Source: a virus
Virus record (IMG/VR): IMGVR_UViG_3300045988_098382
DNA length: 64,000 bases
Reading direction: 5' to 3' (one strand)
The stretch's first letter is position 1; each line of letters begins with the position of its first letter. Under the pieces are notes generated by a model. That model was not told where the DNA came from. It worked only from the letters and a program-made list of their open reading frames with translations, and did no database searches. The position numbers were made by a program, and so were the translations under genes. Below, piece by piece: positions 1 to 64,000 of this stretch.

Positions 1-343
1 GTATATAGTTCTATCTCTAATAGCCCCATGCCTAGTTATTTGGATATAATGTTTACGACAATATGGGGTTCCCTCAAAAGAAGCCATTTTTAAATCTCCA
101 CAAATACTACATTTTTCTAAAGGCTTTTTGTGTTTTCTTTTAGAAGTATCGGTGATTTTACCATATTTATTTAATTGGTCATAGTGTTTTTCACAAACTA
201 TATAATCATTGAATCTTCTAAGTTTTCCTTCTCCTTTAGTACTTCCGCATACTTCACAGACACATTCATCTGGTATTCTTTTTCTTACTCTTTTTTCTTT
301 TATTAAATTTCTTACTTCTAAAATGTCTAATTTTTGTTCCATA
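1..343 (-). CDS. Partial (N-terminal) Zn-finger homing-endonuclease-like protein; the gene continues beyond the window start
   Basis: ATG at 343..341 on minus. Translation MEQKLDILEVRNLIKEKRV...CEVCG...CEKHY...CSICG...CRKHY has two CxxC..CxKHY zinc-finger repeats typical of HNH/NUMOD-type phage endonucleases. No stop before the window edge. Confidence 0.4.
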
Positions 344-600
344 AACTATAATTTTTATATTTACTGTTATAGAACAACTATAGACCCTCATCCTTGGGAA
401 TCAAAATTATTTTGTATATTATATTATTAACGGAGAAAATTCTTCGATTTTCTCTCTCTATGTTACCATAGAGTTCGGACTATTGCATATTTTAAATAAA
501 TTTATTTAAAATTCTCTTTATTTAGTCTCTCAGGCTGCCCATAATTGTAATAATTATTGCTTGCCCCTCGTTGTCCTTAATTTAAGGAGTTTCGAGTCAA

Positions 601-2370
601 TTAAAAGAGATTTATAGTACCCACACGTCTAGGCACTTGTTCAGTATTAAATTGGGCTATTTTAGTTTTATGTTTCTTATTCTGCTCTTTTATAGTACTA
701 AATATTAATCTACAGAATGTCTTATAATAAATATTATTATTACATTCCATTCCTAAGTATTCGGCAGCTTGATTTAAACCATTAATTCCAATAGTTAAAT
801 ACTGCTTATCAAGATTAATAAAACCGGCATCATAAGCAGCATATAAATGATGGTCTTTACACCAATGCATTAAGTCATTATAAGCATACTGATACAAATA
901 AACTCTTTCAAGAATATTTTCTATATATTTCTTAATTCCTTCTTGGAAGTCTTTATGTGTAATCCAATCTACTGGGAAACAACATTTATTGGTATTAATA
1001 TCAATATGGTCTCTATAATCAGACCAAGTATGTTGCCAATCTTGAATAATTCTGTTTAAATTAAGAGTGATGACATTCTTACTACCAGTCATTACACCTA
1101 TTTGACCATTAGTAGTATTAAATGTATTTTCTTGTACTGCATTTTGTAAACGACAACATGAACTTAAACTATCTACACTACGAGACAAATAAGTAAAGAA
1201 AGAATTTCCTTGAGCATATTCATTGCATATAAAATGGAAAGTATCTAAATCTTTAAAATTACCTTCCTTATCTGTTAAGCAAGCATAACTACATACAGGG
1301 AATGTTAAAATACATTTTAATCTTTCTTGGTTTAACCAATGTAAATAACGTCTTTGTAACCAATTAGTAGAATTCCATTCTGGCTTTGTTCCATCTGGAA
1401 ATACAAATTCTCCAAACATACCTTCAAAGAAATATTTATCAAAGAATGAAAAATTTGTAAATGGAGATTGCATTCCTCTAGCTCCTGCTATTTGATTAAT
1501 GGAATAAGTTACCTGTTGAAAATACTGATCAATTTGACTACCAATAGTTTTTTGTTTTATACAATAGTCTGTAGTTATTTTTACACTTGGTTTGAGATAA
1601 TAATTATTTCCCCATTCTTTTCTACAGAAATAATCCATATACATCAGAAACTCAGGAGTAGCTACTGCTCCTTTAATTTCAGAGGCTAATGCAAAGTTTA
1701 GATTTACATAAATACCACAGAATGAATCAAGATTCTTTGGAACGGCTGATTTACCTCCTAATTTTTCTAATCCAGATAACAAGAAAGGATACATAGAAGC
1801 TGCCATACAATATGGTTCTCCTACTTGAGAAGATGAATCATGAGGATACAAAATAGTTTTAAAATCATTCCTCATAACTTTTATATTAAAGTTAGGATCT
1901 CTCTTCTTTACAAAACTTTCCCACCATTCTGTATTAGTAAGTTTATTATCGACTTTATGTATTTCAGCGTTTAATACTCCAATGCCTTTAGTCCCTACAT
2001 TACTATTATCATCAATAGTAGCATTAGCAGTATTGTCAGACTTTACAAAATTATGAATAAATTCAATATCCCTAGTAGCATGATTTCTAATATCTTCACG
2101 TTCTTTACGATATAGAATATATTTTTTAGCTACGTCGTGGTATCCTAAATCCATTAAGAGTTCTTCAATTTGGTCTTGAATATCCTCAATAGATTGATCT
2201 TCAGTTTCTACTACAGAATTAGTTATCTCAGTAACTGCTCTGTAAGTATCTTCGTCCATTGTTTTACTAAAATTTTGGGTAATTCCAAAAGCTTTTAGTA
2301 CAGCATCTCTAATTTTGTTTCTGTTAAATTCTTCTTTAATTCCGTCTCTCTTTATTACCATAAATAACAT
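601..2370 (-). CDS. nrdD: Anaerobic ribonucleoside-triphosphate reductase (class III RNR, NrdD) with N-terminal ATP-cone. It appears to lack the C-terminal glycyl-radical motif.
   Basis: N-terminal VIKRDGIKEEFNRNKI ATP-cone. Motifs align to T4 NrdD: YPHDSS (like HVHDID), MQSPFTNFSF (like GQTPFVTITF), NVITLNLNRI (like LGVVTLNLPRI). Ends ...PRRVG-TINLF* exactly where RRxCGY is expected. Confidence 0.8.
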   Translation of the reverse strand: MLFMVIKRDGIKEEFNRNKIRDAVLKAFGITQNFSKTMDEDTYRAVTEITNSVVETEDQSIEDIQDQIEELLMDLGYHDVAKKYILYRKEREDIRNHATRDIEFIHNFVKSDNTANATIDDNSNVGTKGIGVLNAEIHKVDNKLTNTEWWESFVKKRDPNFNIKVMRNDFKTILYPHDSSSQVGEPYCMAASMYPFLLSGLEKLGGKSAVPKNLDSFCGIYVNLNFALASEIKGAVATPEFLMYMDYFCRKEWGNNYYLKPSVKITTDYCIKQKTIGSQIDQYFQQVTYSINQIAGARGMQSPFTNFSFFDKYFFEGMFGEFVFPDGTKPEWNSTNWLQRRYLHWLNQERLKCILTFPVCSYACLTDKEGNFKDLDTFHFICNEYAQGNSFFTYLSRSVDSLSSCCRLQNAVQENTFNTTNGQIGVMTGSKNVITLNLNRIIQDWQHTWSDYRDHIDINTNKCCFPVDWITHKDFQEGIKKYIENILERVYLYQYAYNDLMHWCKDHHLYAAYDAGFINLDKQYLTIGINGLNQAAEYLGMECNNNIYYKTFCRLIFSTIKEQNKKHKTKIAQFNTEQVPRRVGTINLF

Positions 2371-2467
2371 TTATAAATTAACATTTTAAATCATCTACGA
2401 AATAAGCACTATAATACTAGTACTGAACTAATAATATAGTGCTTATATAGTTATTTCAAAATATTAT

Positions 2468-3262
2468 TTACAAAGTTAAAATGCTGTTTACTAATAAAGT
2501 TTTTTCAACCTGATTCATAATATCCTTTTTCATAGAATCAGTTATAATTTGAGTGAATGCATTATATACAGTAAACATATTTGCGTTATCATCTGATATA
2601 AGATACGGGCTATCTTTTTTATCAAACAATAATTTATAAGCATCAATAGGAGTTGATGTAGCTAATTTTACTTTACCAAAACCATTATCAACAGATTCAG
2701 ACATACAATTACGAATCCATCTACCCAAATGTTCATTTACAAAACTTTTATTGGTATAGTCAAAATCTGTTTCTGCAAAACGTCTGAGAGTGACTCCTAT
2801 CTCTGTAGTTTGCTCCACAAGTCTTGTAATTGGTTTAAAATTAATTGGAGTCTCTGGCTCTATTTCATTAACTACTAAACTATCTGGATTAAATACACAA
2901 AGATTAGTACATGCAGAATTCAGAGCACCTGAATACATTTTTACAACAGCTTTTCTAGTGTCTAGACCATATACCATACCAATTACTTGCTGATGATTAG
3001 CATATTGATATTCATTTGGTAATACTGCTTCTAACCATACTCTATTAAAAGTTAAATCAGCAGTATCTATATCACCATTTTTATTATAAGTAATTTGATC
3101 AGGTAATTTTACATGTACTCTAATATCAGAAGTTAATTTTTGAACTCTTTCTAGAAAAGGCTCAATATATCCTCTAGTAGGAAGATAATCTTTACCTTTA
3201 ATACTAGTAGCTTTTCCTTCTAATACTTCTTCTAAAGTAAATTCAGTTGGCATTCTATCCAT
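2468..3262 (-). CDS. Hypothetical protein
   Basis: 264-aa ORF, co-oriented and tightly packed with neighbours. No recognisable motif. Confidence 0.5.
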   Translation of the reverse strand: MDRMPTEFTLEEVLEGKATSIKGKDYLPTRGYIEPFLERVQKLTSDIRVHVKLPDQITYNKNGDIDTADLTFNRVWLEAVLPNEYQYANHQQVIGMVYGLDTRKAVVKMYSGALNSACTNLCVFNPDSLVVNEIEPETPINFKPITRLVEQTTEIGVTLRRFAETDFDYTNKSFVNEHLGRWIRNCMSESVDNGFGKVKLATSTPIDAYKLLFDKKDSPYLISDDNANMFTVYNAFTQIITDSMKKDIMNQVEKTLLVNSILTL

Positions 3263-3472
3263 TGTATGTGAAAAACATTATGTTATCAATAATTTCTTTA
3301 TCTAATAATTTTTGTACTAAATTATGAGGAGTATCTTCCGCATAATTAACTTTATTTATATCTACACTAATAATATATATCCACTTACTCCCGTTATATA
3401 ATATTTGCCCACAGGGATATGAATTTTTATAGCAGATAAGTAGTGTTTTGTTATCTTTAGTAATGTCATTAG

Positions 3473-4093
3473 TTACCATCTTAATGTAGCGAGAAATTCT
3501 TCATCAGATACTTCTTCAAAGTCTCCGTCCCCATAAATAACATCTGAGATATTATATTTTACTATTTTAAACTCTGGCTTGCCATGGCTATGCCAATATT
3601 CTGTAACATGTTTTGCATTACAATTAGGACTAGGACCTAATGCAATACTACAAGAAAATTTATTAGTTTCATAGCAATGTCCTTTATAAAAGTTTTGACA
3701 TTTCTTTATATAGTCAATAATAGTATTAACTTCTCCTGGGCAAGTAAGAACTTCTTTTAGTGGGAGAACTTTTTTATAATCTCTATAAGCAGGTTTATCA
3801 GGAGTAGCTTCTTTATAGTCATCTTCTACGCCTCCTTCTAAGAGTTGCTTAATTAATATTTCAAAAGTATCATCCCAAGTATCATTAATACCATATGCAT
3901 TCATATAAGTGTTTCTTATATAATTAAAATTATCTTGAGATAAATAATGTCTGGCATATAAAGGATCTTTCTCACTATCTTTAAATCCATTCTTAATAAG
4001 CTCATCCAAATCTATAGAAGGCTGAGCCCATCTATACATTTCAACAAAACACTTATGTAAAGCTTCCTTTAAAACGTCTTCTCTGCTAATCAT
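3473..4093 (-). CDS. Hypothetical protein
   Basis: 206-aa ORF. ATGA-type overlap with the upstream gene. Confidence 0.5.
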   Translation of the reverse strand: MISREDVLKEALHKCFVEMYRWAQPSIDLDELIKNGFKDSEKDPLYARHYLSQDNFNYIRNTYMNAYGINDTWDDTFEILIKQLLEGGVEDDYKEATPDKPAYRDYKKVLPLKEVLTCPGEVNTIIDYIKKCQNFYKGHCYETNKFSCSIALGPSPNCNAKHVTEYWHSHGKPEFKIVKYNISDVIYGDGDFEEVSDEEFLATLRW

Positions 4094-4370
4094 TGTCGTT
4101 AGTATAAAATTCTAATAATCTAAAATTATCTGCTATATGTTTAGTATCTATTAATTCGGTAATTAATTCTAATAATGTATCTTTAAATGTATCAAATTGA
4201 GCATTATCTATATTGTCGCAAAAATACCACATTTCAGTATCTGAACAATATGAAATTCTTCCAACAGCCATACCTTCTTTATAAGCGATAATTATACCTT
4301 TATAATTACCAGTAATAGCTGCTAAATCTATAGTAGTATCACTACTTTTAGGAATATTAATATATTTCAT
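4086..4370 (-). CDS. Hypothetical protein, tandem paralog 1
   Basis: 94 aa. Shares I.LP.TSD..ID..AI...GII.AYK..P.G.I.Y.DD..EW.Y.D.I with the adjacent ORF. Confidence 0.5.
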   Translation of the reverse strand: MKYINIPKSSDTTIDLAAITGNYKGIIIAYKEGMAVGRISYCSDTEMWYFCDNIDNAQFDTFKDTLLELITELIDTKHIADNFRLLEFYTNDND

Positions 4371-4636
4371 TGTCCAAAATCGACTAATTTAAAACTATCA
4401 GCATAATTACTTGATATTACGTTTCTTAATAAATATAATAAATTTTCATCTCGTTTATAACTACAATTTATAGTAATATCATCTAAGTATACCCACTCAT
4501 TATTGTCATCATCATATCCAATAAATCCTATTGGTTTATTACCTTTGTATGCTAAGATAATACCTTCAGTATCTGTATCTATAGCAGAGATGTCTATAGA
4601 TTTATCAGATGTTTCTGGAAGTTTTATGTCTCTCAT
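4367..4636 (-). CDS. Hypothetical protein, tandem paralog 2
   Basis: 89 aa. Paralogous to 4086..4370. 4-nt overlap. Confidence 0.5.
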   Translation of the reverse strand: MRDIKLPETSDKSIDISAIDTDTEGIILAYKGNKPIGFIGYDDDNNEWVYLDDITINCSYKRDENLLYLLRNVISSNYADSFKLVDFGQ

Positions 4637-6162
4637 TAATTATTTCCTTTAATAGTTCCCATCAAAATATCTTTATCTTTTACGATAGTATAATTAATAC
4701 TCCATTTAGTATGTCCAAAATTAGCTGTAATATAATTACTACTACCATACATACTACCTACTGAAATATAATCAAACTGTTTACCAGTAGTATAAGCATA
4801 ATTATGTAAATCACCTTTTATTACATAAATATGAGGACTACATATACCTTTTTCTGCTATATAATTAGCAAAGAATAATTCAGTCTGAGGATTTAAAGTA
4901 AGAGGAAGTTGTCTAGTCTGAGAATTATTATCTTTACCATGAGCATATAGGAATTGATGATCTCCAATGATAAAATTATCAATAGGATAGTTACTAATAT
5001 AACTCTTAACATTATATTTAGTTAAATATGCAGCTAATAGTTTTTGATTTAACCATTCAAAATCCCCACCATGATTAGATTCTCCTATAGAGAGATAATT
5101 AAAATCTTTACTTTTTACTTTTACTGTAAGAGTAGCAAAGAATTCCATCATACACTCTATAAATGCTTCACTAATTTCTTTATTATCAAGAATCTCAGGA
5201 AGTTCATGACCTCCTCTAGTAGTTTCTTTATTAAATCCATCAATAGAATCTCCAAGATTAACTACATATACAGAATGATATTCTTGTCCTATAAAAGATT
5301 CCACAATTCTAGATAATCTAGATTTAATTTCTGGAACATCATAAGAAGGTAACTGTACAAAACTACTATACTTAGCATTATAAGCTCCGATATGTAAATC
5401 AGATAGCCATATAATTAAATCAGGATATTTTGCTTCTTTATTATTAATATTTACTGGAAGTTCTTTATAATCCTTTACTGTATTTTTAATAGTAGTTTCT
5501 ATAAGTTCCTTATTTAAAGACTTAGAAGTTTCCTTAGTTAATTTAGTAACTAAAGCTCTTAAATCCTTTACTTCATCTTTCTCTATTCTTTTTAAGAAAT
5601 CATTCTCTTTTTCTCTAAGATGCATTTCTTTTAATTCATCCTCAGTATATTCTTCATACATATGAGGAGCAAATGGAGAAGATGCTTTAGTAATATTAAA
5701 AGCTCGTAAAATTCTTTTAAAGTCAATAAGAGAATAGTCTGGGAAATATCTGCTGACAATCTGCTGGGTTAAACCAGAACCGTAATAGGTATACATTCTA
5801 TATACACTATTCATTTCATTTCTAGTAAAGACTCCTGTGATTGCGGGCTTATTTCTTCTGAAAATCTCAAACTTATATCCAGTAATTTTACCAGTCTCTT
5901 CGTCTCTTATTTCCCAAGTATTAGAAGCATCATCTGTATCTTTCTTTACTTCTTTTTTCTTAGTATTCTTTAGTCTGTCATATAATTCCAATATCTTCTT
6001 ATCATCTTCATCTTTATTTTCCTTCTTTCTAAGATTTCTTATTGTCATATATACAGTATTTATGTTTTTTCCTGATATAGTACACTGAGCTTTTAAAGAA
6101 CGATTATTATTAATTGCATCATTAAAGAACTTAATATAAGAAGATTTTGTTGCTTGTTTCAT
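4636..6162 (-). CDS. Calcineurin-like metallophosphoesterase (Mre11/SbcD-like fold) with a basic N-terminal extension
   Basis: Motifs LSDLHIG (DxH), NLGDSIDG (GDxxD) and GESNHGG (GNH) in order. Confidence 0.65.
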   Translation of the reverse strand: MKQATKSSYIKFFNDAINNNRSLKAQCTISGKNINTVYMTIRNLRKKENKDEDDKKILELYDRLKNTKKKEVKKDTDDASNTWEIRDEETGKITGYKFEIFRRNKPAITGVFTRNEMNSVYRMYTYYGSGLTQQIVSRYFPDYSLIDFKRILRAFNITKASSPFAPHMYEEYTEDELKEMHLREKENDFLKRIEKDEVKDLRALVTKLTKETSKSLNKELIETTIKNTVKDYKELPVNINNKEAKYPDLIIWLSDLHIGAYNAKYSSFVQLPSYDVPEIKSRLSRIVESFIGQEYHSVYVVNLGDSIDGFNKETTRGGHELPEILDNKEISEAFIECMMEFFATLTVKVKSKDFNYLSIGESNHGGDFEWLNQKLLAAYLTKYNVKSYISNYPIDNFIIGDHQFLYAHGKDNNSQTRQLPLTLNPQTELFFANYIAEKGICSPHIYVIKGDLHNYAYTTGKQFDYISVGSMYGSSNYITANFGHTKWSINYTIVKDKDILMGTIKGNN

Positions 6163-6240
6163 ACTTTTTTAAAAATTAGATAGCTGTTACGCCTTTATAA
6201 ATAAAAGTATCTAGTAAAATAAAGGTATCTAAATTAAAAA

Positions 6241-6275
6241 AGGCAGATACTCTCGCGAGCACCTGCCTTACTTCT
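6241..6275 (-). terminator. Rho-independent terminator
   Basis: AAGGCAGGUGCUCGCGAGAGUAUCUGCCUU hairpin followed by UUUU on the minus strand. Confidence 0.6.
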
Positions 6276-6293
6276 AAAAGTTATGGGATAAAA

Positions 6294-6974
6294 TTAAAAT
6301 TCCAAACCAAAGAACATATAGCGACCATTCTTAGTACTCTTAGATGGAGTATAAGTTACAGTAGCTACTACTGGGTCAGAACCAATAGACTCCTTACCCT
6401 GAACGATATCGATCTGACCCTTAAAGCCCTTCTTAATAAGCTCCTTAGCCATTTCCTTAGCCGCAGTCTTAGTAGGACGAATAACCTTTGTATCTGGCTC
6501 AACACGACCAGTATCGTTACCATCCTTATCAAGAATTGGCTCGCCAGCCTTCTCGTTCTTTACACGCTCAGACTTCAAAGTCTTCAGTACTTCCTTTGTA
6601 TCGTGGTCTACCAAATCAAACTTTTTCTGAGTATCACGCTTACCCTCAGTCTTAATATCAACAACCTTCCAAGGACGCTCACGTGTACTTACAACAGCGC
6701 TAGAAAGAGTTACAATGAAACCACTACCAGGAGCATTCTTAGTCTTTTTCTTCAAATACTCCAGCTTAAATTCCTTCTCATCATTAGAAGTTACTTTAGC
6801 ATTTCTCTCATGGAACTTCTTCCATGCCTGTGTTGCATCACCATTAATATGGAAATTCTCTTTCTCTACCTGTGCTACTGCTGCTTCCTTTGTTTCTGCA
6901 CTTACTTCAAAACTCTTAAAATTAAAAATTTCACTCATTTTCAAAAATATATTAACATTAATTCTTATTACCAA
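6294..6974 (-). CDS. Hypothetical Lys-rich protein with GC-enriched codon usage, probably highly expressed. Likely true start at 6938 (MSEIFNF...).
   Basis: Local GC clearly above background. Upstream -33 TTTG / -7 TATTTTTG-like element. Followed by a strong hairpin + T-run terminator at 6241-6275. Confidence 0.55.
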   Translation of the reverse strand: MVIRINVNIFLKMSEIFNFKSFEVSAETKEAAVAQVEKENFHINGDATQAWKKFHERNAKVTSNDEKEFKLEYLKKKTKNAPGSGFIVTLSSAVVSTRERPWKVVDIKTEGKRDTQKKFDLVDHDTKEVLKTLKSERVKNEKAGEPILDKDGNDTGRVEPDTKVIRPTKTAAKEMAKELIKKGFKGQIDIVQGKESIGSDPVVATVTYTPSKSTKNGRYMFFGLEF

Positions 6975-6985
6975 ATCATCTGCGA
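6939..6985 (-). promoter_or_regulatory. Bacteroidota-type sigma-A promoter (-33 TTTG / -7 TAnnTTTG) immediately upstream of the GC-rich gene
   Basis: Minus-strand reading: gaTTTGgtaataagaattaatgttaaTATTTTTGaaaATG. Confidence 0.35.
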
Positions 6986-7066
6986 TGTTTTTTCTTTATC
7001 TTTGTAATGCTAATATAATCTATATTTTTTGCCTCCAAAAAGAAAATTATAAAAAAATTAATTTTT

Positions 7067-7426
7067 TTAGAATGGAAGAAATTTCCCCATTAATTCTCTT
7101 ATTTTTGTTGGCATATCTTTTGGTTGCACGCCAAATGTTGGAAAATCGGTACATCCATATGAAAAATCTTCAGTGATGATAGCAATAGCTTGTATTGTAT
7201 CTTCATCAAGACCTGTTTTTTCTGCTAATTTAGCAGTTACTTCATAATAAGTAACTCCAGGTTTTTTCTTTTTCATAGAATTTACCATATATCCAAGTAA
7301 CGATATAAGTGCAAATTTTAAATTTATACTTTCCCCTAAAGACCCTAAACTAAAGTATTTACGATATAAATCGGAAAGTTTAGTATAATCAGGTCTCTTG
7401 AGTAATTCCGAATCCCTCATAACCAT
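7067..7426 (-). CDS. Hypothetical protein
   Basis: 119-aa ORF. Confidence 0.45.
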   Translation of the reverse strand: MVMRDSELLKRPDYTKLSDLYRKYFSLGSLGESINLKFALISLLGYMVNSMKKKKPGVTYYEVTAKLAEKTGLDEDTIQAIAIITEDFSYGCTDFPTFGVQPKDMPTKIRELMGKFLPF

Positions 7427-8435
7427 GCATACAATAGAATGCTACTAATTTAAGAAGGTGAGTAAACTCTTTAAATCCTTTATTAAAAAGTTCTCTAGTC
7501 ATAGGAACTACTTTAGTATTAAAATTTGGAATAGTTTCTACTACTAAGAAATTACTTCTAATTTTAGGATTCTCAATGTTATAATTCTTCTTAGCAGCCA
7601 TAGTTAATAACCAACTATATAAAGCCATTTCTCTATAATAGTGATAGTCAATAAGAGCTCCTTTAGCAAAGTTATTTATTAAATCTCCTGTGGTTTTTAA
7701 ATCATTTACAGTGATTATTCCTTCTTCTTTATCTATACTATAATTATCAAGTTTAGACTTAATTTTTAGTATAAAAGGTTTATGCCCTGGAGCCTCCACT
7801 AAAACATCTATAAGGAAAGCTATTTCATTACCAATAATTGGTTGTTCTAGTAATCCTTCAGGATTTAATAGAGATTGAACTTGTGTATCACTATTTAAAG
7901 CTTCTAAACATATTTTTAGTTTAGCGTGATTTTTAGGGTCTGTAAATATTGGTGTTCTAGTATCATTATTTTCTTCTTCAAAAGCTTTTCTATCACACCA
8001 ATATTGAGCACAGTCTACTAACACTTTTTCCATCTTTTTATCCGACATTTTATCTTTATAATAATCACACTTATCAGATGCTTCTAATATAATATCGTTA
8101 GTAACATTGATACCTTGTGTTTTCTTATAAATATAATCTGCCATTGATCCCATTTTAGCAGTAGGTCTGCTAACGTCTGTTAGAAAAAAGTCATTAGGCT
8201 GTAAAACTAAAGTATGTAACCAACTACCAAACTTTAAGCTAGCGGTGTTTAACTTAGTCTTACCCCAATTATCGAAGAACTCTGTTGGAGAACCATCTTG
8301 ATCTGGATTTATTTTAGATAATCTAGAGTTTGAGATATAATTATTATACTTTTCTGAGAAATAAGTATCATCATCAATATCTTCAACTCTTAAAGTCTCT
8401 ATTAGAGGTTTAATAGAAATTTGACTTAATTTCAC
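7389..8435 (-). CDS. Putative PD-(D/E)xK family nuclease (YqaJ/Cas4/RecB-like)
   Basis: ITVNDLKTT (D-x-K) followed by conserved Y/H/Y residues. 348 aa. Confidence 0.45.
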   Translation of the reverse strand: MKLSQISIKPLIETLRVEDIDDDTYFSEKYNNYISNSRLSKINPDQDGSPTEFFDNWGKTKLNTASLKFGSWLHTLVLQPNDFFLTDVSRPTAKMGSMADYIYKKTQGINVTNDIILEASDKCDYYKDKMSDKKMEKVLVDCAQYWCDRKAFEEENNDTRTPIFTDPKNHAKLKICLEALNSDTQVQSLLNPEGLLEQPIIGNEIAFLIDVLVEAPGHKPFILKIKSKLDNYSIDKEEGIITVNDLKTTGDLINNFAKGALIDYHYYREMALYSWLLTMAAKKNYNIENPKIRSNFLVVETIPNFNTKVVPMTRELFNKGFKEFTHLLKLVAFYCMHGYEGFGITQET

Positions 8436-8946
8436 GTAAATAATTATTAAAGTCTTCCGACTCTTTTATACATTCATACCCATATTCTATCTCTTCTTTA
8501 TCTAAACTATAAATCTTACCATAAGGACCCCATTTTTCATTAGATTCAGAAGCTATTAATAAGCAAGGTAATCCTGCTAGATTCATCTGAATAAAATTAC
8601 TAATAGAATCATCAATGAAAATATCAACTCTACCTTTTATATATCGAGCTTTATTAGCACGCTGGCATAAGACTTGATAAATAGGTTTACTAGGATAACC
8701 ATTATTCTTTAGCCATGTTTTACTATAGTCTTTATTACATACTCTTTTAGTACAATATAATTCAGGTATAAAGTTTATTTTATTTTTTACTGGAAGATTT
8801 ACCCACCATTCTCTGTCTTTTATTAAAACTTGTTGTACATTTTTTGTTATTTCTCCATCAGACTTAGGATATCCAAATCTTTTTAAATATGGATTCATAA
8901 ACTCATTTAATGTATCATCTAAATCTAAACCAATTCTTAATTTCAT
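8410..8946 (-). CDS. 5'(3')-deoxyribonucleotidase (HAD superfamily, NT5C-like)
   Basis: N-terminal MKLRIGLDLDDTL HAD motif I. Size and downstream motifs typical of dNMP nucleotidases. Confidence 0.75.
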   Translation of the reverse strand: MKLRIGLDLDDTLNEFMNPYLKRFGYPKSDGEITKNVQQVLIKDREWWVNLPVKNKINFIPELYCTKRVCNKDYSKTWLKNNGYPSKPIYQVLCQRANKARYIKGRVDIFIDDSISNFIQMNLAGLPCLLIASESNEKWGPYGKIYSLDKEEIEYGYECIKESEDFNNYLREIKSNFY

Positions 8947-9188
8947 AGATTAAATAATTCCTCAATATCTCTTATATATGTTACCCCAATACCTTTCTTA
9001 GCCAATTCAGCTCTGATATTTATCCAGCTATCATTGTTATCAAGAATAGCATATGTATCATCGTCTAAATTTAAGTACTTATCAACTTCTTCTTTAGCCT
9101 TTTCAACGGCTTCTTCATATGAAGATGCTGTTAACTTATGAAGTTTATTTTTATTACTCTGACAAATTGCAAAAATATAATTATTCAT
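8943..9188 (-). CDS. Hypothetical protein
   Basis: 81-aa ORF. Confidence 0.4.
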   Translation of the reverse strand: MNNYIFAICQSNKNKLHKLTASSYEEAVEKAKEEVDKYLNLDDDTYAILDNNDSWINIRAELAKKGIGVTYIRDIEELFNL

Positions 9189-9373
9189 TTGGTATTGTTA
9201 TATATAATTATCATTATAATAATAAATAATATCATCATAGTGATTGGAAGTGATAAAAATATCATCACTGCTAATGTTATCCAACTCCATAATAATATTC
9301 CAGAAATCTTAAGTAAAATTAATATTATACTTATTATAAAATCTATTACTATTAAGGTTAATAGCTCTCTCAT
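9185..9373 (-). CDS. Small hydrophobic membrane protein
   Basis: 62 aa, two predicted TM segments. Confidence 0.35.
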   Translation of the reverse strand: MRELLTLIVIDFIISIILILLKISGILLWSWITLAVMIFLSLPITMMILFIIIMIIIYNNTK

Positions 9374-9879
9374 ATTAAATTATTACTTTTAGAATAACAT
9401 TCTAATAAAGTATAAAAGAAATCCATAGGAACCATTGCTATTGCTCCTGGACTAACACTACCTTCTGTCGGAGCTTTCTTCCAACATAGTACAAATGACT
9501 TATCCTTATATGGACAAGCATCTTCTATCTTAAAATATGCTGGAGTATTAGCAGTATGTTTTGCTTGAATATTTATAGGTAATTTTCCAGACCTATCAAT
9601 TATATCAACTTTATTATTATCTGTAAACTTACTTTCTCCTCTAGCGCTTACACATTCAGTATACCCCATATCTCTAAGATGATGAATTATATCTGCTTCC
9701 CATGCACTTCCTTTATTTCTAGATTTTTTAGCTTGATAACTCTTCTTAGTATGACTATCTATCCATTCATATAAAGTGCCATCAGCCATTTTTCCAGATT
9801 TATTACATCTAATTTTAAGAGCTGCTTGACTTATTTTAGTTTTTTCAGAGCATTCCTCTATAGATGTATAATCGTGCAC
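9370..9879 (-). CDS. Putative Holliday-junction resolvase-like nuclease (Hjc/RecU-like PD-(D/E)xK)
   Basis: KGSAWEADIIHHLRDMGY...RGESKF...KVDIID...IQAKH resembles the Hjc core (KGSxFEREL..L...GF...R..GS...DLVA..EVK). Confidence 0.35.
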   Translation of the reverse strand: MHDYTSIEECSEKTKISQAALKIRCNKSGKMADGTLYEWIDSHTKKSYQAKKSRNKGSAWEADIIHHLRDMGYTECVSARGESKFTDNNKVDIIDRSGKLPINIQAKHTANTPAYFKIEDACPYKDKSFVLCWKKAPTEGSVSPGAIAMVPMDFFYTLLECYSKSNNLI

Positions 9880-9925
9880 ATCGCCATTCTTATATGTTAT
9901 TCTAATAGCAGTATTCAGATTCTAA

Positions 9926-10936
9926 TTACTTTTTGACATAGTTACTTAATTTTTTTATATAATACTTTATAAATTTTAAAGTATTCTGTCGACCATATTT
10001 TTTATAAAAATCACTTATATCTTTTACTTTGAATTTATGAGGTATAAAGAAATAAAGTAATTCTGGATGATTTCTTCTTATTTTAGCCATATTAAACATT
10101 CCAGGTCTATCATTATCATAAAAAGTTACTATATAAGTAAATCTTTCTTTTAGATCATTTAACATGTTTTCAGATAACCATTGTGTTTCACTATTTGGAG
10201 CACAGGCTGTTACACCTAAACCTTTTAAACACATAGTATCTTTCATACTTTTAGTTATGACTAATAAATTACCTTTTTTAGGTAACTGACTATAACCCTG
10301 AACTTTTTTAGAGGGCCAATTTGTTAGAAATCTATATTCCTTACGTTTAGGATAATAAATTCTCCACAATTCTTTACCTTTCATTGTTCCTCCATAATAT
10401 CCGAAGATAAAGTTATCTTTGGTCTTTATAGTTTGAATATTACCATTTAAAAATACAGTACGACAAGAATATACTTTATATTTATTTAGTAATTCTAAAG
10501 AAACTCCTTGTTTATTCCACCATTTTAATTCATCTTCTGAGAAATCTTTTATTTCTACTCGTATATCTGCTGGCTCGTTTGTTTTAACAAAAGAAGTGCT
10601 TGATTGTATTACAGAATGATAATTATTTTGTCCTTTTAATAAGCCAAAATCTTTAGCTATAATGTCTAATGCTTGATGGTATTTACAAGCATATTTAGTC
10701 ATAACTACAGATATAAAGTTTCCATAAAAACTCCCATTAAAATCATGAAATATAAGTTCTCCTTTAGAGTTACGAAAAAAGGAAGCCGTAGGATTTTTAT
10801 CTTTACGTAAAGGATTACAAATTAATTTTTTTGAAACTTTTACGCCAAGATAATACTCCATATAGGCTTCCTCTGTGTTATATTTAAGTAAGTAGTCCTT
10901 AGTAATATCTGGTTTATAAGAAAAATCTAATTCCAT
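9926..10936 (-). CDS. DnaG-like DNA primase (TOPRIM domain)
   Basis: Degenerate CHC2-like zinc motif CNPLRKDKNPTASF. TOPRIM E...DxD: LVITKSMKDTMCL ... VTFYDNDRPG. Confidence 0.6.
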   Translation of the reverse strand: MELDFSYKPDITKDYLLKYNTEEAYMEYYLGVKVSKKLICNPLRKDKNPTASFFRNSKGELIFHDFNGSFYGNFISVVMTKYACKYHQALDIIAKDFGLLKGQNNYHSVIQSSTSFVKTNEPADIRVEIKDFSEDELKWWNKQGVSLELLNKYKVYSCRTVFLNGNIQTIKTKDNFIFGYYGGTMKGKELWRIYYPKRKEYRFLTNWPSKKVQGYSQLPKKGNLLVITKSMKDTMCLKGLGVTACAPNSETQWLSENMLNDLKERFTYIVTFYDNDRPGMFNMAKIRRNHPELLYFFIPHKFKVKDISDFYKKYGRQNTLKFIKYYIKKLSNYVKK

Positions 10937-10959
10937 AAAAACTACTTACTTTATAATTA

Positions 10960-11730
10960 CTACATATCTGCCAGCATAGCGTCGAAGTCTTCATCTTGAG
11001 CCTCCTTGCCTTCAGTAGAGTCGATAGATTTAGCCTCTTCTGAATCAGCTGCTGGCACAGGAGCAGTAGGCTTACGCTTCTCCATATCCTCTTTCTGTTT
11101 AATCTCATAACTAGAGAATGACAATTTATCTTCTTCTAAGCTAGCAAAATTATCACGGATATAGAACTGCCCATCACTATTAATAGCTCCAATATCAGGA
11201 ATTTTGGCAAATACATTACCAGTTTCCTTCATAATTCCTTTTTCATCCTTTTTCTTTTCCTTACGACCACTAAGTTTTAAATAAAAGTTTTTATTCATAC
11301 AATACTTAGTCAATACTGCCTGGAAAAGCTGCATGAATTGGTCAGTACTCTTACAAGCAGGAGCTTTAGTTACAAACAATTCTTTAGCCTTATCACCTCC
11401 TACTACTGTTATAATATGCAGCATAAAACCCTTAAGCTGCTCAAATGCTGAAGGAAGTACATATGGGAACTCTACACCTTTAGAATCTTTTCTCTTACCC
11501 TCATATCTTTTAGCAGAATTTTCATTAGGATAAAATAATGACTCTTGATAAGTTCCTTGTTCTCCTTCAAAATGAAGTACTAGAGATTTCCAAGTTGTAT
11601 CAGGGTCTTGCTTACCTTTACCCTCTTTAACTTCTACACTTTTTAACTGAACGAGATAAATTCCATAAGGACGAAGACCTTTCTTACTTGTAGGATTAAT
11701 ATCACCAAGACCACCAAAATTTAAATTCAT
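10960..11730 (-). CDS. Putative ssDNA-binding protein (acidic C-terminal tail)
   Basis: C-terminus ...EAQDEDFDAMLADM resembles the acidic SSB tail. GC-enriched codons. Lies in the replication cluster. Confidence 0.4.
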   Translation of the reverse strand: MNLNFGGLGDINPTSKKGLRPYGIYLVQLKSVEVKEGKGKQDPDTTWKSLVLHFEGEQGTYQESLFYPNENSAKRYEGKRKDSKGVEFPYVLPSAFEQLKGFMLHIITVVGGDKAKELFVTKAPACKSTDQFMQLFQAVLTKYCMNKNFYLKLSGRKEKKKDEKGIMKETGNVFAKIPDIGAINSDGQFYIRDNFASLEEDKLSFSSYEIKQKEDMEKRKPTAPVPAADSEEAKSIDSTEGKEAQDEDFDAMLADM

Positions 11731-11742
11731 ATTGCTATATTA

Positions 11743-12348
11743 TTAAAGATTATCGAAATTAAAATCATTATCTGAGATTTCTGTATCATCTGCGTTGCCG
11801 TCAATAAGACTAGCCATTTCGTCATCTAATTCATCTTCTGATGCAATATCCTCTGCTTCAGGAACTACATCTTCTTTAATCTCAGGCTCTCGATTACCTG
11901 TTAATATAAACAATCCATCAATTTTAGGATGTGGAGTGAAAGTAAACTCATTACCATGCTCAGCAAGGTTCTGGTTATTTTTTCCTCTATATGAAACTGC
12001 ATTCTTCTGAGTTAATTTATTACCTGACTGCGTACCAAATGTTTCAGCAGCTCCGATAACTAAGCACTCCTTTTTATTAAGCTTCTGTTGTTTAATATCT
12101 ACTTTATCTCCTGGTTCTACACCAAGAGCCTCAACAGCAGCCTTATTAAGAATATACTTATTTTCCTCAAGAATTAATAGTGGATTAGGATTTGTATCAT
12201 CTACTTCTGAGTCTTTCTTTTTAGAAGAAGACTTACGAGTAGACGGCTTCTTTACAGAATCATCCTTCAATTCACGTGTATCAGTAAAAATTTCTCCAGT
12301 TTCTTCATTAAGCCACTCGGACTTAATTGTCATTTTAATTAGCTTCAT
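11743..12348 (-). CDS. Hypothetical protein with acidic C-terminus
   Basis: 201-aa ORF ending in a D/E-rich tail (DNDFNFDNL). Confidence 0.45.
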   Translation of the reverse strand: MKLIKMTIKSEWLNEETGEIFTDTRELKDDSVKKPSTRKSSSKKKDSEVDDTNPNPLLILEENKYILNKAAVEALGVEPGDKVDIKQQKLNKKECLVIGAAETFGTQSGNKLTQKNAVSYRGKNNQNLAEHGNEFTFTPHPKIDGLFILTGNREPEIKEDVVPEAEDIASEDELDDEMASLIDGNADDTEISDNDFNFDNL

Positions 12349-13090
12349 TTAAAATATTGTCATCATTATTGGTTTCATTATTATCATCTGCGATTTCTTC
12401 TTCTTCCTCACCATATTCAAAGTTATGGATAGTATCTAAAACCTTCTGCATATTAGGTTCAATCAGTTTATCTTTAAAACATCCATCAACACTACGACAA
12501 GTATCGTTACCATTGGTTTTAGTTCTAAAGAAATAACTAATATTGCCCTCATCATCAACCTGGCGTTCAGTATATAAAATATAAGAAAATAAACCGTCAA
12601 TATTTACAGTTCTATCCAACATTTTACCACTAGAGTATAACTGCCAATGTTCGTCGAGGTCAGTACCAGCATTAATAATATGACTAATGAATACTACATT
12701 AAGATCTTCACGCAATTCACTAGCTTCCATGATTAAATCATAGTAATTTTTAGCAAATATAACGTGTTTATCCCAACCCTTTTCAAGGGCAGAATCCATT
12801 ATATTATTTGAAAGACAATAATTAGCATCATCTACAACTACTGTCTTAATATCAGAACGTAATTTATCAATAATTTTCAACCACTTACCAATAGTAGTAT
12901 AATCATTAGATACAAGCCAATTTCCAACTGGCTTCTTATTTATAACTTCAGCTTTCTTGTATTTACGTCTAAATCCAGGAATTTGAAGCTGCTTGTTAGT
13001 ACAACTAATAATAAATGTTGATTTATAATCTAAATAACGCAAAGAAGTGCTTTTTCCGGTACCACTCAAACCTGCTAAACCAATAATCAT
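12335..13090 (-). CDS. P-loop NTPase (possible Sak4/RecA-like recombination ATPase)
   Basis: Walker A GLAGLSGTGKST at the N-terminus. Acidic tail. Next to helicase and primase. Confidence 0.5.
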   Translation of the reverse strand: MIIGLAGLSGTGKSTSLRYLDYKSTFIISCTNKQLQIPGFRRKYKKAEVINKKPVGNWLVSNDYTTIGKWLKIIDKLRSDIKTVVVDDANYCLSNNIMDSALEKGWDKHVIFAKNYYDLIMEASELREDLNVVFISHIINAGTDLDEHWQLYSSGKMLDRTVNIDGLFSYILYTERQVDDEGNISYFFRTKTNGNDTCRSVDGCFKDKLIEPNMQKVLDTIHNFEYGEEEEEIADDNNETNNDDNILNEAN

Positions 13091-14169
13091 AAACTATAGT
13101 CTAATTTATTTTTCACTTTTTCATCTTTATCTTCATTCTTTATTATATTATCTGTTGAACTGTTATTTGTAGCTCGATATCTAGAATAATCAAAGATTTC
13201 TTCTGGCTTAGGCATTTCCATCCACTTATTTACTGCTCCGTCAAAGAAACAGCAATCAGCTACTTGATTTTCTCCATATCTTGACTTTAGTACAAGAATA
13301 CTTCGAAACCTATAACCCATTTCTTTAACTTGATAACCTCTATAAGTTGTTCTTTTATCAACTTGAGGATTATATACAGCTAAAATAATTTCAGAGTTCT
13401 CTGAAACAGTGGATGTTTCCTTAATATCCTCCACCATTGGCTCCATGAAAGCTTCATTCTTTTTTCTTTCCATGTTAGCAACTGCTCTATTGGATTGCAT
13501 AACAATAATTGGAGATAATCCTGTTTTATTTCTAATGATAACTAATTTATTAGTATAATCATCAATCTCTCCTTTTCTGTTCCTTCCATTAGATGGCTGG
13601 ATCAATCCAACATGGTCAGTTACTGAAAGTATTACTTTTTCAGGGTCTTTTGGAATATATTTATTCTCTATAAATTCTCCTTCTTTTTTAAGCTCTTCCA
13701 TTGTAACTTTTATGAGCTTATCAGAATTAAAAGAGCCTTCGTATATAGTTAGTACTTTATATACTTTTTCTAGCCAACCATATCCTAGTTGTACATACTC
13801 ATATAAATCATCAGGTAAAATATAATCTTTACCTATAGATAATATTTGTTTAGCAGTTACAACAATATGATAGGTATCATATAAATAGGTACTTAATAAT
13901 TTAGCTATAATAAAATCTTCTTTCATTTCAAGAGCAAAGAAAATAATTTTTAATTTATTATCTTCTAAATGCTCTTTTAAAGGAGCATATATATAAGAAT
14001 ATAATACACATGAACTTTTACCCTGTCCTGAACTCGCAAATAAGAGAGTCATGGTACTTTTAGTAATACCTCCTATTAATTCTTCCAATTTAGGAAGACC
14101 CATACTAAATCCTTGATTAAATCCTTGTCTACCAAGCTCTATCGAACGTTTAAAACTTTCTAAACTCAC
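13087..14169 (-). CDS. DnaB-like replicative helicase (RecA-fold C-terminal domain only)
   Basis: GLPKLEELIGGI...LLFASSGQGKSS Walker A in a DnaB C-terminal-like arrangement. Confidence 0.65.
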   Translation of the reverse strand: MSLESFKRSIELGRQGFNQGFSMGLPKLEELIGGITKSTMTLLFASSGQGKSSCVLYSYIYAPLKEHLEDNKLKIIFFALEMKEDFIIAKLLSTYLYDTYHIVVTAKQILSIGKDYILPDDLYEYVQLGYGWLEKVYKVLTIYEGSFNSDKLIKVTMEELKKEGEFIENKYIPKDPEKVILSVTDHVGLIQPSNGRNRKGEIDDYTNKLVIIRNKTGLSPIIVMQSNRAVANMERKKNEAFMEPMVEDIKETSTVSENSEIILAVYNPQVDKRTTYRGYQVKEMGYRFRSILVLKSRYGENQVADCCFFDGAVNKWMEMPKPEEIFDYSRYRATNNSSTDNIIKNEDKDEKVKNKLDYSL

Positions 14170-14777
14170 AGAGTGGTGATTGAATTATAATTCATACCTG
14201 AATCTCCATTCTTTAAAGCTTCAAGGTCTTCCCATTTTTCATCTACAATAAATGTAGCTAAGCTATAATTAATAATACCATTATCAGTATTAGCTTCCCA
14301 ATCTAGTAAATCAATAATCTTTTTATGAAGTTCTTCATTCCAATGAATTTTCTTCCCATAAGTTCTATAAGCATCTTCAAGACTATTAAACTTTTTAGAA
14401 ACACCTAGCATACTAGTTAAGCATCCATTAATATTTCTAAATCTAGGATAATGTTCTCTAAGTTCTTTCCCCATTTCAAAGGAACTCTTAGCTAAACATT
14501 TTAAGAAGTTTTTATTAAATGGTATTTCTTCAGGAACTAGTTTCATTCCTGGAATAATTTTATAACTTTTAAGAATAAGACCTTTATCTTGTAAAGATTT
14601 AAGTACATCTATAAAACTTCCTACATATTTTTTATCAATAGCTAAATACCTACGAAGATAATCTTCTGAATAATCTTCTATATAAGCATTTATAGCTTTA
14701 ACAACAAATAATTCAGTAGGAGTAATATTATATTTTTCTAAAATTGTTATTTCTTCATCAATGTTTAAATCAAACAT
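14166..14777 (-). CDS. Hypothetical protein
   Basis: 203-aa ORF. Confidence 0.45.
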   Translation of the reverse strand: MFDLNIDEEITILEKYNITPTELFVVKAINAYIEDYSEDYLRRYLAIDKKYVGSFIDVLKSLQDKGLILKSYKIIPGMKLVPEEIPFNKNFLKCLAKSSFEMGKELREHYPRFRNINGCLTSMLGVSKKFNSLEDAYRTYGKKIHWNEELHKKIIDLLDWEANTDNGIINYSLATFIVDEKWEDLEALKNGDSGMNYNSITTL

Positions 14778-14855
14778 ACAGTAATTCGGATAATTAAAAA
14801 TCTTCCATACTGTAATTAAGTTAATCTCTTTTCAGAGCGATATTAATACATAGAT

Positions 14856-16145
14856 TCAGAATCTAAAATCAAATTTAGGAACTATCTTTTCACCTGGAGT
14901 AAAGTCTTTACCTTGTAACACTTTATCCAATTCTGATTCGTCTATAGTTATAAAAGAATCTCCTTTATGAGAATCATAAAACCACTTAGTTTCTTGAGTC
15001 CTATTTAATACTATATTGAATATCTCTGCTGTCTTACCTTTTTCAAAGCGTATTGACCTTCCTCTTCGTTGACAAGCTCTAGTAGTTGAACTATCTAATC
15101 CAAATATAATAGCTACAGAAAGACCTTTCACATCAAGTCCTTCATCAGCTTTTTTTACTGTAGATAATAAAGTTATTTTTCCAGAGTTAAAATCTTCAAT
15201 AGCTGTAGCACTTCTTTTCTTAGAAGTTCTACTAGAATATACAGTAGCATTAGGAATTTTTTCTGCCATTTTAATATTATTAGCAAAAGTTATTATTTTT
15301 TTATCCTTCCTAGCTTCTATAATTTTCTTTACTATTTCAATTTTCTTTGGATGATTATTTATGAAAGCTTTTTTCTCATGCATAGTAGCCCAAAATCTGA
15401 TAGCATGATAATTTATATTTTGTAGTACTTCAGATTTTTTGTTAGGGTCACTACACATAGAATCTCTTAGGAGCAGTTTATTTCGCCAACCCATAGGACC
15501 AGCTAATTTATTAACTAACTCCCAAGAGAATCCGAAGAATTCAAAATGAGAAATGAATTCTTTATTTATTTTTTCATATTCTTCTAAATCATCAACATTT
15601 ACTAAGACTAGATATTCTTTATATGGGCTAACCCAACCATTTGCAAGACAAGTATTAATATCAATAGTATCAATTACTGGACAATATTGTGCTAATATTT
15701 TATCTCTACCATCAAGACGCTCAAAAGTAGCTGTAAGACCTAAGATAAATTGGTATTTTACTACCTCAAATAATCTTACAAAAGTCTCAGCTGCATATCT
15801 ATGCGCCTCATCTAATACTAAAAGATCATATTTGGCAGGATGTTTTATTACAGTGTTTATTATTTGTACATCGCAACTTAATCCTAGCCCATTAGAATCT
15901 ATATGACCACACCATTGTTTTTGTAAAGTTTCTGTTGGTACAATTATTAGTACTCGATATTGTGGAAAGTGTTTTAGCACTGTTTTAATACAGTTTAGTC
16001 CTATTCTGCTCTTACCAAATCCAGTAGATGCAACTATTGTCCCTACACAACGATTTTTTATCCATTTTCTACGACATTCTTCTTGTCGTTCATCTCTAGT
16101 GATTTTATGAAATAATTCTCCCTCAATCAGAGAGTTTGTAGCCAT
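14856..16145 (-). CDS. SF2 DEAD/DEAH-box helicase (UvsW/RecG-like)
   Basis: Walker A ASTGFGKS, DEAH box LVLDEAHR, motif III GLTAT, motif VI QRRGRSIR. Confidence 0.75.
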   Translation of the reverse strand: MATNSLIEGELFHKITRDERQEECRRKWIKNRCVGTIVASTGFGKSRIGLNCIKTVLKHFPQYRVLIIVPTETLQKQWCGHIDSNGLGLSCDVQIINTVIKHPAKYDLLVLDEAHRYAAETFVRLFEVVKYQFILGLTATFERLDGRDKILAQYCPVIDTIDINTCLANGWVSPYKEYLVLVNVDDLEEYEKINKEFISHFEFFGFSWELVNKLAGPMGWRNKLLLRDSMCSDPNKKSEVLQNINYHAIRFWATMHEKKAFINNHPKKIEIVKKIIEARKDKKIITFANNIKMAEKIPNATVYSSRTSKKRSATAIEDFNSGKITLLSTVKKADEGLDVKGLSVAIIFGLDSSTTRACQRRGRSIRFEKGKTAEIFNIVLNRTQETKWFYDSHKGDSFITIDESELDKVLQGKDFTPGEKIVPKFDFRF

Positions 16146-17109
16146 TATATTTAGCTACTGCTTTGATTTGTTTAATACGCTTCTCCCACTCTGAAGCTTG
16201 CCATCTAACCTTATTTTCAAGATGAAGTAAAACTTTATCTCTTAAGGTTTCTAATTGTACTTTAGTCAGATCATTATAACGCTTATCATATTTATCCTTA
16301 CGGAATGTAAGCATTGCACTAAACTCTTTTAGAGTTAAGCCTTTTCTATCATCAATTTTTAAAACAAGACCTTTCTTGTCTTCAGGATTCTTAGGATCTC
16401 TCAGTTTAATATTTAGAAGTTCAGCAACTTGCTTAATTCTATCTACTAAACGACCATTCTCGTCTTTCTTATTTAATTCTAATAACTCAGAACGTGTAAA
16501 CCACAATCCAAGCTCAGTAATGAATGTAAGAGTAATATGTTTACGAATACATTTACCTAAAGCAGATAAACAAGCTTCTCTAACAATATACAATGGTAAT
16601 GAAGCAAACATAGTAAATGAATCTTCATCACTATTCATAATATCATTAAGAGTCCATTCTTTAAAGAGAGTCTCTGCAATAGCACTAGCATTTGTCTCTC
16701 CTTCGCCTCTTTCTGCATTATCTTTGGCAAACTGTTCTGCCTGAGAAGTAATCTGTTGATTAAGCATATTAAAGAAACTAGTTCTTACAATACCTTGTCT
16801 AGTACTACCTTCACCTGGATACAATAGCCAAATTAAGAACAACTCAGCATTGCATCGAGTTCTTTGGTCTTCAATCTGTTCCAACAAAACTCGTCGTCCA
16901 GGATTTTCATAGTTGTCACTATAAAGCATTGATTCACAATGTTTATATGCTTTACGTAATTCTTCTTCAGTCATATCTACCATTTTTATGGAAGACTGAA
17001 CGCGTTCACCATCTACAATTTTTCTGGAACCTTTCCAGAGAAATGTTTCTACATCATTATTCTTAGCTTCTAAAGCTTGATTGAGTTTATCACCTAAAAC
17101 TGTTGTCAT
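16123..17109 (-). CDS. Hypothetical protein
   Basis: 328-aa ORF. Confidence 0.45.
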   Translation of the reverse strand: MTTVLGDKLNQALEAKNNDVETFLWKGSRKIVDGERVQSSIKMVDMTEEELRKAYKHCESMLYSDNYENPGRRVLLEQIEDQRTRCNAELFLIWLLYPGEGSTRQGIVRTSFFNMLNQQITSQAEQFAKDNAERGEGETNASAIAETLFKEWTLNDIMNSDEDSFTMFASLPLYIVREACLSALGKCIRKHITLTFITELGLWFTRSELLELNKKDENGRLVDRIKQVAELLNIKLRDPKNPEDKKGLVLKIDDRKGLTLKEFSAMLTFRKDKYDKRYNDLTKVQLETLRDKVLLHLENKVRWQASEWEKRIKQIKAVAKYNGYKLSD

Positions 17110-17125
17110 AAATCTTAAAGATTAT

Positions 17126-17464
17126 TTATTGTATTATTATATCATCTACGTTTTTAGGTCTTTGAGGGACAAACTTAATAAACCAGACATTATTATATCT
17201 GTATTTCTGTTGTGTGTCTCCATCGTACCATTCATCTATTCCTGCTATTACAGGCTTCACTTCGAGATAACCAATATCCCCATAATTTATAGTAGCAGCG
17301 CTCCAATTAGGAGGTTGAGTACACATAAGGTATTTAGTTTTTTCTCTAAGCTTATCCTCATTATCTAACAATTCGAATACATATATTACATAGCCTAAGC
17401 TATCATTAAATTTCTCGAGTAATTTACTATAAACAACCATTAATTGATAAATAAATTTCCGCAA
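17126..17464 (-). CDS. Hypothetical protein
   Basis: 112-aa ORF. Confidence 0.4.
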   Translation of the reverse strand: MRKFIYQLMVVYSKLLEKFNDSLGYVIYVFELLDNEDKLREKTKYLMCTQPPNWSAATINYGDIGYLEVKPVIAGIDEWYDGDTQQKYRYNNVWFIKFVPQRPKNVDDIIIQ

Positions 17465-17672
17465 TAATATGGTAATCCTTTTTCAAGGCGTAAATATTAT
17501 TTATCAATTTTTAGTAATTTTAGTTATCTAGGATTATAATTTCTGCATCCATACTTAGCAAAATTACATTTAAGCATGTCCATATTTACTAAGCATTTAT
17601 ATCTTTTACAATTCTTACAATCTCTATCTGGAAATTTAAATTTCTTACCGTCAGTATCCTTTATGTAAGTAT

Positions 17673-18038
17673 CTAATGTATTAGAGCACATATTATAGAT
17701 AATATACTTATACCTCCAAATAAATAATTCAATTTTGATAATTTTTTATTTTGTATATACAATTCATTATTTTTATCAGATTGAATCTTTATTTGATAAT
17801 CTTTATATGTTAGCGTACTATCCATTGTATTTACTAAAGATTTATAGTTATTTATTTGAATTTTTTGTAGACTATCATTTACTAGTAAATATTTATGCTC
17901 ATTAAAAATAAGATTAGTTATTTTTAATTGATACGGTGTCAATAAGAAGTTTTCTCCCGACTTCTTGAATGTAGTTTGTGAAAAACTGCATGTCGCTATC
18001 AGGAGACTGCTTAATAATATTGTCCTTCTCTTTAACAT
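17673..18038 (-). CDS. Lipoprotein with C-terminal TM segment (u-spanin-like). Start at internal Met MLKRRTILLSSLLIATCSF.
   Basis: n-region KRR, hydrophobic core, lipobox-like LIATC, C-terminal hydrophobic LFGGISILSIICALIH. Its 5' end overlaps the upstream membrane-protein gene in another frame. Confidence 0.4.
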   Translation of the reverse strand: MLKRRTILLSSLLIATCSFSQTTFKKSGENFLLTPYQLKITNLIFNEHKYLLVNDSLQKIQINNYKSLVNTMDSTLTYKDYQIKIQSDKNNELYIQNKKLSKLNYLFGGISILSIICALIH

Positions 18039-18246
18039 AGATAGTTTTATTATAGTAGATAGCAGTATCACACTTATTGATATCAACTTTAATAGAATTT
18101 TTCTTACTATTTAATGAGTCTATTTTTCTTTCTAAAGTATCTGTAGGTATTACAGTGGTAGATTTAAATCCTTTATATAAAAAGATAGTAGCTCCTATAA
18201 TAGTAATTAAAACTAATATTAAAATTATTCTATCTAAAAGTTTCAT
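17914..18246 (-). CDS. Type II (N-in) membrane protein, i-spanin-like
   Basis: N-terminal TM IILILVLITIIGATIFLY. The rest is hydrophilic and predicted periplasmic. Overlaps the lipoprotein gene. Confidence 0.4.
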   Translation of the reverse strand: MKLLDRIILILVLITIIGATIFLYKGFKSTTVIPTDTLERKIDSLNSKKNSIKVDINKCDTAIYYNKTIYVKEKDNIIKQSPDSDMQFFTNYIQEVGRKLLIDTVSIKNN

Positions 18247-18668
18247 TAATCTTCTACTACCTTATTATATAAAGCTGTTTTTTCAGCTAAAGCTTTAGAT
18301 TTTTCATATTTATCTTTAGCTTTAGCATATGCGACACTATACTGCTCAGGATATTGTTTTACGTGATTAACTTCATTATCGAGTATGTGTTTTACAGTCT
18401 CAATATTAAGAAGTCCTGCTCTACCTATTAGTACATTGGTATTTCTATCACTAATACTTTTACCATAAGCAATTTTCTTACCAAGTTCATTGTTGTGTTT
18501 ATCTACCGGATTACAGAAAGATACTCCAAAACTAAGAATTCTAGTAGGATTTTCAAATATAGCACTTTCTCTAAGAACAGCGCATACTACAAAGTAATGA
18601 TCTTTACCTTCAAAGTCTACAAAACTACCTTCTCTGTAATCTACAAGTTTCTGTTTAGTATTTGTCAT
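18246..18668 (-). CDS. Hypothetical protein
   Basis: 140-aa ORF between the spanin-like pair and the putative holin. No lysozyme motif recognised. Confidence 0.45.
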   Translation of the reverse strand: MTNTKQKLVDYREGSFVDFEGKDHYFVVCAVLRESAIFENPTRILSFGVSFCNPVDKHNNELGKKIAYGKSISDRNTNVLIGRAGLLNIETVKHILDNEVNHVKQYPEQYSVAYAKAKDKYEKSKALAEKTALYNKVVED

Positions 18669-18934
18669 AATTTTTTAAATTTGGAATTATTAATAATATA
18701 ATCTAGAGGAGCTGATACTAAATCAATGGATTTTATAATTCTATATCCAATCTTTTTAGTAACTTGTACTCTCTCTTTAAGAGGTTTACTAGAAGATATA
18801 AACTTACTACCTAGCAATTCTTCTCTATCTTTATAGTGAGCATATGCTGTAAGTTCATAGACGAACATCTTAGAAACTGTAATGTCTCTATGATGTTCGT
18901 CTCTCCAAGTAGTTATAGGAATGGACTTAATCAT
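18665..18934 (-). CDS. Hypothetical protein
   Basis: 89-aa ORF. Confidence 0.4.
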   Translation of the reverse strand: MIKSIPITTWRDEHHRDITVSKMFVYELTAYAHYKDREELLGSKFISSSKPLKERVQVTKKIGYRIIKSIDLVSAPLDYIINNSKFKKL

Positions 18935-19248
18935 TCCTCCATCAAAGTAGTGTTGTTAGGAGTTTCTCCCACAATATCATATAATCTATGAAGTTCTTTT
19001 GTATATGAATCTAAATATTGTTGCATAGTAAAAGCCTTTTCAGGATTAGCTCTAGCTACTCTATATCTAGCAATTGATGCCATAGCTCCAGATAAGGTTA
19101 ATCCATATCCTGCTAAAGTAAGTTCCTCTCTAGCCTCTCTAGTTTTAGATTTGGCATTAATGGTTTTCATAATATATAAATCCCAATGAGGACAACTTTC
19201 ATCATTTGTTGAAGATCTTAATTCAAAATCAGATTCTTTAATTATCAT
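18931..19248 (-). CDS. Hypothetical protein
   Basis: 105-aa ORF. Confidence 0.4.
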   Translation of the reverse strand: MIIKESDFELRSSTNDESCPHWDLYIMKTINAKSKTREAREELTLAGYGLTLSGAMASIARYRVARANPEKAFTMQQYLDSYTKELHRLYDIVGETPNNTTLMEE

Positions 19249-19516
19249 AGATTACTTGGATCCAATACCACCAGGTCTTGTTGTTGCATTCTTTACTGTC
19301 TGAGGGAGCTTATCCCACCATACCTGCTTCTGACGAAGTCTTTCAAGCTTTGCCTTATACTTCATTTTAACTAGAATTGAAAATTAAAAGAAAATTAATC
19401 ATCTGTATAATATTAAAATTATCTAGGTAAAATACCATAATTTAGTCATAGACACGTCTAGAATAGTCTACAAACTTCTAAATTTAGAATCATGAACAAT
19501 TTATCACTCTAGAAAT

Positions 19517-19548
19517 GAAAATGTCTTAGAGAGACTCTGAGACATTAC
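19517..19548 (-). terminator. Rho-independent terminator overlapping the 3' end of a small gene
   Basis: AAUGUCUCAGAG-UCU-CUCUAAGACAUU 12-bp stem followed by UUCAUUUCU. Confidence 0.5.
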
Positions 19549-19710
19549 CTTCAAAGTGCTCCTCAGCATACTTACGAGCATCTTTGATATCATCGAAATA
19601 TCTACTTGGTTTTAATCTGTCACTACGTTTTACCGCAATTTTACCACCAGTAGTACGATAAATAGTGATAGTGTCTACTGTTACTTTTACAATTTCTTTA
19701 GCCATAATTA
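19531..19710 (-). CDS. Small hypothetical protein (59 aa, MAKEIVKVTVDTITIYRTTGGK...)
   Basis: Hand-translated minus-strand ORF, below the track size cut-off. Its 3' end is embedded in a hairpin terminator. Confidence 0.3.
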
Positions 19711-19926
19711 ATTATTTTTAAAAATTTTACTTAAAGTTTCTGTTAACTCAGGGTATAAATAATACAGTGCTAATAATGTATTTATAATTGGACATACTAG
19801 TATTAATACTGATACTATATTAAAAGGAACATTATTTTCATCCCATTTGTATATAACAGCAAATGCAGATCCAACATAAATAGCTATACTAGCAAAAACA
19901 ATTATTATTGATAGAACTAAATACAT
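19708..19926 (-). CDS. Small two-TM membrane protein, holin candidate
   Basis: 72 aa, two hydrophobic helices. Located 1.5 kb from the spanin-like pair. Confidence 0.35.
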   Translation of the reverse strand: MYLVLSIIIVFASIAIYVGSAFAVIYKWDENNVPFNIVSVLILVCPIINTLLALYYLYPELTETLSKIFKNN

Positions 19927-20339
19927 TATTCTAATAATTCTAAGCTAGCATTACTAGCTAACTCATCAGCTAGATTATTACCAAAACAATCTTGATGTCC
20001 TTTAACATGGGTAAATTTTATATTTTTTACTAAAGATTTAACTCTTTCATATTCTTTATCTAAAATATTCCAGAGTTCTACATTCTTCTTTTTCTTCCAA
20101 CCCATAGTAAGACATCCTAGTACATATTGACTATCACTTATAAACTCTACTTCATCCATTGGGGTTTTAATAGACTTAAAAGCACATAACATAGCAATTA
20201 ATTCCATTTTATTATTAGTAGTATGTTTAAAGCCTTTGGAGTACTTTTTAAATACTTTACCATCCTTCATCCATACTATTCCAATACCTCCTTGGTCAAT
20301 AGAAGATTTATAAGCACCATCAGTATAAATCTGTAACAT
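19926..20339 (-). CDS. rnhA: Ribonuclease H (RNase HI)
   Basis: IYTDGA...GGIGIV (Asp motif), NNKMELIA (Glu), FISDSQYV (Asp), THVKGHQDCFGNNLADELA (His...Asp) in canonical order. Confidence 0.85.
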   Translation of the reverse strand: MLQIYTDGAYKSSIDQGGIGIVWMKDGKVFKKYSKGFKHTTNNKMELIAMLCAFKSIKTPMDEVEFISDSQYVLGCLTMGWKKKKNVELWNILDKEYERVKSLVKNIKFTHVKGHQDCFGNNLADELASNASLELLE

Positions 20340-20341
20340 AG

Positions 20342-20668
20342 TTATAAAGATATGTAATCTGCATATTCAAATACTATTCCGTTCTTTTCAGGATCAAAGT
20401 ACGTTGTAGACATACAAAAAGTATCAAAATTATGAGCTTTTCTATAACCATTTAATAAATCCCTAACGTACTTTTCAGTATCACTTATTGTGGAAATATA
20501 GCAATGTCCCTCACCTTTAATAACAATTCGTATATCTGAAGCATCATCTAAATCTCCAGTACTAGAACTAATTTCCCAAGTGCTATTATCTGTAAATAAT
20601 GCTTCTAACTCTAAATTAATATCATAAATTAAATCAGGGTCTAATTCATTTTTATTTATAATGATCAT
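20342..20668 (-). CDS. Hypothetical protein
   Basis: 108-aa ORF. Confidence 0.4.
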   Translation of the reverse strand: MIIINKNELDPDLIYDINLELEALFTDNSTWEISSSTGDLDDASDIRIVIKGEGHCYISTISDTEKYVRDLLNGYRKAHNFDTFCMSTTYFDPEKNGIVFEYADYISL

Positions 20669-20809
20669 TTTTATTCCAAAGTATTAAATAACAACGTTCT
20701 CCTTCTAAATTTGAATACCACAATATACATTGATTATCTGTAATATCTAATCTTGGATCAATTATAATTATTACCAAAATAATAGTTATAATAAGCCCTA
20801 AAATATACA

Positions 20810-21619
20810 TTAGATAACCTTAAACATTGTAACATTCTCAGGAAGATTATTCCAGTCTTTATAAGAGTTAGTAAACCATACGTGATTAAAGTTTTCTGAT
20901 AGATTCTTTATACCTTTAGGATTTACCATATGAGTGACTGCGATATTTAAACGCTCTTTAGGAATATTTAGAGCAGTAAATGCTTTAGTAATACCGCAAA
21001 ATGTACCACCACCATCACATAAATCATCAAGAATTAAAAGAGGTTTATCCTGTATATTTTCAGGATTATTTACTTTTATCTCTAAGATTTTTCCAGTAGT
21101 TAAATCCCGAACTTTACTACAAGTAATTGTAGTATTATTATATCGGAATTCATTTCTCTTTTCAGCTCCAGCATCGGGGAAAACTAATTGAAATTCTTTC
21201 CAAGTATTATTAGATGGATTTTTTTCAACGTAGAGAGGCATAAATTTAACTCCGAATTTAGGATCATAATAAACATCAGAATGAGGTTCTAGAATTTCAA
21301 TAGTCTCGGCATTACAATTTTTTAATATATTTAAGACTATTTTTAAAGTAAATGGTCTATTGAAATCCATTACTCTATCCATTCTCATACTCATTAAGTA
21401 ATAGATATTTAGTTTATATAGAACTTCATGTCTATCAAGAATATCTAAAACTTGCATAAGTATAAATAAATCCTCAGCATTAGTAACTCTACATTTAACT
21501 AATACTTGTTCCTTATGACTAAATTCTTCTAATGAAATTTGAACTTCTCCATCAGGAAATCTAGAGATAGAGTATTTAATATCACTATCTTCTAGACGCA
21601 CTAAATTTAATTGTTGCAT
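20810..21619 (-). CDS. Ribose-phosphate pyrophosphokinase-like enzyme (Prs family; possibly an ADP-ribose pyrophosphokinase of the phage NAD-reconstitution pathway)
   Basis: RFPDGE N-terminal motif. PRPP-binding loop LLILDDLCDGGGT (like ILVDDMIDTGGT). Confidence 0.7.
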   Translation of the reverse strand: MQQLNLVRLEDSDIKYSISRFPDGEVQISLEEFSHKEQVLVKCRVTNAEDLFILMQVLDILDRHEVLYKLNIYYLMSMRMDRVMDFNRPFTLKIVLNILKNCNAETIEILEPHSDVYYDPKFGVKFMPLYVEKNPSNNTWKEFQLVFPDAGAEKRNEFRYNNTTITCSKVRDLTTGKILEIKVNNPENIQDKPLLILDDLCDGGGTFCGITKAFTALNIPKERLNIAVTHMVNPKGIKNLSENFNHVWFTNSYKDWNNLPENVTMFKVI

Positions 21620-22101
21620 AATTTATAAATATAAAGAGTTATTGTTGAATCATTAGCAAAAAGTTCTTGGAGCATAGGATAAACTACTCCGTCCCAATCT
21701 CCTCCTGCTAATCCACATCCTAACTTATAAGGAATACCTATCTCTGTAATCTCATTATTTTTACAAAAGTCTTTTAAATCTAATAAAGCTTTTTTAAGAG
21801 CATCATAATCAGTATGCCTATTTTCATAAGGGGCTACTGATTCAGTAAAAGAATATTCTCCAAATAAATTAGCTACGAGATTAATAGGTTTATCCCCTGT
21901 TATACATATTTGACATTTTCCTAATAATTCTTTAGAATATTTAAGAAGTTTACAAAAATTAACATATTGTGTATATACCAAATTCCATTTATTTTTAATA
22001 GATTTAGCTATACCTGCCCCCATTACTCCCAAACAATTAGTTTGATGGGCTATAAGAGGTAAGTTTGATTGGAGTAAATCTCCATTAACAATTTCTATCA
22101 T
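21607..22101 (-). CDS. Macro-domain protein (ADP-ribose binding / hydrolase)
   Basis: IVNGDLLQSNLPLIAHQTNCLGVMGAGIAKSI matches macro-domain motifs (GD, N, G-x-G-[VI]-A). Confidence 0.65.
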   Translation of the reverse strand: MIEIVNGDLLQSNLPLIAHQTNCLGVMGAGIAKSIKNKWNLVYTQYVNFCKLLKYSKELLGKCQICITGDKPINLVANLFGEYSFTESVAPYENRHTDYDALKKALLDLKDFCKNNEITEIGIPYKLGCGLAGGDWDGVVYPMLQELFANDSTITLYIYKLCNN

Positions 22102-23651
22102 ACTAATGTTGAATTTACACGTTCACGAATCTCAGAAAGAGAATATTCTCTTACTAATTCTCCATTTACAAAGATTGTTTTAAGACAACCTTGTAGTTCT
22201 GCATCCTTAGTCTGCTGGTCATAAGCAACATACTTACCATTCTCTTTTTCAACTCTAATAAGACCTTTGAGAGAGTTCTTTGTTCCGTCGTCAGTCTTTG
22301 GATGCTTATAGATTTCTATAAGTCTACCATTAATTATACAAGCAGTTGCTTTAACTGCGAATCCCAAAGAATCACGAGACTTAAACTGATAAGTATAAGA
22401 TCCAATACCAAGAACAAGATTACAAGCTGCCATATGAGCATTCTCTAATCTAGCATAGATATCACGCTGACGTTCTAGAGTAATAGAATCTCCATAGAGC
22501 AAACCTACCTTGGTACTTGGATAACGATAATCATTTATAGTAGTATTCCATCCAAAGATTTTACCTAGCATATAATATGCCCCATAGTACTGACCTTCAG
22601 ATACTTCTACATAATGACTTTCATCATCATCCATAAATGGATTGAAATCACAGTAGTACTTACCTTCTTTCATAGCAGTATGATAGTGAGGATTTGTACG
22701 AAGACCACAAATAATGTCTACTGGATCACCACTATCAGGACGAATTACTACTCGACCATCACGCTTCATAATGTCTGCCTTGAGCTTAGGCAAGAATTTC
22801 TCAACTACCTGCCAGAAATCCCAAGTATCAGATACTATTGAGATAATACCTGTTGGATATAGATCATTAATAAGACGACGAAATGTTTCAATCTCATCAT
22901 CCTCACCTCCTGCACACATTACACTGTGTTCAGTTGCCGGAACAGTTGCAGCTACAAGTTCTTTAGTAACATCTGCATTATAATAATGCTCTACTGCTTC
23001 TATAGCTGGAATTGTTTCACTACCACAGAATGAAGTCATGTGAGCCATACCTGAAATAACAGATGCATCAAGTCCTGCCATACCTCTCATTGAAAAATCG
23101 TGGCAAGAGAAACCTAAATTTACATCTTCTGGGAATCCAGTCTTTTTAGCATGTTCCATAAGTCTCTTCTTATAAAGACGAGCACTTGTTGCAGAAGTAC
23201 AAGGAAGCCATAGAGTACAACTAATTAAAGTTTCCAAATAATTAGTCAACCAGAAGAAATTAGGAAGAGTATTCTTAATAGTCATCATAGGTACTCTTAT
23301 AGGACAAATAGAACCTTCAGGAAGAGCTTTAATTTCAATAGGAAGATATCCTAAATCATAAAGTTCTTCAATATGCTTTGTTCCAACCTGATTAATATCT
23401 ACAAAGTTACCTACACGATAAGCAAATTGCTTAATAGCTTCTTCCTTAGGAATAGCAAACCATTTGTTAAATTCCTCTATCAAATACTTCTTTACAAAAT
23501 ACTGAATACCAAATACTACAGAACCTTCTGTAGCTTCTGGGAAGTAACGATTACTTCTAGGAGTCCAGTTACTATAGACCATTTGTGTACCCTCTGGGTA
23601 CATACGATGATGACCAAGCTTGTAGCCATCAGTTGCATTAATAATTTCCAT
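22098..23651 (-). CDS. Nicotinamide phosphoribosyltransferase-like enzyme (NAMPT/NadV family)
   Basis: 517 aa. DGYKLGHH near the N-terminus, DFSMRG, GDSITLER: hallmark NAMPT-family motifs. Confidence 0.8.
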   Translation of the reverse strand: MEIINATDGYKLGHHRMYPEGTQMVYSNWTPRSNRYFPEATEGSVVFGIQYFVKKYLIEEFNKWFAIPKEEAIKQFAYRVGNFVDINQVGTKHIEELYDLGYLPIEIKALPEGSICPIRVPMMTIKNTLPNFFWLTNYLETLISCTLWLPCTSATSARLYKKRLMEHAKKTGFPEDVNLGFSCHDFSMRGMAGLDASVISGMAHMTSFCGSETIPAIEAVEHYYNADVTKELVAATVPATEHSVMCAGGEDDEIETFRRLINDLYPTGIISIVSDTWDFWQVVEKFLPKLKADIMKRDGRVVIRPDSGDPVDIICGLRTNPHYHTAMKEGKYYCDFNPFMDDDESHYVEVSEGQYYGAYYMLGKIFGWNTTINDYRYPSTKVGLLYGDSITLERQRDIYARLENAHMAACNLVLGIGSYTYQFKSRDSLGFAVKATACIINGRLIEIYKHPKTDDGTKNSLKGLIRVEKENGKYVAYDQQTKDAELQGCLKTIFVNGELVREYSLSEIRERVNSTLV

Positions 23652-24141
23652 TAATTGATTCTTTTAATGTTAAACCTATACTATATTTATAAAACACTTC
23701 AGTTATATAATCTTTAGTTTCTTTGTGAATTTTCATATGAGATTGTTGTTTAGCCCACCATGTATATTCTCTTCTTGGGTCAGCTCCATATGTTTTAGCC
23801 GCTGCTAAATAATCACATATAAGTTCTAGAACATATTTTTTAGGCATTCTAGCAGGAACTCCTCCATCATCTAAAGAATGTATCCAATATTCATAATGAT
23901 GAGGATTCCGTCCTCTATGATGAAGAAATGTTTGACTATATCCTAATATTTTACGTTCGTTTGCTAATGAACTTATATTATCGTTCCAATATTTAATGGC
24001 TCTTGAAAATTCTACATAACTAAATTTAGATAAATCATGAGTAATACCTTGCCAATATAATCCTATTTGAAAACAATATTTAGCAACATAATACTTATGA
24101 GTTAAGATTCGTTTTATTAATTTTATCCAAACTAAGTTCAT
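23638..24141 (-). CDS. Hypothetical protein, possible HD-like metal-dependent hydrolase
   Basis: GITHDLSKF ... HHRGRNPHH histidine-rich motifs. Weak call. Confidence 0.3.
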   Translation of the reverse strand: MNLVWIKLIKRILTHKYYVAKYCFQIGLYWQGITHDLSKFSYVEFSRAIKYWNDNISSLANERKILGYSQTFLHHRGRNPHHYEYWIHSLDDGGVPARMPKKYVLELICDYLAAAKTYGADPRREYTWWAKQQSHMKIHKETKDYITEVFYKYSIGLTLKESINGNY

Positions 24142-24365
24142 AACTCTGATAATTTATTTATATAAATATCTGAATATTTCTTTCCAAGTTTTTGCATTAT
24201 ACTATAGAAACTTCTTCTAAAACTACTATCTTTCATACATAATATCTTTATATTAGAAATTAAATCTTCTGATATACGTGCTTCAGAATATTCTTTAGAC
24301 ACTATTTCAGAAGATTTAATTAATTCTACTAATAAAGATACTTGATTAGCTTTTTGGTAATTCAT
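24138..24365 (-). CDS. Hypothetical protein
   Basis: 75-aa ORF. Confidence 0.35.
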   Translation of the reverse strand: MNYQKANQVSLLVELIKSSEIVSKEYSEARISEDLISNIKILCMKDSSFRRSFYSIMQKLGKKYSDIYINKLSEL

Positions 24366-24544
24366 AAGTGAGAATCTCTAATTGCTGTATAATATCCTAA
24401 AATAAAAAAGTTTTTACACTTTTCTAATTCTCTACTAGGCATTAATAGATAAGGAGACTTTGCAATTAGTGTTTTCCAAGCTTTATCTGCTTTTATTTCG
24501 ATAGTATCTGAATTCATAGTCCTTCTTTTTCTAAAGAATTCCAA
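24362..24544 (-). CDS. Hypothetical protein
   Basis: 60-aa ORF. Confidence 0.3.
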   Translation of the reverse strand: MEFFRKRRTMNSDTIEIKADKAWKTLIAKSPYLLMPSRELEKCKNFFILGYYTAIRDSHL

Positions 24545-25030
24545 TAGTCTGCTTCTAGATCATTCCAATAATCATCTAGATCACTTATAATGTCTGTTAG
24601 ATCTTCCATCAGGTATACAATATAAAATTAACCATATAATAAGGAGTATAATTATAAGTCCTATTCCTATTAAAAGTGGACTAAAAACAATCCACCACGA
24701 AATATCTCTTTAGCAACTAATAAAATAATAAAAGTTACTGGAACAACCCATCCTCCACATCCTAAATTTACATTTACCTTATCATTTGACAACATTTAAT
24801 AAAGATTTTATATAATCAATAGATTCCTTCACAGATAAGCAGTTTCCACTCTTTAACATAACGTAAGAGCTTTCACCAACTTCTTCTACTAAGGAAATAT
24901 CATCTACGGCTATTAAATATCTTCTATTAATACTATCATTGTCTAATGTTAAATCAATAAACACGTTTAATCATATTAATAATTTTTTACTAATAGTCAT
25001 CTGCGTTATGATAAGTAAGATAATATAATA

Positions 25031-25231
25031 CTATAAAGATTTAATCCTAGTACAGATTGTTTCTACAGCATTATTAAACTCTTGCTTATTACTATCTAAA
25101 ATAGTTTCTCTTAAAAAATCTAAATACGAAGTACTACGACTAGTGATAGAAGGTAATTTAAGATTTACTACAATACATTTATTACCATCTACTCTAATTC
25201 GTAATGCTCCACACTTTTTATACTTAACCAT
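25031..25231 (-). CDS. Hypothetical protein
   Basis: 66-aa ORF. Confidence 0.3.
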   Translation of the reverse strand: MVKYKKCGALRIRVDGNKCIVVNLKLPSITSRSTSYLDFLRETILDSNKQEFNNAVETICTRIKSL

Positions 25232-25363
25232 TTAAATTAATAAATATTAGTAATGCTAATACAAAAATAGGGACTAATAAGATAAACTTACTAGTCCCTT
25301 TCTTCTTGCCATCAAAGGCTTCTACAATTTCTTTTAATGTCATATGTTCATTATATAATTAAT

Positions 25364-25747
25364 TTATTTAAGAATTTTAACTTTTACGTTCTTAATACTA
25401 ATTCGTTTAGAATTTTTGGGATGTATTAATATATCAATACGATGTTTATGTCTTTTATTCATAACATCCCTAACTTCATATATCCCAAATCCTTCTATAA
25501 ACACTTTTTTAGGTTTATTCTTTGGAAATAAATAAAGTAAATCACGAGATATAGCACACCATTTAATTTTATTATGTTTTAAATGATGTAAATTAATTTT
25601 AGAACCATCAGCTGTGACTAATGGTTTATTATTACATTGACTCTTTACTGGTTGATAACAAGTAAGAGTTACATGAGTTACAGTTTGAGCAATACTTTTA
25701 GTACATAAAAAACATAATAATACTAATATAAATTTAAATCTTTTCAT
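25364..25747 (-). CDS. Secreted 3D-domain protein (MltA/lytic-transglycosylase-like cell-wall binding domain)
   Basis: Signal peptide MKRFKFILVLLCFLCTKSIAQ. TCYQP...TADG...H......A.......EGFGIYEVRD resembles the 3D domain. Confidence 0.5.
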   Translation of the reverse strand: MKRFKFILVLLCFLCTKSIAQTVTHVTLTCYQPVKSQCNNKPLVTADGSKINLHHLKHNKIKWCAISRDLLYLFPKNKPKKVFIEGFGIYEVRDVMNKRHKHRIDILIHPKNSKRISIKNVKVKILK

Positions 25748-25761
25748 TGTAAATAATCTTT

Positions 25762-26130
25762 TTAGTTATAGTATATATCACCACTCATAGTGCTAACATT
25801 ACCTGCTATAGTATTGCAAGTAATATCTCCACTCATTGTTTGTATTCCACCTTTAACGTCTTTACAATTTACATCACCACTAGAAGTACTAATAGCAGTA
25901 ACATCACCTGTAACTGAAACATTACCACTGCCAGTATGTATACTATTTATAGTACCTTCTACTTTTATTTCTATAGATGGACCTTTAAGATCTTCTCTTA
26001 AATTTCCATTTACATAAATTTTACCATTATTAATACTAATGGTTTGTGCTCCTTCTATTTTAATGTTATTAATCCAAGTAGCACCATTAATATTGTCTAA
26101 TGTTGTTTTAAATGTATTAATTATTCCCAT
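25762..26130 (-). CDS. Repeat protein with about 15-aa G-x-V/I-x-x-SGD(I/V) repeats (bactofilin/DUF4097-like beta-helix). Start at MGIINTFK.
   Basis: TGSGNVSVTGDV / TAISTSSGDVNC / KGGIQTMSGDITC / NTIAGNVSTMSGDIYYN repeats. Confidence 0.4.
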   Translation of the reverse strand: MGIINTFKTTLDNINGATWINNIKIEGAQTISINNGKIYVNGNLREDLKGPSIEIKVEGTINSIHTGSGNVSVTGDVTAISTSSGDVNCKDVKGGIQTMSGDITCNTIAGNVSTMSGDIYYN

Positions 26131-26599
26131 AATATATAAAATTTTTAGAAAATGTATACAAACAAAAAAAGTCGAGCTTATTGCCCGACCAAACATCAGT
26201 AAGTACCCCTTTGGTACTTACAAATTAAATAATAAGATTAAATAATTGGAGGCATGTATAATCTAGAATATTGAGTAACATACCAAATCCAACCCTTCTT
26301 AAATGCTTTTAAAGTTCTTTTTAAAATTTTCATCATAATAAATCAAATTTAAAGTTTAACTTATAAAATATCTAGGAGGAGAGTTTTAAAAAAATTAAGA
26401 ATCCCAGGTAAATCGCCCCTGTTAGAGATAATCTTATGGTCTCTATTTTTATTATTTAGGATTCTATAGGAATGCAAAAAACCATCGAATCATTCCAGTT
26501 CGTAGGTTCTACGACACCTAATAGGCGAGTATGCATCGTTGAGAGGCACCCTATAAGTTACGTTGCTCCTGTAACTAGTATTCTAGAGCTTTGTTATTG

Positions 26600-26677
26600 T
26601 GCAGGATGTGGGAATCAAACCCACGCAAGCCTTCACATTGGAAGTGTGATGTGCACCTTCAGCTACACTAATCCTGC
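26600..26677 (-). tRNA. tRNA-Gly (anticodon UCC) with long D-loop and 8-nt variable region
   Basis: Perfect acceptor GCAGGAU/AUCCUGC. D-stem GUGU/GCAC. Anticodon stem UCACA/UGUGA, loop CUUCCAA. T-arm GUGGG-UUUGAUU-CCCAC. Confidence 0.6.
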
Positions 26678-26690
26678 ATTATTTAATAGT

Positions 26691-26764
26691 GGACCACGGT
26701 GGGACTCGAACCCACGACATCTACCTTGCAAAAGTAGCGTTCTAGCCAACTAAACTACGAGCCC
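26691..26764 (-). tRNA. tRNA-Ala-like (anticodon UGC) with two acceptor-stem mismatches
   Basis: D-arm GUUU/GAAC, anticodon loop UUUGCAA, T-arm GUGGG-UUCGAGU-CCCAC. Acceptor GGGCUCG vs CGUGGUC has G3-G70 and U5-U68 mispairs. Possible pseudo-tRNA. Confidence 0.45.
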
Positions 26765-26774
26765 AAATTGGAGA

Positions 26775-27251
26775 TTACTCTCCAGTTAATTGTTTTATTT
26801 TAAGTTTAGCTTGTGTTAATTTATAGATTAAATCAGATATAGTATTTTTATTATCTTTAAGTCGTTTTCTAAGATCTTTCATAGATAATTTCATACTATT
26901 AAAGTTCTTTAAATTATTTGCTATAGATTCTAATTCTTCAAAAGATTTAGTATCATCAAACAAAGATATATTAACTTTAGCTTGTAATTCTTTAATTTTA
27001 AGATTCTGCTTTTCAATCTTATTTTCTAAAGATTTAATCTTATTATTTAAAGAATCTATACTAAGTCCACTCTCTAATTCGTCTATATAAGACTCTAATT
27101 CTCCAACTTTTTGTTCTAAACCAGCATAATGCTTCTTTCTTTCAGCATCATACTCTTTAAAACTATTTATTTTTCTTTTTAAAACAGCTATAATAAAATC
27201 CTTTTTATCATAAAAGTTTGCGTCAGATTGATAATTAAAAGTTTTTTCCAT
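26775..27251 (-). CDS. Coiled-coil protein located inside the tRNA array
   Basis: 158 aa, heptad-rich (LEQKVGELESYIDELESG...KIKELQAK). Confidence 0.5.
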   Translation of the reverse strand: MEKTFNYQSDANFYDKKDFIIAVLKRKINSFKEYDAERKKHYAGLEQKVGELESYIDELESGLSIDSLNNKIKSLENKIEKQNLKIKELQAKVNISLFDDTKSFEELESIANNLKNFNSMKLSMKDLRKRLKDNKNTISDLIYKLTQAKLKIKQLTGE

Positions 27252-27272
27252 ATTATTTATTTTTTTAATTAG

Positions 27273-27356
27273 TTGTCTAGGAGAGATTCAAACTCCCGAA
27301 GCTAAATAGCGGCAAATTTACAGTTTGCTGTGTTTGACCACTTCACATACTAGACA
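27273..27356 (-). tRNA. tRNA-Tyr (GUA), class II with long variable arm
   Basis: Acceptor UGUCUAG/CUAGACA perfect. D-stem UGUG/CACA. Anticodon stem GCAAA/UUUGC, loop CUGUAAA. T-arm GGGAG-UUUGAAU-CUCUC. Confidence 0.8.
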
Positions 27357-27417
27357 ATTTTTAGTAAGATTAGCGTTATCCAATTCACACCACGTGGAGG
27401 TTCTTACTATGTGAATC

Positions 27418-27497
27418 TTGCAGAGGCGGGATTCGAACCACTTTGTGCGACCTCTTGGTTATGAGCCAAGCGAGATAACCAACTTCTCCACTCTGCG
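27418..27497 (-). tRNA. tRNA-Met-like (CAU) with C1-A72 mismatch (initiator-like) and a weak T-stem
   Basis: Acceptor CGCAGAG/CUCUGCA. D-stem GAGA/UCUC. Anticodon stem CUUGG/CCAAG, loop CUCAUAA. T-loop UUCGAAU present but the 5' T-stem half is imperfect. Confidence 0.45.
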
Positions 27498-27508
27498 ATA
27501 TTAAAAAG

Positions 27509-27580
27509 AGCTTCAAGTAGGATTCGAACCTACGACCTGCTCATTACAAGTGAGCTGCACTACCACTGTGCTATTGAAGC
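27509..27580 (-). tRNA. tRNA-Thr (UGU)
   Basis: Acceptor GCUUCAA/UUGAAGC. D GCAC/GUGC. Anticodon stem GCUCA/UGAGC, loop CUUGUAA. T-arm GUAGG-UUCGAAU-CCUAC. Confidence 0.85.
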
Positions 27581-27725
27581 TTAAATAAAAGCGAATATGG
27601 CATTAGACGGGCAAACTATCGTGACCATATTCTAATAATACATTGAGCTATCAGGCATACTCGTGGATTGCCACCGCTACCTCTAACAACCACCCAGTTA
27701 ACAACTAGGTGCTCTCCATTATTTG

Positions 27726-27802
27726 CGGAATATAAGGGACTCGAACCCTTAGTTTTACTAGAGTGACAGTCTAGTTCCCTTACCAACAGGGCTTAATACT
27801 CC
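27726..27802 (-). tRNA. tRNA-Asp (GUC)
   Basis: Acceptor GGAGUAU/AUAUUCC (one G-U). Anticodon stem CUAGA/UCUAG, loop CUGUCAC. T-arm AAGGG-UUCGAGU-CCCUU. Confidence 0.7.
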
Positions 27803-27813
27803 ATATATTTTTG

Positions 27814-27893
27814 CGCCTAGACTAGGATTCGAACCTAGGAACCTTTCGGGGCAAGTTAACAGCTTGCTGCCGTTGACCACTTGGCTATCTAGA
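27814..27893 (-). tRNA. tRNA with anticodon GUU (Asn-type) but a 12-nt variable region and a 3-bp D-stem
   Basis: Acceptor GUCUAGA/UCUAGGC. Anticodon stem GCAAG/CUUGC, loop CUGUUAA. Variable CCCGAAAGGUUC. T-arm CUAGG-UUCGAAU-CCUAG. Confidence 0.5.
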
Positions 27894-27906
27894 CGAAAGT
27901 CCTGAT

Positions 27907-28062
27907 TAATCAGGACATACAGTTGAATCAATAGCAGTAGTATCAACTACTGTAGTATCAACATTAATAGAATCATTTGAAGTTGAATTTACTGAATTAT
28001 TTGAACCAGTAGAACAACTCAAAAGTGTAAATAATACACTAAATACAAGTAATTTCTTCATT
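27907..28062 (-). CDS. Small lipoprotein (51 aa)
   Basis: MKKLLVFSVLFTLLSCSTGS... signal peptide + lipobox LLSC. Stop codon sits in the loop of the GUCCUGAUUAAUCAGGAC hairpin. Confidence 0.35.
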
Positions 28063-28124
28063 TTTTATTCTTTTTTATCGTATTGACTATTATAAATCTA
28101 AATTTTATTATTCAAAATATAATT

Positions 28125-28171
28125 TTAATAAAATTTAAAAATGAACCGAGAACTTCCCAATTCTCGGTTCT
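28125..28171 (-). terminator. Rho-independent terminator (minus strand)
   Basis: Perfect 10-bp stem GAACCGAGAA-(8 nt)-UUCUCGGUUC followed on the minus strand by AUUUUUAAAUUUU. Confidence 0.6.
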
Positions 28172-28340
28172 GTGTACTAAGGTAAGTACGACCCTTCCAA
28201 TTTCATGTTGAAATCTTCAAAAAAGTCAGTATATTTATAGATATATACATCTGGGAATCAGGTTAATCGTGAAATTCGTAACTATAACAGTCCTAACCCG
28301 TTTGTGATGTAAATATAATTTAATTATAAAATTATAAAAG

Positions 28341-28562
28341 TTAATTTTTGTTTACTTTATTATTTTTAATTAAATTATTTATTTCTGTTTCTGTGAGTTC
28401 TATCTTGTAATCTCCATAACTTAAAGAATAATTAAAATCAAATAAATAGACAAATTTATTATCTATATATTGAGCACATTGTGGAATTACACTAATATTA
28501 GTAACTGTAAATTTAATATTGTCTAAAACAATACTTTCATACAATTTAAATTTGCTAGTCAT
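28341..28562 (-). CDS. Hypothetical protein
   Basis: 73-aa ORF. Confidence 0.4.
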   Translation of the reverse strand: MTSKFKLYESIVLDNIKFTVTNISVIPQCAQYIDNKFVYLFDFNYSLSYGDYKIELTETEINNLIKNNKVNKN

Positions 28563-28727
28563 AATAAACTAAAAGAGGGAACTCTAAATAGAGTCCCCTC
28601 AAAAGATTGAGTTTCCTTTTAATTATCACGACTATAATTCACGTTTCACAACGTTCAATAAGTATTCCTTATTACTGATGTTATTATAGTCGTGAATTTT
28701 TTTTCTAAAAATAAAATCTTAAAAATT

Positions 28728-29105
28728 TTAATTCTGAATCATAGCACGAAGCTCTTCAATAGATTTATTCTCAAGAGCTTCATCCTCTTTCTTTGCGATA
28801 AGCTCAGCAATACGTTTGTTACGAGCATCAATCTGTGCTCTATTAATATTATCTTTACGAGCCTTTAATTTAATATTAATTACATCTTTTACGATGCTGA
28901 AACGAAGTTCATCATCATTTTCTTCAGCTGGAAGCTCTTCAATGAAAGACTTCTTAGGAGCCTCACTAATTTTCTTATCTAGCATAATAGCTAAAGTGTT
29001 AAGATTCTGCAGAGATAAGTCGAACAAATCTTCTGTAGTAATCATACCCTTGTTTGTCTTAAAACGTAATTTTTTCTGTAATGCTTCTTTGTACATTGTT
29101 GTCAA
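28728..29105 (-). CDS. Hypothetical protein (charged, helical)
   Basis: 125-aa ORF. Confidence 0.45.
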   Translation of the reverse strand: MTTMYKEALQKKLRFKTNKGMITTEDLFDLSLQNLNTLAIMLDKKISEAPKKSFIEELPAEENDDELRFSIVKDVINIKLKARKDNINRAQIDARNKRIAELIAKKEDEALENKSIEELRAMIQN

Positions 29106-29108
29106 TTA

Positions 29109-31142
29109 TTAAATGTTTACTTTATAAATTTTACCTGAATCTACTCTAACCATAATAGAGTTACGAGAAGTAGCTATAAATCCTAAACCACTCATCTGAT
29201 TATCATCATAAGGAGTTAAAGCTTTAGATGCTAATACTTCAAACACTCTCTTATGATTCTTAGTGAGTTCGTCTTTAAGATACTCATTAAAATATCCACG
29301 AACAGCATCTGGATTCTTACAATCCTTCAACATAAAGAAATAGTGCTTAGCACCTACTTTATTATTCCCCCAGTAATTTGGAGATAAGCATATAGCAGAT
29401 ACTTCAATGAAGTTCTGAGTCTTTACTCCCCAAATTTCTTTAGATGCTGTAGTACTACTCAAATGCTCCTTAGTAAAGACAACTTCACGTCCATTAGAAG
29501 TAAAATCTAATACTGAAACATCGCTTTTATCAGGAATGTCTTTGTTATATACATAAGTATGAACAACTCCATTGAGTTCTACTTCTACTTCAAATCCTAA
29601 ATCAATATTTTCAACTTTAGCAAAGTTGTTAACAAATACTTTATAAGTACCTGCTTTAGGAATTCCTGAGAAAATGATATTTTCTACAGCATCACGAGAA
29701 AACTTCTTAGGGAACTCACGTTCTGCAGAGACACTGCCTCCACAGGCATTCATATCTACATCAAGTAAGTTATGTTTGTTATTGTAGCAGACATGTCCAT
29801 AAGGACTTATCATATGTAAATCCAAATCATCGTAATTATACCAATGAAGAGAGATTCTCATATAGCCATCTACCTTACCTCCTACTTCTTTAACACGTTG
29901 TTTAATAGCATCAGAGATATTACCGTTATATGCCCAAGCAAAACCATTAGTCCATTTAAACATAGAAGGAGCTTCTTTATTAACTGGGGCAGTAAGAGTT
30001 ACTAAATTATTATTTAACTTGTTGTCAAAGAATAATTCAAGCTTACTAGCCTTAGAAACAATATTATTAAGAAACTCTTCCATAGTTGTTGGGATGGCAG
30101 TCTTCTCAAAATCTGTAGCAGCTTTGCTAGTATTAGAAGTTTCATTCATAAGAGAATCAAATCCTCCTAACATTCTCTTACGAGTTTCTCTATTTACAAA
30201 GATAACATCTTCAATAGATATATCTTCTACTTTAGCATGACGTCTTTCTAAAGAATCTTCATATCCTAATTCTACTACAGTTTTATAAGCATTTTCTACC
30301 TGGGTTTTGGTAATAATACCTTTAGGTCTCTTATAATTATAAGGAGCAACCATAGATTCAAACTTCTTAACTGAACTTTCAACATTGTTAGTATCAGTTA
30401 TGTCTTTAAGAAGCTGACCTATAGCACTATTAAGTATATGTGTTACAGGCTCTGGAAGTATACAAGAAGATATCCAAGCATAATTATCTAATTCAGAACC
30501 TTCCAAGTGCTTACTCTCTATTGTATCAAGAGCAGTCTTTAAAGCACTTACTTGGCGTAGATAAGTGTCACCTCTATAGAGGTTATCATCTGCAATTAAG
30601 TCTAATACTGTCTGTACAGAACTATAATTAATTTCAGATAAAGTTCTTACCCATACATCGTGTGAAGATTTAGCACCTGCACGAAATGTTGGAGTTTGAG
30701 ACTTATCCATAATTAAATTACGTGTAGGAGTAGCATAAAAATGGTTCCAAGTAATTATTTCTTTAGAAGGTAGTATCTGCTGATTACATTTACAACCCAT
30801 TGTAGTCTCTTCTGTAACAAATGCATTTCTAATTTTAGTATTTTTAAGCACTTGTAACATATTGTCTACAACTTTAGCAAACATTCCTTCAGCGTGAACA
30901 TCCTCCCAGTAAGAATGTATTTTATAGTTCTCATCTACAGAAACTAATGCTCCATAGCGAGTAATGAAATGTTTACAATTTACACAGTTAAATTCTTGAC
31001 GTACGGCTCCTTCAGGGAAAGATTCCATATAAGCCATCCATAAAAATTCTTTTTGAGTGTCAAGAATAAAGAGATGTTTGTTCTCTTTAATCATCTTATT
31101 ACATGCTTCTGTAACAAGATTTCTAAAATCTAAGTATTCCAT
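29109..31142 (-). CDS. Large hypothetical protein (677 aa), first gene of a flotillin/AAA+ neighbourhood
   Basis: Long uninterrupted ORF with several Cys pairs (FNCVNCKHF, GCKCNQ). No family recognised by eye. Confidence 0.55.
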   Translation of the reverse strand: MEYLDFRNLVTEACNKMIKENKHLFILDTQKEFLWMAYMESFPEGAVRQEFNCVNCKHFITRYGALVSVDENYKIHSYWEDVHAEGMFAKVVDNMLQVLKNTKIRNAFVTEETTMGCKCNQQILPSKEIITWNHFYATPTRNLIMDKSQTPTFRAGAKSSHDVWVRTLSEINYSSVQTVLDLIADDNLYRGDTYLRQVSALKTALDTIESKHLEGSELDNYAWISSCILPEPVTHILNSAIGQLLKDITDTNNVESSVKKFESMVAPYNYKRPKGIITKTQVENAYKTVVELGYEDSLERRHAKVEDISIEDVIFVNRETRKRMLGGFDSLMNETSNTSKAATDFEKTAIPTTMEEFLNNIVSKASKLELFFDNKLNNNLVTLTAPVNKEAPSMFKWTNGFAWAYNGNISDAIKQRVKEVGGKVDGYMRISLHWYNYDDLDLHMISPYGHVCYNNKHNLLDVDMNACGGSVSAEREFPKKFSRDAVENIIFSGIPKAGTYKVFVNNFAKVENIDLGFEVEVELNGVVHTYVYNKDIPDKSDVSVLDFTSNGREVVFTKEHLSSTTASKEIWGVKTQNFIEVSAICLSPNYWGNNKVGAKHYFFMLKDCKNPDAVRGYFNEYLKDELTKNHKRVFEVLASKALTPYDDNQMSGLGFIATSRNSIMVRVDSGKIYKVNI

Positions 31143-31159
31143 AAAATTTTTAAAAGTTA

Positions 31160-31200
31160 GAAAAAGAGGGAGAGATTATTCCCTCCCTCTGTGATACTTA
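31160..31200 (-). terminator. Rho-independent terminator downstream of the flotillin gene
   Basis: AGAGGGA-(loop)-UCCCUCU hairpin followed by UUUUUCU on the minus strand. Confidence 0.5.
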
Positions 31201-31204
31201 ATGT

Positions 31205-32758
31205 TTACACATTTACGTTGGTGTTCTCTACGTCGCCATTAACGTTAACATTCTTGTTAACCTTAGCTTCAATAGTGTTAGCCTTCATAATTTCTGCCAT
31301 ATCTACACCTGTGGCATCTTTTACCATGTCACGAGTTTGTTTGATAACAGCAGGTACATTACCTGAAATACCAGAAGCCTCAGTACCATTGGTACCATAA
31401 ACTGTCATACTACCAATCTTACTCATAGGCTCTGCAATATGCTTAGCCATATCAGGAAGAACATCCTTATAAAGATCTGAGATAGTATCAATTATAGCCG
31501 CTGGACCATACTTACTGTAAGCCTCAGCCTTCTTCTGCATAGCTTCAGCCTCTGCAAGACCTTTAGCCTTAACACCTTCAGCTTCTGCTAAAAGCTTAGC
31601 TTTAATACCTGCAGCCTCAGCAGTCATAGTCTGTTGAGTAGCATATGCTTCAGCTTCACCCTTAGCACGAATACCTGCTGCTTCCTGCTCCTGAGAATAA
31701 CGATTAGCTTCAGCTTTAGCTTTTACAGCCTTAGCAGTCTGCTCTGCCTTATAAGCCTCAGCCTCAGCCTCACGCTTCTGCTTCTCCAAAGCTGCCTGAG
31801 CATCAATCTCTGTCTGATACTTATCAGCATCAGCCTTAGCATTTACATCTGCAAGATACTCATTCTGCTTAATCTTAATCTTCTCCTCAGACAAAGTCTG
31901 CTCTTTACGAGTCTTCTCAATATCAGCATCTACAGTCTTGATATTAATAGTCTTCTGTTGCTCCTGCTGCTGAATTTTATATGCAGCATCAGATTCAGCC
32001 TTCTTAATATCAGACAATCTCTTCAGTTCAGCTCTCTTAATAGCTAACTCATTATTACGTTCAGCAATAATGGTATCAGCTTTTACTCGTGCTTCATTAG
32101 CCTCATTGTCAGCTTCAGCCTGAGCCTTAGCTACATCTCTATCAGCATTAGCACGGGTAATTTTAGCATTCTTCTGAATAGCTGCTGTATTATCAGCACC
32201 CAAATCACGGATCAAGCCCTTCTCATCAGTAATATTCTGAATATTGCAAGACAAAATCTCAAGACCTAACTTAGCCATATCAGGAGCTGCCTTCTTCTGA
32301 ATTTCATCAGAGAATGCATCTCTATCAGTGTTAATTTTAATCAAGTCAAGAGAGCCTACTACTTCACGCATATTACCTTCTAAAGAATCTTTCACCTGAG
32401 CAGCAATCTGAACAGAATTCATATTCAAGAAGTTCTTAGCTGCAAGTCTAGTGCCTTCTGTATCAGGTTTTACCCTAACTTTACATACGGCATCTACCAT
32501 TACATCCAAGAAATCATGAGTAGGAACTGGCTGTGAAGTCTTAACATCAACTGTTACTTGACCAAGATATACTTTATCCAATCGTTCAAGTACAGGAATT
32601 TTTACTCCACCATTACCGATAAGTACTCGTGGCTCCTTACGAAAACCTGAAAGAATGTATGCCATCGAAGGAGGAGCTTTAACATACATTGTAGCAATAA
32701 TAACAAGCAGTACAATAATAGCGACTGCGACAACACCAATAAGAACTAAATGTTCCAT
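31205..32758 (-). CDS. Flotillin-like SPFH (band-7) domain protein
   Basis: N-terminal TM (LVLIGVVAVAIIVLLVIIA). SPFH core. Long Ala/Glu/Lys coiled coil (AEAEAYKAEQTAKAVKAKAEA...) typical of flotillin/YqiK. Confidence 0.8.
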   Translation of the reverse strand: MEHLVLIGVVAVAIIVLLVIIATMYVKAPPSMAYILSGFRKEPRVLIGNGGVKIPVLERLDKVYLGQVTVDVKTSQPVPTHDFLDVMVDAVCKVRVKPDTEGTRLAAKNFLNMNSVQIAAQVKDSLEGNMREVVGSLDLIKINTDRDAFSDEIQKKAAPDMAKLGLEILSCNIQNITDEKGLIRDLGADNTAAIQKNAKITRANADRDVAKAQAEADNEANEARVKADTIIAERNNELAIKRAELKRLSDIKKAESDAAYKIQQQEQQKTINIKTVDADIEKTRKEQTLSEEKIKIKQNEYLADVNAKADADKYQTEIDAQAALEKQKREAEAEAYKAEQTAKAVKAKAEANRYSQEQEAAGIRAKGEAEAYATQQTMTAEAAGIKAKLLAEAEGVKAKGLAEAEAMQKKAEAYSKYGPAAIIDTISDLYKDVLPDMAKHIAEPMSKIGSMTVYGTNGTEASGISGNVPAVIKQTRDMVKDATGVDMAEIMKANTIEAKVNKNVNVNGDVENTNVNV

Positions 32759-32837
32759 AAATTTGTAAATGTTTAAATAATAAAAATTAAATATCTAAGA
32801 ACTAACTGATGTTAATTCCAAGGGGGCATTTATTTTT

Positions 32838-33992
32838 TTATAATTTATAATTTACAAGACCTGTAGCTTTACTTGTAGAATAGCAACTATTAATTAAATA
32901 TATTCTAATATATCCATAATCAGTCATAGTTACTACATACTTTTCTGCAACATTTACCATTAATATACGATCATCTACAAAATAGTCTCCAGTCTCTAGA
33001 TACTTCAATTCTTTATCTTCAGTAGTAGAACCATAATCCTCATTGAACTTAGAAGCCCATTCGTTATAGAATTCTTTCTCTTCATTGGAACGATTTTCCC
33101 AATCTTTCTTTTTAAGTTCTTTATACTTATTATAAATTTTCAATAAATTATTTAGATTTTCAGGAGTAAATTTCAAGTCACAATGTCTAACTTGTACTTC
33201 TCTATATAAATAAGTAAATCTAGAGAACTCAATATTAAAGGTTTCTTTAATATCAGGAAGAGATTCTACTCCATGAATATTAATTTCAGTTGCTATAGCC
33301 TTAATTAAGTCTATAGTAATAATATTCATAGAATGAGTTAACTCTATAATCTTTTCTATAGCAGTTTTATCTTCTAAGATATCGTTAAGAATTTCTCTAG
33401 TAACCTCCTCTGAAAGATTATTGAAAGACTTTTTATATCTTATTCTAGAAGGTCTACCAAGAAGATTTGGATCTACATTTAACTCATTAGTAGTAAGTAA
33501 AAATACCTTACGATAAATAGAGTTATAAGTACCATCCATGAAAGAAAGAACATCTGAAGAATTTTTAAATTCTTTCTCATACTCATCAAAGAAGAAGATA
33601 CAGTCAAAATCAATGGATGTAGATAAATATTTTATTAATTTACTATTAGTATCACCACCCATTGATTGTACTAAGATTACAGGAAGCTGTAAACGATTAC
33701 AAAGTTCCTTTGCGGTAACTGTTTTACCAGTTCCTTTGATTCCATCTAGCAGAACACCTAAATTTCCTGTAGTGTTCTCATATGTCTTTAAGACATAATC
33801 AATAAATTTTTGGTTTAGACCATACAGTTTGTAATCAAACGTAAAAGACTCAGCGATTTTACTTAAATAAAATCCAGTCATTGAGAGTTTTACTTCATAA
33901 ATACCTTTCGGTAATCCTTCAGGATGAGATACTGTTGTAGCACTACCCTGACTAAAAATGTTACCATCTTGTAACCAAATTTGTTTACTCAT
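32838..33992 (-). CDS. AAA+ ATPase
   Basis: Walker A GVLLDGIKGTGKT and Walker B IFFFDEYEK. Classic-clade AAA spacing. Confidence 0.7.
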   Translation of the reverse strand: MSKQIWLQDGNIFSQGSATTVSHPEGLPKGIYEVKLSMTGFYLSKIAESFTFDYKLYGLNQKFIDYVLKTYENTTGNLGVLLDGIKGTGKTVTAKELCNRLQLPVILVQSMGGDTNSKLIKYLSTSIDFDCIFFFDEYEKEFKNSSDVLSFMDGTYNSIYRKVFLLTTNELNVDPNLLGRPSRIRYKKSFNNLSEEVTREILNDILEDKTAIEKIIELTHSMNIITIDLIKAIATEINIHGVESLPDIKETFNIEFSRFTYLYREVQVRHCDLKFTPENLNNLLKIYNKYKELKKKDWENRSNEEKEFYNEWASKFNEDYGSTTEDKELKYLETGDYFVDDRILMVNVAEKYVVTMTDYGYIRIYLINSCYSTSKATGLVNYKL

Positions 33993-34097
33993 TTTGATAA
34001 ATGTTTAATAATTACTTTAATAAATTTATAAGAATGTCTATGTTGTGTAACATATCATCAATTATTTTAATAGAGTTATTAATGTATTCTTCCATAT

Positions 34098-34955
34098 TTA
34101 TTTTATAGCTCTTAACTTTTTATATTCTTCAAATACTTTATCTTCAGCTTCTTTCCCCCACATAGTATATATCAATACTCCAAAAGGGCAATATTGAAAT
34201 ATTATTGGATCTACAGGGTGAGAAATTATAACTACTTTCTCTTGTAGATTTGATTTTGGACAAGCTATGAACATTTCATCTCTACGTATATAATGCACTT
34301 CTAAACCTACTGCTTCAGCCCATTTCTCATTTTCAAATCCTTCAATATAGTTCATACTATATACAGTACCATGACCTGGAACAATATTAAAGTTATAATT
34401 CAGGCATTCACGAATATCAGAATCACTCTTATCACTGGTATTATATATTTTTCTAATTTTCACCATATTTTTGTTTGTATCTAATTTCACATAACCAGAG
34501 TAATGATCCATCTTATATTTTATATTAGATAATTCTTTTAAATTACCGTTAGGTATAACTCCAGTAAATTGTTCAAGACGTCCAATAGACAATCTATATT
34601 TACGACATAATTTATAAAAAGAAGTTCTACTAACTAATATAACAGAATCTCCTAAAAACTCATTCACAGTTTTTATATAATTTAACAACTCACGAGCTTT
34701 TATAATATTTCTATTATATGCATCAATATCACGCATTCTGTCTTTTAAGAATTTAGCATTTGCACTATTGCCTAATCCTAACCCACATAATCTAGCATAT
34801 TCTCCAGACAAATCATTAGATTTTAAAGGAGTTAATGCCGCACTTTCTGAAACCCCTACTAAATCTATCGCTAACTTAGATAATTCTTTATCTATAGTTA
34901 TTAAAGGCTTCTGTTCTTTTTTGTTTTCTTTTAAAAAATTACTAAAAATTCCCAT
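34098..34955 (-). CDS. Hypothetical protein
   Basis: 285-aa ORF. Confidence 0.45.
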   Translation of the reverse strand: MGIFSNFLKENKKEQKPLITIDKELSKLAIDLVGVSESAALTPLKSNDLSGEYARLCGLGLGNSANAKFLKDRMRDIDAYNRNIIKARELLNYIKTVNEFLGDSVILVSRTSFYKLCRKYRLSIGRLEQFTGVIPNGNLKELSNIKYKMDHYSGYVKLDTNKNMVKIRKIYNTSDKSDSDIRECLNYNFNIVPGHGTVYSMNYIEGFENEKWAEAVGLEVHYIRRDEMFIACPKSNLQEKVVIISHPVDPIIFQYCPFGVLIYTMWGKEAEDKVFEEYKKLRAIK

Positions 34956-35048
34956 AATTAACAGTTAAAATTAAACAAAAATCCCTGAACTATAATAATA
35001 GCCCAGGGATTAAAAACAAATAATAATAAAAACAGTTCTATGAACTAG

Positions 35049-35377
35049 TGGAGCATTGGAGAGTCGAACTCCAGTCTTGCATATTTGCATCAAAGCATTC
35101 TTACAGCATAGGTTTTAAAGACTATCCTTGTCTTTTAGGGTTGACAGGATTAATATACTGTCAACTTCCACCACTCTGTTCCTAAAGTATACAGAGAACT
35201 TATAGAATTGTCAATGGCGCACCTTTCTGTTCCTAAGCAAGTGCTGCTCGGCTTATTAGGCAGCAGCCTGATAAGCAGGAGTCATATTAATAACTCTAGC
35301 ATTTATTGTTTTGTTGTCTTTCCAACTGTCTTTGCTGTGCTTCTTATCTCCTATACAATCAAAACCACGAATGCCCC
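35049..35377 (-). ncRNA. ssrA: tmRNA (ssrA), phage-encoded
   Basis: 5' GGGGCAU pairs with 3' AUGCUCC, including a G3-U70 wobble (the alanine identity element). 3' T-arm UGGAG-UUCGACU-CUCCA then discriminator A. Internal tag frame ...NMTPAYQAAA followed by UAAUAA double stop, then GCC... as in bacterial tmRNAs. About 329 nt, no protein ORF. Confidence 0.7.
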
Positions 35378-35491
35378 AATTTAAAAAGAGTCCTAAGTTA
35401 GAACTCTTTTATGAATTATACTAATGCAGATAATTGTAATTATCTGGATCTATTCTATTTTCATTACTCATAATTTAAAACTTAATTAATG

Positions 35492-35821
35492 TTAAAAACT
35501 AAATTGAATATTTCTATTGACATCTAATAATCCTCCATTCCAATTAGATTGAAGATCCATACTAAACCATCCCCCATTTACTGTTCTAGCAAACCAAACA
35601 AGATGATTATCATATCTAGGAATATAACAACCTATGAAATAATCAGTATCCCCATTCCATATCCAATCATAATCAAGAGCACTATTAATTAAATGTATCT
35701 TTAGATGTATATTAGCTTTATTAAAAGGAATTACTTTCTTTACATAAGCTTTATATAATCTACTTGGTGAACATTTACCGTCATCAAAGAAATTATAAAT
35801 CTGTTTCTTTTTCGGAATCAT
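35492..35821 (-). CDS. Hypothetical protein
   Basis: 109-aa ORF. Confidence 0.4.
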   Translation of the reverse strand: MIPKKKQIYNFFDDGKCSPSRLYKAYVKKVIPFNKANIHLKIHLINSALDYDWIWNGDTDYFIGCYIPRYDNHLVWFARTVNGGWFSMDLQSNWNGGLLDVNRNIQFSF

Positions 35822-35980
35822 CTTCCAAATAATATAATTCTGTTTAATATACGAAAAGCCCTTTTAACTGCAGGTATTTTGGAATCATCTGGATGTAAAT
35901 GATAATCCCGGATAACTGCATTAGCTTCATGTAGTTTCTTGATTTCTCTTAAACTATACCTATACATAAATATGACTTTA

Positions 35981-36589
35981 TTATTCTTTATTAATCATAC
36001 ATTGTCTTAATATAGCTTCATTAACTACATTATCATTTGCTCTTGCGAGTTTATCTAACAATTCCAAATTAAATTCTTCCTTTTGGAACTTGAATTGAAT
36101 CCAATCAGGTTCAAATTCTCTGTAATCTAGATGAGACAGAGGTTTATCTGTATTTAATACATCTTTAACTAGTTTAGTTAAACGTTCTCCAGCTAATTTA
36201 GATACTACAAAACCAGATAAATCATAACCTACACCTCTACTTCTCCAATATTCACCTATTTCAGGTTTAGAATCTGGAGCAACATAAAACATTTTATAAT
36301 AGTCTGAAGAACCTAAAGTTACATAAATACCTAACTGACTACTACTACATATAGATAATCCTACATAAGAATACAAGTTATTATTATGATCTAGTGTGAG
36401 GAATACTGGGACTTTATCAGGATCTAAATTATTAATTTCACAATTACGTAGTGCAGTGTGAGCATATTCAAGTAATTTAGATACTGATATAGTACTTAAC
36501 TTAGTATCTTCTTCATCTTTGTTCTCTTTAATGGCAGCATCAGAACATCTAGTGTGCCAATTTTTCCATTTATCTCCTTCTAAATACAT
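35981..36589 (-). CDS. Hypothetical protein
   Basis: 202-aa ORF. Confidence 0.45.
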   Translation of the reverse strand: MYLEGDKWKNWHTRCSDAAIKENKDEEDTKLSTISVSKLLEYAHTALRNCEINNLDPDKVPVFLTLDHNNNLYSYVGLSICSSSQLGIYVTLGSSDYYKMFYVAPDSKPEIGEYWRSRGVGYDLSGFVVSKLAGERLTKLVKDVLNTDKPLSHLDYREFEPDWIQFKFQKEEFNLELLDKLARANDNVVNEAILRQCMINKE

Positions 36590-36698
36590 ATTAATTAATT
36601 TATATAATACAATAAAAAAGTCATAGAAATAATTAATATTCCTATTATAATAAAGAATAGAATTACAAATTAAATATCTGCATCCATATTATAGATAC

Positions 36699-36905
36699 TT
36701 AATCATCATTAGGCAAACTATCCAAATACTGAGGAATAGTTACTTCAGTATTATTCTTTTCTCTTTCAAGTTGCTGAATAGCATTTGCCTGTCTATCTAC
36801 AGTTGTTTGTAACTCTTCAATTTGATTCGAAAGTTTATTACTACCAATAACCATACTAATACTAAATACTAGTAATGCGAATGTTGCTAATTGCCATTTA
36901 TTCAT
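36699..36905 (-). CDS. Small N-terminal-TM protein with coiled coil
   Basis: 68 aa; ATFALLVFSISMVIG TM. Confidence 0.35.
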   Translation of the reverse strand: MNKWQLATFALLVFSISMVIGSNKLSNQIEELQTTVDRQANAIQQLEREKNNTEVTIPQYLDSLPNDD

Positions 36906-37161
36906 ATTTTTACCATATTATGTAAAGTCCAGGATCTTCATTACCTAAATAAGATGTTTTAAATCCTAAACTATAAAAATAATCAAAATAAGCCTTTTCA
37001 GGCTTCATTTCCTTATGTATCCCCCCAAATTGGCTGCATTTGTTTGGTATATCCTTCTTAATCTAACTAATAAACAACATTAGTTAGTCAATATTCTTTT
37101 ACCAGTCGGGTGCAACCCATGCGTCTAAGTATACTTAGAATACAAACCAACCCGATTTTCG

Positions 37162-37242
37162 TCGGAATAGTGGGACTCGAACCCACACGCATTGCTGCAT
37201 ATGCTCCTAGGGCATACGTGTCTGCCATTCCACCATACTCCG
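37162..37242 (-). tRNA. tRNA-Leu (UAG), class II
   Basis: Acceptor CGGAGUA/UAUUCCG (one G-U). Anticodon stem UAUGC/GCAUA, loop CCUAGGA. Long variable arm. T-arm GUGGG-UUCGAGU-CCCAC. Confidence 0.75.
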
Positions 37243-37357
37243 TGGTGCCTTTTCATTTGCTATTATAGTAGCTAACCCTAGAGAAAAGATGCATAAAAGA
37301 CTAAGTTTCTATAGATAAATATTTTTTATTACTAAGATAAAATTTAAACTTATCTTG

Positions 37358-37753
37358 TTATTCTTCTAATAATCCTAAATATTTAATATCAGTACTAACT
37401 ACTTCTTTGAGTTTATAGTTGACATAGATAGTAGCACCTGCTGGAATTTCAAATATTCCTATGTCATCATATTCATCCTTACTGTGTTTAGCCATCTCTT
37501 CAGTTAAGTATGAATGATAACCTTTATATATATAAAAATTATCGTAATCCCAAAGTGCTCTTATAGGTATAAGAGAGAAATATCTATCAAACCCAGGATT
37601 TATCTCTACTGTAGGTACAGTCCTGGATTTATAGTATATAAAATCTTGATACAAACTTATAAAATTATCTGAAGTCGTTGACGTACCTACTTTATAAACT
37701 CTTAAAGGCTTCTTCAATACAATTGGAATTGCCATATAATTTTTCCAGCACAT
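37358..37753 (-). CDS. Hypothetical protein, MCW-paralog family member 1
   Basis: Starts MCWKNY...VYKV. Shares N-terminal MCW..(Y/A)...VYK(V/I) and C-terminal IKY(L/T)G motifs with 38211..38651 and 38656..39111. Confidence 0.5.
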   Translation of the reverse strand: MCWKNYMAIPIVLKKPLRVYKVGTSTTSDNFISLYQDFIYYKSRTVPTVEINPGFDRYFSLIPIRALWDYDNFYIYKGYHSYLTEEMAKHSKDEYDDIGIFEIPAGATIYVNYKLKEVVSTDIKYLGLLEE

Positions 37754-37780
37754 AATTTAATTATTAAATTGTTTTATTTA

Positions 37781-37996
37781 CTATTTAAATAACTCTATAA
37801 TTGGATAATAAATAATTGTATTATACTCAGCTATATTTAGGGCCCAAACTGTAACCAAAATCGTAATAAAGACTCCTAATCCCACAACGAGATATCTTCC
37901 TTTATACATAATTCTAGTTTCTTTTAATAATATTACTCTAAATACTATATATAATACAATCGTAACTATCCCTAACAGTACTTTAAGTATACTCAT
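37781..37996 (-). CDS. Small two-TM membrane protein
   Basis: 71-aa hydrophobic ORF. Confidence 0.35.
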   Translation of the reverse strand: MSILKVLLGIVTIVLYIVFRVILLKETRIMYKGRYLVVGLGVFITILVTVWALNIAEYNTIIYYPIIELFK

Positions 37997-38214
37997 TTGT
38001 ATGTATTAGCGTCTAAATCAATAGCAGACATACCTGCTTCATACTCGCTATAGATAACTATCTTATGAGGTCTTTTCTTAGAATCATACATAATTTCTAG
38101 AGTTTTACGATAGTAAGCCTGGTCTTTACGACCCGTATAGGTATTAGGATAATTATAACTATTAACTAAAGTAACAATTAATAATAATCCTATAATTGAT
38201 AATACTTTTTTCAT
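37993..38214 (-). CDS. Small secreted protein
   Basis: Signal peptide MKKVLSIIGLLLIVTLVNS. Confidence 0.4.
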   Translation of the reverse strand: MKKVLSIIGLLLIVTLVNSYNYPNTYTGRKDQAYYRKTLEIMYDSKKRPHKIVIYSEYEAGMSAIDLDANTYK

Positions 38215-38651
38215 AATTTTATATATTTACCTGTATATTTAATACGACTAGATACTATTACCCCTAAAGGATTTACAAAATAAATAGAACCTTTTGGAAT
38301 AATAAATGTGGCTAAATAAATAGGATTATTTATACCAAGTAGCTCTTTATGAGTTCCTAAAACTATAGCTTTACATATAAATCCATGAAGATTTGGATCA
38401 CATAAAGAATCAAGAACAAAGTTTACAGATTCATAACTATAATAACCTTCTTTAATGGTTAAAAAACCACTATGAGGATTACTATGTAATACTAATTTTA
38501 ACTCAGATGGTTCTGTATCTTTATAATAAGTAAAACCTGTAAATTCTGAAACACAGAGTTTTTTACTAGCATTTTTAACTACCTTATACACATTAATATC
38601 TGCTTCAGCTTTATAAGCTTTTAAATTATTAGCATAACATGCCCAACACAT
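38211..38651 (-). CDS. Hypothetical protein, MCW-paralog family member 2
   Basis: MCWACY...VYKVV ... KYTGKYIKL. Paralog of neighbours. Confidence 0.5.
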   Translation of the reverse strand: MCWACYANNLKAYKAEADINVYKVVKNASKKLCVSEFTGFTYYKDTEPSELKLVLHSNPHSGFLTIKEGYYSYESVNFVLDSLCDPNLHGFICKAIVLGTHKELLGINNPIYLATFIIPKGSIYFVNPLGVIVSSRIKYTGKYIKL

Positions 38652-38655
38652 AGTC

Positions 38656-39111
38656 TTACAATTTTAAATGTTTACCAGTATACATTATTTGATTTGAAAC
38701 AATTTCGCCTTTCCAATTTACAGCATACTGAGAACCCTTAGGAATTACAAATGTAGCTACATAATAAGGATTATTAATCCTTATAGGCATCAACAAATTA
38801 CCTGCAATGATTCCCTTGTATTCAGGTGTTGAACATGGGTCATAAGGTTTCTTAAGTGTAAAACGTATCTTAGTATAACTATGATAAGCCTTTGTAATAT
38901 AAATTAAATCAGTAGTACAAAAAGCACTACCAAGACTTGATTCTTCAAGTTCTATAGCATCCATTGCATATCTTATATTAGTCTCATATATAAACCCTTG
39001 AATAAGGGATTTACATGACAGCTTATCAGCATCTGATACTATTTTATACACTTCAATATCTCTATCAGCAATTTGTAAATCAAAACTTCTTGTATTTTCA
39101 ATCCAACACAT
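38656..39111 (-). CDS. Hypothetical protein, MCW-paralog family member 3
   Basis: MCWIEN...VYKIV ... MYTGKHLKL. Paralog of neighbours. Confidence 0.5.
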   Translation of the reverse strand: MCWIENTRSFDLQIADRDIEVYKIVSDADKLSCKSLIQGFIYETNIRYAMDAIELEESSLGSAFCTTDLIYITKAYHSYTKIRFTLKKPYDPCSTPEYKGIIAGNLLMPIRINNPYYVATFVIPKGSQYAVNWKGEIVSNQIMYTGKHLKL

Positions 39112-39113
39112 AA

Positions 39114-39332
39114 TTATTTAACTAATTTATAATCACCAATCTCAAATGCTACTTCTGTAGTATCTAAAGACCAAACTTCAGGAAATACATTGAGACCATC
39201 AAATGAATGACACTCTACTTCTATGCTGTTATTAGTTCTATCTATATTAAGAACTTTAAACCACATAGGTTTCTGACATCCCTTCCACGCTTGAGAAAAG
39301 ATGTCATTTACCTGTAATACTATTTTGCCCAT
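39114..39332 (-). CDS. Hypothetical protein
   Basis: 72-aa ORF. Confidence 0.35.
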   Translation of the reverse strand: MGKIVLQVNDIFSQAWKGCQKPMWFKVLNIDRTNNSIEVECHSFDGLNVFPEVWSLDTTEVAFEIGDYKLVK

Positions 39333-39637
39333 TCTGAATCAATATTGAGAAGTCTGAACACGTATTTAATATTATCTATTATGTCTACCAAACTATCCTG
39401 AGTATTTAAATAAATAGCATAAGCTAAACGAGCCATTTCAGGAGTTTCAAAAACAAGACTGCATACAGTTCCATGATTAGCATTCTCATATTTATCATTA
39501 GGTTTAATGGAATATCCAGGTCCATTCTTCCTAATAGTATACTCTGGACCTCTGTTAAGTCTCTTTTGTAATGCATTATACATTAAGTTTTGTTCTACTG
39601 GACTTAATGAATCAATAATTTTCTTTATATTTTCCAT
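39320..39637 (-). CDS. Hypothetical protein
   Basis: 105-aa ORF. Confidence 0.4.
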   Translation of the reverse strand: MENIKKIIDSLSPVEQNLMYNALQKRLNRGPEYTIRKNGPGYSIKPNDKYENANHGTVCSLVFETPEMARLAYAIYLNTQDSLVDIIDNIKYVFRLLNIDSEWAK

Positions 39638-39729
39638 ATGTTAATGTGTTATTTAATTAAACAATAAAAGAGCCTAACTAGATTAACTAATTAGACTCTT
39701 TAAAAAGAATAATATGATAAAAGAAATAG

Positions 39730-39803
39730 TGGGGAAGTACAGGCTTGAACTGTAGACCTTCTGATTATGAGTCAGCTGCTCTAACCGACTGAGCTACAAC
39801 CCC
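39730..39803 (-). tRNA. tRNA-Met (CAU, elongator-like) with two U-U mismatches in the acceptor stem
   Basis: D-arm GCUC-AGUCGGUUA-GAGC, anticodon loop CUCAUAA, T-arm UACAG-UUCAAGC-CUGUA. Acceptor GGGGUUG vs CUUCCCC has U5-U68 and U6-U67 mispairs. Confidence 0.55.
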
Positions 39804-40007
39804 GAAGATGTGTCTGAGAGTCGTTAATTCTCTCCTCCCTACTTGCTAGCAGAGCGTGCAACTTGCCACTAAGACACACTTTTTTGAGTTTTGTAAGTCC
39901 TCCGACTTATTAAAGTTTTCACATTAATTTTGATAAAAAATTCTACTTTCACAAGCAAAACTCTTTTATTTTTAATAACTTAAAAATTAAAATTTATGAT
40001 AGAAAAG

Positions 40008-40086
40008 GAAATGCGGACAGATTCGAACTGCCAACCTCTGAGTTTTAACCCAGTGCTCTACCGCTATGACTTTGAGCTACACATTT
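40008..40086 (-). tRNA. Noncanonical tRNA-like gene (15-nt D-loop, 6-nt anticodon loop UUAAAA)
   Basis: Acceptor AAAUGUG/CGCAUUU, D-stem GCUC/GAGC, T-arm GGCAG-UUCGAAU-CUGUC. The anticodon region does not form a canonical 7-nt loop. Confidence 0.35.
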
Positions 40087-41066
40087 CTATTTATATTAGT
40101 ATTGCTATATAGCCTTATTTAAAAACTCATACTACTTTCACAAGCAATGTGAGTTATCTTTAGTCACTCTTGACTAGACATAGATAATTACAAGAAATTC
40201 ATTAATTTTCACAAATTAATAAATTAATATGAGTTTAGAAATACTCATAGATACTCAAATAACCATTTTATCATAATGTAGTAGCTCAGACAAGAATCGA
40301 ACTTGCACGACCATTCCTGGTCAAGGGATTTTCCTACCACACTTGCTTTTATACAAGCTAACTTACAACCGTGCTCTTATTATTTACACCATTATCAATC
40401 CCCGAAGGATTAGCGTGAGAATTTAATCTACTGCTGTAAGTTATTGTGGTCTGGACTATTTCTTTACCATATTAGAAATGTTGCAACTTTCAAAACAGTA
40501 ATCTCTAATGTGCTTTCTCACATTACGTGAATCTTTATAGACTTCATAAGTATGTATTGAAATTTCTAACTTAGGTATCTCCTATATAGTCTCTACACAT
40601 TTATGAATACACAAATATAGAAAATTTTGTATTTAAACTTACTAATATCTTTTGCCTAGTCTCGGAAGATACTAATCATTTTCTATACGTACTTTGCATA
40701 TCCAATTTAGCTCGTCATCACCAAAACCTATGTCACCATAGGTGAGGCTTCTGTCGCAACTTGTATAAGTTGTTTAATTAGGGAGATTCTACTTCTATTG
40801 TTTCCAATAGAGCACTCAAAACTATGAAACATTTAATGAATAAGTCCCTCGTGTCTACCAATTCCACCACTGAGCCAGATTGCAACTAATTATCTGCTAG
40901 TTGCCAACAATATTTGGGAAAAACCAACATATCGTTATAAAGTTATATGCGTTCAACATCATAATCAAATCCGGATGTGTTGAGGTCTTCCATTAACCAA
41001 AATGGGTCATCCAATACATAATCATCCGGAACTTCTACTGTTACTTTTAATACTATTTTCTTCATA

Positions 41067-41426
41067 TTATAATTGTTTTAACATATTTGTAGCTACGTGT
41101 AATGAAATATCCACAGTTGTATGAATATCATCATTTAACTTTAAGATATATGTATTATTTTCATCATTCTTTCTAGTTATTTCAGATATGTATTTATGAT
41201 TTATTAAAAATCCTTGTGTTGCAAGAATAAAATCAATACATAAAACACGTGAAATATTTTTCAATGAACAGCATACAATAATACCATTGCCATGAACATC
41301 TATTATAGTACTATATTTACCAGATGTTTTTATACATACAATGTCATTTATGTTTATCTGTTTGTATTCTCGTCCCTTAAACACTAAAAATGTATCGGAG
41401 TCAATTTGTATTGTTTTTATTTCCAT
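41067..41426 (-). CDS. Hypothetical protein
   Basis: 119-aa ORF. Confidence 0.4.
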   Translation of the reverse strand: MEIKTIQIDSDTFLVFKGREYKQININDIVCIKTSGKYSTIIDVHGNGIIVCCSLKNISRVLCIDFILATQGFLINHKYISEITRKNDENNTYILKLNDDIHTTVDISLHVATNMLKQL

Positions 41427-41604
41427 TATTTATGCAATGTTTTAAAAGTCTATTAAGTGTTACTTCAGATTCTTCATAGAACTGATCTCCTTCAATAGTT
41501 ACGCCAAATGCCCATAGTAATTGATGAAATCTCATATCAGGATATTCTTGAGCTTTTGCTCTAATTATATCAAGAATCTTTAGATTATACTCTTGTCTAT
41601 TCAT
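41401..41604 (-). CDS. Hypothetical protein
   Basis: 67-aa ORF. Confidence 0.35.
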   Translation of the reverse strand: MNRQEYNLKILDIIRAKAQEYPDMRFHQLLWAFGVTIEGDQFYEESEVTLNRLLKHCINNGNKNNTN

Positions 41605-41615
41605 ACTCCTATTAA

Positions 41616-42005
41616 TTAGCCCATAATAAAACGAGCACTTATAATATTTTCAGGATGATGAATAGTTTTAGTTAATCCTTTCATCGCCCATTTCACAACA
41701 TCAGAATGTTTAACTCCACTTTTAAGTTCATGGTAAAACATTAAATCATAAGCTTCTCCACTTTTAAAAGTTACTTTGATTTTAAATGTAGGCTTTTCAT
41801 CATTTCTAATAAGTTCATTCATTTCTTCATCAGTTACCATGTAACTGAACAGAGGATTAGAAAGATGTTCTTCTTTGTACTTTTTTTCAAGTTCAGCTAA
41901 GTTTAACTTTGCACACTTGAGTACATTTTTACAACCAAATTTCTTAGCACTTTCTATTTGTGCTATTAAATTGGTTTTACTAACAAAATAATCTTGTCTT
42001 GTCAT
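41616..42005 (-). CDS. Hypothetical protein
   Basis: 129-aa ORF. Confidence 0.4.
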   Translation of the reverse strand: MTRQDYFVSKTNLIAQIESAKKFGCKNVLKCAKLNLAELEKKYKEEHLSNPLFSYMVTDEEMNELIRNDEKPTFKIKVTFKSGEAYDLMFYHELKSGVKHSDVVKWAMKGLTKTIHHPENIISARFIMG

Positions 42006-42299
42006 AATTTATCTATAATTAATGTGTTAATAATCTATTTAAATAATAGGCGATTTTCACTGGTTATATTTAAACTATTCCATTGTCCTCAGCTATCTAA
42101 CGTTCTTTTTCTTTTTAACCCAAATGATTAATTTTAAGGTAATTACGCTATTTAATAGAGTTACTGAGAGTTGTTTAGTACCTATTAAAATTGTCAGGTG
42201 TAGAGATTCGAACTCCTTAGGCTTATTCCCGTACGAGCTATTCACCAATCTAACCCCTCGTAGATGACGGTTCCCACACCGTAAGTCACCTGTTAGATT

Positions 42300-43029
42300 C
42301 TTAGTTAGAATCTTTTAAGAATAATACTAATTCTTTTTTAGTACATGGTATTTCATATTTTTTACACCATTTTCGGATTGTAGTATCTGACACATTATAA
42401 AATTTACCTACAGCAACAAATGATTTTAACTCTTTAAATTTATTTATAAAATCCTATTTAGCTGGTAAGTCTACTTTTTGTGCCATTTTAGCAGCACATT
42501 TAGGACAATATCTAGCAGCTTTTGTTTTCTTTTCTGCTCCACATAATTCACAAAAATATTTTGCAGCTTTGTTTGCTTGTCCACAATAGTTATCTGTTTG
42601 TGAATGACAATTTGGGCATAGCATTTGTAAATTCTCTAACCTATTGTCTCTATTATCGCCGTTAATATGATGTAGCTAACATATTAAAGGATTATCTAAC
42701 CAATATCCATTCTTACAAGGGCACTTAGGATTCTCACACTCATTCTTTTTAAGACCCTCTTTAATTAACTTTTCTTTTAATTTAGTGGTATGAATATATT
42801 TTCCAGTACCTAAATATTCTTTTACTGGGACATAATTCTCAATTCCTTTTTTACTCTTTGCTCCATAAGTAAAATGAGAGTAATCTATATTATACTCTTC
42901 TAATCTTTTTCTTAATGTAGCAGTATTATTACCTGCTCTAGGTATATTTAGTTTTTCTAATACCTAAGATAATGAATCACAGTCTGCAATAACTGATTCA
43001 ATTCTTTCTTTTGACCAATCATACTTCAT
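42300..43029 (-). CDS. HNH homing endonuclease requiring read-through of three in-frame TAG codons (recoded)
   Basis: Hand translation from ATG at 43029: MKYDWSKERIESVIADCDSLS[TAG]VLEKLNIPRAGNN...NPLIC[TAG]LHHINGDNRDNRLENLQMLCPNCHSQTDNYCGQ...AKMAQKVDLPAK[TAG]DFINKF...ends TAA. Contains the canonical HNH motif. No TAA/TGA in frame. Absent from the standard-code ORF track. Confidence 0.65.
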
Positions 43030-43415
43030 ATTACATATTCTTAAAATTAGAAGGATATAGAGGAGTTAAACCTCTTCTTTTGGGGTCAAATCCCAACGTG
43101 ACTGTCGTTACACCAATATCCCTTGTATCTAATAGATAGCACTGTAGTGCTACCATTACACCATAGCCCATTATTAAAACTTTCTATCTTCACAGACCGA
43201 AAGTTTTCTAACTCTTTAACGTTTTTACAATCCGCTGATTGTAATATAATAATTCAAACAATTTCTATGAATTAGTAGCACTAGCGATACTCGAAATCGC
43301 CTTTGGATCTTGAAAGAATCCCGTCCTGACCAGCTAGACGATAGTGCCAAGTAGATTCTCTATCTATCACAGACTAAGAATTCCAAGAAAAAGTAATATT
43401 AAGATAAATTCCATG

Positions 43416-43489
43416 CGCACCCTGTAGGATTCGAACCTACGACTTTCTGACTAATAGCCAGACGTTCTAACCAACTGAACTAAGAGTAC
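43416..43489 (-). tRNA. tRNA with unusual anticodon loop CUAUUAG (formal anticodon AUU; a 1-nt register shift would give UUA)
   Basis: Acceptor GUACUCU/AGGGUGC (two G-U). D GUUC/GAAC. Anticodon stem UCUGG/UCAGA. T-arm GUAGG-UUCGAAU-CCUAC. Confidence 0.5.
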
Positions 43490-43561
43490 AAATCTCTACC
43501 TATTTATCGCAAACCGGTAGAGTACCAATTTAAAACGAATATTCTTTTAAGAGAAGTTGTG

Positions 43562-43634
43562 TTCCCTACGAGATTCGGACTCGTGACCCACAGATTAAAA
43601 ATCTGTTGCTCTACCAACTGAGCTAAGAGAACTA
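43562..43634 (-). tRNA. tRNA-Lys (UUU)
   Basis: Acceptor GUUCUCU/AGGGAAC. D GCUC/GAGC. Anticodon stem ACAGA/UCUGU, loop UUUUUAA. T-arm ACGAG-UCCGAAU-CUCGU. Confidence 0.85.
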
Positions 43635-43641
43635 ATATGCA

Positions 43642-43729
43642 CACGGAGTAGGATTCGAACCCACGCTGTTCAACTTTCGTCTCTATAGGTTTTGGAGACC
43701 TACCCTTTCGACCACTCAGGCATCCGTAT
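43642..43729 (-). tRNA. Class-II-like tRNA (Tyr/Ser-like D-arm, ~20-nt variable arm) carrying anticodon CCA
   Basis: Acceptor AUACGGA/UCCGUGU. D-region CCUGAGUGGUCGAAAGGG. Anticodon stem UAGGU/ACCUA, loop CUCCAAA. T-arm GUGGG-UUCGAAU-CCUAC. Confidence 0.45.
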
Positions 43730-43733
43730 ATAG

Positions 43734-43805
43734 TGGAGATACGTGGAATCGAACCACAATCTCGGGATTTTCAGTCCCGCGCTCTGACCTTCTAAGCTAT
43801 ATCTC
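43734..43805 (-). tRNA. tRNA-Phe (GAA)
   Basis: Acceptor GGAGAUA/UAUCUCC perfect. Anticodon stem CGGGA/UCCCG, loop CUGAAAA. T-arm UGUGG-UUCGAUU-CCACG. Confidence 0.85.
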
Positions 43806-43904
43806 CGTATCCCACATTTCTTTAAGGAGAATAGTGGTAACACCTACCTATACTAATAGATTTATTAGTCAGGATTATTATACACATTAACAATATATCA
43901 AATT

Positions 43905-43990
43905 GAATTTGTACGGTAGAAAGGATTCGAACCAATGACCTTCTCGAAATGACCTATTATAAAAAGAGATGCTCTAACCACTGAGCTACT
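43905..43990 (-). ncRNA. tRNA-like gene with perfect acceptor and D-arm but a 4-bp anticodon stem enclosing a 20-nt loop and a degenerate T-stem
   Basis: Acceptor ACGGUAG/CUACCGU. D GCUC-AGUGGUUA-GAGC. UCUC-(20 nt)-GAGA. T region UGGUUCGAAUCCUUU. Same architecture as 44426..44506. Confidence 0.35.
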
Positions 43991-44050
43991 ACCGTAAGTA
44001 CTAGTTTATATCGGAAAACTAGTAAAACGTTAACACATTATTATGGAAAC

Positions 44051-44410
44051 TTAAAAGCCAAATAAATATATTACATCTTTAGATGGACTAAGACTTATAT
44101 ATGGAATATTATTTTCTTCAGTAATTGTAACGATATAATATTTATTAGTATTAATATCTTTACACATATGATATTCCATATCTCCTTGTCTTTTAGAAGA
44201 AGTAATCTTTAATACCATCTTACCCCATTTATTATTACTAAAAGTAATAGTTTTTCTAGATTCATTATAAACTACTGAGGTTTTAATGTAAAATGGGGCA
44301 CTCCATTCACCATCTTTATAAACAGTGATAGAACCATAATTAAACGCATGAGCTATTGTAGTTAATACAATAAAACTCATTAATAAAATAATCTTTTTCA
44401 TATTACTCAA
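44051..44410 (-). CDS. Secreted hypothetical protein
   Basis: Signal peptide MSNMKKIILLMSFIVLTTIAHA. Confidence 0.45.
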   Translation of the reverse strand: MSNMKKIILLMSFIVLTTIAHAFNYGSITVYKDGEWSAPFYIKTSVVYNESRKTITFSNNKWGKMVLKITSSKRQGDMEYHMCKDINTNKYYIVTITEENNIPYISLSPSKDVIYLFGF

Positions 44411-44425
44411 TCTTTTTAATATTAG

Positions 44426-44506
44426 TACGGAGTAAAGGATTCGAACCAGTATAACCTCTCTATGAATTGTGGAAGTGAGGTGCTCTAGCCATTAAGCTAA
44501 CTCCGC
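44426..44506 (-). ncRNA. tRNA-like gene, paralog of 43905..43990 (20-nt expanded anticodon region)
   Basis: Acceptor GCGGAGU/ACUCCGU. D GCUU-AAUGGCUA-GAGC. CCUC-(20 nt)-GAGG. T region UGGUUCGAAUCCUUU. Confidence 0.35.
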
Positions 44507-44511
44507 ATATG

Positions 44512-44584
44512 TGGTCCTGGTGAGAATCTAACTCACGACCCGGATTTTAGAAGAATCCTGCTCTATACACTGAGCTACAGGACC
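44512..44584 (-). tRNA. tRNA-Arg (UCU) with noncanonical T-loop UUAGAUU
   Basis: Acceptor GGUCCUG/CAGGACC perfect. D GCUC/GAGC. Anticodon stem GGAUU/AAUCC, loop CUUCUAA. T-stem GUGAG/CUCAC. Confidence 0.75.
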
Positions 44585-44637
44585 AAGTGCAACTAATTAT
44601 CTGCTAGTTGCCAACAATATATATGAACTTTACAGAA

Positions 44638-44901
44638 TTACTCTATTATTTCAGTTTCAGATATACACCATTTACCATTAATTTTAATGGCTTCTATCTG
44701 TTTATTATTTACTGTCTCAAGAGATACTTTATTTTCTAAAGTTCTATTGAGCGAAATAATGTATTTGTTAGCCTCTTCTTCAGAATTGACTACACGAGAC
44801 TGAATGCTATTGTTAATAACATTATATATCTTTCTTAAAACTTTCATAATTATAATTTTTATAAAGTTATTAATATATAGAGCATTGTTTCTCAACAACA
44901 C
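44638..44901 (-). CDS. Hypothetical protein
   Basis: 87-aa ORF. Confidence 0.4.
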   Translation of the reverse strand: MLLRNNALYINNFIKIIIMKVLRKIYNVINNSIQSRVVNSEEEANKYIISLNRTLENKVSLETVNNKQIEAIKINGKWCISETEIIE

Positions 44902-45016
44902 TCTACTATAGTTTCAAATATCCATTGTAAAAGTAAAAATTTGTTAATTTCAAATTTTATAGTTTAAATCATCATATTTTGCAAATTTTAAACTTTAATA
45001 CAATACAAAGACAATT

Positions 45017-45565
45017 TTATAGTATGTCCGTAACATCCACATCATCATCTCCTGGGTCTGGATAATCTCCAATATCACATGTTGTATCATCCTCATTATA
45101 TTTTGAATAATAAGCAATGTGATTTAACTTATCAATAATATTGTTTACTTTAGCTAATCTATTATAAGTAGAATCTAAAGCTTGATTCAAAGCATTTGCA
45201 ATAACTTTACACATAGTATGCATAGCTTTATCTCTTACAATTCGATTAGCTACTACCTGGTCGTCCTTATCATTTTTACTTAAAGTAATTTTAGCAACGA
45301 CTGTTACAGTAGAATTATCAACAGTAAGTCCCCAAGAAGCGAGGTTTTTAATGAAAATCTTTCTTTCTTTAGAAGTTGCAATTTTTAGGAATACCGAAGT
45401 ATTAGCACTTGAAACTTTTATATTAGCTCCTTCTAAGTGATCCATTATGTACTCTAAATCACAAGACATAGTACAAAACGTACTGTTACCAACTCTCTCA
45501 ATGCTGTACTTTACTTTTTTAATTGTCTGCATTTTCTTTCGTTTTAGATTGTTTGAATAATTCAA
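45017..45565 (-). CDS. Hypothetical protein with acidic C-terminus
   Basis: 182-aa ORF. Confidence 0.45.
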   Translation of the reverse strand: MNYSNNLKRKKMQTIKKVKYSIERVGNSTFCTMSCDLEYIMDHLEGANIKVSSANTSVFLKIATSKERKIFIKNLASWGLTVDNSTVTVVAKITLSKNDKDDQVVANRIVRDKAMHTMCKVIANALNQALDSTYNRLAKVNNIIDKLNHIAYYSKYNEDDTTCDIGDYPDPGDDDVDVTDIL

Positions 45566-45914
45566 TGATGCCTTTTAAAGCATATTCTGGAACATTACCA
45601 CAAAGACATCCACCATTTACATACAGTTTAATATTACCATAAGCAAATTTAGTAATCTCAAGATTTCCTTCAGCACCATCAGATTCATTCTCTAACCATA
45701 CTGGAAAATCTTTCCACTCATCTACAGTTAACGATTCATCAATAACTGAATGTTCTTCAATAGTTGGTTTCAGAGCTTTAAAATGCTTTAAGACTAAAGT
45801 CTTATGCTTTGAATCAGCAAACTTTAGTTTCTTTGGCTTCTTGCTAAGAAAGAAGTAGTCTTCACCAATCTTAGCCACAACATTTTTTTGTTTAACATTA
45901 AATAATAATTCCAT
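45519..45914 (-). CDS. Hypothetical protein
   Basis: 131-aa ORF. Confidence 0.4.
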   Translation of the reverse strand: MELLFNVKQKNVVAKIGEDYFFLSKKPKKLKFADSKHKTLVLKHFKALKPTIEEHSVIDESLTVDEWKDFPVWLENESDGAEGNLEITKFAYGNIKLYVNGGCLCGNVPEYALKGIIELFKQSKTKENADN

Positions 45915-45925
45915 AATTTTTAAAA

Positions 45926-46324
45926 TTAATAGTTATATTTATTTAGTTCAAGATTAACTTCAGAAATTAATCTAGATTTATATGTAGCTAATGCTGTTTT
46001 ATAAGTTTCAGAATCAGCTTCATAATGACCTTCGATATATTCTAAAGTTCCTTCTTTGAACATTACAGTTTTAGATGATAATTTATCTAATAGAAATATT
46101 ATTCCATCAGATGTCAAAGATTTACCTACAGTAAATCCTTTACTATACATATTAATATGTATATACAAACAGTCGTAGAGACTTAAAGCATTGTTTATAT
46201 TGCTTTTTATATCTCTTAGTTGGTCAAGTTTTATTTGTTTTACTATTCTATTATGACCAGCAATAGTCCAAATCACGCATAGAATAAAAGCGAGTATAGC
46301 AATTCCTATTAAACTTTCATCCAT
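45926..46324 (-). CDS. Hypothetical N-terminal-TM protein
   Basis: 132 aa; IGIAILAFILCVIWTIAG TM. Confidence 0.4.
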   Translation of the reverse strand: MDESLIGIAILAFILCVIWTIAGHNRIVKQIKLDQLRDIKSNINNALSLYDCLYIHINMYSKGFTVGKSLTSDGIIFLLDKLSSKTVMFKEGTLEYIEGHYEADSETYKTALATYKSRLISEVNLELNKYNY

Positions 46325-46676
46325 ATATTCTTGGTTCTGTATTAATGTTTTTAAAACTCATATATTGGTAAAGCCATTTAACATTATTTACAATAAAAGT
46401 GTTACCTTTTATATCTGTAAATAATATTTTCTTGTACTTATCCATAATTAGTCCTGATAACACTAGTAAAGGATTTCTAATATATACTGCAAACGTTCCT
46501 CCTTTCACACTTTCTCCAGAAATAGTTCTTAATGTATTATTAAGATATTGATATTTCTTGTTAAAAGCATTAGCATAGTTAGAATGTGCAGTTTTAGAAA
46601 TATTGTACTCTGCATCAATTTGTGCTGAGAGCATTATTACTAATTCTCCCAACGTATTGTGATCCATTTTTACCAT
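46317..46676 (-). CDS. Hypothetical protein
   Basis: 119-aa ORF. Confidence 0.4.
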   Translation of the reverse strand: MVKMDHNTLGELVIMLSAQIDAEYNISKTAHSNYANAFNKKYQYLNNTLRTISGESVKGGTFAVYIRNPLLVLSGLIMDKYKKILFTDIKGNTFIVNNVKWLYQYMSFKNINTEPRIYG

Positions 46677-47209
46677 TGATAAATTCCTCCCAAAGATAAT
46701 TGTGCTTGTAATATTTCTAAGTCACTTTTAATTGGAAGTTCTTTACCATGAATAGCTTTGTACTCTTTACTTACTTGTGCAATAGTTTTCTTTTTAGAAA
46801 AAACTAATGCTGTAATCTTAATAATGTCTTTTGTTTCCATTTTTTTTTAACTATTTAATTATTAATAATGTGCCATCACCTTTCTCATTTAAGAGTCTGC
46901 TACTTTGGATATGCAGGATGTAGGTTTACACTAGAGCCCTATCTGTCACAGACTGAACTCTAATATTTGTCTTTGTAATCTATTGTGCTTATGTACATAA
47001 TAGATTACTAAAGTAACTAGCCCTATCTATCACAGACCGAACTAGCGAAAATGATCTAAACTGTATATTGTTGATAACTATTTTATTTTAAAAATACATA
47101 AGTCTTGTCTTATGATTAACCAATTTACTTTCCAAGATGCCAACTATTTATTATACTCTATAGTACTAGAGTGCAGCTTAATCCTTTTGTATTAATAATA
47201 TGACAATTA

Positions 47210-47584
47210 CTAATACACTATACTTCTTAAAGATTCGTAACCTTCATATATTGGAAATTCCGAATTAAGAGTAATCTTAATAAATACTCTATCATCAATA
47301 GTTACAAGTCCTACAGTTTTAATATTGCGATTACAATTATCAAAACTAGTACAAATAACTGTATTAGAGGTAAAATCTGTTACACCTTTAAAACCCATAT
47401 CAACAAGAACTTTACATATAGGTGTTAAGTAATAAATACTACCTTCCTTGATAACACAAGAAGAAAATGGAATTACTCTATCACCAATGTGATAAGTTCT
47501 AGTATCACGATCTATTGTGAGAGCCTTACCTGCAAGACTCTCACAACCTGATACAATTTTTTTATTTAAGTTCTCTGTATTCAT
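47210..47584 (-). CDS. Hypothetical protein
   Basis: 124-aa ORF. Confidence 0.4.
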   Translation of the reverse strand: MNTENLNKKIVSGCESLAGKALTIDRDTRTYHIGDRVIPFSSCVIKEGSIYYLTPICKVLVDMGFKGVTDFTSNTVICTSFDNCNRNIKTVGLVTIDDRVFIKITLNSEFPIYEGYESLRSIVY

Positions 47585-48020
47585 CGATTACGTCAATTAA
47601 GTCCTGGAATGTATATTTTCCAATATCTGATTTATCTTCAACCAAATAAAGAGCTTTAGCGATTTGTTTAAGCTCAAATTTAGTTAACTCACCCAACTTG
47701 TACTGCTCAATTTTTTTAACTAGCACTCGCATAGTGTCATAAGCATTGTAAGAGAAAGTATGTTCTCCGCCAGATTTTCTAGTATATGTAATATATTTAC
47801 TATCACAATACTTTATATCATCATGGTTAATAAGACCATTAGCACAAGCATCCATTTGAGCTTTCAAAGCTTCTACTATAACATTAGTATAAGCCTCAAA
47901 TACTTTCTCTGCAAACTCTTTGAAATCTTTTTTTGATGGAGTTTCAGAGAATGCTACTTTCTTAAAAGGAATAGTCACAGAAATTGTGTATTCCTTTTCA
48001 TTTTGTATTACATTTATCAT
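47562..48020 (-). CDS. Hypothetical protein
   Basis: 152-aa ORF. Confidence 0.4.
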   Translation of the reverse strand: MINVIQNEKEYTISVTIPFKKVAFSETPSKKDFKEFAEKVFEAYTNVIVEALKAQMDACANGLINHDDIKYCDSKYITYTRKSGGEHTFSYNAYDTMRVLVKKIEQYKLGELTKFELKQIAKALYLVEDKSDIGKYTFQDLIDVIDEYRELK

Positions 48021-48102
48021 GAATTCATTTCTTTAAAATCATCATACGCTATTTTACCCATTCCTACAAGTAGGACAATTAAAATAATATTTTGTAAGAG
48101 TA

Positions 48103-48567
48103 TCATAACTTATAATTGTTTTGTTGGTATTCTGCTACTAATAACTTAGCATTATCTGCAAGTGCTATAATATTAGATTTTAACAATCTTTTATAAGCAC
48201 ACAAGATAATACTGTAACAAGTTTGTTCAGAATCATATGGTTCTTCTTTACAGTCTTCCCATTGTGCAATGGTTAGAGTATTAAGACCATAAATTCCTCC
48301 AATATAAACCTCATTTATTGTCATAAGGTTTATATCTTTAGTTCTAAACATTCCATACATATCTGGACCAAGGTTAGCATTACGAAAACCTTTACGCCAG
48401 ATTCTTTTATGGAGTATCATACACTCAGATAGAGTATTGGCATTACCAATTTTAGTAAGCCAACACTCATAACTATTAACAAGACTTTGTTGAAATTTGT
48501 AATCTGCAACATTCTTGTTTAATTCACCTTTATGGAAAATTTTATTCCAAATGTTGTATTTCTTCAT
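48103..48567 (-). CDS. Hypothetical protein
   Basis: 154-aa ORF. Confidence 0.4.
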   Translation of the reverse strand: MKKYNIWNKIFHKGELNKNVADYKFQQSLVNSYECWLTKIGNANTLSECMILHKRIWRKGFRNANLGPDMYGMFRTKDINLMTINEVYIGGIYGLNTLTIAQWEDCKEEPYDSEQTCYSIILCAYKRLLKSNIIALADNAKLLVAEYQQNNYKL

Positions 48568-48572
48568 TTTAT

Positions 48573-48872
48573 TTAAATCGTTAAATTGTTTACAAGTTTA
48601 AATACCGCAGTATCAATAGATACATAATACATTTTTCGTTGAGTAAATTTCCCATTAATTATAAGATTCATCAACTTAGCTAATTCTACTGAATATGGAA
48701 TATTAGTAGCTTTTACTAAGAGTTGAATTGCATAATTATGAGATTTACGATTGGCTACAGACATGTTATGTGTTTTAATAACTTGTTTACGCCAATATAA
48801 ATGTTCCTTAGTTTTTATCTCTCGCAGATACAACTGGTGTACCTGCAAGAGAGTTGACCTACCTGTTAACAT
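48573..48872 (-). CDS. Hypothetical protein
   Basis: 99-aa ORF. Confidence 0.35.
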   Translation of the reverse strand: MLTGRSTLLQVHQLYLREIKTKEHLYWRKQVIKTHNMSVANRKSHNYAIQLLVKATNIPYSVELAKLMNLIINGKFTQRKMYYVSIDTAVFKLVNNLTI

Positions 48873-48880
48873 GGAATTAT

Positions 48881-49072
48881 TTATTTACGTTCGTCTAATG
48901 CTTTATATGCTAAACTATCAGCACACATACTTTCATCAATCTGACTAGCTTGATTACGTACTACATTACGTAAGTCAGAATTTTCTGACTGAAGAGTAGC
49001 TATTGTAAATAACAATGCTACAATTACTATCCCTAAAAGAATAGTAGAGATTACAAAGATATTATTTTTCAT
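48881..49072 (-). CDS. Small N-terminal-TM protein
   Basis: 63 aa; FVISTILLGIVIVALLFTIA TM. Confidence 0.35.
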   Translation of the reverse strand: MKNNIFVISTILLGIVIVALLFTIATLQSENSDLRNVVRNQASQIDESMCADSLAYKALDERK

Positions 49073-49245
49073 TTCTGTAAAGTGTTTAATTGGAATAGAG
49101 TTGATAACCCACTACCTTAATTAGTATTTTATTGCATAATACTACTAGTTGCCACATCGGGTGGTACTGCAACCATATTATTTTACAACTCTATTCCTTA
49201 TTGCCATTTAAATTGTTAACTAATAAAAGTAAGCAGTTTTAATAC

Positions 49246-49464
49246 TTACTCAGGTACATTTCTAATGTTTATTTCAACAATCTTGTCATAACATACATAA
49301 AATGTATATTTATCATTGCTAAAATATACACCTTTTGTAGTAAAATCGTCTACTTCAACATTATTATAAACTTTGCCACTAGCTGTAACAATAGTGACAT
49401 TAATGCTACCATCCTTTACAGGCATAATAGCTTCACAAATATTCATTGCTAAATGGTTATTCAT
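49246..49464 (-). CDS. Hypothetical protein
   Basis: 72-aa ORF. Confidence 0.35.
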   Translation of the reverse strand: MNNHLAMNICEAIMPVKDGSINVTIVTASGKVYNNVEVDDFTTKGVYFSNDKYTFYVCYDKIVEINIRNVPE

Positions 49465-49552
49465 AATAAATTCCCTTGCATTTTAAAAATTGATAACTAA
49501 TAAAAAGTGAGCAGTTTAAAGTCTTACTCAGGACCTGGATGGACTAAAACAA

Positions 49553-49927
49553 TCATAGAATATCCCACTCTTTAAGAGCTTCTAATGGTGTAGCACCATT
49601 ATCAAGTTCTCTTTGCACTTCTGCCTTAAGACCGAATTTATCGGCTATACGAAGTGCATCTTCAGCAGTTTTAACCATTGAAGATTTGGCTGCTGTGACA
49701 GTTACTTCTACTTTAGTAGTGACTTTAATCTCTCTAGCTATTACATACTTACTTGAGAGAATAAGTACACACAGCATTTGTAAACGTACGAAATCAATAG
49801 CATTCTTTGGAGTAACATTTACAAGATACTCTAAGGCTGCATTCCTCGAAACGTTTCCGTACACTACTTTTGACTCAGAGTCTACTACAATAATAAACTC
49901 CTCTGACTTAAATAAAATCTTTTTCAT
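49553..49927 (-). CDS. Hypothetical protein
   Basis: 124-aa ORF. Confidence 0.4.
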   Translation of the reverse strand: MKKILFKSEEFIIVVDSESKVVYGNVSRNAALEYLVNVTPKNAIDFVRLQMLCVLILSSKYVIAREIKVTTKVEVTVTAAKSSMVKTAEDALRIADKFGLKAEVQRELDNGATPLEALKEWDIL

Positions 49928-49966
49928 TTTTTTTGTTTTTTGTTAATGTGTTATTTATAAAAAAAA

Positions 49967-50254
49967 CTATTCAAAATACTCAGGATCAGTGCCTTTATAC
50001 ACTTCTGATAAATTAATACCAGTGTGTTCTCTAATACCTGCAGAGGTATCAAACCAGCAGGAAGCCCAATATGCATCATACTCAATATCAAGAACTAATT
50101 GTCCTTTGTAATAATGAGTAGACTTTACCTGGACTTTATCCAACTTATCTAATTTATCTAATACTTCTTTCTTAGATAAATTAGATAAGAGTACAAAGGT
50201 AGACACTAATGTGTCATACCCTTGTAACTCATTCTTTTTATTAGACATACTCAA
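49967..50254 (-). CDS. Hypothetical protein
   Basis: 95-aa ORF. Confidence 0.4.
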   Translation of the reverse strand: MSMSNKKNELQGYDTLVSTFVLLSNLSKKEVLDKLDKLDKVQVKSTHYYKGQLVLDIEYDAYWASCWFDTSAGIREHTGINLSEVYKGTDPEYFE

Positions 50255-50462
50255 AATCTCCTGTACGATTATTGTATTTACCTGTGACTTTAAGGGTATA
50301 ACCCTTATCAGCCTTTACTGGTACTGCGAAGGTTGTAATATCACCTTCTGTATAAGTTACTGACTTAACCTCTTTTGGGTTAAACTCTTTGAGTGCATCA
50401 ACTAAGTTGTCACTCTCTTTGACAAGACCTTTCTTGCCTTCTACTTCAATTTGTATCAACAT
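50241..50462 (-). CDS. Hypothetical protein
   Basis: 73-aa ORF. Confidence 0.35.
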   Translation of the reverse strand: MLIQIEVEGKKGLVKESDNLVDALKEFNPKEVKSVTYTEGDITTFAVPVKADKGYTLKVTGKYNNRTGDFEYV

Positions 50463-50558
50463 AATTTTTAAATGTTAAAGAGTTAATAAATAGAACTCCA
50501 GTCAGGTTACAACCCTGATACAATGCTTTTATTTACTGGAGTTGTTTAAAGATGAGCT

Positions 50559-51080
50559 TTATCTTACGAATCCAGGTACAGAGACTATGAATCCATTTTC
50601 TCTCTTGCAGTCTGGATGACCTGTTGCAGGAGATACTAAGTCTCCTCTACGCCTGCATTTAGGCTTACTATTGTTAGCTGCTAATACCATAGCAGAAACA
50701 ATATAGTAAGTACCATCTTCAGGCTCTGGAAGATTCTCAATCTCTCCATAAAATACCTTACTAATACCACAACAGAAGTTGCTAAATTTGTTCTCAACAC
50801 GCGCCACTTTACCTGACGGATGATACTGAGTACCATTGTTTATGGTAATGGTATGTGGAGTAAGATTGATAAATTTTCGTGGGACTAATTCAAAGTCTTC
50901 TCCACGTTCTTGAAAATCAAGATCTAGTAAATCTTCTTTTTGGTCATCAGTACGAATATCATAGTTAATTGTAGTATTAACTTTGTAGCTGTCAGTTACT
51001 GTACCGAGTACATTAGTGCTTTCATCATCAGGAGCAAAGCTGATTACTCTTGCTCCATTCTTTACAATATTCTCTTTCAT
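50559..51080 (-). CDS. Hypothetical protein
   Basis: 173-aa ORF. Confidence 0.4.
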   Translation of the reverse strand: MKENIVKNGARVISFAPDDESTNVLGTVTDSYKVNTTINYDIRTDDQKEDLLDLDFQERGEDFELVPRKFINLTPHTITINNGTQYHPSGKVARVENKFSNFCCGISKVFYGEIENLPEPEDGTYYIVSAMVLAANNSKPKCRRRGDLVSPATGHPDCKRENGFIVSVPGFVR

Positions 51081-51151
51081 TGTTATTTATTGTTAATGTG
51101 TTATTATTTTAGTTAATTAAGTAGTTTATACACTTGCTTAGGTGTTTGTGG

Positions 51152-51454
51152 TTATCTACAAATATCAATATCCATATCAGCTCCTCGACTTGCCTCAAAC
51201 GCATCCCAGTCAAAACCTTCTTTTGCAACTTTTAAATTATGCTCTACTTCAGTTGCATAAGATTTAAGTTGTTTATAGAATGTAATTTTACCAGTACGTG
51301 TTATAGATTGTCTGTATAGTTTATAACTACGTTCAGGATGTTTTGTTGCTTCTCTTCGTCCCCACTCAATTAGTTGATGAGGATTAAGTCCTATTTTACA
51401 CATTGTCATGTCATCACCAACAATTGTGTACACTACAATATAAAAATACTGCAT
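51152..51454 (-). CDS. Hypothetical protein
   Basis: 100-aa ORF. Internal Met MTMCKIG may be the true start. Confidence 0.35.
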   Translation of the reverse strand: MQYFYIVVYTIVGDDMTMCKIGLNPHQLIEWGRREATKHPERSYKLYRQSITRTGKITFYKQLKSYATEVEHNLKVAKEGFDWDAFEASRGADMDIDICR

Positions 51455-52086
51455 AACTTTATACGATTTACCTTATACTATCGCGAGGTTTTTAAATGAA
51501 TATTAAGCACTTTAGTTTTAAGACCTATAAACCACGTTGAGGTATGCTTTACGATATAGGATTTCGTCTAAAGTAAACTTTAGACAGGGATTTCAACCTA
51601 TGGAATAAAAAACCTTTTGTTTTTGTTTTGATATTTTTGTGTTTGTTATTTTTGGTGAAACATCTTACAAAGAATAAAAATATTATTGTATAATATCCTT
51701 ATAAATTATTTGATGTGATAGGATGATTTGGATGTGATATATAAGTTGGTTTTAGTGAGAGAGATTGGGAAATTGGGGAAAGGTTTGTTTGGTGGATGGG
51801 AGTTCGTGTGCACACAAACTCATACTAATCCATATAAACAACATACCTTCCTTACCCATTCCCAACTTATCCCCCACCATTTCCAACTATCTCTCCAAAT
51901 AGCGTATTTGACCACGATAACTTTATCATCCTCAATAAGCAACATAAAAATTCCAACAATTTGTGTCGGAAGTTGCACATTGTAAAATTCCAAAGTTTCT
52001 AGGTCAACTAATTTATTTTTTCCATAAACTCCTTTTATAGTTCTGTACATACAAAAAAATACAAAGAAATTTATAAAAAAAAATTT

Positions 52087-52118
52087 AAAGGAGAGAGATT
52101 ACTCTCTCCCCTTTTTGT
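52087..52118. terminator. Bidirectional hairpin terminator
   Basis: GGAGAGAG-AUUA-CUCUCUCC perfect 8-bp stem flanked by A-run and T-run. Confidence 0.55.
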
Positions 52119-52519
52119 TATGATAAGCGGATATTAGAGAAACGCTTAGCGTTACCATACTGAGTCAAAGTCTCAATATCCACTGTGATGGTGGACACGT
52201 CCTTATCCCCCAAGTACTTGGCACAAGCATTCAGGTCATTACAACCTGGGCACGCCTGTGATAGAATTCTGGTAACGTTTACTACTCTCTCACCATCGAG
52301 TCCGTCGATGGTGATACCCGATGCTGACAGTACAGTCACTGTCTGCGCAGCTTGACCGGTCATCATGTTTGCCGGTATCGTCCGTTCTTCCGCATTAAGC
52401 TGAACATTGTCACCAAGTGACAATACGATACCATTACTCTTGTTCAACGCTGCCTCAACCTGTGAGGCGCTCATAGCTGAATGGTTCACCTGACCATTCT
52501 TTCCAACTGAAATTTTCAT
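52118..52519 (-). CDS. Hypothetical small protein with strongly GC-enriched codon usage (about 45% GC vs about 28% background), bracketed by hairpin terminators. Probably very highly expressed or recently acquired.
   Basis: 133-aa ORF MKISVGKNGQVNHSAMSASQVEAALNK... Composition stands out from neighbours. Hairpins at 52087-52118 and 52560-52600. Confidence 0.5.
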   Translation of the reverse strand: MKISVGKNGQVNHSAMSASQVEAALNKSNGIVLSLGDNVQLNAEERTIPANMMTGQAAQTVTVLSASGITIDGLDGERVVNVTRILSQACPGCNDLNACAKYLGDKDVSTITVDIETLTQYGNAKRFSNIRLS

Positions 52520-52917
52520 AACCTTTTTGCTTTTTAAATGTTAAACTTTTTTTTTGTTTGGTTTTTACTCCAAATATGTGGGGGGCTCTAAGGGGCAGTC
52601 TACTCCCTCCCACATAATAAAAATTAATTTTTAAATCCAAATCCTCACCTTATTTTCTCCATAAAAATCCCTATTTTTAAACCCTAGGGGGCTATATAAA
52701 ATCTTCTCTAAAAAAATTTTAAAATTTTAATTTAAAAATCTTAGAATATTAACTTTTACAAAAATTAACTTTTAATATTCCATACCTCGACTATATTACT
52801 CGTGTAATCAAAAAGAAATATTAAATGAATAAAGAACAACTAATACAAAGTATTAAAAACCTTCCTGATTAGTATAATATAAATTTATAGGTTATTGATA
52901 ATGTAATTCATATAACT

Positions 52918-53127
52918 ATGACTAAACAGGTAGATGAATTTGAAGAATATTGTAGTAAATTAGATGATGAAACATTTAATAATGCTTGTCTAATATTTGG
53001 AATTATCTCAGATATATCTTTAGAAGATTTTTCTTCTAATTTATATAATTCTAAATATAAAAAATATAAACAAGAATTTAAACATATAGTAGATTTTTTA
53101 AATGATAGAAACATTACAAAAAATTAA
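52918..53127 (+). CDS. Hypothetical protein
   Basis: 69-aa ORF at the start of the plus-strand island. Confidence 0.35.
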   Translation: MTKQVDEFEEYCSKLDDETFNNACLIFGIISDISLEDFSSNLYNSKYKKYKQEFKHIVDFLNDRNITKN

Positions 53128-53323
53128 TAAAGTAGTTCCTAATCTTACAGTATCTCAATTAATAGAACTGGTAAATATTATTAATGGACCTAAATTAACT
53201 ATAGATAATATGATTTTAAAAGGTATAAAAGATATACCGCATAATGGGCTTATTTCAATAGACACTAGTAATAATAAAACTACTTCTACTGAAAATCCTT
53301 TTAATGTTAATAGTTATCTATAA
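53102..53323 (+). CDS. Hypothetical protein
   Basis: 73-aa ORF. Confidence 0.35.
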   Translation: MIETLQKINKVVPNLTVSQLIELVNIINGPKLTIDNMILKGIKDIPHNGLISIDTSNNKTTSTENPFNVNSYL

Positions 53324-53332
53324 AGATAATAT

Positions 53333-53404
53333 TCTCCTATGGTGTAATGGTTAGCACAGAAGACTCTAAATCTTTTAGTCAGGGTTCGAATCCTTGTGGG
53401 AGAA
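53333..53404 (+). tRNA. Amber suppressor tRNA (anticodon CUA), probably tRNA-Gln-derived
   Basis: Acceptor UCUCCUA/UGGGAGA (U1-A72, one G-U). U8. D-arm GUGU-AAUGGUUA-GCAC. Anticodon stem GAAGA/UCUUU, 7-nt loop CUCUAAA (U33, C34-U35-A36, A37). T-arm CAGGG-UUCGAAU-CCUUG. Discriminator A. Confidence 0.8.
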
Positions 53405-53496
53405 GAATAGTATAAGTAGAAACCTCCACGTGGTGCTATTCGGGTAACGCTAATTCTACTTCAAAACATAACAAAGTTTAAATTTTTAAATAAGAA

Positions 53497-54174
53497 TTGA
53501 ACATGGGTTATATTTATTGTATTACAAATTTAATTAATGAAAAGAAGTATGTTGGAAAAACAACATATTCAGTTACAAAAAGATTCCAAGAACATTGTAG
53601 GGATTCCAAAAAAGAAAGATGTGAAAGAAGACCTCTGTATGATGCTATGAATAAGTATGGTATTGAAAATTTTGTAGTGGAAGAATTAATAGAGTGTCCG
53701 AATGATGAGCTAGATTCATATGAAAAAATGTATATAGAAAAATTACAAACTTACGGACACAATGGCTATAATGCTACTAAAGGTGGAGATGGCTCTATAC
53801 TATTTGATTATGATAAAATTATTGAAACCTACGCGTTAGGAGGTACTATGACTGAATGTGCTGCCAAAATGCATTGTTCAGTAGATACAGTTAAAAAAGT
53901 ATTAACTATTAATAATATTCCTATAAGACATAATCGAAGAGGTTGTTGTTCTGACCCTAAAAAAGTAGAACAATATTCTCTTGAGGGAGTCTTTATAAAA
54001 GAATGGGAAAGTATAACATTAGCTGCTCATTGGTTAGTAGATAATGGTTATGCTAAAACTTATAATAGTGGAGTAAAACAAAAAATAAGATTATGTATGC
54101 GAGGAAAAAATAAAACAGCATATAAATTTATTTGGAAATTTCCTCAAGAAGAACATGATATCAGCAATTTATGA
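53497..54174 (+). CDS. GIY-YIG homing endonuclease
   Basis: N-terminal GYIYCITNLINEKKYVGKTT...RFQEH matches the GIY-(10-11)-YIG core with Arg and Glu. C-terminal basic DNA-binding region. Confidence 0.8.
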   Translation: MNMGYIYCITNLINEKKYVGKTTYSVTKRFQEHCRDSKKERCERRPLYDAMNKYGIENFVVEELIECPNDELDSYEKMYIEKLQTYGHNGYNATKGGDGSILFDYDKIIETYALGGTMTECAAKMHCSVDTVKKVLTINNIPIRHNRRGCCSDPKKVEQYSLEGVFIKEWESITLAAHWLVDNGYAKTYNSGVKQKIRLCMRGKNKTAYKFIWKFPQEEHDISNL

Positions 54175-54439
54175 ATTAAATGGTAAGATTTTAAAAACAA
54201 CTAATCTTACTAAAAAATTAAAACGATTAAAATCAGAACCTAAGATTCTATTTCAATTAGAAAATGGAACAGAAGCTGATTTAGACCAATGGATTAAAGA
54301 CAACCAAAATATAAATTCTAATTCAGAAAAAGAAGATATAGAAATTAAAAAATATCATTATAGAAATCCAATTACAGGATATACAATGACTTCTATATAT
54401 GATAATCTAGATGTTAATGGTTATATAAAAATTGATTAA
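54155..54439 (+). CDS. Hypothetical protein
   Basis: 94-aa ORF. Confidence 0.4.
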   Translation: MISAIYELNGKILKTTNLTKKLKRLKSEPKILFQLENGTEADLDQWIKDNQNINSNSEKEDIEIKKYHYRNPITGYTMTSIYDNLDVNGYIKID

Positions 54440-54633
54440 TGACTAACAAAGAATTAAAAGACTTAAAGTCTAAAATGAACAAAGTACTTAATGAAGTACA
54501 GTAGATTATTGATACTATAGAAGATAATGATTTACAAGATAATCAATTAACTCTTGATTTTTGTGATAAGTTAAATGAATTATCTGTTACTTATTAATAA
54601 ATATTTGGGGATAGGTATTTATTAATTTTAAAA

Positions 54634-54668
54634 AAATAGCCGGAGCTTCTCATTTGAGAAACTTCGGC
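54634..54668. terminator. Bidirectional hairpin terminator at the convergence of the plus-strand island and the recoded minus-strand block
   Basis: GCCGGAGCUUCUCAUUUGAGAAACUUCGGC near-perfect hairpin, then UAUUGUGGUUUU. Confidence 0.5.
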
Positions 54669-54677
54669 TATTGTGGT

Positions 54678-57516
54678 TTTAATGTCCCAACTCCTACAAA
54701 AACTATCTAAAATGGTAAGATCTAGTCTGAGGATAATACTCCCGATTATTCATATTGTTATATATATCTATAAAACCTCCAATAGTGCCTGTACTTACTC
54801 CTATAGGAGTGACATATTTATTCCACTAATACTAAATATTATCAACTTTTCTTTGTGGTATTACAGAAAAATTAGTTTGCCAAGCATGTGTACGACTTTC
54901 CTAAAGTTTTTTATTCCATTTTCTATACTAAGGATATTTATAATAAGCTTTAGTATAATCATACTGAGGCTTAGAAGAATAGACATAATTATTAAGAGGA
55001 CTATATTCTGTAGTCTATTTTACTTTAGGTCCAAACCCACTATACTTTACATATTTACCCCATCTCATAGGAGCAGTATAAGGGTTAATAACTTGATATT
55101 CAGGGAATCCCATGCTTGTATAATCTCTAAAATCAAATCTAGGATTTGAACCTATTTCTAGCATATTAGTAGCTCCTGACTAAGATCCTGAAGAGTAACT
55201 TTTTAATCCGATAGTAGGCTACTACAAAGCACCAAAATACTTACCTCCATTATATGTCTCTCCATAATATCCATTTATATTTAATTTTTTAGCTAACTCT
55301 GTAGTCTATTTGGTACCTTCTTCTATAGATAAAGTACCCTAAGCTACTTTTCTATTAATATCATCAAATAAATAATAATTTGGGTCTGTTCTTTGTAATC
55401 TATTTTTTATAGAATTTACATAATCCTAAAAAGAATTAATGCCAACTCTATTATTTAATATAGCCGTAACATCTCCTCCTAAACCTCCCCTTGAAGAATT
55501 TAATAACTAATTACCTCCAATTCCTGAAGCCTATCCATTAAATGGGGCTACTACGGAACGAAGAGCATTATTTTCTGTAGTAATATCCCATTTTGGAGTA
55601 AATTTAGAAGACCAGAATGCTGTTCTTATTCCCATATTATCTGCTATTAAATTCTAATTAACTATAGATTCTACAGCATCGTCACTATAAACCTATGGAA
55701 TATTCCATCTAGTTCTAGCTTCCTAAATTTCCTAAGGAGTTAACTTTAGTCTAGCCCAATCATTAGTAACAGCATTAGTATTCATTTTCTAGATTCTATT
55801 AGTTAGCCAAGGACTACTAAACATTTGAGCTTGTCTACCTACTTGCTTAGGTTTAAAACCATTATAGTTATCCATAGCTACCATTAAATCATATATTCTA
55901 GGATGTTTCTATAATTGGATATATAATTCTTCAGCTTTTATAGGCAGAGCCTACTCTGTAGTATTAAATACTTGACCTTTCTATATAGCTGTGTTACCTA
56001 GTGATTCCCACTATTTCTATAACTATTTATATTTCTATGGGTATAGTCTAGAATAATAATTATGAGCTAACTATCCTGTAGCATATCCTTTAGCATCTTC
56101 TCCAATAGTCTAAACATCGATTACATGATTACCATCAGAATTAAATACTTTGTTATTACCTTCTAAGGACTATTTAAACCCATTAGATGGTCCATATTGA
56201 GATCCTTTTTTACCAATACTTTTCTAGACTGCTCCTAATCTAGATTTAGTTGTTAGTAACTCTAAGTCATGAGGTACTCCGTTAATAATTCCAGAACCAT
56301 ATAATCTTGTAGAACCTCCAACAATAGCACTACCATTTAGAGTAGTTTCTAAATCTTTTAAATACTAACTTAACTCAGAAATACTTGAAGTAACTTTACC
56401 AGTTTCATAATTTATTTTTGGGCGAATAGTTACTTCTTGTCCATTTAAATTAATAGTTACGCTAGGATCTTTAATCTATTTTAAATTAGTTGCATAATCA
56501 GCGTGCCATTGTTTTCCACTTTTAGCAGTAGCTTTCCAATCAATTCTAGGATTATGAGTTCTAGTGTATGTTATATTTCTATATTCAGATAGAGCATTAG
56601 GATAAGTCGCCTCTAAATCAGACATTTTATTTTGTAGCTACTATTCATAAGCTTCTTTAGATGCAGATCTAGCCTCACCTATACTACTCCAAGTATATTT
56701 TTTATTAATTATATCAGATAATCTTTTAGCGGGTTTCCAAGATTTATAAATTCTATTAATACCATAAGGAGCAAAAGTAAAAGCGGTATTTAATCCAGCA
56801 CTTGCGTAATTTTTATCTTTAATATCGTGGTGTATGTCAGCAAGATTTTGCCCTATAAACATAGCATTACCTATACCTCTAGCAGTAGCACTAGGTAACA
56901 TACTAAGTACCATAGAAGTACCAGTATTTATATCATGTATAGATTTTAATAATCTATAACCTAAAGGAGCATCCCACTAAGAATTATTTACAAGATTTCC
57001 ATTACTATCTTTTAAATACTATCCAGTTTCTAAGTCTTTTAAGAATGGATCTTCTGGATTATAATCTACTGATCTATCAGACTATATATTAGGAGATACT
57101 TTATAAGTACTGCGATAATTAGCCTCAGCCTTATCTCTAGCATTTTTAGCTAGTACTTTACTTCCTGAGGTTTTTGAAGACGCTAACTCAGCAGCATTGC
57201 GCACTTTATTAATATTTATTTTGTGTGCATTATTAAAACCCTAGTTTACTTCCTATTTATTAGTTCCTCCAGTATTTACTAATCTATTTTTTCTATATAT
57301 AGGAGCATAAAATGTTTTTACTCTAGTACTATTATTCTATTCAATATGCTGAGGCACAACTTCTACCTAAGGTCTCTATAATTTTTGAGTTCTCTTCTAA
57401 AGATTTTGAAGATTCTAATATAAAGATTTTACTGAAACACCATTATCTTTAGAATTAAATAAATTTATTCCTCCCCAAGACTATTTATAATTATTATCTT
57501 TTACCTATACAGCCAT
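54678..57516 (-). CDS. Large recoded protein (about 945 aa, more than 40 in-frame TAG codons), probably virion/tail-associated
   Basis: Hand translation from ATGGCUGUAUAG... (M A V Q V K D N N Y K Q S W G G I N L...) down to a UAA at 54678..54680. Contains the fragment the track reports as 56641..56913. TAG is the only in-frame stop. Coordinates approximate. Confidence 0.5.
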
Positions 57517-58638
57517 GGTGTTCTTACTATTACTGGAGTTCCTAATTTATCTAATATTTTTAATCCTAACACAGCTTTACTGTCTAAATCATATAAACTC
57601 CATTTCTACTTATATTCATCAGGATTAAACTTCCAAATATCTTGTGCTCTATATACTTTTTTACCATTAGATATTCCTTCCTAAACTAAATGTCCAGCAG
57701 CATCAACTCCATTATCTCCAAAGTCTAGATTATTATTAGCACCTTTCCAAGGAGTTTTATTAGTTACATTAGAAGCTTTCTACATAGGTCTCTTAGTAAA
57801 GAAATCTAAAGTTTCAGTATTTTCATATACAGGAATATTTTTATATGGGTATATCTTTCTTATATAATTCTCATGCGGACCATAATCTATATTTATTTTC
57901 TTTACTCCATAAGAAGGATTAATAGTTTTATTATATAAATAAGCATCAATCATATCATTACCTTTAGCTGCTTTCTAAAATCCAGTATATGCTTCAGGAG
58001 CATAAGTATTATACCCTATACCAGTTGATATATAAGATAATACTCCAGCATGTTTTTTAGGACTTACTTTATGCATATTATATACTATATCTTCTATAGG
58101 ATTAGCATTATTAGAAGTTCTCATAGCTACTTCTACTCCACGTTTTAAAGGAGCTTTTACAGCATATCCTATTGCAGGAAGTATTAATAAATAATTACTA
58201 GCTTTAGTTGGATTTCTAGATATATCTAAAGCACCTTTAGTATAGTCATATATTGCCTAAGCAGCTGGAGCTAAAGCATAACCTATTCCTGAATTAACTA
58301 ATGCTTTAATAGGACTAGTATTATTATTCCAACTGTCTATTTCTCTAGCATATGCTCCTTTTATAGGATGATTTCTATTCTTATTACTATAATTATATAA
58401 TTTAGAATTAGTATGTCCTCCCCTATTTTATAGTTCCTCTATTATCTACAAATACATCTCGTATACTATTTAAAGTTCTAACTGGAATAACTCTCTACTA
58501 ATATTTAGCACCAAAATATGGAGATTTAAATCTAGGATGACTTAGTCTATTCTAATACTCCATATTTATAGCCATCTATTTATTCCGAGTATTATTATTT
58601 ACTCCCTTGTTTTGTTTACTCTCATCTACTATTGGCAT
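57501..58638 (-). CDS. Recoded protein (about 379 codons) with a frame discontinuity at a GGGG run near 58410
   Basis: Starts MPIVDESKQNKGVNNN... Frame 1 hits UAA just after AAAUAGGGGAGG. A -1 shift in the G-run continues a clean ORF (...GGHTNSKLYNY...GIGYALAPAAQAIYDYTKGALDISRNP...TPWLYR*) with TAG as sense. Confidence 0.4.
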
Positions 58639-58640
58639 AT

Positions 58641-58856
58641 TTATACTTTATTTTTCCATATACTAGTTATACTGTCTATACCTAATAATCCCATACAACA
58701 ATATAAAACTGTATCTACCATATCTGGTGCTTGTATCTAACTAATAGAACAGTATATTAGAATAATTAAACTAACTATCCATCCTAATATTCCACATACT
58801 CTTTTACTACTTATTCCAGTATGTGCTGTTACTAATTTAATTAAAAACTCTTTCAT
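58641..58856 (-). CDS. Holin-like small membrane protein (72 aa, one in-frame TAG)
   Basis: MKEFLIKLVTAHTGISSKRVCGILGWIVSLIILIYCSIS[TAG]IQAPDMVDTVLYCCMGLLGIDSITSIWKNKV: two TM segments. Sits 1.8 kb from the SLT lysin. Confidence 0.45.
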
Positions 58857-59354
58857 TAATTAACTTAGATAACCAACTATAATGTTTTCTATGACTTAGA
58901 TAATCTAAATTACCCTAATTCTAATAAGCTTCTCTTTCAAAGGAGATATTTTTATAAGCTAATTTAGTATCTCTGTACATAATTAATCTAATTAAATATT
59001 CTATTATATACCATAAATAAAAACCTATCCACAATAGTTCCTATCCCTATTTAGTATGTATAGTCTCATGATTTATATCTATCTTATTTAGTATTCTTCT
59101 ACAGAATAGTATGCCAAATAAATTTATACATTTAAAACCTTTTGGAGGTAAGATATTATTAATTATTATTTTCATTGTCTAAGTAATCTAATATTTCAGT
59201 AATAGTATGAGATTCTATTAATAAATAGTTTTCATTTTCTAATTGATCCAAGAGACCTTTTCCAAGTGTGATATACATTTTTAAAACTTTAAATATTTAT
59301 TCCATAACTACTTATCTCTCTCATTTACGAAATCTAAAAATCTTTGTAATTCCT

Positions 59355-59875
59355 CAATCTTTTCTGTCAAAGTATATGTATCCATTATTATTTTTATTAG
59401 GTTTTAAATTAAATCCATTACCTTTAGTTTTAGTAACATACAATGTGGGAAGAACATTAGCCCCATCATAAACTATTTTAGTTCCACCATTATTATAATC
59501 ATAATCGGAGCCTAGATAGTCCATAGTATAATCTAAAGGTTTTCCACTATTAGGTTTTATATATTGATCTTTACTTAAATAATATATCTTATTATCTTTA
59601 CTCCAAGATTTATCTCCTAAATCTGGATAAGTTGCATGTGATTTAGTTTTATAAGTTCCTGAAGCTCCTTCATCAGAAAAATGTCCAGTAGGAATATGTT
59701 TACTCCAATTATGTGCTAAAATACTATTTAACTATAGCCAAGCTACTATAGGTTGGTCATTATAATATTTTCTATAATCATAATGATCTTTAGATAAATC
59801 TTGATTATTCCAGGCTTGAGACAACCACTTACTCCAAGTATTATAATTATATAAAGGCTATTTATTTTTTGTCAT
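59355..59875 (-). CDS. Recoded hypothetical protein (about 173 aa)
   Basis: MTKNK[TAG]PLYNYNTWSKWLSQAWNNQDLSKDHYDYRKYYNDQPIVAWL[TAG]LNSILAHNWSKHIPTGHFSDEG...ends TGA. Start overlaps the upstream stop (AAUGAC). Confidence 0.45.
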
Positions 59876-60662
59876 TATATGTAGATATTCCAAATTTAAT
59901 AAAATCCCCAACATTTCCAGTAAGTCCTAGCATATCTAAAACTAAATCAATTTTAGGATTATGAAATCTAGTTACATCAGAAGCTCCTAAAGTTCCAGCT
60001 ACTCCTAATGTTCCACTAGTAGCATTCCAGGTAGTTTCAAAAGTATTGTTATTTTTAATAGCATCATAAGTCTAATAGCCATCTATTAAAGTACCTCCAA
60101 CCTACATAGGTAATTGGGCTTTCTAAAGAAAATTTGCTACAGCTCTTTTAGTAGCAGAAGTAGCTGTTTCCCATTTTCTCCAATTAGAATAGGCTCCTAA
60201 TATAGAACCTCCTGACAAACCTAATTCTATAGCAGTTAAAGTAGCATCAAGACCATTTTTATAATCTTTCCATTTATCTAATTTTTTTTGTATTTGATTT
60301 TTAATAGCTTGTTCTACTTTAATAGACTAAGAAGTATTTATATCAGCTTGCATTGCATTCTAAATAAAATTAGCTTTTTGCTAAAGATTATTATTAGTAT
60401 TAGGAGTAACTTTTATATTAGAAAATAACTAAGAATCTTTGTTCTAATTTTTTTTCATTCTAAGCTATCCTTCTTTACTATTTATATACTTTTCTCTATT
60501 TTTTATATTTAACTATTTTGTTTTTAACTATTCCTATTTAATACTATCTATATTTTCCTTAGACTATCTAGCTATTCTATCCTAGTAATCTTCTTCTGAT
60601 TCCCAACTTTTCTTTTTTAATGTAGGAGTTGCTCTTACAGGAACTACATTACCACGTTGATA
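59862..60662 (-). CDS. Recoded hypothetical protein (about 266 aa, more than 25 TAG codons), Gln/Lys-rich N-terminus and Gly-rich hydrophobic C-terminus
   Basis: MLKLIPKYQRGNVVPVRATPTLKKKSWESEEDY[TAG]DRIAR[TAG]SKENIDSIK[TAG]... start codon nested in the SLT stop (AAUGCUUAA). Confidence 0.5.
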
Positions 60663-61338
60663 TTTAGGAATTAATTTAAGCATTTCTAAATTTATTTATA
60701 TATTTTGCAACATTAGTACCATTAGCATCAGATCCTCCTGTAATACCATACTTATAATAATTTTTAGCCCATGTTGGATTTAGCCATGATGCTGCTATAG
60801 CTTCTCCAGTAACTGTTATACCATTATTTCTTAAAAATCTTGCATTATCATCATATAATTGTGAAGCAGCTAATACTTGTGCATCAGGGCTATTTTTAAA
60901 TTGTTCTCTAGATAAATTAGAATAACTTTTTCTAGTACTATCTATAAACTAAAAATATCCAGCAGCAGAACTATTTTTAGACTAAGCTTTAGGGTTAAAT
61001 CTTGATTCTAAAGAAGCTATCTTCATTAAAGTAGTTTTCTTGTTTCCAGTGATACCATATTTATCTAAAGTCTACTCTAGTATCTACTTATTTTTACTAG
61101 GAGTATTATGATTTAATTTAAGCTAGGTATATTTATATTGTACAGGCTCTTTAGCTTTGTTAATAGAAAAATATCCATCTAAATTTAAACCATTAATATG
61201 AAAATCTCCAGTATTTAATTCAGGAATAAACTAATATTGCCTAGGAGTAAAATCTAAATCTAAGCCTTTACTTTTTAGTACTTCTGTAGCAGGTTTATCA
61301 GGAATATCTAAAGCTTCATATTTAAAATATTCACTCAT
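60655..61338 (-). CDS. Lytic transglycosylase (SLT domain, family-1 lysozyme-like) encoded with 7 in-frame TAG codons
   Basis: ...MKIASLESRFNPKA[TAG]SKNSSAAGYF[TAG]FIDSTRKSYS... matches the SLT consensus E-S-x-F-N-P-x-A-x-S-x-x-G-A-x-G-L-M-Q-(F/L). The invariant Gln of GLMQ is supplied by a TAG codon. ATGA overlap with the upstream HNH gene. Stop TAA. Confidence 0.75.
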
Positions 61339-61580
61339 AATTTTATTAAACCATTATGTATTTTAGAATGACAATTTTTACAAACACAAACTGTTTGAGA
61401 TAATTCTTTAATAAATAAATCTGTAGGTATGTGACTTACAGCTTGTGATATATTAAATAATTTTTCTCCAATATGATGAAATTCTAAACAACATTTAGCT
61501 GATTCACCACATACTATACATTGTGTTTTATGTTCATTTAAAATCTTTTTATTTTCTTTATAATATTTATTCTTACGCAT
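61335..61580 (-). CDS. Small HNH endonuclease
   Basis: CIVCGESAKCCLEFHHIGEKLFN...CVCKNCHSKIHNG: CxxC + HH...N + CxxCH..H HNH/Zn motif. Standard-code ORF. Confidence 0.6.
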   Translation of the reverse strand: MRKNKYYKENKKILNEHKTQCIVCGESAKCCLEFHHIGEKLFNISQAVSHIPTDLFIKELSQTVCVCKNCHSKIHNGLIKL

Positions 61581-62338
61581 AATTAGAATAATTATTAGGC
61601 TAATTAAAATTAACTAGAGCTAGAGGTCCTAATCCTTGAGTAGCTCTATAATAATTAATTCTTTTCTTCACTCCAGGTCTTGTAAGTAATAAATCTTTTT
61701 TATAGCCATTATAACCTTTTTCGGAGTTATACATATACTTAACATTTTTTTGTATTCCGTTATAATACTACTAAAAATTCTAAGCTTTAAGCGAATCTGG
61801 ATACATTCTACTATGCCAATCAATTAAATGCTATGCAAAAGATTGTGCATTAGGATATTTTTTATTATCTCCAGTAGCAAATCCAGTCCAACCTTTTTCT
61901 GCAACCTTTTGATTAGTTAAATCTAAAGCTGCTTGTGGAGTAACTCCTTTATCTACTAAAGCTTGATATATCTAAGTTACATTGTCATATTGACTTTTAG
62001 TTCCAGGTATCTTACCTGCTAACTACATTTTAAGAATAGTACCTCCATTAGCATGTTTCCATTTAGCAGCATTTCTAGCAAAATTAGCTCGACGTTTTTG
62101 TAAAGGAGTAGCATTAGGATTACTTAATACAGATCTAGCATGTTCCTATACAGATTCTCCAGCTGCTTTAGCTGATGCAGTAAACTTACCCTTATTTTTA
62201 TCTTTTATATGGATAGTATTTTTTCTATCTTTTATCTATCCGCCTTTCTTTAGTTTATTTATAAAACTAAACTGATTTTTAATCTTAAAATCCTAATAGG
62301 CAGAATAAATTCTTTCTTGTAATTCAGAATTAGTCATA
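61571..62338 (-). CDS. Recoded hypothetical protein (about 255 aa, 10 in-frame TAG codons)
   Basis: MTNSELQERIYSAY[TAG]DFKIKN...GESV[TAG]EHARSVLSNPNATPLQKRRANFARNAAKWKHANGGTILKM[TAG]LAGKIPG... ends TAA. No TGA/TAA in frame. Confidence 0.55.
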
Positions 62339-62473
62339 ATGTAATAAATAAGATTAAAATACTTTTGAATATAAATAACCTATATATATACTTAAATAGT
62401 ACAAAATAATAATAACTTTACCTATTAAATATAATAATAATGTTATTATAGATAACATATATATAAATATTAC

Positions 62474-63194
62474 TTATAGTAATATGAAAAAAATTATAAT
62501 GGTTATTTTAGATTATTTAAAAAAATTATGGAATTTTATTTCCAATTTAACTTCAGAAACTAAAACTATAATTATTTTTGTGTTATTAATATTTATACTA
62601 AATCCAATTCCTAGAAGTTATTACGAAGAAACTCTTTCTAATGTTATGAAAAAATAGAAAGAAGAATTACGTAAAGAAGAAGATAATGGATTTAAACAAG
62701 CTCCTTATATAGCTTAGTGTATTGATAATATAAAAATAAAAGATCCTGATTGTAGTAATGTTTTGCTGTTAAGTTATCACAATACTAAACATAGCTTACA
62801 GGGTTTTAGTTATATTTATTTAGATTGTATAAGAGAAAGTGTAAAATCATATTCTGATGAATATGTTGGAGATTATTGGCAGACTTTATAGTATACTAAT
62901 TATCAAGAAGAATTAAGTAAAATTGATGATACTGCTTATTTAAGAGTTGATAGTCTTTCTCAAATTAGAAACACTTTCCCTAGATTATATAAAAAGTTAG
63001 AATAGAGTGGAGCATATTCAGCTGCTTTCTATCCTATAGAAGGAATTAGAAATCCTATAGGAATAATAGTAGTTTTATATAAATAGCCTAAGAAATATAA
63101 GTTAGGTTATTATAATACAGTTATTTCTCCACAAATTCAACGATTATCTACAATACTTGATGATACTGTAAATGACAATGACAATGAAGATTGA
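62474..63194 (+). CDS. Recoded hypothetical protein (about 240 aa, 5 in-frame TAG codons), plus strand
   Basis: MKKIIMVILDYLKKLWNFISNL...VMKK[TAG]KEELRKEEDNGFKQAPYIA[TAG]CIDNIK...ends TGA. Confidence 0.55.
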
Positions 63195-64000
63195 TAAAGA
63201 AAATGATGGAGTAGCTTTCAATGATTCTACTCATGTTTATTGGGATATTAATAATCCAAAGAAAGAATACATTTCAGTAACTACTTTAATAGGAAGTTAT
63301 GCACAACCTTTTGATTCAGATTTTTGGTCTAAGTATAAAGCTTTAGAAAAAATTCTAGATACAGATGTATGGAAAGATTTAAAAAAGACTTTACTTAACA
63401 CACATAGAATTACTGAAGAAATTTTAGAGGCTTATTCTGTAGACATTAATGATCTTAATAAGGAACAACAGAATATTCTTGATGAATGGGAAGCTAATAA
63501 AATAGAATCTTGTGAAAGAGGAACAAAAATTCATTCTCAATTAGAACATTCTTTTTATAATATGAAAGATGATAAACCTTTACAAAAATTTGGATTAGGA
63601 GGTAAATTTATATGTAAAGAAGGATATACTAAATTAGATTTAGAAAATGGTGTATATCCTGAGTATTTAATTTCCTGGTCTACTCCTGATAATATTCTAA
63701 ACTTAGCAGGACAAATTGATTTAATGGTTAAATATGGTAATGAAGTTACTATTGTAGACCATAAAACTAATAAAAAAATAGACTTAAAAGGAGGATTTAA
63801 TGCAGCTACTAGAGGTACTACTAAAATGCAATACCCTTTAAATACTATTGAGGATTGTAATTATGGTCATTATGAGATGCAACTTTCTACTTATGCATTT
63901 ATGCTTCAGCAAAGACATCCAGAGTATGTGATTAAAGATTTAATTCTTAATCATTATGATCATAATATGAAAAATACTCTATATCATTGTATTTATCGAA
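63181..64000 (+). CDS. Partial PD-(D/E)xK nuclease (YqaJ/lambda-exonuclease-like), continues beyond the window
   Basis: MTMKIDKENDGVAFNDSTHVYWDIN...ISVTTLIGSYAQPFD...QIDLMVKYGNEVTIVDHKTNKK (D...E/D-x-K). No TAG in the visible 270 codons. Confidence 0.5.

Follow-up and report, generated by a model that had tools for sequence, protein, structure and literature searches.

Among ribonucleotide reductase genes, nrdD is known to be the one most often interrupted in phages. In phage T4, nrdD (sunY) contains a proven self-splicing group I intron of subgroup IA2, together with the GIY-YIG endonuclease I-TevII. The DNA-polymerase gene of Bacillus phage SPO1 holds another group I intron, which encodes the HNH endonuclease I-HmuI. 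According to two reports on gut phages, the zeta crAss-like phages have genomes of 145-192 kb with up to 14 introns (Yutin et al. 2021, PMC7886860), and nrdD is fragmented in 95 of 104 genomes of the Jug jumbo phages, with splicing confirmed by RNA reads (Sci Adv 2026, PMC12880540). Lastly, nrdA of Aeromonas phage Aeh1 is split by mobE and exists as a gene in pieces (PMC3653736).

The window analyzed here, a 64,000-nt stretch of viral DNA, carries an interrupted nrdD at its start. Positions 630 to 1 (minus strand) are very probably taken up by a 1252-nt group I intron in this gene, of which the window contains the 5' half and whose splicing we infer from the sequence. The initial annotation had proposed a group I intron with a homing-endonuclease gene and a second exon past the window start, and this core reading is borne out by a match to Rfam RF00028 and by the exon itself. 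The window does not reach the 3' half of the element, with the HNH domain, the 3' splice site, and exon 2; this half was read from contig L001 (174.6 kb, gut metagenome), which is identical to window positions 1-12370 with 0 mismatches. The features located in the window are collected in Table 1.

Table 1. Positions of the nrdD exon, intron elements, and endonuclease gene in the window.
Feature	Position	Strand	Remarks
Endonuclease gene, 5' part	1..342	-	114 of 318 codons; two CxxC...CxxH motifs; HNH_3 and AP2-like domains past window start
Untranslated leader in loop L9.2	343..414	-	Upstream of endonuclease start codon
P9.2, 5' arm (UUAAUAAUAUAAUAUA)	415..430	-	Inverted repeat I1, 100% complementary
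Group I catalytic core	430..616	-	Covariance model R1, Rfam RF00028, covariation
P9.1	433-454	-	Group I core
P9	456-473	-	Group I core
P8	489-512	-	Group I core
P7	523-529 with 477-482	-	One bulged base
P4-P6	within 430..616	-	Group I core
P3	604-610 with 513-519	-	Part of group I core
Read-through tail RRVGTINLF and TAA	601..630	-	First 30 nt of intron, not NrdD; AGACGTGTGGGTACTATAAATCTCTTTTAA
P1 helix and 5' splice site	616..637	-	Exon strand AGUGCCU 637-631; loop AGACGUGU 630-623; guide GGGUACU 622-616
nrdD exon 1	631..2370	-	Codons 1-580; ATP-cone and most of NrdD barrel; ends in FNTEQVP; ORF list, Pfam

The NrdD ORF as called comprises 589 aa (window 2370..601, minus strand), covers an ATP-cone and positions 30-414 of the 562 in the Pfam NRDD profile, and ends in FNTEQVPRRVGTINLF before its stop codon. 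Its truncation, as first described, is real: the ORF terminates in intron read-through instead of NrdD sequence, the tail residues RRVGTINLF being translated from window positions 630-604 and the tail segment as a whole including J1/3 and the guide sequence as well as the loop of P1 and the first (5') strand of P3. A non-coding stretch does follow the stop codon, and measures 258 nt up to the endonuclease start codon (window 343-600) rather than about 170 nt. The initial annotation had also placed the stop at the glycyl-radical motif; this part does not hold, as PRRVG is not RVxG and alignment of the exon-1 ORF to Thermotoga maritima NrdD (FNIEQVPAEKAAV) matches the break to residues ~495-505 of 651. 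This alignment excludes a break at the radical motif and puts the interruption after codon 580, within the conserved motif EQVP/AE (slash, break). The radical glycine (RIIGY), residue 709 of the spliced protein, follows ~130 residues later.

Past the intron start, L001 carries in order the HNH ORF, a 163-aa NRDD ORF, thioredoxin, and an nrdG-like gene. Within the insert, the group I core occupies the 5' end and is followed by the 318-aa HNH_3 endonuclease gene in a peripheral loop; the stop codon of the latter is separated by 7 nt from the terminal G of the intron, directly after which exon 2 begins. A search beyond position 1 for an in-frame exon, as suggested at the outset, thus located one on L001, 1252 nt downstream. 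The prediction that it would bear a CGY-type motif was correct in that it contains RIIGY, and too narrow in that it spans 162 codons with a zinc ribbon, not the motif alone. The exon-1 and exon-2 ORFs cover Pfam NRDD positions 30-414 and 415-560, respectively, so that the profile is contiguous at 414/415, and the joined 742-aa NrdD aligns without gaps to T. maritima NrdD across both EQVPAE and RIIGYL.

The intron is in phase 0, between nrdD codons 580 and 581 (EQVP/AESASV). An intronless allele, MT835492 (96% identical), reads GAACAAGTACCC immediately followed by GCAGAAAGC, without interruption at the exact intron position; its junction, with AATACTGAACAAGTACCCGCAGAAAGCGCTTCA as the putative endonuclease target, encodes EQVPAESASV, identical to the joined exons here, and it parts company with our sequence exactly past the last base of exon 1. 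This uninterrupted junction defines the intron boundaries. The predicted ligated junction joins ACTGAACAAGTGCCT to GCAGAAAGCGCTTC, with TTTAATACTGAACAAGTGCCTGCAGAAAGCGCTTCAGTAAAAC as the expected junction-spanning spliced sequence. Removal of the intron gives back a continuous conserved NrdD frame, as judged by MT835492, the Pfam profile, and the T. maritima alignment alike.

The truncated ORF and its 9-aa tail unrelated to NrdD could in principle reflect a decaying pseudogene, disrupted by a mobile element and deprived of function. We regard this as extremely unlikely, because neither exon is damaged and the two share one frame, with SSCCRLQ, the zinc-ribbon cysteines, and RIIGY all retained, and the downstream thioredoxin and nrdG-like genes are intact as well. 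Moreover, the interrupted arrangement is retained in many diverged phages (35-65% amino-acid identity), which implies selection. Another type of intervening element or an assembly chimera is next to negligible as an explanation. Inteins do occur in the nrdD of relatives, at SSCC/CRLQ in MT835492 and also in Desulfovibrio phage 7757, but the present insert is out of frame with the exons, contains stop codons, and has no Hint domain; likewise, no group II features and no reverse transcriptase were found. ORF and domain content hence support neither an intein nor a group II intron. As for a chimera, the same insert is present in independent contigs from other samples (e.g., L068), in addition to the identity between the window and L001.

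The group I assignment rests on covariance models and on covariation among relatives. A group I model search, recommended by the initial annotation, gave a match of Rfam RF00028 (Intron_gpI) to window positions 456-640 on the minus strand (52.2 bits, E=1.2e-12), which is barely over the gathering score of 50 and surfaced only with an input of ~350 nt. Wider Rfam scans returned no group I match in 3 kb (E<=10), 32 kb (E<=1), or 64 kb (gathering threshold). Given the 105 bits that the T4 intron obtained as a control and the score reached on the short input, these negatives are a filter effect and not evidence of absence. A dedicated covariance model (R1), for which 37 relatives were used and the window's own sequence was left out, identified the intron as its sole match in the 64-kb window (147.7 bits, E=2e-33), with no further intron copies, and also recovered the T4 nrdD intron (43.7 bits, E=1.7e-8). 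When 38 non-redundant relatives are compared, pairing holds in 98.7% of cells, against 39-48% when partners are slid, and 27 of the 43 core pairs show compensatory changes; the observed covariation values were matched by 0 of 500 shuffles. P7 is invariant as GACUA/UAGUC, while an extra pair across its bulge covaries (AU 25, GC 12, CG 1). The locus therefore contains a conserved P3-P8 core including the P3/P7 pseudoknot, from which P2 and P7.1/P7.2 are absent.

Both ends of the intron carry the expected group I features. P1 forms between the end of exon 1 and the internal guide, and the 5' splice site falls between positions 631 and 630, past a U that is paired with G in a wobble; the Rfam alignment pairs the same P1 bases. 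By scripted count, a P1 of 6-8 bp with U.G at the splice site is found in 52 of 60 family members, tracking each exon. At the other end, the intron terminates on L001 in GUAACAGAAUG, directly before GCAGAA, so that an omega G precedes the 3' exon, and the 3'-terminal motif GUAACAGA(A/G)U(U)G is kept in 31 relatives at both of the insertion sites described below. P10, the pairing of the guide with exon 2, covaries among relatives (GCUGA/UCAGU, GGUG/CACU, and GCGAA/UUCGU) and comprises 3 bp only (GCA/UGU) in the window's own copy.

The endonuclease gene does run off the window, from position 342, as originally noted; its full ORF lies at L001 12029-12985. The zinc-finger-like motifs seen in its first 114 codons are formed by C29/C32/C50/H53 and C78/C81/C95/H98. 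Pfam assigns HNH_3 to residues 183-226 (E=9e-10) and, weakly, AP2, and the protein matches PHROG 99 (HNH endonuclease) at E=1.5e-35. The suggestion that its family differs from that of the T4 enzyme proved accurate, HNH_3 here standing against GIY-YIG in I-TevII. The closest solved structure is I-HmuI (1U3E, E=2.7e-4, residues 134-239). The SPO1 intron is thus alike in being a phage intron with an HNH endonuclease, but it resides in another host gene and has low sequence similarity, and the present protein differs from I-HmuI by a pair of additional CCCH zinc-finger-like motifs at its N terminus and by an AP2-like C-terminal region. The gene is looped out by P9.2, whose partner strand, a perfect 16 nt, lies 949 nt downstream at L001 12906-12921, beyond the window. 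The ORF that encodes the HNH motif is thereby confined to a peripheral intron loop, closed by 16 bp. A relative (L099) has a compensatory version of this helix (UAAUACAUAAAAU/AUUUUAUGUAUUA), and relatives without the endonuclease gene retain both arms as a short hairpin. The untranslated leader of the loop (343..414) contains no ORF and yielded no structure match.

Comparison of relatives showed that the ribozyme and the endonuclease gene are separable, as the close relatives L069, L121, L106, and L030 lack the endonuclease gene and yet keep this intron, in a length of ~305-356 nt. Phages with at least 95% identity to one another include all three alleles (intron with endonuclease gene, intron alone, and intronless), which lends homing indirect support. 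In a Lak megaphage, an 83%-identical core is inserted 16 codons farther downstream; its guide is rewritten, and its P1 still tracks the exon.

These comparisons also bear on the possibility that a free-standing endonuclease gene split nrdD and that the resulting 589-aa and 163-aa polypeptides assemble without RNA splicing. The Aeh1 precedent (PMC3653736) is of this kind: a ribonucleotide reductase gene is cut by an HNH-type endonuclease gene and its halves are annotated as separate ORFs, as they are here. Gene callers do report a 163-aa ORF starting ATG-GCA-GAA, with GGAG located 9 nt upstream of the ATG, and an in-frame AUG and GGAG directly before exon 2 make separate translation of the C-terminal part formally possible. 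A stand-alone glycyl-radical gene downstream, named in the initial annotation as an observation that would contradict a split by an intron, thus seems present at first sight, but its AUG forms the conserved 3' terminus of the intron. This triplet belongs to the terminus GUAACAGAAUG and is replaced by UUG, GUG, or AGG in relatives, so that an in-frame start codon for the second half is not conserved; where the intron occupies its second site, this AUG does not share the frame of exon 2. Comparison of 3' ends among relatives therefore largely rejects separate translation of exon 2. Furthermore, a group I core supported by covariation occupies the 290 nt that precede the endonuclease gene, unexpected for the simple insertion of an endonuclease gene, and the intron outlives loss of that gene in relatives. 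Aeh1 nrdA lacks intron RNA and its halves are separately translated, whereas here the endonuclease gene lies between conserved splice sites and is accompanied by a group I core that is complete. The likely hosts, presumably Bacteroidales, make sparing use of Shine-Dalgarno sites, which we also counted against this scenario. Altogether, we consider assembly from two polypeptides highly unlikely and retain the spliced group I intron.

The terminal AUG shares the frame of exon 2 and follows GGAG, so that a free 163-aa domain might additionally be made from unspliced RNA or from the mRNA of the endonuclease, a domain with the glycyl-radical site and zinc ribbon, conceivably a spare part for oxygen-damaged NrdD by analogy with YfiD/GrcA for pyruvate formate-lyase, although we hold this to be very unlikely. 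Far more likely than such a role is that this intron lineage has switched between two sites in nrdD, separated by 16 codons, with its guide rewritten and its endonuclease genes swapped.

Under the group I intron reading, one transcript would carry nrdD together with its intron and the genes that lie downstream. The guide would pair with the end of exon 1 into P1, placing U.G at the splice site, and the compact core (P3-P9.1, without P2) would fold wholly upstream of the endonuclease ORF. P9.2, with its 16 bp, would close a ~950-nt loop around the endonuclease gene, such that the distant 3' end (GUAACAGAAUG) could return to the core. Guanosine-initiated transesterification, followed by attack past the terminal G, would then join GUGCCU to GCAGAA, and the spliced product would be a complete 742-aa NrdD with the catalytic Cys loop, the zinc ribbon, and the RIIGY radical site. 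The HNH_3 protein is predicted to cut or nick the intronless nrdD of co-infecting phages, its putative target, upon which the intron would be copied in by homing.

The window's intron and the T4 nrdD intron share their host gene, a core wholly 5' of the endonuclease ORF, a 3' splice site ~1 kb off the core, and a P1 linked to P3 through a UAAA-type junction without P2. The P7'-P9 signatures are very similar (AUAGUCUGAACUGCAUGGUGACAUGCAG in T4 and AUAGUCCGAACUCUAUGGUAACAUAGAG here). In contrast, P7.1/P7.2 helices are present in T4 and absent from the window's intron family, which thus lacks P2 and P7.1/P7.2 and yet resembles sunY at J1/3 and P7'-P9. The insertion sites also differ. T4 is interrupted at ~codon 180 of 605, which corresponds to ~residue 285 here (approximate, from a weak alignment with E ~0.1), against codon 580 of 742 in the window, and a common site was rejected. 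Having neither the T4 site nor an I-TevII-type GIY-YIG ORF, this intron is not of the T4 sunY type. The zeta crAss-like and Jug phages resemble the present one, with its 174.6-kb contig, as human-gut phages whose nrdD holds a compact ~200-nt group I ribozyme and an HNH gene, and in the inteins found in the nrdD of relatives, a likeness that implies no group membership. In the passages of PMC7886860 and PMC12880540 considered here, neither the window's insertion site nor its intron lineage is described.

Introns in nrdD are already on record for T4 as well as for crAss-like and jumbo phages of the gut; the window's intron adds to a known type, and nothing in these findings should surprise specialists. 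For annotation, it means that the HNH gene and the two "NrdD fragments" on either side of it (589 and 163 aa) are to be read as one 742-aa NrdD and a mobile intron, and that the enzyme encoded by the window's nrdD is neither truncated nor split. A cultured relative, Desulfovibrio (Nitratidesulfovibrio) phage 7757 (OR395405, PV062637), has the homologous intron at the same site (L004, 3866 to ~4790), and splicing is directly testable in it. Taken together, near-identical phages with three allele types, and a core that recurs at two sites with its guide rewritten, provide a natural series for intron and endonuclease turnover in gut phages.

The nrdD reading frame contains an ATP-cone domain, covers positions 30-414 of the 562-position Pfam NRDD profile and ends in ...FNTEQVPRRVGTINLF and a stop codon. 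Among solved structures, it aligns with Thermotoga maritima NrdD only as far as 'FNIEQVPAEKAAV' (residues ~495-505 of 651), and the break therefore lies inside the conserved EQVP|AE motif and not in the glycyl-radical motif, with about 150 residues absent from the C-terminal side. The initial annotation was thus right that nrdD is truncated and followed by a non-coding spacer and a zinc-finger gene running off the window, but it placed the break at the radical motif and underestimated the spacer at ~170 nt (see the table).

The missing part was found on L001, a human-gut metagenome contig of 174.6 kb that encodes the same 589-aa protein and shows 0 mismatches to window bases 1-12,370. As anticipated, an exon 2 carrying the radical motif lies beyond the window start: a 163-aa ORF beginning M-AESASVKLY... 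encodes the zinc-ribbon cysteines and RIIGYL, with thioredoxin and nrdG-like genes downstream of it. Joining ...GUGCCU (L001 11740) to GCAGAA... (12993) yields a 742-aa protein that aligns with T. maritima NrdD without gaps over EQVPAE and RIIGYL/RIVGYL. In MT835492, a phage record 96% identical, nrdD is unbroken at this junction (...GAACAAGTACCC GCAGAAAGC..., encoding EQVPAESASV), which fixes the length of the window phage's insert at exactly 1252 nt. The insert is preceded by U and its last base is G.

Coordinates of the features (window position = 12371 - L001 position)
Feature	Sequence	Coordinates	Strand	Size	Remarks
nrdD exon-1 ORF	window	2370-601	-	589 aa	
ORF-less spacer	window	600-343	-	258 nt	downstream of nrdD ORF
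Zinc-finger ORF	window	342 to beyond window start	-		two CxxC...CxxH motifs in first 114 codons
Zinc-finger ORF, complete	L001	12029-12985		318 aa	Pfam HNH_3 domain
Exon-2 ORF	L001	12990-13481		163 aa	NRDD profile positions 415-560
P9.2 arms	L001	11941-11956 (window 430-415), 12906-12921		16 nt	perfect inverted repeat
R1 match	window	430-616	-		147.7 bits, E=2e-33
Rfam group I match	window	456-640	-		52.2 bits, E=1.2e-12
RIIG|Y insert	MT835492 (L002)	about 7220-7526			
RIIG|Y insert	Lak-B1 (L003)	about 5068-5315			
Intein	MT835492 (L002)	about 5249-6300			
Intein	phage 7757 (L004)	about 2403-3350			
Intein	Lak-B1 (L003)	1468-2295			mini form
EVVP| intron	phage 7757 (L004)	3866-4790			217-aa HNH_3 endonuclease gene
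Site-A intron	L099	2003-2335			
Suppressor-type tRNA	window	43911-43995	-		anticodon UUA (reads UAA)
Suppressor-type tRNA	window	53332-53405	+		anticodon CUA (reads UAG)
Nicotinamide phosphoribosyltransferase	window	22098-23651	-		PHROG 448, E=9e-179

By eye, the insert shows a P1 with a U.G pair at the splice site (AGUGCCU|AGACGUGU|GGGUACU), R- and S-like elements forming P7 (GACUA/UAGUC) and the terminal G. An alignment of 38 non-redundant cores folds into P3, P4, P5, P6/P6a, P8, P9 and P9.1, to which P7 was added as a pseudoknot before pairing statistics were computed. Pairing reached 98.7% of cells, compared with 39-48% when partners were slid, with changes on both sides in 27 of 43 pairs; none of the 500 shuffles reached these levels. 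In P7, the pair spanning the bulged base covaries (AU 25, GC 12, CG 1). P1, detected in 52 of 60 members, tracks the local exon in sequence, the Lak copy 16 codons downstream pairing its guide GUCCAU with AUGGAU. P10 likewise covaries with the first bases of exon 2 (GCUGA/UCAGU, GGUG/CACU, GCGAA/UUCGU), the window's copy having only GCA/UGU.

R1, a covariance model trained on 37 relatives with the window's clade left out, found its sole match in the 64 kb at window 430-616 (-), and also recognized the experimentally known T4 nrdD (sunY) intron (43.7 bits, E=1.7e-8). The Rfam group I model gave no match in wide scans; given ~350 nt, it exceeded its gathering score of 50 and paired P1 and P3-P9 identically, bearing out the expected group I match near the nrdD end. 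The lack of a match in the wide scans was due to filtering; the T4 control scored 105 bits. We conclude that the insert is a true and well-formed group I intron carrying an HNH homing-endonuclease gene, and the suspected intron/homing-element split of nrdD is supported.

The entire catalytic core lies upstream of the endonuclease ORF, which sits in a 949-nt loop closed by the P9.2 stem, present in a compensatory version in the relative L099. About 28 final codons of the ORF overlap the P9.2 3' arm and another hairpin, and its stop codon is 7 nt from the splice site. The protein matches PHROG 99; it contains HNH_3 (residues 183-226) and, weakly, an AP2-like region, and among solved structures it is closest to I-HmuI, from the SPO1 polymerase intron. 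Among phages with nrdD at least 95% identical, L068 carries the full version, three (L069, L121, L106) an intron of ~305 nt without the endonuclease gene, and L030 one of ~356 nt with remnants of it; the latter four all keep just these 3' elements, the P9.2 3' arm and the further hairpin. Together with the intronless MT835492, these forms make up the expected succession, from invasion through fixation and decay to loss. The analysis establishes the structure and boundaries of the intron, which is predicted to be spliced and mobile.

The core is 83% identical to the nrdD insert of Prevotella Lak megaphages and resembles that of Desulfovibrio phage 7757, which has its own HNH gene at the same EVVP| site. 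Scanning viral contigs for the P7'-P9 signature gave 117 loci; nrdD was the host gene at 44 of the 123 loci analysed, with two recurrent insertion sites, one following residue 580 (A) and the other following about residue 596 (B). Cellular genomes seldom contain the signature (7 loci among 185,579 species). At site A in L099, L107 and L116, the P1 U.G pair shifts the 5' splice site downstream by one base (ACA CCG U|) and P10 (GCGAA/UUCGU) puts the 3' site before GCGAA; the predicted ligated codon is UGC (Cys), at a position occupied by Ala or Gly in other NrdDs.

Immediately ahead of exon 2 stands an in-frame AUG with GGAG upstream of it, as if a plain endonuclease-gene insertion had left exon 2 to be translated separately. 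We regard this as very improbable, since the AUG belongs to the conserved intron terminus GUAACAGA(A/G)U(U)G|, is replaced by UUG, GUG or AGG in site-A relatives and is out of frame with exon 2 in site-B introns, and since a covariation-supported ribozyme is not expected with such an insertion. Beside splicing of the group I intron, separate translation is unlikely but conceivable as an extra use of the RNA.

Other insertions were observed in nrdD of relatives. While the window's nrdD is uninterrupted at the glycyl-radical position, contrary to the initial annotation, an ORF-less, group-I-like insert of ~305 nt occurs there in close relatives and Lak-B1 (MT835492, Lak-B1, L068 and L121). It splits the RIIG|Y codon pair exactly, is preceded by U and ends in G, and its removal restores GYLTKISNW; Rfam RF00028 scored it at 40.6 bits (E=3.7e-9), below the gathering score. 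Inteins at the catalytic loop SLSSC|CRLQ (first residue C, end ...THN|C) are present in MT835492, phage 7757 and Lak-B1, the larger ones of the first two with LAGLIDADG-like motifs; the window's own nrdD has no intein. In phage 7757 (Nitratidesulfovibrio/Desulfovibrio; PV062637 and OR395405), the intein lies upstream of the homologous intron and a TnpB/IS200-605-like ORF adjoins nrdD. Lak-B1 nrdD (500-5400) is divided into five or more coding pieces, separated by several small endonuclease-like ORFs. It has additional weak R1 matches (1390-1482 and 3412-3514, E about 5e-4) and, 16 codons downstream, the window-type core, whose guide is rewritten and which is accompanied by another HNH-like ORF, of 95 aa.

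Elsewhere in the window, 18 tRNA genes include two of suppressor type, and from about 35 kb to 64 kb there is no standard-code ORF of at least 250 aa; together these suggest that stop codons are reassigned in part of the genome, as reported for some crAss-like phages (PMC7886860). A candidate tmRNA at 35046-35377 (-) barely exceeded the gathering score of Rfam RF00023 (48.1 versus 47 bits), and ARAGORN found no tmRNA there. Helicase-like ORFs at 12335-17109 (-) cover PHROG profiles only in part (for example 13087-14169, DnaB-like positions 333-603 of 621, and 14856-16145, helicase positions 285-648 of 986), and may likewise be interrupted genes; R1 detected no member of the nrdD-intron family in this stretch. 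The nicotinamide phosphoribosyltransferase gene is an auxiliary metabolic gene.

The T4 nrdD intron is likewise group I: its core precedes the ORF, P2 is absent and P7'-P9 is very similar, but it lies at about codon 180, encodes the GIY-YIG enzyme I-TevII and has P7.1/P7.2. Phage 7757 is cultured and usable for experiments on the intron. Among phage ribonucleotide reductase genes, nrdD is reportedly the most often split (PMC3653736). Published studies describe dense group I introns and inteins in Zeta crAss-like gut phages of 145-192 kb (PMC7886860), and fragmented nrdD in 95 of 104 Jug jumbo gut phage genomes, with splicing supported by RNA reads (PMC12880540). Interrupted phage nrdD is thus already covered by the literature, to which the window's intron adds a further member.

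Follow-up and report, generated by a model that had tools for sequence, protein, structure and literature searches.

A probable NARP1-AP pathway for NAD+ reconstitution, with a DUF5662 gene upstream, in an uncultured human-gut phage

The segment 23651..20810 of a 64-kb stretch of phage DNA, the whole of which is called the window here, very probably encodes NARP1-AP (NAD+ reconstitution pathway 1, associated phosphatase), and the DUF5662 gene that lies upstream of it is most likely separate. The DNA comes from an uncultured human-gut phage with a GC content of ≈29%, related to Prevotella-type phages; TAG recoding was seen elsewhere in the window. In the order of transcription, the four genes are:

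23638..24141, minus strand: DUF5662 protein (PF18907), 167 aa; apparently a distant HD-superfamily metal-dependent hydrolase, pathway membership uncertain
22098..23651, minus strand: Namat (nicotinamide ADP-ribose transferase, NAMPT fold), 517 aa; assigned by structure match and SCH/SCL motifs
21607..22101, minus strand: Adpp-like macro-domain protein (predicted ADPR-1''-phosphate phosphatase), 164 aa; PF01661, phrog_335
20810..21619, minus strand: Adps (ADP-ribose pyrophosphokinase, Prs fold), 269 aa, the last gene of the module; phrog_619 and Adps HMM

The four co-oriented, overlapping ORFs at 20810–24141 had been described in an earlier note made from the DNA alone, and were recovered at exactly these coordinates. 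The overlaps are 14 bp (DUF5662/Namat), 4 bp (Namat/macro) and 13 bp (macro/Adps), and Adps and Namat are spaced by the single 164-aa gene, with overlapping reading frames. Read along the minus strand, the set begins with the HD-like gene, which is therefore upstream (5') and not trailing as the note had it. Overlapping starts run on beyond the module, to orf75 and orf60 upstream and orf52 downstream, showing that the genes belong to a long co-directional string in which a four-gene operon is not delimited by overlaps alone; the overlaps were therefore rejected as proof of such an operon. A sigma-70 promoter scan of 18.5–27 kb was at chance level (50 found, 53 expected) and thus uninformative on operon boundaries. 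The sole standout was a terminator-like site with a 13-bp stem at 25299–25269.

In the proposed pathway, the macro protein (Adpp) would strip the 1''-phosphate from ADPR-1''-phosphate, the product of NAD+ phosphorolysis by RES-domain (aRES) proteins, yielding ADPR. Adps would then use ATP to pyrophosphorylate ADPR to ADPR-PP, and Namat would join ADPR-PP and nicotinamide directly into NAD+, with no NMN or NMNAT step. Without the first step, Adps and Namat should still counter plain-ADPR defences, namely SIR2, TIR, SEFIR, DSR and Thoeris I. The family membership of the three proteins, the Namat motifs, the catalytic residues, the operon position and the recurrence in related phages are direct observations; the substrates and the anti-defence effect would be those known from the published biochemistry of homologues, to which the window proteins are 36–47% (Namat), 27–30% (Adps) and 38% (macro) identical.

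The NAMPT-like protein matched PF04095 (E = 8.5e-33), PF18127, the NCBIfam model NF006629 (514 bits; cutoff 405) and phrog_448, the PHROG that also holds the Thalassavirus Namat. When searched against the PDB, it scored 483.5 bits to 9w5x/9w5w, taken from the residue numbering to be the crystal structure of SPbetaL1 Namat, compared with ≈210 bits to human/mammalian NAMPT and 202 bits to Xanthomonas Nampt. BLASTP gave 353–447 bits to NARP1 phages versus 166–195 bits to NARP2 NadV. The SCH motif of Namat has the consensus GSX-phi1-X-phi2-X-phi3-TRD, in which the X residues at positions 3 and 7 are aromatic (PMC12774641). The corresponding GSYTYQFKSRD of the window protein (aa 417–427) fits this consensus, its X residues being Y, Y and F, with T at phi1 and Q at phi2, and departs from it at two sites, with Lys at phi3 and Ser for Thr. 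The same columns read GSFTYQYNTRD, GSFTYQYVTRD and GSYTYQYMTRD in reference Namats, and GGGLLQQLDRD or GGGLLQEVTRD in NARP2 NadV. The SCL loop is longer in Namat than in Nampt, and an Arg, Lys or Tyr at its third position stacks on adenine (PMC12774641). In the window protein, this loop reads TPR-S33-N34-R35-YFPEAT, longer than the ESRGGKF of NadV, and R35 aligns to SPbetaL1 R40. With SPbetaL1 F189, R192, D215, the catalytic His, R306 and D308 as the reference for the Nampt-like core, the alignment showed that F186, R189, H242, R304 and D306 are retained in the window protein, while the nicotinamide-contacting Asp (SPbetaL1 D215) is conservatively changed to Glu (E212), as it is in the related loci L012 and L015. 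The window protein also has a lineage-specific insertion of ≈40 aa at aa 317–356, which we rejected as a special feature, since the length of this region varies in all Namats examined. The SCH and SCL motifs, together with the gap between the scores to Namat and those to NAMPT or NadV, indicate that the protein is a Namat rather than a NadV.

The Prs-like protein had sub-threshold Pfam matches only, and scored 62 bits against the Prs model TIGR01251, which has a cutoff of 113. Against phrog_619 it scored 208 bits, and the Thalassavirus Adps falls in the same family with 273 bits. On an Adps HMM built from six Namat-linked phage Adps, the window protein reached 173 bits, versus 51 on a Prs HMM (three Prs references, two of which were fragments copied from alignments). 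Genuine Prs proteins gave the opposite pattern, with 87–121 bits on the Adps HMM and 375–405 on the Prs HMM, and the reference Adps proteins, scored by leave-one-out, gave 150–213 and 45–92 bits, respectively. In a neighbor-joining tree of a small reference set, without bootstrap, the window protein and its relatives fell inside the Namat-linked Adps clade. The catalytic residues are kept (FPDGE, R79/D81/R82, H113, D148, K169 and D198-D199..G203-G205-T206); K169, in S-K-V-R-D, falls in a column where every Adps and Prs reference has Lys, and corresponds to K162 of SPbetaL1 and K197 of B. subtilis Prs. By these sequence comparisons, the protein groups with phage Adps and not with cellular Prs. 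The NARP1-type pairing of Prs-like and NAMPT-like enzymes suggested in the earlier note is thus borne out by the Namat motifs, the structure scores, and the Adps HMM and tree, and the comparison it had proposed, of Adps/Namat with Prs/NadV, placed both enzymes with Adps/Namat.

The macro protein matched PF01661 with 31.5 bits (gathering score 22) and phrog_335, annotated as 'phosphatase', with 128 bits; the Thalassavirus macro protein is in the same PHROG. A 2026 study of Vibrio phage Gary showed that its Adps-Adpp-Namat operon, NARP1-AP, counters RES-domain defence; Adpp is a Poa1p-like macro-domain phosphatase that converts the aRES product ADPR-1''-phosphate to ADPR and leaves cyclic ADPR alone (Osterman et al., bioRxiv 10.64898/2026.01.28.702374). 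Gary belongs to Thalassavirus, and the Adps-macro-Namat operon is also found in four other genomes of this genus (phages Cody, Quinn, Direpillow8 and Javier), which served as our proxies for Gary. The window macro protein is 38% identical to that of the Thalassavirus operon over the full length (E = 6e-28) and has the loops AHQxNCxxxMGxGIA and GCGLAGGDW in common with it. The published definition of NARP1-AP asks for a PF01661, PF14519 or PF20016 gene at most two genes from the NARP1 genes (10.64898/2026.01.28.702374), and here a PF01661 gene lies between Namat and Adps. The "expanded variant" that the earlier note saw in the macro gene is therefore real, but already known: the Adps-Adpp-Namat arrangement of Gary is NARP1-AP (10.64898/2026.01.28.702374).

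The identical DUF5662-Namat-Macro-Adps layout was found in 15 IMG/VR loci, and in 48 others the slot of the macro gene holds a HAD-like putative phosphatase. The slot between Namat and Adps is occupied by one or the other in 63 of the 69 loci, a pattern in keeping with a phosphatase being selected for there. Where checked, in the three loci L105, L111 and L155, the HAD-like gene is accompanied by a divergent Adps, as though the two had been exchanged together as a cassette. The HAD-like protein had no Pfam match; a single-sequence PDB search returned only spurious PPR-repeat matches, and a PDB profile search one weak match (2obb, E = 0.006). A limited search of the NARP1 literature found no description of a HAD-for-macro substitution. 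In MT835492, the closest sequenced relative, Namat is deleted and the Adps and macro genes are intact, so that either the pathway is dispensable or Adps and the macro protein are valuable on their own.

Compared with the Gary NARP1-AP, the window has the same three families as the Thalassavirus operon used as proxy (phrog_619, phrog_335 and phrog_448), a macro gene between the core genes, the Namat motif, and the same predicted chemistry (ADPR-1''P to ADPR to ADPR-PP to NAD+). However, the order is inverted (Namat-Adpp-Adps versus Adps-Adpp-Namat), only the window has an HD-like DUF5662 gene overlapping the Namat start, and the window proteins, known from sequence alone, are just 27–43% identical to those of Thalassavirus. 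Two-gene NARP1 systems (Bas63, SPbetaL1; Osterman et al. 2024; PMC12774641) share the Adps-clade Prs-fold kinase with its catalytic Lys, and a Namat that has its catalytic His and Arg as well as the adenine clamp formed by SCH and SCL; the window differs in the macro gene added between the two and, in Namat, in the Glu for Asp, the SCH Lys and Ser, and the ≈40-aa insertion. The likeness to NARP2 (KVP40-type NadV plus the NMNAT/Nudix protein NatV) extends to a NAMPT-fold enzyme and NAD+ restoration during infection, whereas its NadV shows GGGLLQxxxRD where Namat has the aromatic SCH, has a short SCL and scores just 166–195 bits to the window protein, and the system lacks an Adps partner and depends on an NMNAT, of which the window has none. 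The same idea, an accessory in the operon that supplies Adps with ADPR made from an ADPR derivative of defence origin, underlies RyDEP-NARP1 of mycobacteriophage DyoEdafos (bioRxiv 10.64898/2026.05.28.727677). RyDEP, though, is a RyR-domain glycosidase acting on 2'/3'cADPR, whereas the window DUF5662 is an unrelated protein, apparently all-helical and HD-like, and no RyR-domain gene is present here.

Other readings of the three downstream genes were weighed against NARP1-AP. Classical salvage only, in which PRPP comes from the Prs-like enzyme and NMN from the NAMPT-like one, and a host or phage NMNAT completes NAD+ (NARP2-like or housekeeping), would agree with the names of the Pfam/NCBIfam matches (phosphoribosyltransferase or Prs-like, and nicotinate/nicotinamide phosphoribosyltransferase) and with the residual PRPP-dependent NMN synthesis that Namat keeps in vitro (PMC12774641). 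It is nevertheless very unlikely, because the selectivity clamp (SCH and SCL) has motifs of the Namat and not the Nampt type, the NAMPT-like protein scores more than twofold higher to Namat than to NAMPT or NadV, the Prs-like protein is far under the Prs family cutoffs and groups with Adps, and the original NARP1 study saw no Prs activity of SPbetaL1 Adps. There was also no cytidylyltransferase, NadR or Nudix Pfam match among the 57 window ORFs of at least 90 aa outside the module, and a six-frame search for HxGH, ISSTxxR and Nudix-box motifs found none in the 64-kb window, which is part of a genome of ≈120–185 kb. The outcome that the earlier note itself named as telling against NARP1, placement with housekeeping Prs and NadV plus an NMNAT, was thus not what we found. 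It is improbable, too, that the macro protein is no anti-aRES phosphatase and instead de-ADP-ribosylates macromolecules (DarG- or TARG1-like, for example against DarT-type DNA ADP-ribosylation) or clears Appr-1''-p or Appr>p from phage RNA repair, adjoining NARP1 only because both handle ADP-ribose. Its best PDB and NCBIfam matches, DarG (5m3i, 37.9 bits; NF048014, 61 bits, far under the cutoff of 250), BT1257 and TARG1, are stronger than that to yeast Poa1p (6lfu, E = 3e-5, 27 bits), so another ADP-ribose-related activity is possible; MT835492 has lost Namat with macro and Adps still intact, and RNA ligase genes flank the Thalassavirus operons. However, the Thalassavirus macro protein, our proxy for the proven Gary Adpp, shows the same PDB spectrum, with Poa1p even weaker, so this spectrum is no argument against Adpp function. 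The 38% full-length identity and common PHROG with that proxy, as well as the fixed slot between Namat and Adps and the HAD-like replacement in relatives, point to a small-molecule phosphatase.

DUF5662 raises the question of a fourth step. The window protein matched PF18907 (E = 6e-32), the only Pfam family at E ≤ 0.1, with no HD-family match; a PDB sequence search gave one spurious match and nothing else, Foldseek no significant match (best E = 0.53), and our literature search no mention of DUF5662 or PF18907. In an alignment of 66 sequences of 29–64% identity, H15, H35-D36, H75, H81-H82 and D110 are invariant, and the H...HD...D metal-ligand motif of the HD superfamily is present. The closest folds, at 6–15% identity, are the HD-GYP and PgpH cyclic-dinucleotide phosphodiesterases; DUF5662 is much smaller (167 aa) and has neither a GYP motif nor regulatory domains. 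By motif and fold, DUF5662 does look like a distant HD-superfamily protein, which sustains the HD-like hydrolase of the earlier note even though Pfam offers no HD match. In a four-enzyme pathway, this HD-type, possibly binuclear phosphodiesterase would open a cyclic or esterified ADPR derivative, such as ADPR-1'',2''-cyclic phosphate or a signal that the host makes from ADPR; once dephosphorylated by the macro or HAD phosphatase, the product would re-enter at Adps, in parallel to RyDEP feeding cADPR into NARP1. Besides the fold and ligand pattern, this idea draws on the position next to Namat in 60 of the 69 lineage loci, the ≈11–14 bp overlap with Namat in all 15 macro-type loci, the rearranged L037 and L151 (Namat-HAD-DUF5662-Adps), where DUF5662 stays inside the cluster, and an unrelated contig in which a homologue overlaps a YAcAr SLOG gene, of a family predicted to act on NAD+/ADPr. 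Accessory feeders in NARP1 operons are already established (Adpp, RyDEP), and ADPR-PP spontaneously decays to ADPR-1'',2''-cyclic phosphate (Osterman et al. 2024).

We consider such a pathway conceivable, though unlikely. The linkage is confined to a single lineage, so the 60 of 69 cannot be counted as independent. L105, L111 and L155, whose Namat is 92–97% identical to that of the window, lack DUF5662, as do all seven distant NARP1 loci sampled, and in L013 an Endonuclease VII gene breaks the junction with Namat. Conversely, it occurs without NARP genes in 28 of 80 DUF5662-centred loci and in the annotated Moorella and Manatee Spring phages, and without NARP1 in all 26 more distant phage loci sampled; loci with DUF5662 and no NARP genes are L009–L011, L036, L038 and L079–L104. 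Bacterial DUF5662 fusions, with a TudS thiouracil desulfurase or an RNA-repair HAD domain and none with NAD enzymes, point to thiouracil or RNA-repair chemistry. DUF5662 thus appears syntenic with NARP1 in this lineage and not required for it, so that the four-gene module of the earlier note stands as a layout of 15 loci, but not as a unit beyond one phage lineage, nor in the close loci that lack the gene. Most likely, DUF5662 belongs to a phage nucleotide-metabolism and replication gene block, as a separate nucleotide phosphohydrolase or phosphodiesterase of the HD type. It is doubtful that NARP1 is here a modular hub with interchangeable feeders in the macro or HAD-like slot and a DUF5662 phosphodiesterase accessory that opens ADPR-1'',2''-cyclic phosphate or some other product or signal derived from ADPR; if true, this would be a four-step salvage route that also recovers the decay product of the pathway itself.

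The probable NARP1-AP assignment extends this pathway to abundant uncultured human-gut phages of ≈94–280 kb, probably with Bacteroidota or Prevotella hosts, and implies that NAD+ depletion, by RES-type NAD+ phosphorolysis among other means, is a defence of these hosts. More is gained from the comparison of loci than from the window: it singles out the HAD-like protein and DUF5662 as concrete candidates for new NARP1 accessories, and it gives DUF5662, a family of ≈2,600 clusters, a likely structural placement in the HD superfamily.

Four minus-strand ORFs were found at 20810–24141, where the earlier note had placed a four-gene NAD module, with ends overlapping by 14, 4 and 13 bp. Profile searches bore out the note's domain calls (NAMPT-family, macro domain, Prs-like).

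Genes of the locus, from the 5′ end
24141..23638, minus strand: DUF5662 gene, 167 aa (PF18907, E = 6e-32)
23651..22098, minus strand: Namat (NAMPT-family), 517 aa (PF04095, E = 8.5e-33; PF18127; NF006629, 514 bits)
22101..21607, minus strand: macro-domain gene (Adpp-like), 164 aa (PF01661, 31.5 bits against a gathering score of 22)
21619..20810, minus strand: Adps (Prs-like), 269 aa (phrog_619, 208 bits; TIGR01251, 62 bits against a cutoff of 113)

The window is AT-rich (GC ≈29%), with nearly all genes on the minus strand. Since small ORFs on both sides of the four genes also have overlapping starts, these genes are part of a longer co-directional string. A sigma-70 promoter scan of 18.5–27 kb gave matches at chance level. 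Upstream of the gene string is a strong terminator-like hairpin (25269–25299, minus strand; 13-bp stem and T-run), possibly the point where transcription of the unit begins. Elsewhere in the window, the genes serve replication, nucleotide metabolism and the like (NrdD, helicases, DnaB, a PDDEXK nuclease and RNase H). Among GenBank records the nearest is MT835492, a scaffold of 121.6 kb from a faecal phage, with 93% nucleotide identity. There are 18 tRNA genes, two of them suppressor-type, tRNA(tta) and tRNA(cta); the tRNA and recoding signals concern 43911–43995 (minus strand), 53332–53405 (plus strand) and ≈54.5–64 kb. When TAG was taken as a sense codon, the longest ORF grew at 52–57 kb from 140 to 773 codons, and at 57–64 kb from 125 codons to 308, 277 and 272 codons. 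The window thus appears to be partly TAG-recoded, as gut phages of the Lak and crAss type are; the standard code suffices for a normal reading of the NAD module.

NARP1 was defined by Osterman et al. as Adps, a Prs homologue that pyrophosphorylates ADPR, plus Namat, a Nampt homologue that joins ADPR-PP and nicotinamide (10.1101/2024.02.11.579819). Lan et al. solved the structure of SPbetaL1 Namat and defined a selectivity clamp, consisting of the SCH motif GSX-phi-X-phi-X-phi-TRD (X aromatic) and an SCL loop that provides a stacking Arg, Lys or Tyr (PMC12774641). A macro-domain gene is present in 15% of NARP1 operons; its product, Adpp, is a Poa1p-like ADPR-1''-phosphate phosphatase, and the Adps–Adpp–Namat operon of Vibrio phage Gary, termed NARP1-AP, defeats the RES-domain defence aRES, which turns NAD+ into ADPR-1''P (Osterman et al. 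2026, 10.64898/2026.01.28.702374). In a mycobacteriophage NARP1 operon, an internal RyR-domain glycosidase feeds cADPR-derived ADPR into the pathway (10.64898/2026.05.28.727677).

When compared with all PDB sequences, the window's NAMPT-family protein scored 483.5 bits against 9w5x/9w5w, whose residues and numbering agree with the SPbetaL1 Namat paper, and 369 bits against 9ke8, versus ≈210 bits against mammalian NAMPT and 202 bits against Xanthomonas Nampt. Scores of 353–447 bits were obtained against NARP1-type proteins from Bacillus PBC2, Pakpunavirus SPA01, Thalassavirus Javier and Felixounavirus VpaE1, but only 166–195 bits against the NARP2-type NadV of KVP40-like phi-pp2 and Citrobacter phage Miller. 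The aligned SCH region reads GSYTYQFKSRD, where Namat references have GSFTYQYNTRD, GSFTYQYVTRD, GSYTYQYMTRD or GSYTYQCNTRD; in contrast, the NARP2 NadV proteins have GGGLLQQLDRD or GGGLLQEVTRD at this position. In the SCL loop, TPRSNRY, R35 aligns on SPbetaL1 R40, and the core residues F186, R189, H242, R304 and D306 are kept. E212 (23016–23018) replaces a nicotinamide-contacting Asp (SPbetaL1 D215), which is Asp in all other aligned Namat and Nampt references; the Glu is also found in the related loci L012 and L015. A ≈40-residue insertion (aa 317–356) falls in a segment of variable length in every Namat examined.

The HMM comparison proposed in the earlier note was made with an Adps model of six independent Namat-linked phage proteins (Thalassavirus, Felixounavirus and Pakpunavirus; Bacillus, Listeria and Mycobacterium phages) and a Prs model of three proteins (E. 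coli plus fragments of B. subtilis and S. solfataricus). The window protein scored 173 bits on the Adps model versus 51 on the Prs model. Reference Adps proteins gave 150–213 versus 45–92 bits in leave-one-out runs, and genuine Prs proteins 87–121 versus 375–405 bits. Conservation extends to the catalytic residues of the Prs fold, the lysine K169 among them, and in a neighbor-joining tree the window protein, its relatives and a homologue from the Lak-A1 megaphage nest within the Adps group. With small reference sets and a tree built without resampling, this is good, though not definitive, evidence that the Prs-like protein is Adps. NMNAT, NadR and Nudix families had no match among the other 57 window ORFs of at least 90 aa, and no HxGH, ISSTxxR or Nudix-box motif occurred in any frame of the 64-kb window (genome ≈120–185 kb).

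The closest annotated relatives of the macro gene in the phage collection were from Vibrio harveyi Thalassavirus phages, directly after a gene annotated as "ribose-phosphate pyrophosphokinase". The Thalassavirus phages Javier, Cody, Quinn and Direpillow8 all have the order Adps–macro–Namat, and phage Gary is of the same genus. We assigned the window macro protein as Adpp-like, with a substrate specificity predicted from homologues, because it shares with the Javier protein 38% identity end to end (E = 6e-28), two phosphate-binding loops, a match to phrog_335 "phosphatase" and the same set of PDB matches (TARG1, BT1257, DarG and Poa1p).

The window encodes what looks like a bona fide NARP1-AP module, Namat–Adpp–Adps, in an uncultured human-gut phage. 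The core reading of the earlier note, a NARP1-type pair, stands on the Namat motif and scores and on the Adps HMM and tree. Its suggestion of an expanded variant was correct in kind, but the macro-gene version had already been published (10.64898/2026.01.28.702374).

To see whether DUF5662 belongs to the pathway, 80 DUF5662-centred and 80 Namat-centred loci were sampled from IMG/VR and all components mapped. Those with full flanks and a Namat at least 59% identical (n = 69) were taken as lineage loci.

Gene layouts in the lineage loci (HAD, HAD-like putative phosphatase gene)
DUF5662–Namat–HAD–Adps: 41/69
DUF5662–Namat–Macro–Adps (window layout): 15/69
Namat–HAD–Adps: 6/69
Namat–Adps: 3/69
DUF5662–Namat–Adps: 2/69
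Namat–HAD–DUF5662–Adps: 1/69
DUF5662–Namat: 1/69

The slot between Namat and Adps was thus filled in 63 of the 69 loci, which supports a phosphatase role for the window macro gene, and in 48 it held a HAD-like gene instead of a macro gene.

Examples of the HAD-like slot gene
L012:7075–7506
L015:7098–7568
L105:7548–7979
L022:4540–4989 (Lak-A1)

The HAD-like protein (137–163 aa) has all four HAD motifs (hhhhDFDNT, hhhT, KKPYYN and LLDDRAG) and matched phrog_1238 at 62–67 bits. Pfam gave no match, and a profile search matched the small B. thetaiotaomicron protein 2obb only weakly (E = 0.006), in the stretch around motif I (DFDGT). The gene is likewise paired with Adps in Prevotella megaphage Lak-A1. 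In three loci (L105, L111 and L155) the slot is HAD-like and Adps is 67–68% identical to that of the window, despite a Namat 92–97% identical, so the phosphatase gene and Adps seem to have been exchanged together. From its motifs and position, the HAD-like protein is a candidate non-homologous analogue of Adpp. Such an analogue would escape the Osterman 2026 screen, because only macro Pfams were searched (10.64898/2026.01.28.702374), and we found no mention of a HAD-like gene in this slot in the NARP1 literature searched. In a distant NARP1 locus (L178:3915–4802; Namat 48% identical), a HAD-like domain with an additional C-terminal domain (≈150 aa) in the same protein adjoins Adps, ≈1.7 kb from Namat.

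Several related loci look disrupted. The 93% relative MT835492.1 has a clean in-frame deletion of 1,858 bp (L005:4747–4932, corresponding to window 22185–24045) whose junction shows 6 bp of microhomology (CAAGGT); it fuses DUF5662 aa 1–32 to the 29 C-terminal residues of Namat. Adps (93% aa identity) and the macro gene (85%) are intact in this Namat-less locus, and either natural pathway loss or faulty assembly could account for it. In several close relatives (L171:6792–7485, L169, L170, L172, L175, L027, L033 and L077), Namat is split near aa 253–264 by an insertion of 172–692 bp, which in L171 carries an HNH homing-endonuclease ORF (..EWHLDHIRP..). Listeria, Staphylococcus, Pectobacterium and Felixounavirus phages likewise include some with split or HNH-flanked Namat genes. 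In MT836666.1 (L006:10295–12280), an AAA+ ATPase-like stretch (≈205 aa; GESGSGKSF) and Namat are joined in frame within the maximal ORF. This Namat lacks ≈75 C-terminal aa beyond SCH, and neither a macro nor a HAD gene precedes Adps, so that the locus is either mis-assembled or a NARP1 locus undergoing rearrangement or decay.

The DUF5662 family comprises 2,597 clusters (50% identity, E ≤ 1e-3), and we found no literature on it. Invariant in 66 homologues (29–64% identity) are H15, H35–D36, E44, H75, N79, H81–H82, W86, E106 and D110, an H..HD..H..HH..D pattern that we take to match the ligand set of binuclear or trinuclear HD enzymes. The window protein had no match to Pfam HD in a profile search. 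Its AlphaFold2 model is confident and all-helical (pLDDT 96.3, pTM 0.91), and a Foldseek search with it gave no significant match, with HD proteins ranked at the top. By motif and modeled fold, the "HD-like" label of the earlier note is thus a fair description of a probable remote HD superfamily member.

DUF5662 adjoins Namat in 60 of the 69 lineage loci, which speaks for a link to NARP1, but all of these loci come from one related phage group. In the one rearranged locus (IMGVR_UViG_3300021254_000026), the only one with DUF5662 inside the NARP1 cluster, the gene has still stayed within it. A further hint is a 46%-identical homologue on a phage-like contig (L185:3589–4618; also L186) that overlaps a YAcAr SLOG gene, NAD+ use being predicted for that family (PMC7824862); a Sequestin-family gene lies ≈3.2 kb upstream. 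Against a feeder role, DUF5662 is missing from L105, L111 and L155 and from 7/7 distant NARP1 loci, and in L013 the two genes are parted by one for Endonuclease VII, between DUF5662 and Namat. It has no nearby NARP gene in 26/26 loci at ≤53% identity, in two more at 62–66%, in L009–L011, or in the Moorella and Manatee Spring phages. No NAD enzyme was seen among its fusion partners: in ten multi-domain members checked, these included a TudS 2-thiouracil desulfurase (3/10; P0155, P0166 and P0248), an RNA-repair HAD domain (P0170, DUF5662-HAD_SAK_2) and a PLP-dependent decarboxylase. We consider a feeder role unlikely; DUF5662 more likely acts independently, as a nucleotide phosphohydrolase or phosphodiesterase, and shares synteny with NARP1 in this lineage. 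A four-gene module, as the earlier note had it, is weakly supported, with DUF5662 absent from near-identical NARP1 loci and found without NARP genes elsewhere.

What novelty is left, if any, concerns DUF5662 and the HAD-like substitution in related loci. For the large uncharacterized DUF5662 family, the TudS, RNA-repair HAD and YAcAr SLOG contexts are clues to function.

What the first reader, a model, noticed from the sequence alone, without database searches (positions are those of the whole stretch)
26600..44584. Two minus-strand tRNA arrays (at least 18 genes) in which many members are noncanonical
Alongside clean tRNAs (Tyr, Thr, Asp, Lys, Phe, Arg, Leu) the arrays contain several oddities. 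Two tRNAs have two mismatches in the acceptor stem: G3-G70/U5-U68 and U5-U68/U6-U67. An initiator-like Met tRNA has C1-A72 but a defective T-stem. A GUU-anticodon tRNA has a 12-nt variable region. A class-II-like tRNA bears anticodon CCA. One tRNA has the loop CUAUUAG, one register shift from UUA. A paralogous pair (43905..43990 and 44426..44506) has perfect acceptor and D arms but a 4-bp stem enclosing a 20-nt loop where the anticodon arm should be, plus a shared degenerate T region UGGUUCGAAUCCUUU. These could be decoys for host anticodon nucleases, additional suppressors or recoding factors, or tRNA-derived regulatory RNAs.
Basis: seen in the sequence. Interest (0 to 1): 0.6.

Follow-up and report, generated by a model that had tools for sequence, protein, structure and literature searches.

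The report
Phage tRNA arrays with tRNA mimics
A large crAss-like gut phage carries about twenty tRNA genes, two self-cleaving ribozymes, an intron and a tmRNA, plus several conserved tRNA look-alikes that cannot read codons. Two of these derive from an initiator tRNA of the type found in Bacteroidales; most of the reported "defects" are normal for this phage lineage, but the look-alikes have no known job.

Summary
ARAGORN and Rfam find 18 tRNA-like genes on the minus strand between 26599 and 44584. I add an intron-split tRNA-Leu(UAA), two more tRNA-like genes and a tmRNA.

The window is a ~30% GC crAss-like gut phage (probably Zeta-like) that reads TAG as sense in late genes.

Most "defects" are conserved lineage features:
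- **tRNA-Ala** refolds with a 1-nt bulge that restores G3·U70 and A73.
- **Long-variable-region Gly, Asn(GUU) and Trp(CCA)** recur in relatives; Gly and Asn show compensatory changes.
- **The AUU tRNA** is a derived copy of a canonical tRNA-Asn(GUU).
- **The "degenerate" T arm of the pair** matches, 21 of 21 nt, the variable region and T arm of Bacteroidales initiator tRNA-fMet.
- **The initiator-like tRNA-Met** is followed directly by an HDV-like theta ribozyme, as is the amber suppressor.

Four genes cannot decode: pair A and B (17–20-nt loops), "family 2" (5–8-nt loops) and "TLS42". Their stems are kept by compensatory changes, so they are constrained tRNA mimics. An ochre suppressor is not supported. 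A decoy role is plausible but untested. Lak megaphage "pseudo-tRNAs with enigmatic introns" are the closest precedent. Verdict: new variant of a known kind, moderate interest.

The parts
26599..26677 (-). tRNA-Gly(UCC), 79 nt, with about 8 extra nt in the variable region
   Evidence: ARAGORN. Rfam gives only a local match of 32.9 bits. Acceptor and anticodon stems change by compensation across 13 related loci.
26690..26764 (-). tRNA-Ala(UGC). Best read with a 1-nt bulge in the 3' acceptor strand, which gives G3.U70 and A73.
   Evidence: The ungapped reading has G3.G70 and U5.U68. The bulged reading scores -17.2 against -12.2 kcal/mol and is the one the MFE uses. Relatives carry this allele or a canonical 75-nt Ala allele at the same position.
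27272..27356 (-). tRNA-Tyr(GUA), class II
   Evidence: It is a paralogue of the GUU tRNA; locus L025 holds a chimera of the two.
27364..27417 (-). HDV-like (theta-type) self-cleaving ribozyme, starting 1 nt after the discriminator of the initiator-like tRNA-Met
   Evidence: Rfam HDV-F-prausnitzii gives 27.4 bits, below its gathering score of 44. A motif scan finds the same core, ACC-UCCACGU-GGU...GG...GCUAA, in 10 distinct copies, each directly after a tRNA 3' end. P1 and P2 differ between the two window copies with pairing kept.
27418..27497 (-). Initiator-like tRNA-Met(CAU): C1xA72, A11:U24, an 8-nt insertion at the variable/T junction, and a 4-bp T stem with an 8-nt loop
   Evidence: It aligns with Bacteroidaceae tRNA-fMet. 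Locus L013 holds the same gene.
27508..27580 (-). tRNA-Thr(UGU), canonical
   Evidence: 75.3 bits
27725..27802 (-). tRNA-Asp(GUC), 78 nt
   Evidence: present in 14 related loci, two of them with a T-loop deletion
27813..27894 (-). tRNA-Asn(GUU) with a class-II D arm, a 12-nt variable region and G73
   Evidence: Nearly invariant in 13 loci, with a compensated T-stem change in L015.
35046..35377 (-). Phage tmRNA with G3.U70 and tag ARVINMTPAYQAAA
   Evidence: Rfam 48.1 bits against a gathering score of 47. ARAGORN at relaxed threshold, plus the L011 orthologue.
37161..37242 (-). tRNA-Leu(UAG)
39729..39803 (-). tRNA-Met or Ile2(CAU) with tandem U5.U68 and U6.U67
   Evidence: 60.5 bits. The same acceptor stem occurs in L111 and L034.
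40008..40086 (-). 'Family 2' tRNA-like gene: full cloverleaf, 6-nt anticodon loop, enlarged D loop, G at -1, C73
   Evidence: Rfam tRNA gives only 24.3 bits. Across 24 distinct orthologues, 98.2% of cells pair and all 5 anticodon-stem pairs show two-sided changes; 0 of 500 shuffles reach the covariation score. Loop length is 5-8 nt.
40281..40876 (-). tRNA-Leu(UAA) split by a 509-nt group-I-type intron. Exons are 40842-40876 and 40281-40332.
   Evidence: ARAGORN -i; coordinates. Spliced exons match an intron-less orthologue in L011. The same intron sits at the same site in L003, L004, L008 and L010. Part of it is 84% identical to the gap that splits primase genes of cr116_1 and IAS virus. Rfam RF00028 gives only 13.8 bits.
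40881..40920 (-). 40-nt motif directly upstream of tRNA-Leu(UAA); a second copy lies upstream of tRNA-Arg
   Evidence: A 30-nt core is identical in both copies, with 0 expected by chance.
42194..42292 (-). 'TLS42' tRNA-like gene: acceptor, D and T arms, a long variable arm, and a 5-bp stem with a 6-8-nt G-rich loop in place of the anticodon arm
   Evidence: No Rfam hit. The consensus fold shows compensated pairs in the acceptor, D and variable arms. It also occurs in Lak-C1 megaphage. Absent from 185,579 bacterial genomes by a 24-mer scan.
43050..43122 (-). tRNA-Gln(UUG) with an unusual D loop and T loop
   Evidence: 46.3 bits; sequence
43275..43348 (-). tRNA-Glu(UUC) with U53-A61 instead of G53-C61
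   Evidence: ARAGORN. Rfam misses it even at E<=5. The anticodon stem is compensated across 8 loci.
43415..43489 (-). tRNA-Asn derivative with anticodon AUU (loop CUAUUAG)
   Evidence: 61 bits. Orthologues in L110 and L119 have the canonical loop CUGUUAA.
43559..43632 (-). tRNA-Lys(UUU)
   Evidence: 69.5 bits
43639..43729 (-). tRNA(CCA), 91 nt: class-II D arm, 20-nt variable region, A1-U72, G73
   Evidence: Present in 12 IMG/VR loci plus MT835539.1; the variable region is 13 or 20 nt.
43733..43806 (-). tRNA-Phe(GAA)
   Evidence: 71.7 bits. Five relatives carry 3-nt deletions in the anticodon arm.
43911..43995 (-). tRNA mimic 'A': intact acceptor and D arms, a 4-bp stem (UCUC/GAGA) around a 20-nt loop, and an initiator-type variable region and T arm
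44051..44410 (-). 119-aa ORF whose N-terminus looks like a signal peptide (read by eye), always flanked by B and A
   Evidence: Syntenic in 11 loci. No significant Pfam match.
44425..44506 (-). tRNA mimic 'B': paralogue of A, with stem CCUC/GAGG around an 18-nt loop
44511..44584 (-). tRNA-Arg(UCU)
   Evidence: 63.1 bits. Relatives carry an alternative allele, some with a 12-nt hairpin inserted in the variable region.
44588..44627 (-). Second copy of the 40-nt upstream motif
53332..53404 (+). Amber suppressor tRNA(CUA)
   Evidence: Reading TAG as sense opens ORFs of 956, 309 and 278 aa at 54679-62391 on the minus strand.
53405..53461 (+). Second theta-type ribozyme, directly after the suppressor tRNA

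Best explanation
The region is the tRNA and translation module of a large crAss-like gut phage, probably of the Zeta group. The phage reads UAG as sense in its late genes. Three kinds of gene are mixed in the module.

1. About 16 working decoder tRNAs. Most are U34 readers of the A-ending codons this AT-rich phage prefers. Their unusual features are lineage-typical, and where relatives differ the changes are compensated. These features are long variable regions in Gly, Asn(GUU) and Trp(CCA); a bulged acceptor stem in Ala; tandem U.U in Met; and U53-A61 in Glu.

2. RNA processing devices. Theta (HDV-like) ribozymes should cut the 3' ends of the initiator-like tRNA-Met and of the amber suppressor. 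A group-I-type intron splits tRNA-Leu(UAA). There is also a tmRNA.

3. At least four tRNA-shaped genes that cannot decode: pair A and B, 'family 2' and TLS42. A and B descend from an initiator tRNA-fMet of the type found in Bacteroidales. They kept its variable region and T arm but lost its initiator marks, and 9-11 extra nucleotides sit in the 5' side of the anticodon loop.

Shown: these genes exist, they are syntenic, and their stems are held by compensatory substitution while loop length and sequence drift.

Inferred: they are transcribed with the arrays, cut by RNase P and 3' nucleases and given CCA like tRNAs. They then act as tRNA mimics that occupy or divert host proteins binding the tRNA body and anticodon arm, most plausibly anticodon-arm nucleases of host defence. 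They do not act as adaptors on the ribosome.
For: Genome identity and code:
- 92.9% identity to a 121-kb human-gut phage record, and short matches to crAss phages.
- The helicase's nearest named relative is the crAss-like Cellulophaga phage phi14:2, at 27% identity.
- Related IMG/VR contigs are 94-225 kb.
- TAG read-through opens long ORFs on the minus strand at 54.7-62.4 kb, next to a tRNA(CUA).

Decoders:
- The tRNA set (UUU, UUG, UUC, UAA, UCU, UCC, UGC, UGU) matches the A-ending codons the phage uses heavily: AAA 68%, UUA 49%, AGA 57%.
- Compensatory changes occur in Gly, Tyr, Glu and Asn.
- The Trp(CCA) gene recurs in 12 IMG/VR loci plus MT835539.1.
- The bulged Ala register is 5 kcal/mol better.

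Ribozymes:
- The same catalytic core sits directly after tRNA 3' ends (Met, Sup and Leu) in 10 distinct copies.
- P1 and P2 differ between copies with pairing kept.
- This matches the published theta-ribozyme association with tRNA-Met, Sup and Leu (PMC10879173).

Intron.

Mimics:
- Family 2: 98.2% of cells paired, 5 of 5 anticodon-stem pairs with two-sided changes, 0 of 500 shuffles reaching the score, and loops of 5-8 nt.
- A and B: the acceptor stem is 100% paired with 5 of 7 positions compensated, the central stem is 100% paired, and loops are 17-20 nt.
- The L001 copies are only 77-78% identical yet fully paired.
- The A/B variable region and T arm match Bacteroidales tRNA-fMet at 21 of 21 nt.
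- TLS42 has compensated pairs and is shared with Lak megaphage.
Against: - There are no expression, processing or aminoacylation data.
- The mimic or decoy role is inference only. No host nuclease is identified, and no tRNA-handling enzyme was found among the 20 neighbouring proteins scanned.
- In loci L002-L011 the near-identity of A extends into the adjacent 55-nt spacer. That part of the conservation may reflect recent recombination rather than selection on the RNA.
- The arrays plainly undergo birth and death. Relatives carry deleted Ser, Asp, Gly, Trp, Phe, A and B copies, so some odd members could be early-stage relics.
- The AUU tRNA was not found in any other contig.
- Rfam does not reach gathering scores for the ribozyme (27.4 against 44) or the intron (13.8 against 50).
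Confidence: 0.6

Rival explanations
1. Birth-and-death decay. The odd members, including A, B, family 2 and TLS42, are tRNA pseudogenes in a rapidly recombining mosaic array. They have no function of their own.
For: - Array content differs between close relatives, and many copies are visibly broken: a T-loop deletion in Asp, deletions in Gly, Ser, Trp and Phe, L002 B lacking its D arm, and L009 A with a 13-nt deletion.
- A 29-nt 5' fragment of a tRNA-Gln lies at 43142-43170.
- The AUU tRNA is a unique derivative of a GUU gene.
- Conservation of A extends into the flanking spacer.
Against: - Neutral decay would break stems. Instead, 98.2% of family-2 cells pair, with two-sided changes at all 5 anticodon-stem pairs.
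- A and B keep 100% acceptor pairing through changes at 5 of 7 positions, including in the divergent L001 copies.
- Non-canonical loops are the rule in all but one orthologue, L119, which has 7 nt. The non-decoding state is therefore old, yet structure is still maintained.
Confidence: 0.17
2. RNA-processing punctuation. The tRNA-shaped elements serve only as RNase P and 3'-end cleavage sites. They release or stabilise the mRNA of the small ORFs embedded in the tRNA operons, for example the 119-aa ORF always flanked by B and A.
For: - The order B, ORF, A is invariant in 11 loci.
- The ORF sits inside a tRNA cluster behind a shared upstream motif.
- The features RNase P needs, the acceptor and T arms, are the best conserved.
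Against: - Genuine tRNAs (Arg upstream, Phe downstream) already flank the ORF, so extra elements are not needed.
- Punctuation does not need an anticodon stem, yet that stem is the most strongly compensated helix in family 2, and the central stem of A and B is always paired.
- In the window, family 2 and TLS42 were not seen to bracket an ORF in this way.
Confidence: 0.12
3. Unconventional decoders. Copy A would be an ochre (UAA) suppressor. B would be a tRNA with a short intron that is removed to give a CAU or UCC tRNA. Family 2 members would be frameshifting tRNAs with 6- or 8-nt loops.
For: - ARAGORN calls A 'Stop(tta)' and B 'Gly(tcc) plus a 9-nt intron'.
- In the window-type copies, a canonical-looking loop (G)UCAUUU or UUCAUAG sits against the 3' strand of the central stem.
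- Some family-2 loops, such as CUAGGUAA, look like 8-nt frameshift-suppressor loops.
- Lak megaphage tRNAs with 'enigmatic introns' are a precedent (10.1101/356790).
Against: - Anticodon calls change between orthologues.
- The UCAU remnant is out of register in the L001 and L008 copies.
- Reading TAA as sense opens ORFs on both strands indiscriminately, as expected for a 30% GC genome.
- From general knowledge: no short-intron splicing machinery is known in bacteria.
- No RNA ligase or endonuclease was found among the 20 neighbouring proteins scanned.
- Loop length varies from 5 to 8 nt among close relatives, which a decoder could not tolerate.
Confidence: 0.08

Closest known systems
Lak megaphage tRNA sets with 'pseudo-tRNAs' carrying 'enigmatic introns' (Devoto et al., bioRxiv 10.1101/356790)
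   Same: - Both are gut phages linked to Bacteroidales (Lak infects Prevotella) with TAG recoding.
- Both carry tens of tRNAs, some oversized and callable only as 'intron-containing' (Phe GAA, Gly TCC, Thr TGT, Tyr GTA).
- The inserts are highly conserved between cohorts.
- Here TLS42 and about 150 nt downstream of it are roughly 90% identical to Lak-A and Lak-C sequences.
   Different: - This is a crAss-like phage.
- I separate a true group-I-type intron (Leu UAA) from short loop expansions that have no intron hallmarks.
- I show stem covariation, and I trace A and B to initiator tRNA.
- A and B themselves are absent from Lak records.
Theta (minimal HDV-like) ribozymes next to tRNA-Met, tRNA-Sup and tRNA-Leu in recoded gut phages (Kienbeck et al. 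2024, PMC10879173)
   Same: - The ribozyme starts at the tRNA 3' end (the paper's criterion is within 5 nt of the tRNA).
- It associates with the same three tRNA types: Met and Sup in the window, Leu in relatives.
- The host genome recodes TAG.
   Different: - These copies score below the Rfam HDV-like gathering score.
- Cleavage has not been tested.
Nuclease-resistant phage tRNAs: T5 tRNA-Lys against PARIS, T5 tRNA-Tyr against retron PtuAB, and anticodon-loop mutations in mycobacteriophage tRNAs (PMC11464382, PMC11555353, PMC10264068)
   Same: - These are phage tRNA arrays whose anticodon loops differ from the host's.
- The AUU derivative of tRNA-Asn and the hypervariable loops fit the idea that the anticodon arm is the contested surface.
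   Different: - The known cases are still functional decoders that replace cleaved host tRNAs.
- Here the most striking members cannot decode at all.
- No host nuclease has been identified.
Bacterial and phage Y RNAs (YrlA) with a tRNA-like domain (PMC4201824)
   Same: - They are non-coding RNAs with acceptor-like, D and T arms.
- They are handled by RNase P, the CCA-adding enzyme and tRNA-modifying enzymes.
- One has a 6-nt 'anticodon' loop.
   Different: - YrlA genes lie next to Ro60/Rsr and carry a Ro-binding helix.
- No TROVE-domain protein appeared among the 20 neighbouring proteins scanned.
- No Rfam Y-RNA hit was found.
Group I intron in tRNA-Leu(UAA) of cyanobacteria and plastids (from general knowledge)
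   Same: - The gene is the same, and so is the insertion point between U34 and A35.
- The 5' exon ends in U and the intron ends in G.
- Core blocks resemble the R and S elements.
   Different: - The sequence is related to introns that split primase genes of other crAss phages, not to the cyanobacterial intron.
- RF00028 scores only 13.8 bits.

Membership tests
Decoding tRNA (cloverleaf, Rfam RF00005) | Score at or above the RF00005 gathering score of 29 bits | tested here: met
   Met for 18 minus-strand genes, including A (53.2) and B (43.7). Not met for family 2 (24.3 bits), TLS42 (no hit) or tRNA-Glu (no hit at E<=5).
Decoding tRNA (cloverleaf, Rfam RF00005) | A 7-nt anticodon loop with U33 and an anticodon that is stable among orthologues | tested here: not met
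   This applies to the four mimics. A and B have loops of 17-20 nt. Family 2 has 5-8 nt, with 7 nt in only one of 24 sequences. TLS42 has 6-8 nt. The feature is met by the other tRNAs in the window.
Decoding tRNA (cloverleaf, Rfam RF00005) | Stems maintained by compensatory substitution | tested here: met
Ochre (UAA) suppressor tRNA, for copy A | UUA at positions 34-36 of a 7-nt loop, conserved in orthologues | tested here: not met
   ARAGORN's arm has a C.U mismatch and U37. Orthologues are called Tyr-ata or Trp-cca plus intron, and the U-run length varies.
Ochre (UAA) suppressor tRNA, for copy A | Genes interrupted by in-frame TAA, with a strand-specific gain of ORFs when TAA is read as sense | tested here: not met
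   Reading TAA as sense opens ORFs on both strands alike.
Amber suppressor with TAG recoding (code 15 type) | A tRNA with anticodon CUA, plus late genes that open only when TAG is read as sense | tested here: met
   tRNA(CUA) at 53332-53404. ORFs of 956, 309 and 278 aa at 54.7-62.4 kb appear only with TAG as sense. The inserted amino acid was not tested.
Theta / HDV-like ribozyme | Nested double-pseudoknot helices P1, P2, P3 and P1.1 with a conserved core, and covariation in P1 and P2 | tested here: met
   A motif scan found 10 distinct copies with an invariant core. P1 and P2 differ between copies with pairing kept.
Theta / HDV-like ribozyme | Cleavage site within 5 nt of a tRNA 3' end | tested here: met
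   G1 of the ribozyme is the base after the discriminator of tRNA-Met (27417) and of tRNA-Sup (53405).
Theta / HDV-like ribozyme | Curated covariance-model threshold | tested here: not met
   RF02682 scores 27.4 bits against a gathering score of 44. The second copy is not reported at all.
Theta / HDV-like ribozyme | Self-cleavage activity | not testable with these tools
   Needs in vitro transcription and a cleavage assay.
Group I intron | 5' exon ends in U, intron ends in G, and intron-less alleles exist with the same junction | tested here: met
Group I intron | Conserved catalytic core (P3-P8) recognised by RF00028 | tested here: inconclusive
   RF00028 scores 13.8 bits against a gathering score of 50. 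By eye, conserved blocks resemble the R element (GUAGAGACUAUA) and S element (AAUAGUCC) and could form P7. Part of the intron is homologous to the gap that splits crAss primase genes.
Bacterial initiator tRNA-fMet | C1xA72 mismatch, A11:U24, three G:C pairs at 29-31/39-41, and a CAU anticodon | tested here: inconclusive
   tRNA-Met 27418-27497 has C1xA72, A11:U24 and CAU, but only two G:C pairs and an altered T arm. A and B fail all four marks, yet their variable region and T arm match Bacteroidales tRNA-fMet at 21 of 21 nt. They are descendants, not members.
Short-intron tRNA (archaeal/eukaryal type), for A and B | An insert at a fixed position whose removal restores a conserved 7-nt loop; a bulge-helix-bulge motif; a splicing endonuclease and ligase | tested here: inconclusive
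   The predicted 'intron' position and the resulting anticodon differ between orthologues. No splicing enzyme appeared among the 20 neighbouring proteins scanned. The bulge-helix-bulge motif was not formally scanned.
Y RNA (YrlA) tRNA mimics | An adjacent Ro60/Rsr gene and a Ro-binding helix | tested here: not met
   No TROVE-domain hit among 20 neighbouring proteins. No Rfam Y-RNA hit.
allo-tRNA / tRNA-Sec-like, for the class-II-like Trp and Asn tRNAs | 8/4 or 9/3 acceptor/T-stem geometry | tested here: not met
   ARAGORN folds both genes with 7-bp acceptor and 5-bp T stems.
tmRNA | RF00023 at or above the gathering score, a tRNA-Ala-like domain with G3.U70, and a tag reading frame | tested here: met
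   48.1 bits against a gathering score of 47. Tag ARVINMTPAYQAAA** and a GGGGCAU/AUGCUCC acceptor stem.
Anti-defence phage tRNA (nuclease-resistant replacement or decoy) | A cognate host tRNA nuclease, with resistance or sequestration demonstrated | not testable with these tools
   The host and its defence systems are unknown. The only support is circumstantial: variation is concentrated in anticodon arms.

The most novel reading that the evidence does not exclude
A lineage of large crAss-like gut phages maintains several families of structurally constrained tRNA mimics that cannot decode. Two families are re-tooled copies of an initiator tRNA of the Bacteroidales type. One carries the G-1 seen in every copy, with C73 or A73; G-1 with C73 is the bacterial tRNA-His mark. 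One is shared with Lak megaphages. Their anticodon loops vary freely in length and sequence. Under this reading they form a dedicated RNA-based counter-defence or host-takeover layer: decoys or inhibitors for anticodon-arm nucleases or other tRNA-binding host factors. That would be distinct from the known strategy of supplying nuclease-resistant working tRNAs.
Probability: 0.3. Interest if true: 0.75.

Novelty: new variant of a known kind. Interest (0 to 1): 0.5.

Why it matters
Phage tRNAs are now seen as weapons against host tRNA-cleaving defences and as the trigger for stop-codon recoding. Annotation pipelines either drop oversized or odd 'tRNAs' or give them arbitrary anticodons; here they produced 'Stop', 'Gly plus intron' and 'Trp plus intron' for the same gene.

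This window gives a clean, comparative case. Some of these genes are not decoders and not junk. Their stems are held by selection while the anticodon loop is free to vary, and two of them descend from an initiator tRNA of the type found in Bacteroidales.

If they turn out to be decoys or inhibitors, that adds an RNA-mimic layer to phage counter-defence in the most abundant human gut phage group. If not, they remain a caution against reading suppressor tRNAs and recoding from tRNA finder output.

The window also extends the link between theta ribozymes and tRNAs to a crAss-like genome, and shows a group-I-type intron in a phage tRNA-Leu(UAA).

Tried and rejected
- **Ochre recoding.** I compared ORF gain under TAA, TGA and TAG read-through. 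Only TAG gives a localised, mostly minus-strand gain.
- **Alternative T stem for A and B** (GAAGG/CCUUU around a 14-16-nt loop). Rejected because L086 (GAUGG) and L001 (CCUCU) break it, while UCUC/GAGA always pairs.
- **Antisense targets of the big loops.** The best complementarity in the window is 9-11 nt, no better than shuffled loops.
- **Known RNA families.** Three Rfam E-value searches found nothing for TLS42, for the ~150-nt segment downstream of it, or for the loops of A and B.
- **tRNA-handling enzymes near the arrays** (ligase, kinase, CCA-adding enzyme, Ro60). Pfam on 20 neighbouring proteins gave only an AAA ATPase and an SPFH/flotillin protein above their cut-offs.
- **Bacterial origin of TLS42.** No exact 24-mer match in 185,579 genomes.
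- **Other copies of the AUU tRNA.** An exact 17-mer scan of IMG/VR found only a chance hit.
- **A and B in GenBank phages.** Found only in MT835539.1.
- **Descent of family 2 from tRNA-His.** Could not be tested, because no tRNA-His lies in the fetched bacterial loci.
- **One alignment for the A/B stems.** MAFFT shifted the central stem by one column between A and B, so I counted pairs by hand-parsed segments instead.

Full report
**What the window is**

The window is about 30% GC throughout. Over the parts that align, it is 92.9% identical to a 121-kb 'Bacteriophage sp.' record from human faeces, and it has short matches to crAss phages and Lak megaphages. Its SNF2 helicase finds the crAss-like Cellulophaga phage phi14:2 as the nearest named relative, at 27% identity. 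Related IMG/VR contigs are 94-225 kb long. That size range, together with many tRNAs and introns, fits the Zeta group of crAss-like phages (PMC7886860; PMC12386605). The group assignment is inference.

Reading TAG as sense opens ORFs of 956, 309 and 278 aa on the minus strand at 54.7-62.4 kb. Reading TGA as sense does little. Reading TAA as sense opens spurious ORFs on both strands. A tRNA(CUA) lies on the plus strand at 53332-53404.

**Check of the observation**

ARAGORN reports 17 minus-strand tRNAs between 26599 and 44584. Rfam adds 44426-44506 and a tmRNA at 35046-35377. With intron search switched on, ARAGORN also finds a tRNA-Leu(UAA) split by 509 nt at 40281-40876. The genes form several clusters rather than two arrays.

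**The odd decoders**

*tRNA-Ala.* Both programs force an ungapped acceptor stem with G3.G70 and U5.U68. A register with one bulged U gives G1-C, G2-C, G3.U70, C4-G, U5.G, C6-G, G7-C and discriminator A73. That is the classical alanine identity set (from general knowledge). It scores -17.2 against -12.2 kcal/mol and is what the unconstrained fold uses. Relatives carry either this allele or a fully canonical Ala allele at the same position.

*tRNA-Gly(UCC), 79 nt.* It has compensated changes in both the acceptor and anticodon stems across 13 loci.

*tRNA-Asn(GUU), 82 nt.* It is a paralogue of the neighbouring class-II tRNA-Tyr, and locus L025 holds a chimera of the two. It has G73 and is almost invariant in 13 loci, with one compensated T-stem change.

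*tRNA(CCA), 91 nt.* It recurs in 12 IMG/VR loci and in MT835539.1, with a variable region of 13 or 20 nt. It combines a Ser-type D arm with A1-U72 (or G1.U72) and G73. Together with the CCA anticodon these are bacterial Trp identity marks, but that is my knowledge and was not tested here.

*The CUAUUAG tRNA.* Its orthologues in L110 and L119 have the canonical loop CUGUUAA. The window copy is therefore a derived form with G34A, A38G and A31G. AAU makes up 83% of Asn codons in this phage, so an A34 reader is conceivable. The variant was not found in any other contig.

*tRNA-Met 39729-39803.* It keeps its tandem U.U pairs in two other contigs.

*tRNA-Glu.* It has U53-A61 and is missed by Rfam, yet its anticodon stem covaries across loci.

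*Codon match.* The decoder set matches the phage's preferred A-ending codons.

**The initiator connection**

The 21-nt variable region and T arm shared by the pair is GGUC-AUUGG-UUCGAAU-CCUUU, with tandem U.U at 50-64 and 51-63. It occurs in 53 bacterial genome loci. Most are Bacteroidaceae or other Bacteroidales, with some from other phyla. All but one of the tRNAs ARAGORN calls at these sites are tRNA-Met(CAU). The common sequences show initiator marks: C1xA72 and a GGG/CCC anticodon stem. The 'degenerate' T arm is therefore native to this type of initiator tRNA.

tRNA-Met 27418-27497 is an initiator homologue with an 8-nt insertion at the variable/T junction. It keeps C1xA72 and A11:U24.

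*Theta ribozymes.* Directly after the discriminator of that tRNA-Met begins an HDV-like ribozyme at 27364-27417. Its parts are P1 GAUUCAC/GUGAAUU, P2 GUAAGA/UCUUAC, P3 ACC/GGU, L3 UCCACGU, J1/4 GG and then GCUAA. Rfam gives 27.4 bits, below its threshold. A second copy follows the amber suppressor at 53405-53461. Relatives carry the same core after tRNA-Leu(UAA) and tRNA-Sup. P1 and P2 differ between copies with pairing kept. This is the published theta-ribozyme arrangement (PMC10879173).

*The tRNA-Leu(UAA) intron.* It sits between U34 and A35 and ends in G. It is absent from an otherwise matching gene in L011 and present at the same site in four relatives, with conserved core blocks and variable peripheral inserts. 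Part of it is 84% identical to the sequence that splits the primase genes of cr116_1 and IAS virus. RF00028 gives only 13.8 bits. 'Group I' therefore rests on these features and on R-like and S-like blocks that I read by eye.

**The genes that cannot decode**

*Pair A (43911-43995) and B (44425-44506).*
- They flank a 119-aa ORF in all 11 related loci.
- Parsed by segment, their acceptor stems pair in 100% of cells, with two-sided changes at 5 of 7 positions. The central 4-bp stem is always paired (UCUC/GAGA in A, CCUC/GAGG in B).
- Positions 50-64 and 51-63 are always pyrimidine-pyrimidine. The loops are 17-20 nt.
- The L001 copies are only 77-78% identical to the window's, yet fully compensated: ACGGUAG/CUACCGU becomes GUGGUGG/CCACCAC.
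- In the window-type copies, a remnant (G)UCAUUU or UUCAUAG lies against the 3' strand of the stem, with 11 or 9 extra nt between positions 31 and 32. The remnant is out of register in L001 and L008.

*Family 2 (40008-40086).* Among 24 distinct orthologues, 98.2% of cells pair. All five anticodon-stem pairs show two-sided changes, and 0 of 500 shuffles reach the covariation score. Slid controls collapse to 21-48% pairing. The loop is 5, 6 or 8 nt, and 7 nt in only one sequence. The base at -1 is G in every copy, and position 73 is C or A.

*TLS42 (42194-42292).* It folds as a cloverleaf with a long variable arm and a 6-8-nt G-rich loop. It has compensated pairs in three helices. It also occurs in Lak-C1.

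**How it most likely works**

Shown: these four genes are held in tRNA shape by selection, and their loops are free to vary.

Inferred:
- They are co-transcribed with the arrays. Shared motifs lie upstream of the first gene of sub-clusters.
- They are end-processed like tRNAs.
- They act off the ribosome as tRNA mimics.

The preserved anticodon stem combined with a hypervariable loop points to an interaction at the anticodon arm. That is the surface attacked by PrrC, PARIS, retron PtuAB, VapC and Schlafen nucleases (PMC10264068, PMC13056530). I rate the decoy or inhibitor reading at about 0.3. The remainder is split between processing punctuation, slow decay and unconventional decoding. The overall description of the region I rate at 0.6.

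**Comparison with what is known, and novelty**

Multi-tRNA arrays, amber suppressors and introns in crAss-like phages are known (PMC7886860). Theta ribozymes beside tRNA-Met, Sup and Leu are known (PMC10879173). Oversized 'pseudo-tRNAs with enigmatic introns' were noted in Lak megaphages.

I found none of the following in the papers I searched and read:
- Comparative evidence that several such genes are constrained non-decoders.
- The derivation of A and B from a Bacteroidales-type initiator tRNA.
- The variable loop length of family 2.
- The sharing of TLS42 between crAss-like and Lak phages.

I class the finding as a new variant of a known kind, with an interest score of 0.5.

Noticed in passing
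window 27364-27417 (-) and 53405-53461 (+): Two HDV-like (theta-type) ribozymes. Each begins at the base after a tRNA discriminator: the initiator-like tRNA-Met and the amber suppressor. Both have the same catalytic core, with different P1 and P2 sequences that still pair.
   Followed up: yes
window 40333-40841 (-): A 509-nt group-I-type intron between U34 and A35 of tRNA-Leu(UAA). It is related to introns that split primase genes in cr116_1 and IAS virus. In relatives L003, L004 and L010 the intron itself contains a tRNA-like segment (GGCGGAAUUGGUAUAC...GGGUUCGAAUCCC).
   Followed up: partly
window 35046-35377 (-): A phage-encoded tmRNA with G3.U70 and tag ARVINMTPAYQAAA. The orthologue in L011 has tag ARVINMTPVSYAIAA.
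   Followed up: partly
window 42025-42190 (-): A segment of about 150 nt downstream of TLS42 and upstream of the ORF at 41616-42005. It is about 90% identical in Lak-A and Lak-C megaphages. It folds into a long hairpin, but there is no covariation to judge the fold. In L134, TLS42 occurs without this segment, so the two are separable modules.
   Followed up: partly
window 40881-40920 and 44588-44627 (-): A 40-nt motif (..UUGUUGGCAACUAGCAGAUAAUUAGUUGCA) lies directly upstream of the first tRNA of two sub-clusters. It may be a promoter or leader. A copy is also visible in locus L006.
   Followed up: partly
window 39929-39958 and 40118-40147 (-): A second repeated motif (UUGCUUGUGAAAGUAG...) lies upstream of tRNA-Met 39803 and also upstream of the family-2 gene.
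   Followed up: no
window 54679-62391 (-): A block of genes readable only if TAG is sense (ORFs of 956, 309, 278, 273 and 226 aa). Genes in the first 52 kb use the standard code.
   Followed up: partly
window 43142-43170 (-): A 29-nt 5' fragment of a different tRNA-Gln allele (UGGGCUAUGGUGUAAUGGUAGCACUACAG) lies just upstream of the intact tRNA-Gln. It is a relic of cassette replacement.
   Followed up: no
window 43275-43348 (-): tRNA-Glu(UUC) has U53-A61 in place of the near-universal G53-C61. Rfam's tRNA model does not see it, although its anticodon stem covaries among relatives.
   Followed up: partly
loci L028, L049, L051, L053, L078, L082, L092, L104 (IMG/VR, not crAss relatives): A separate family of phage tRNA-like genes (GUCAGU..ACUGAC acceptor stem in most copies). 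It has the same initiator-type T arm. Its anticodon arm is either shortened (14-16 nt in place of 17, in one case a tetraloop) or expanded to a 10-13-nt loop; one loop still contains CUCAUAA.
   Followed up: partly
loci L079, L081, L084, L090, L054: Orthologues of the window's tRNA-Phe carry 3-nt deletions at two different places in the anticodon arm, while the rest of the gene is largely conserved (~89-91% identity).
   Followed up: no
window 39830-39900 (-): A possible structured element upstream of tRNA-Met 39803, closed by GUGUGUCU...AGACACA. It was not analysed.
   Followed up: no
window 31205-32758 (-): A 517-aa SPFH/flotillin-family protein (Pfam Band_7 at 8e-21, Flot at 4.5e-11) lies between the tRNA clusters.
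   Followed up: no
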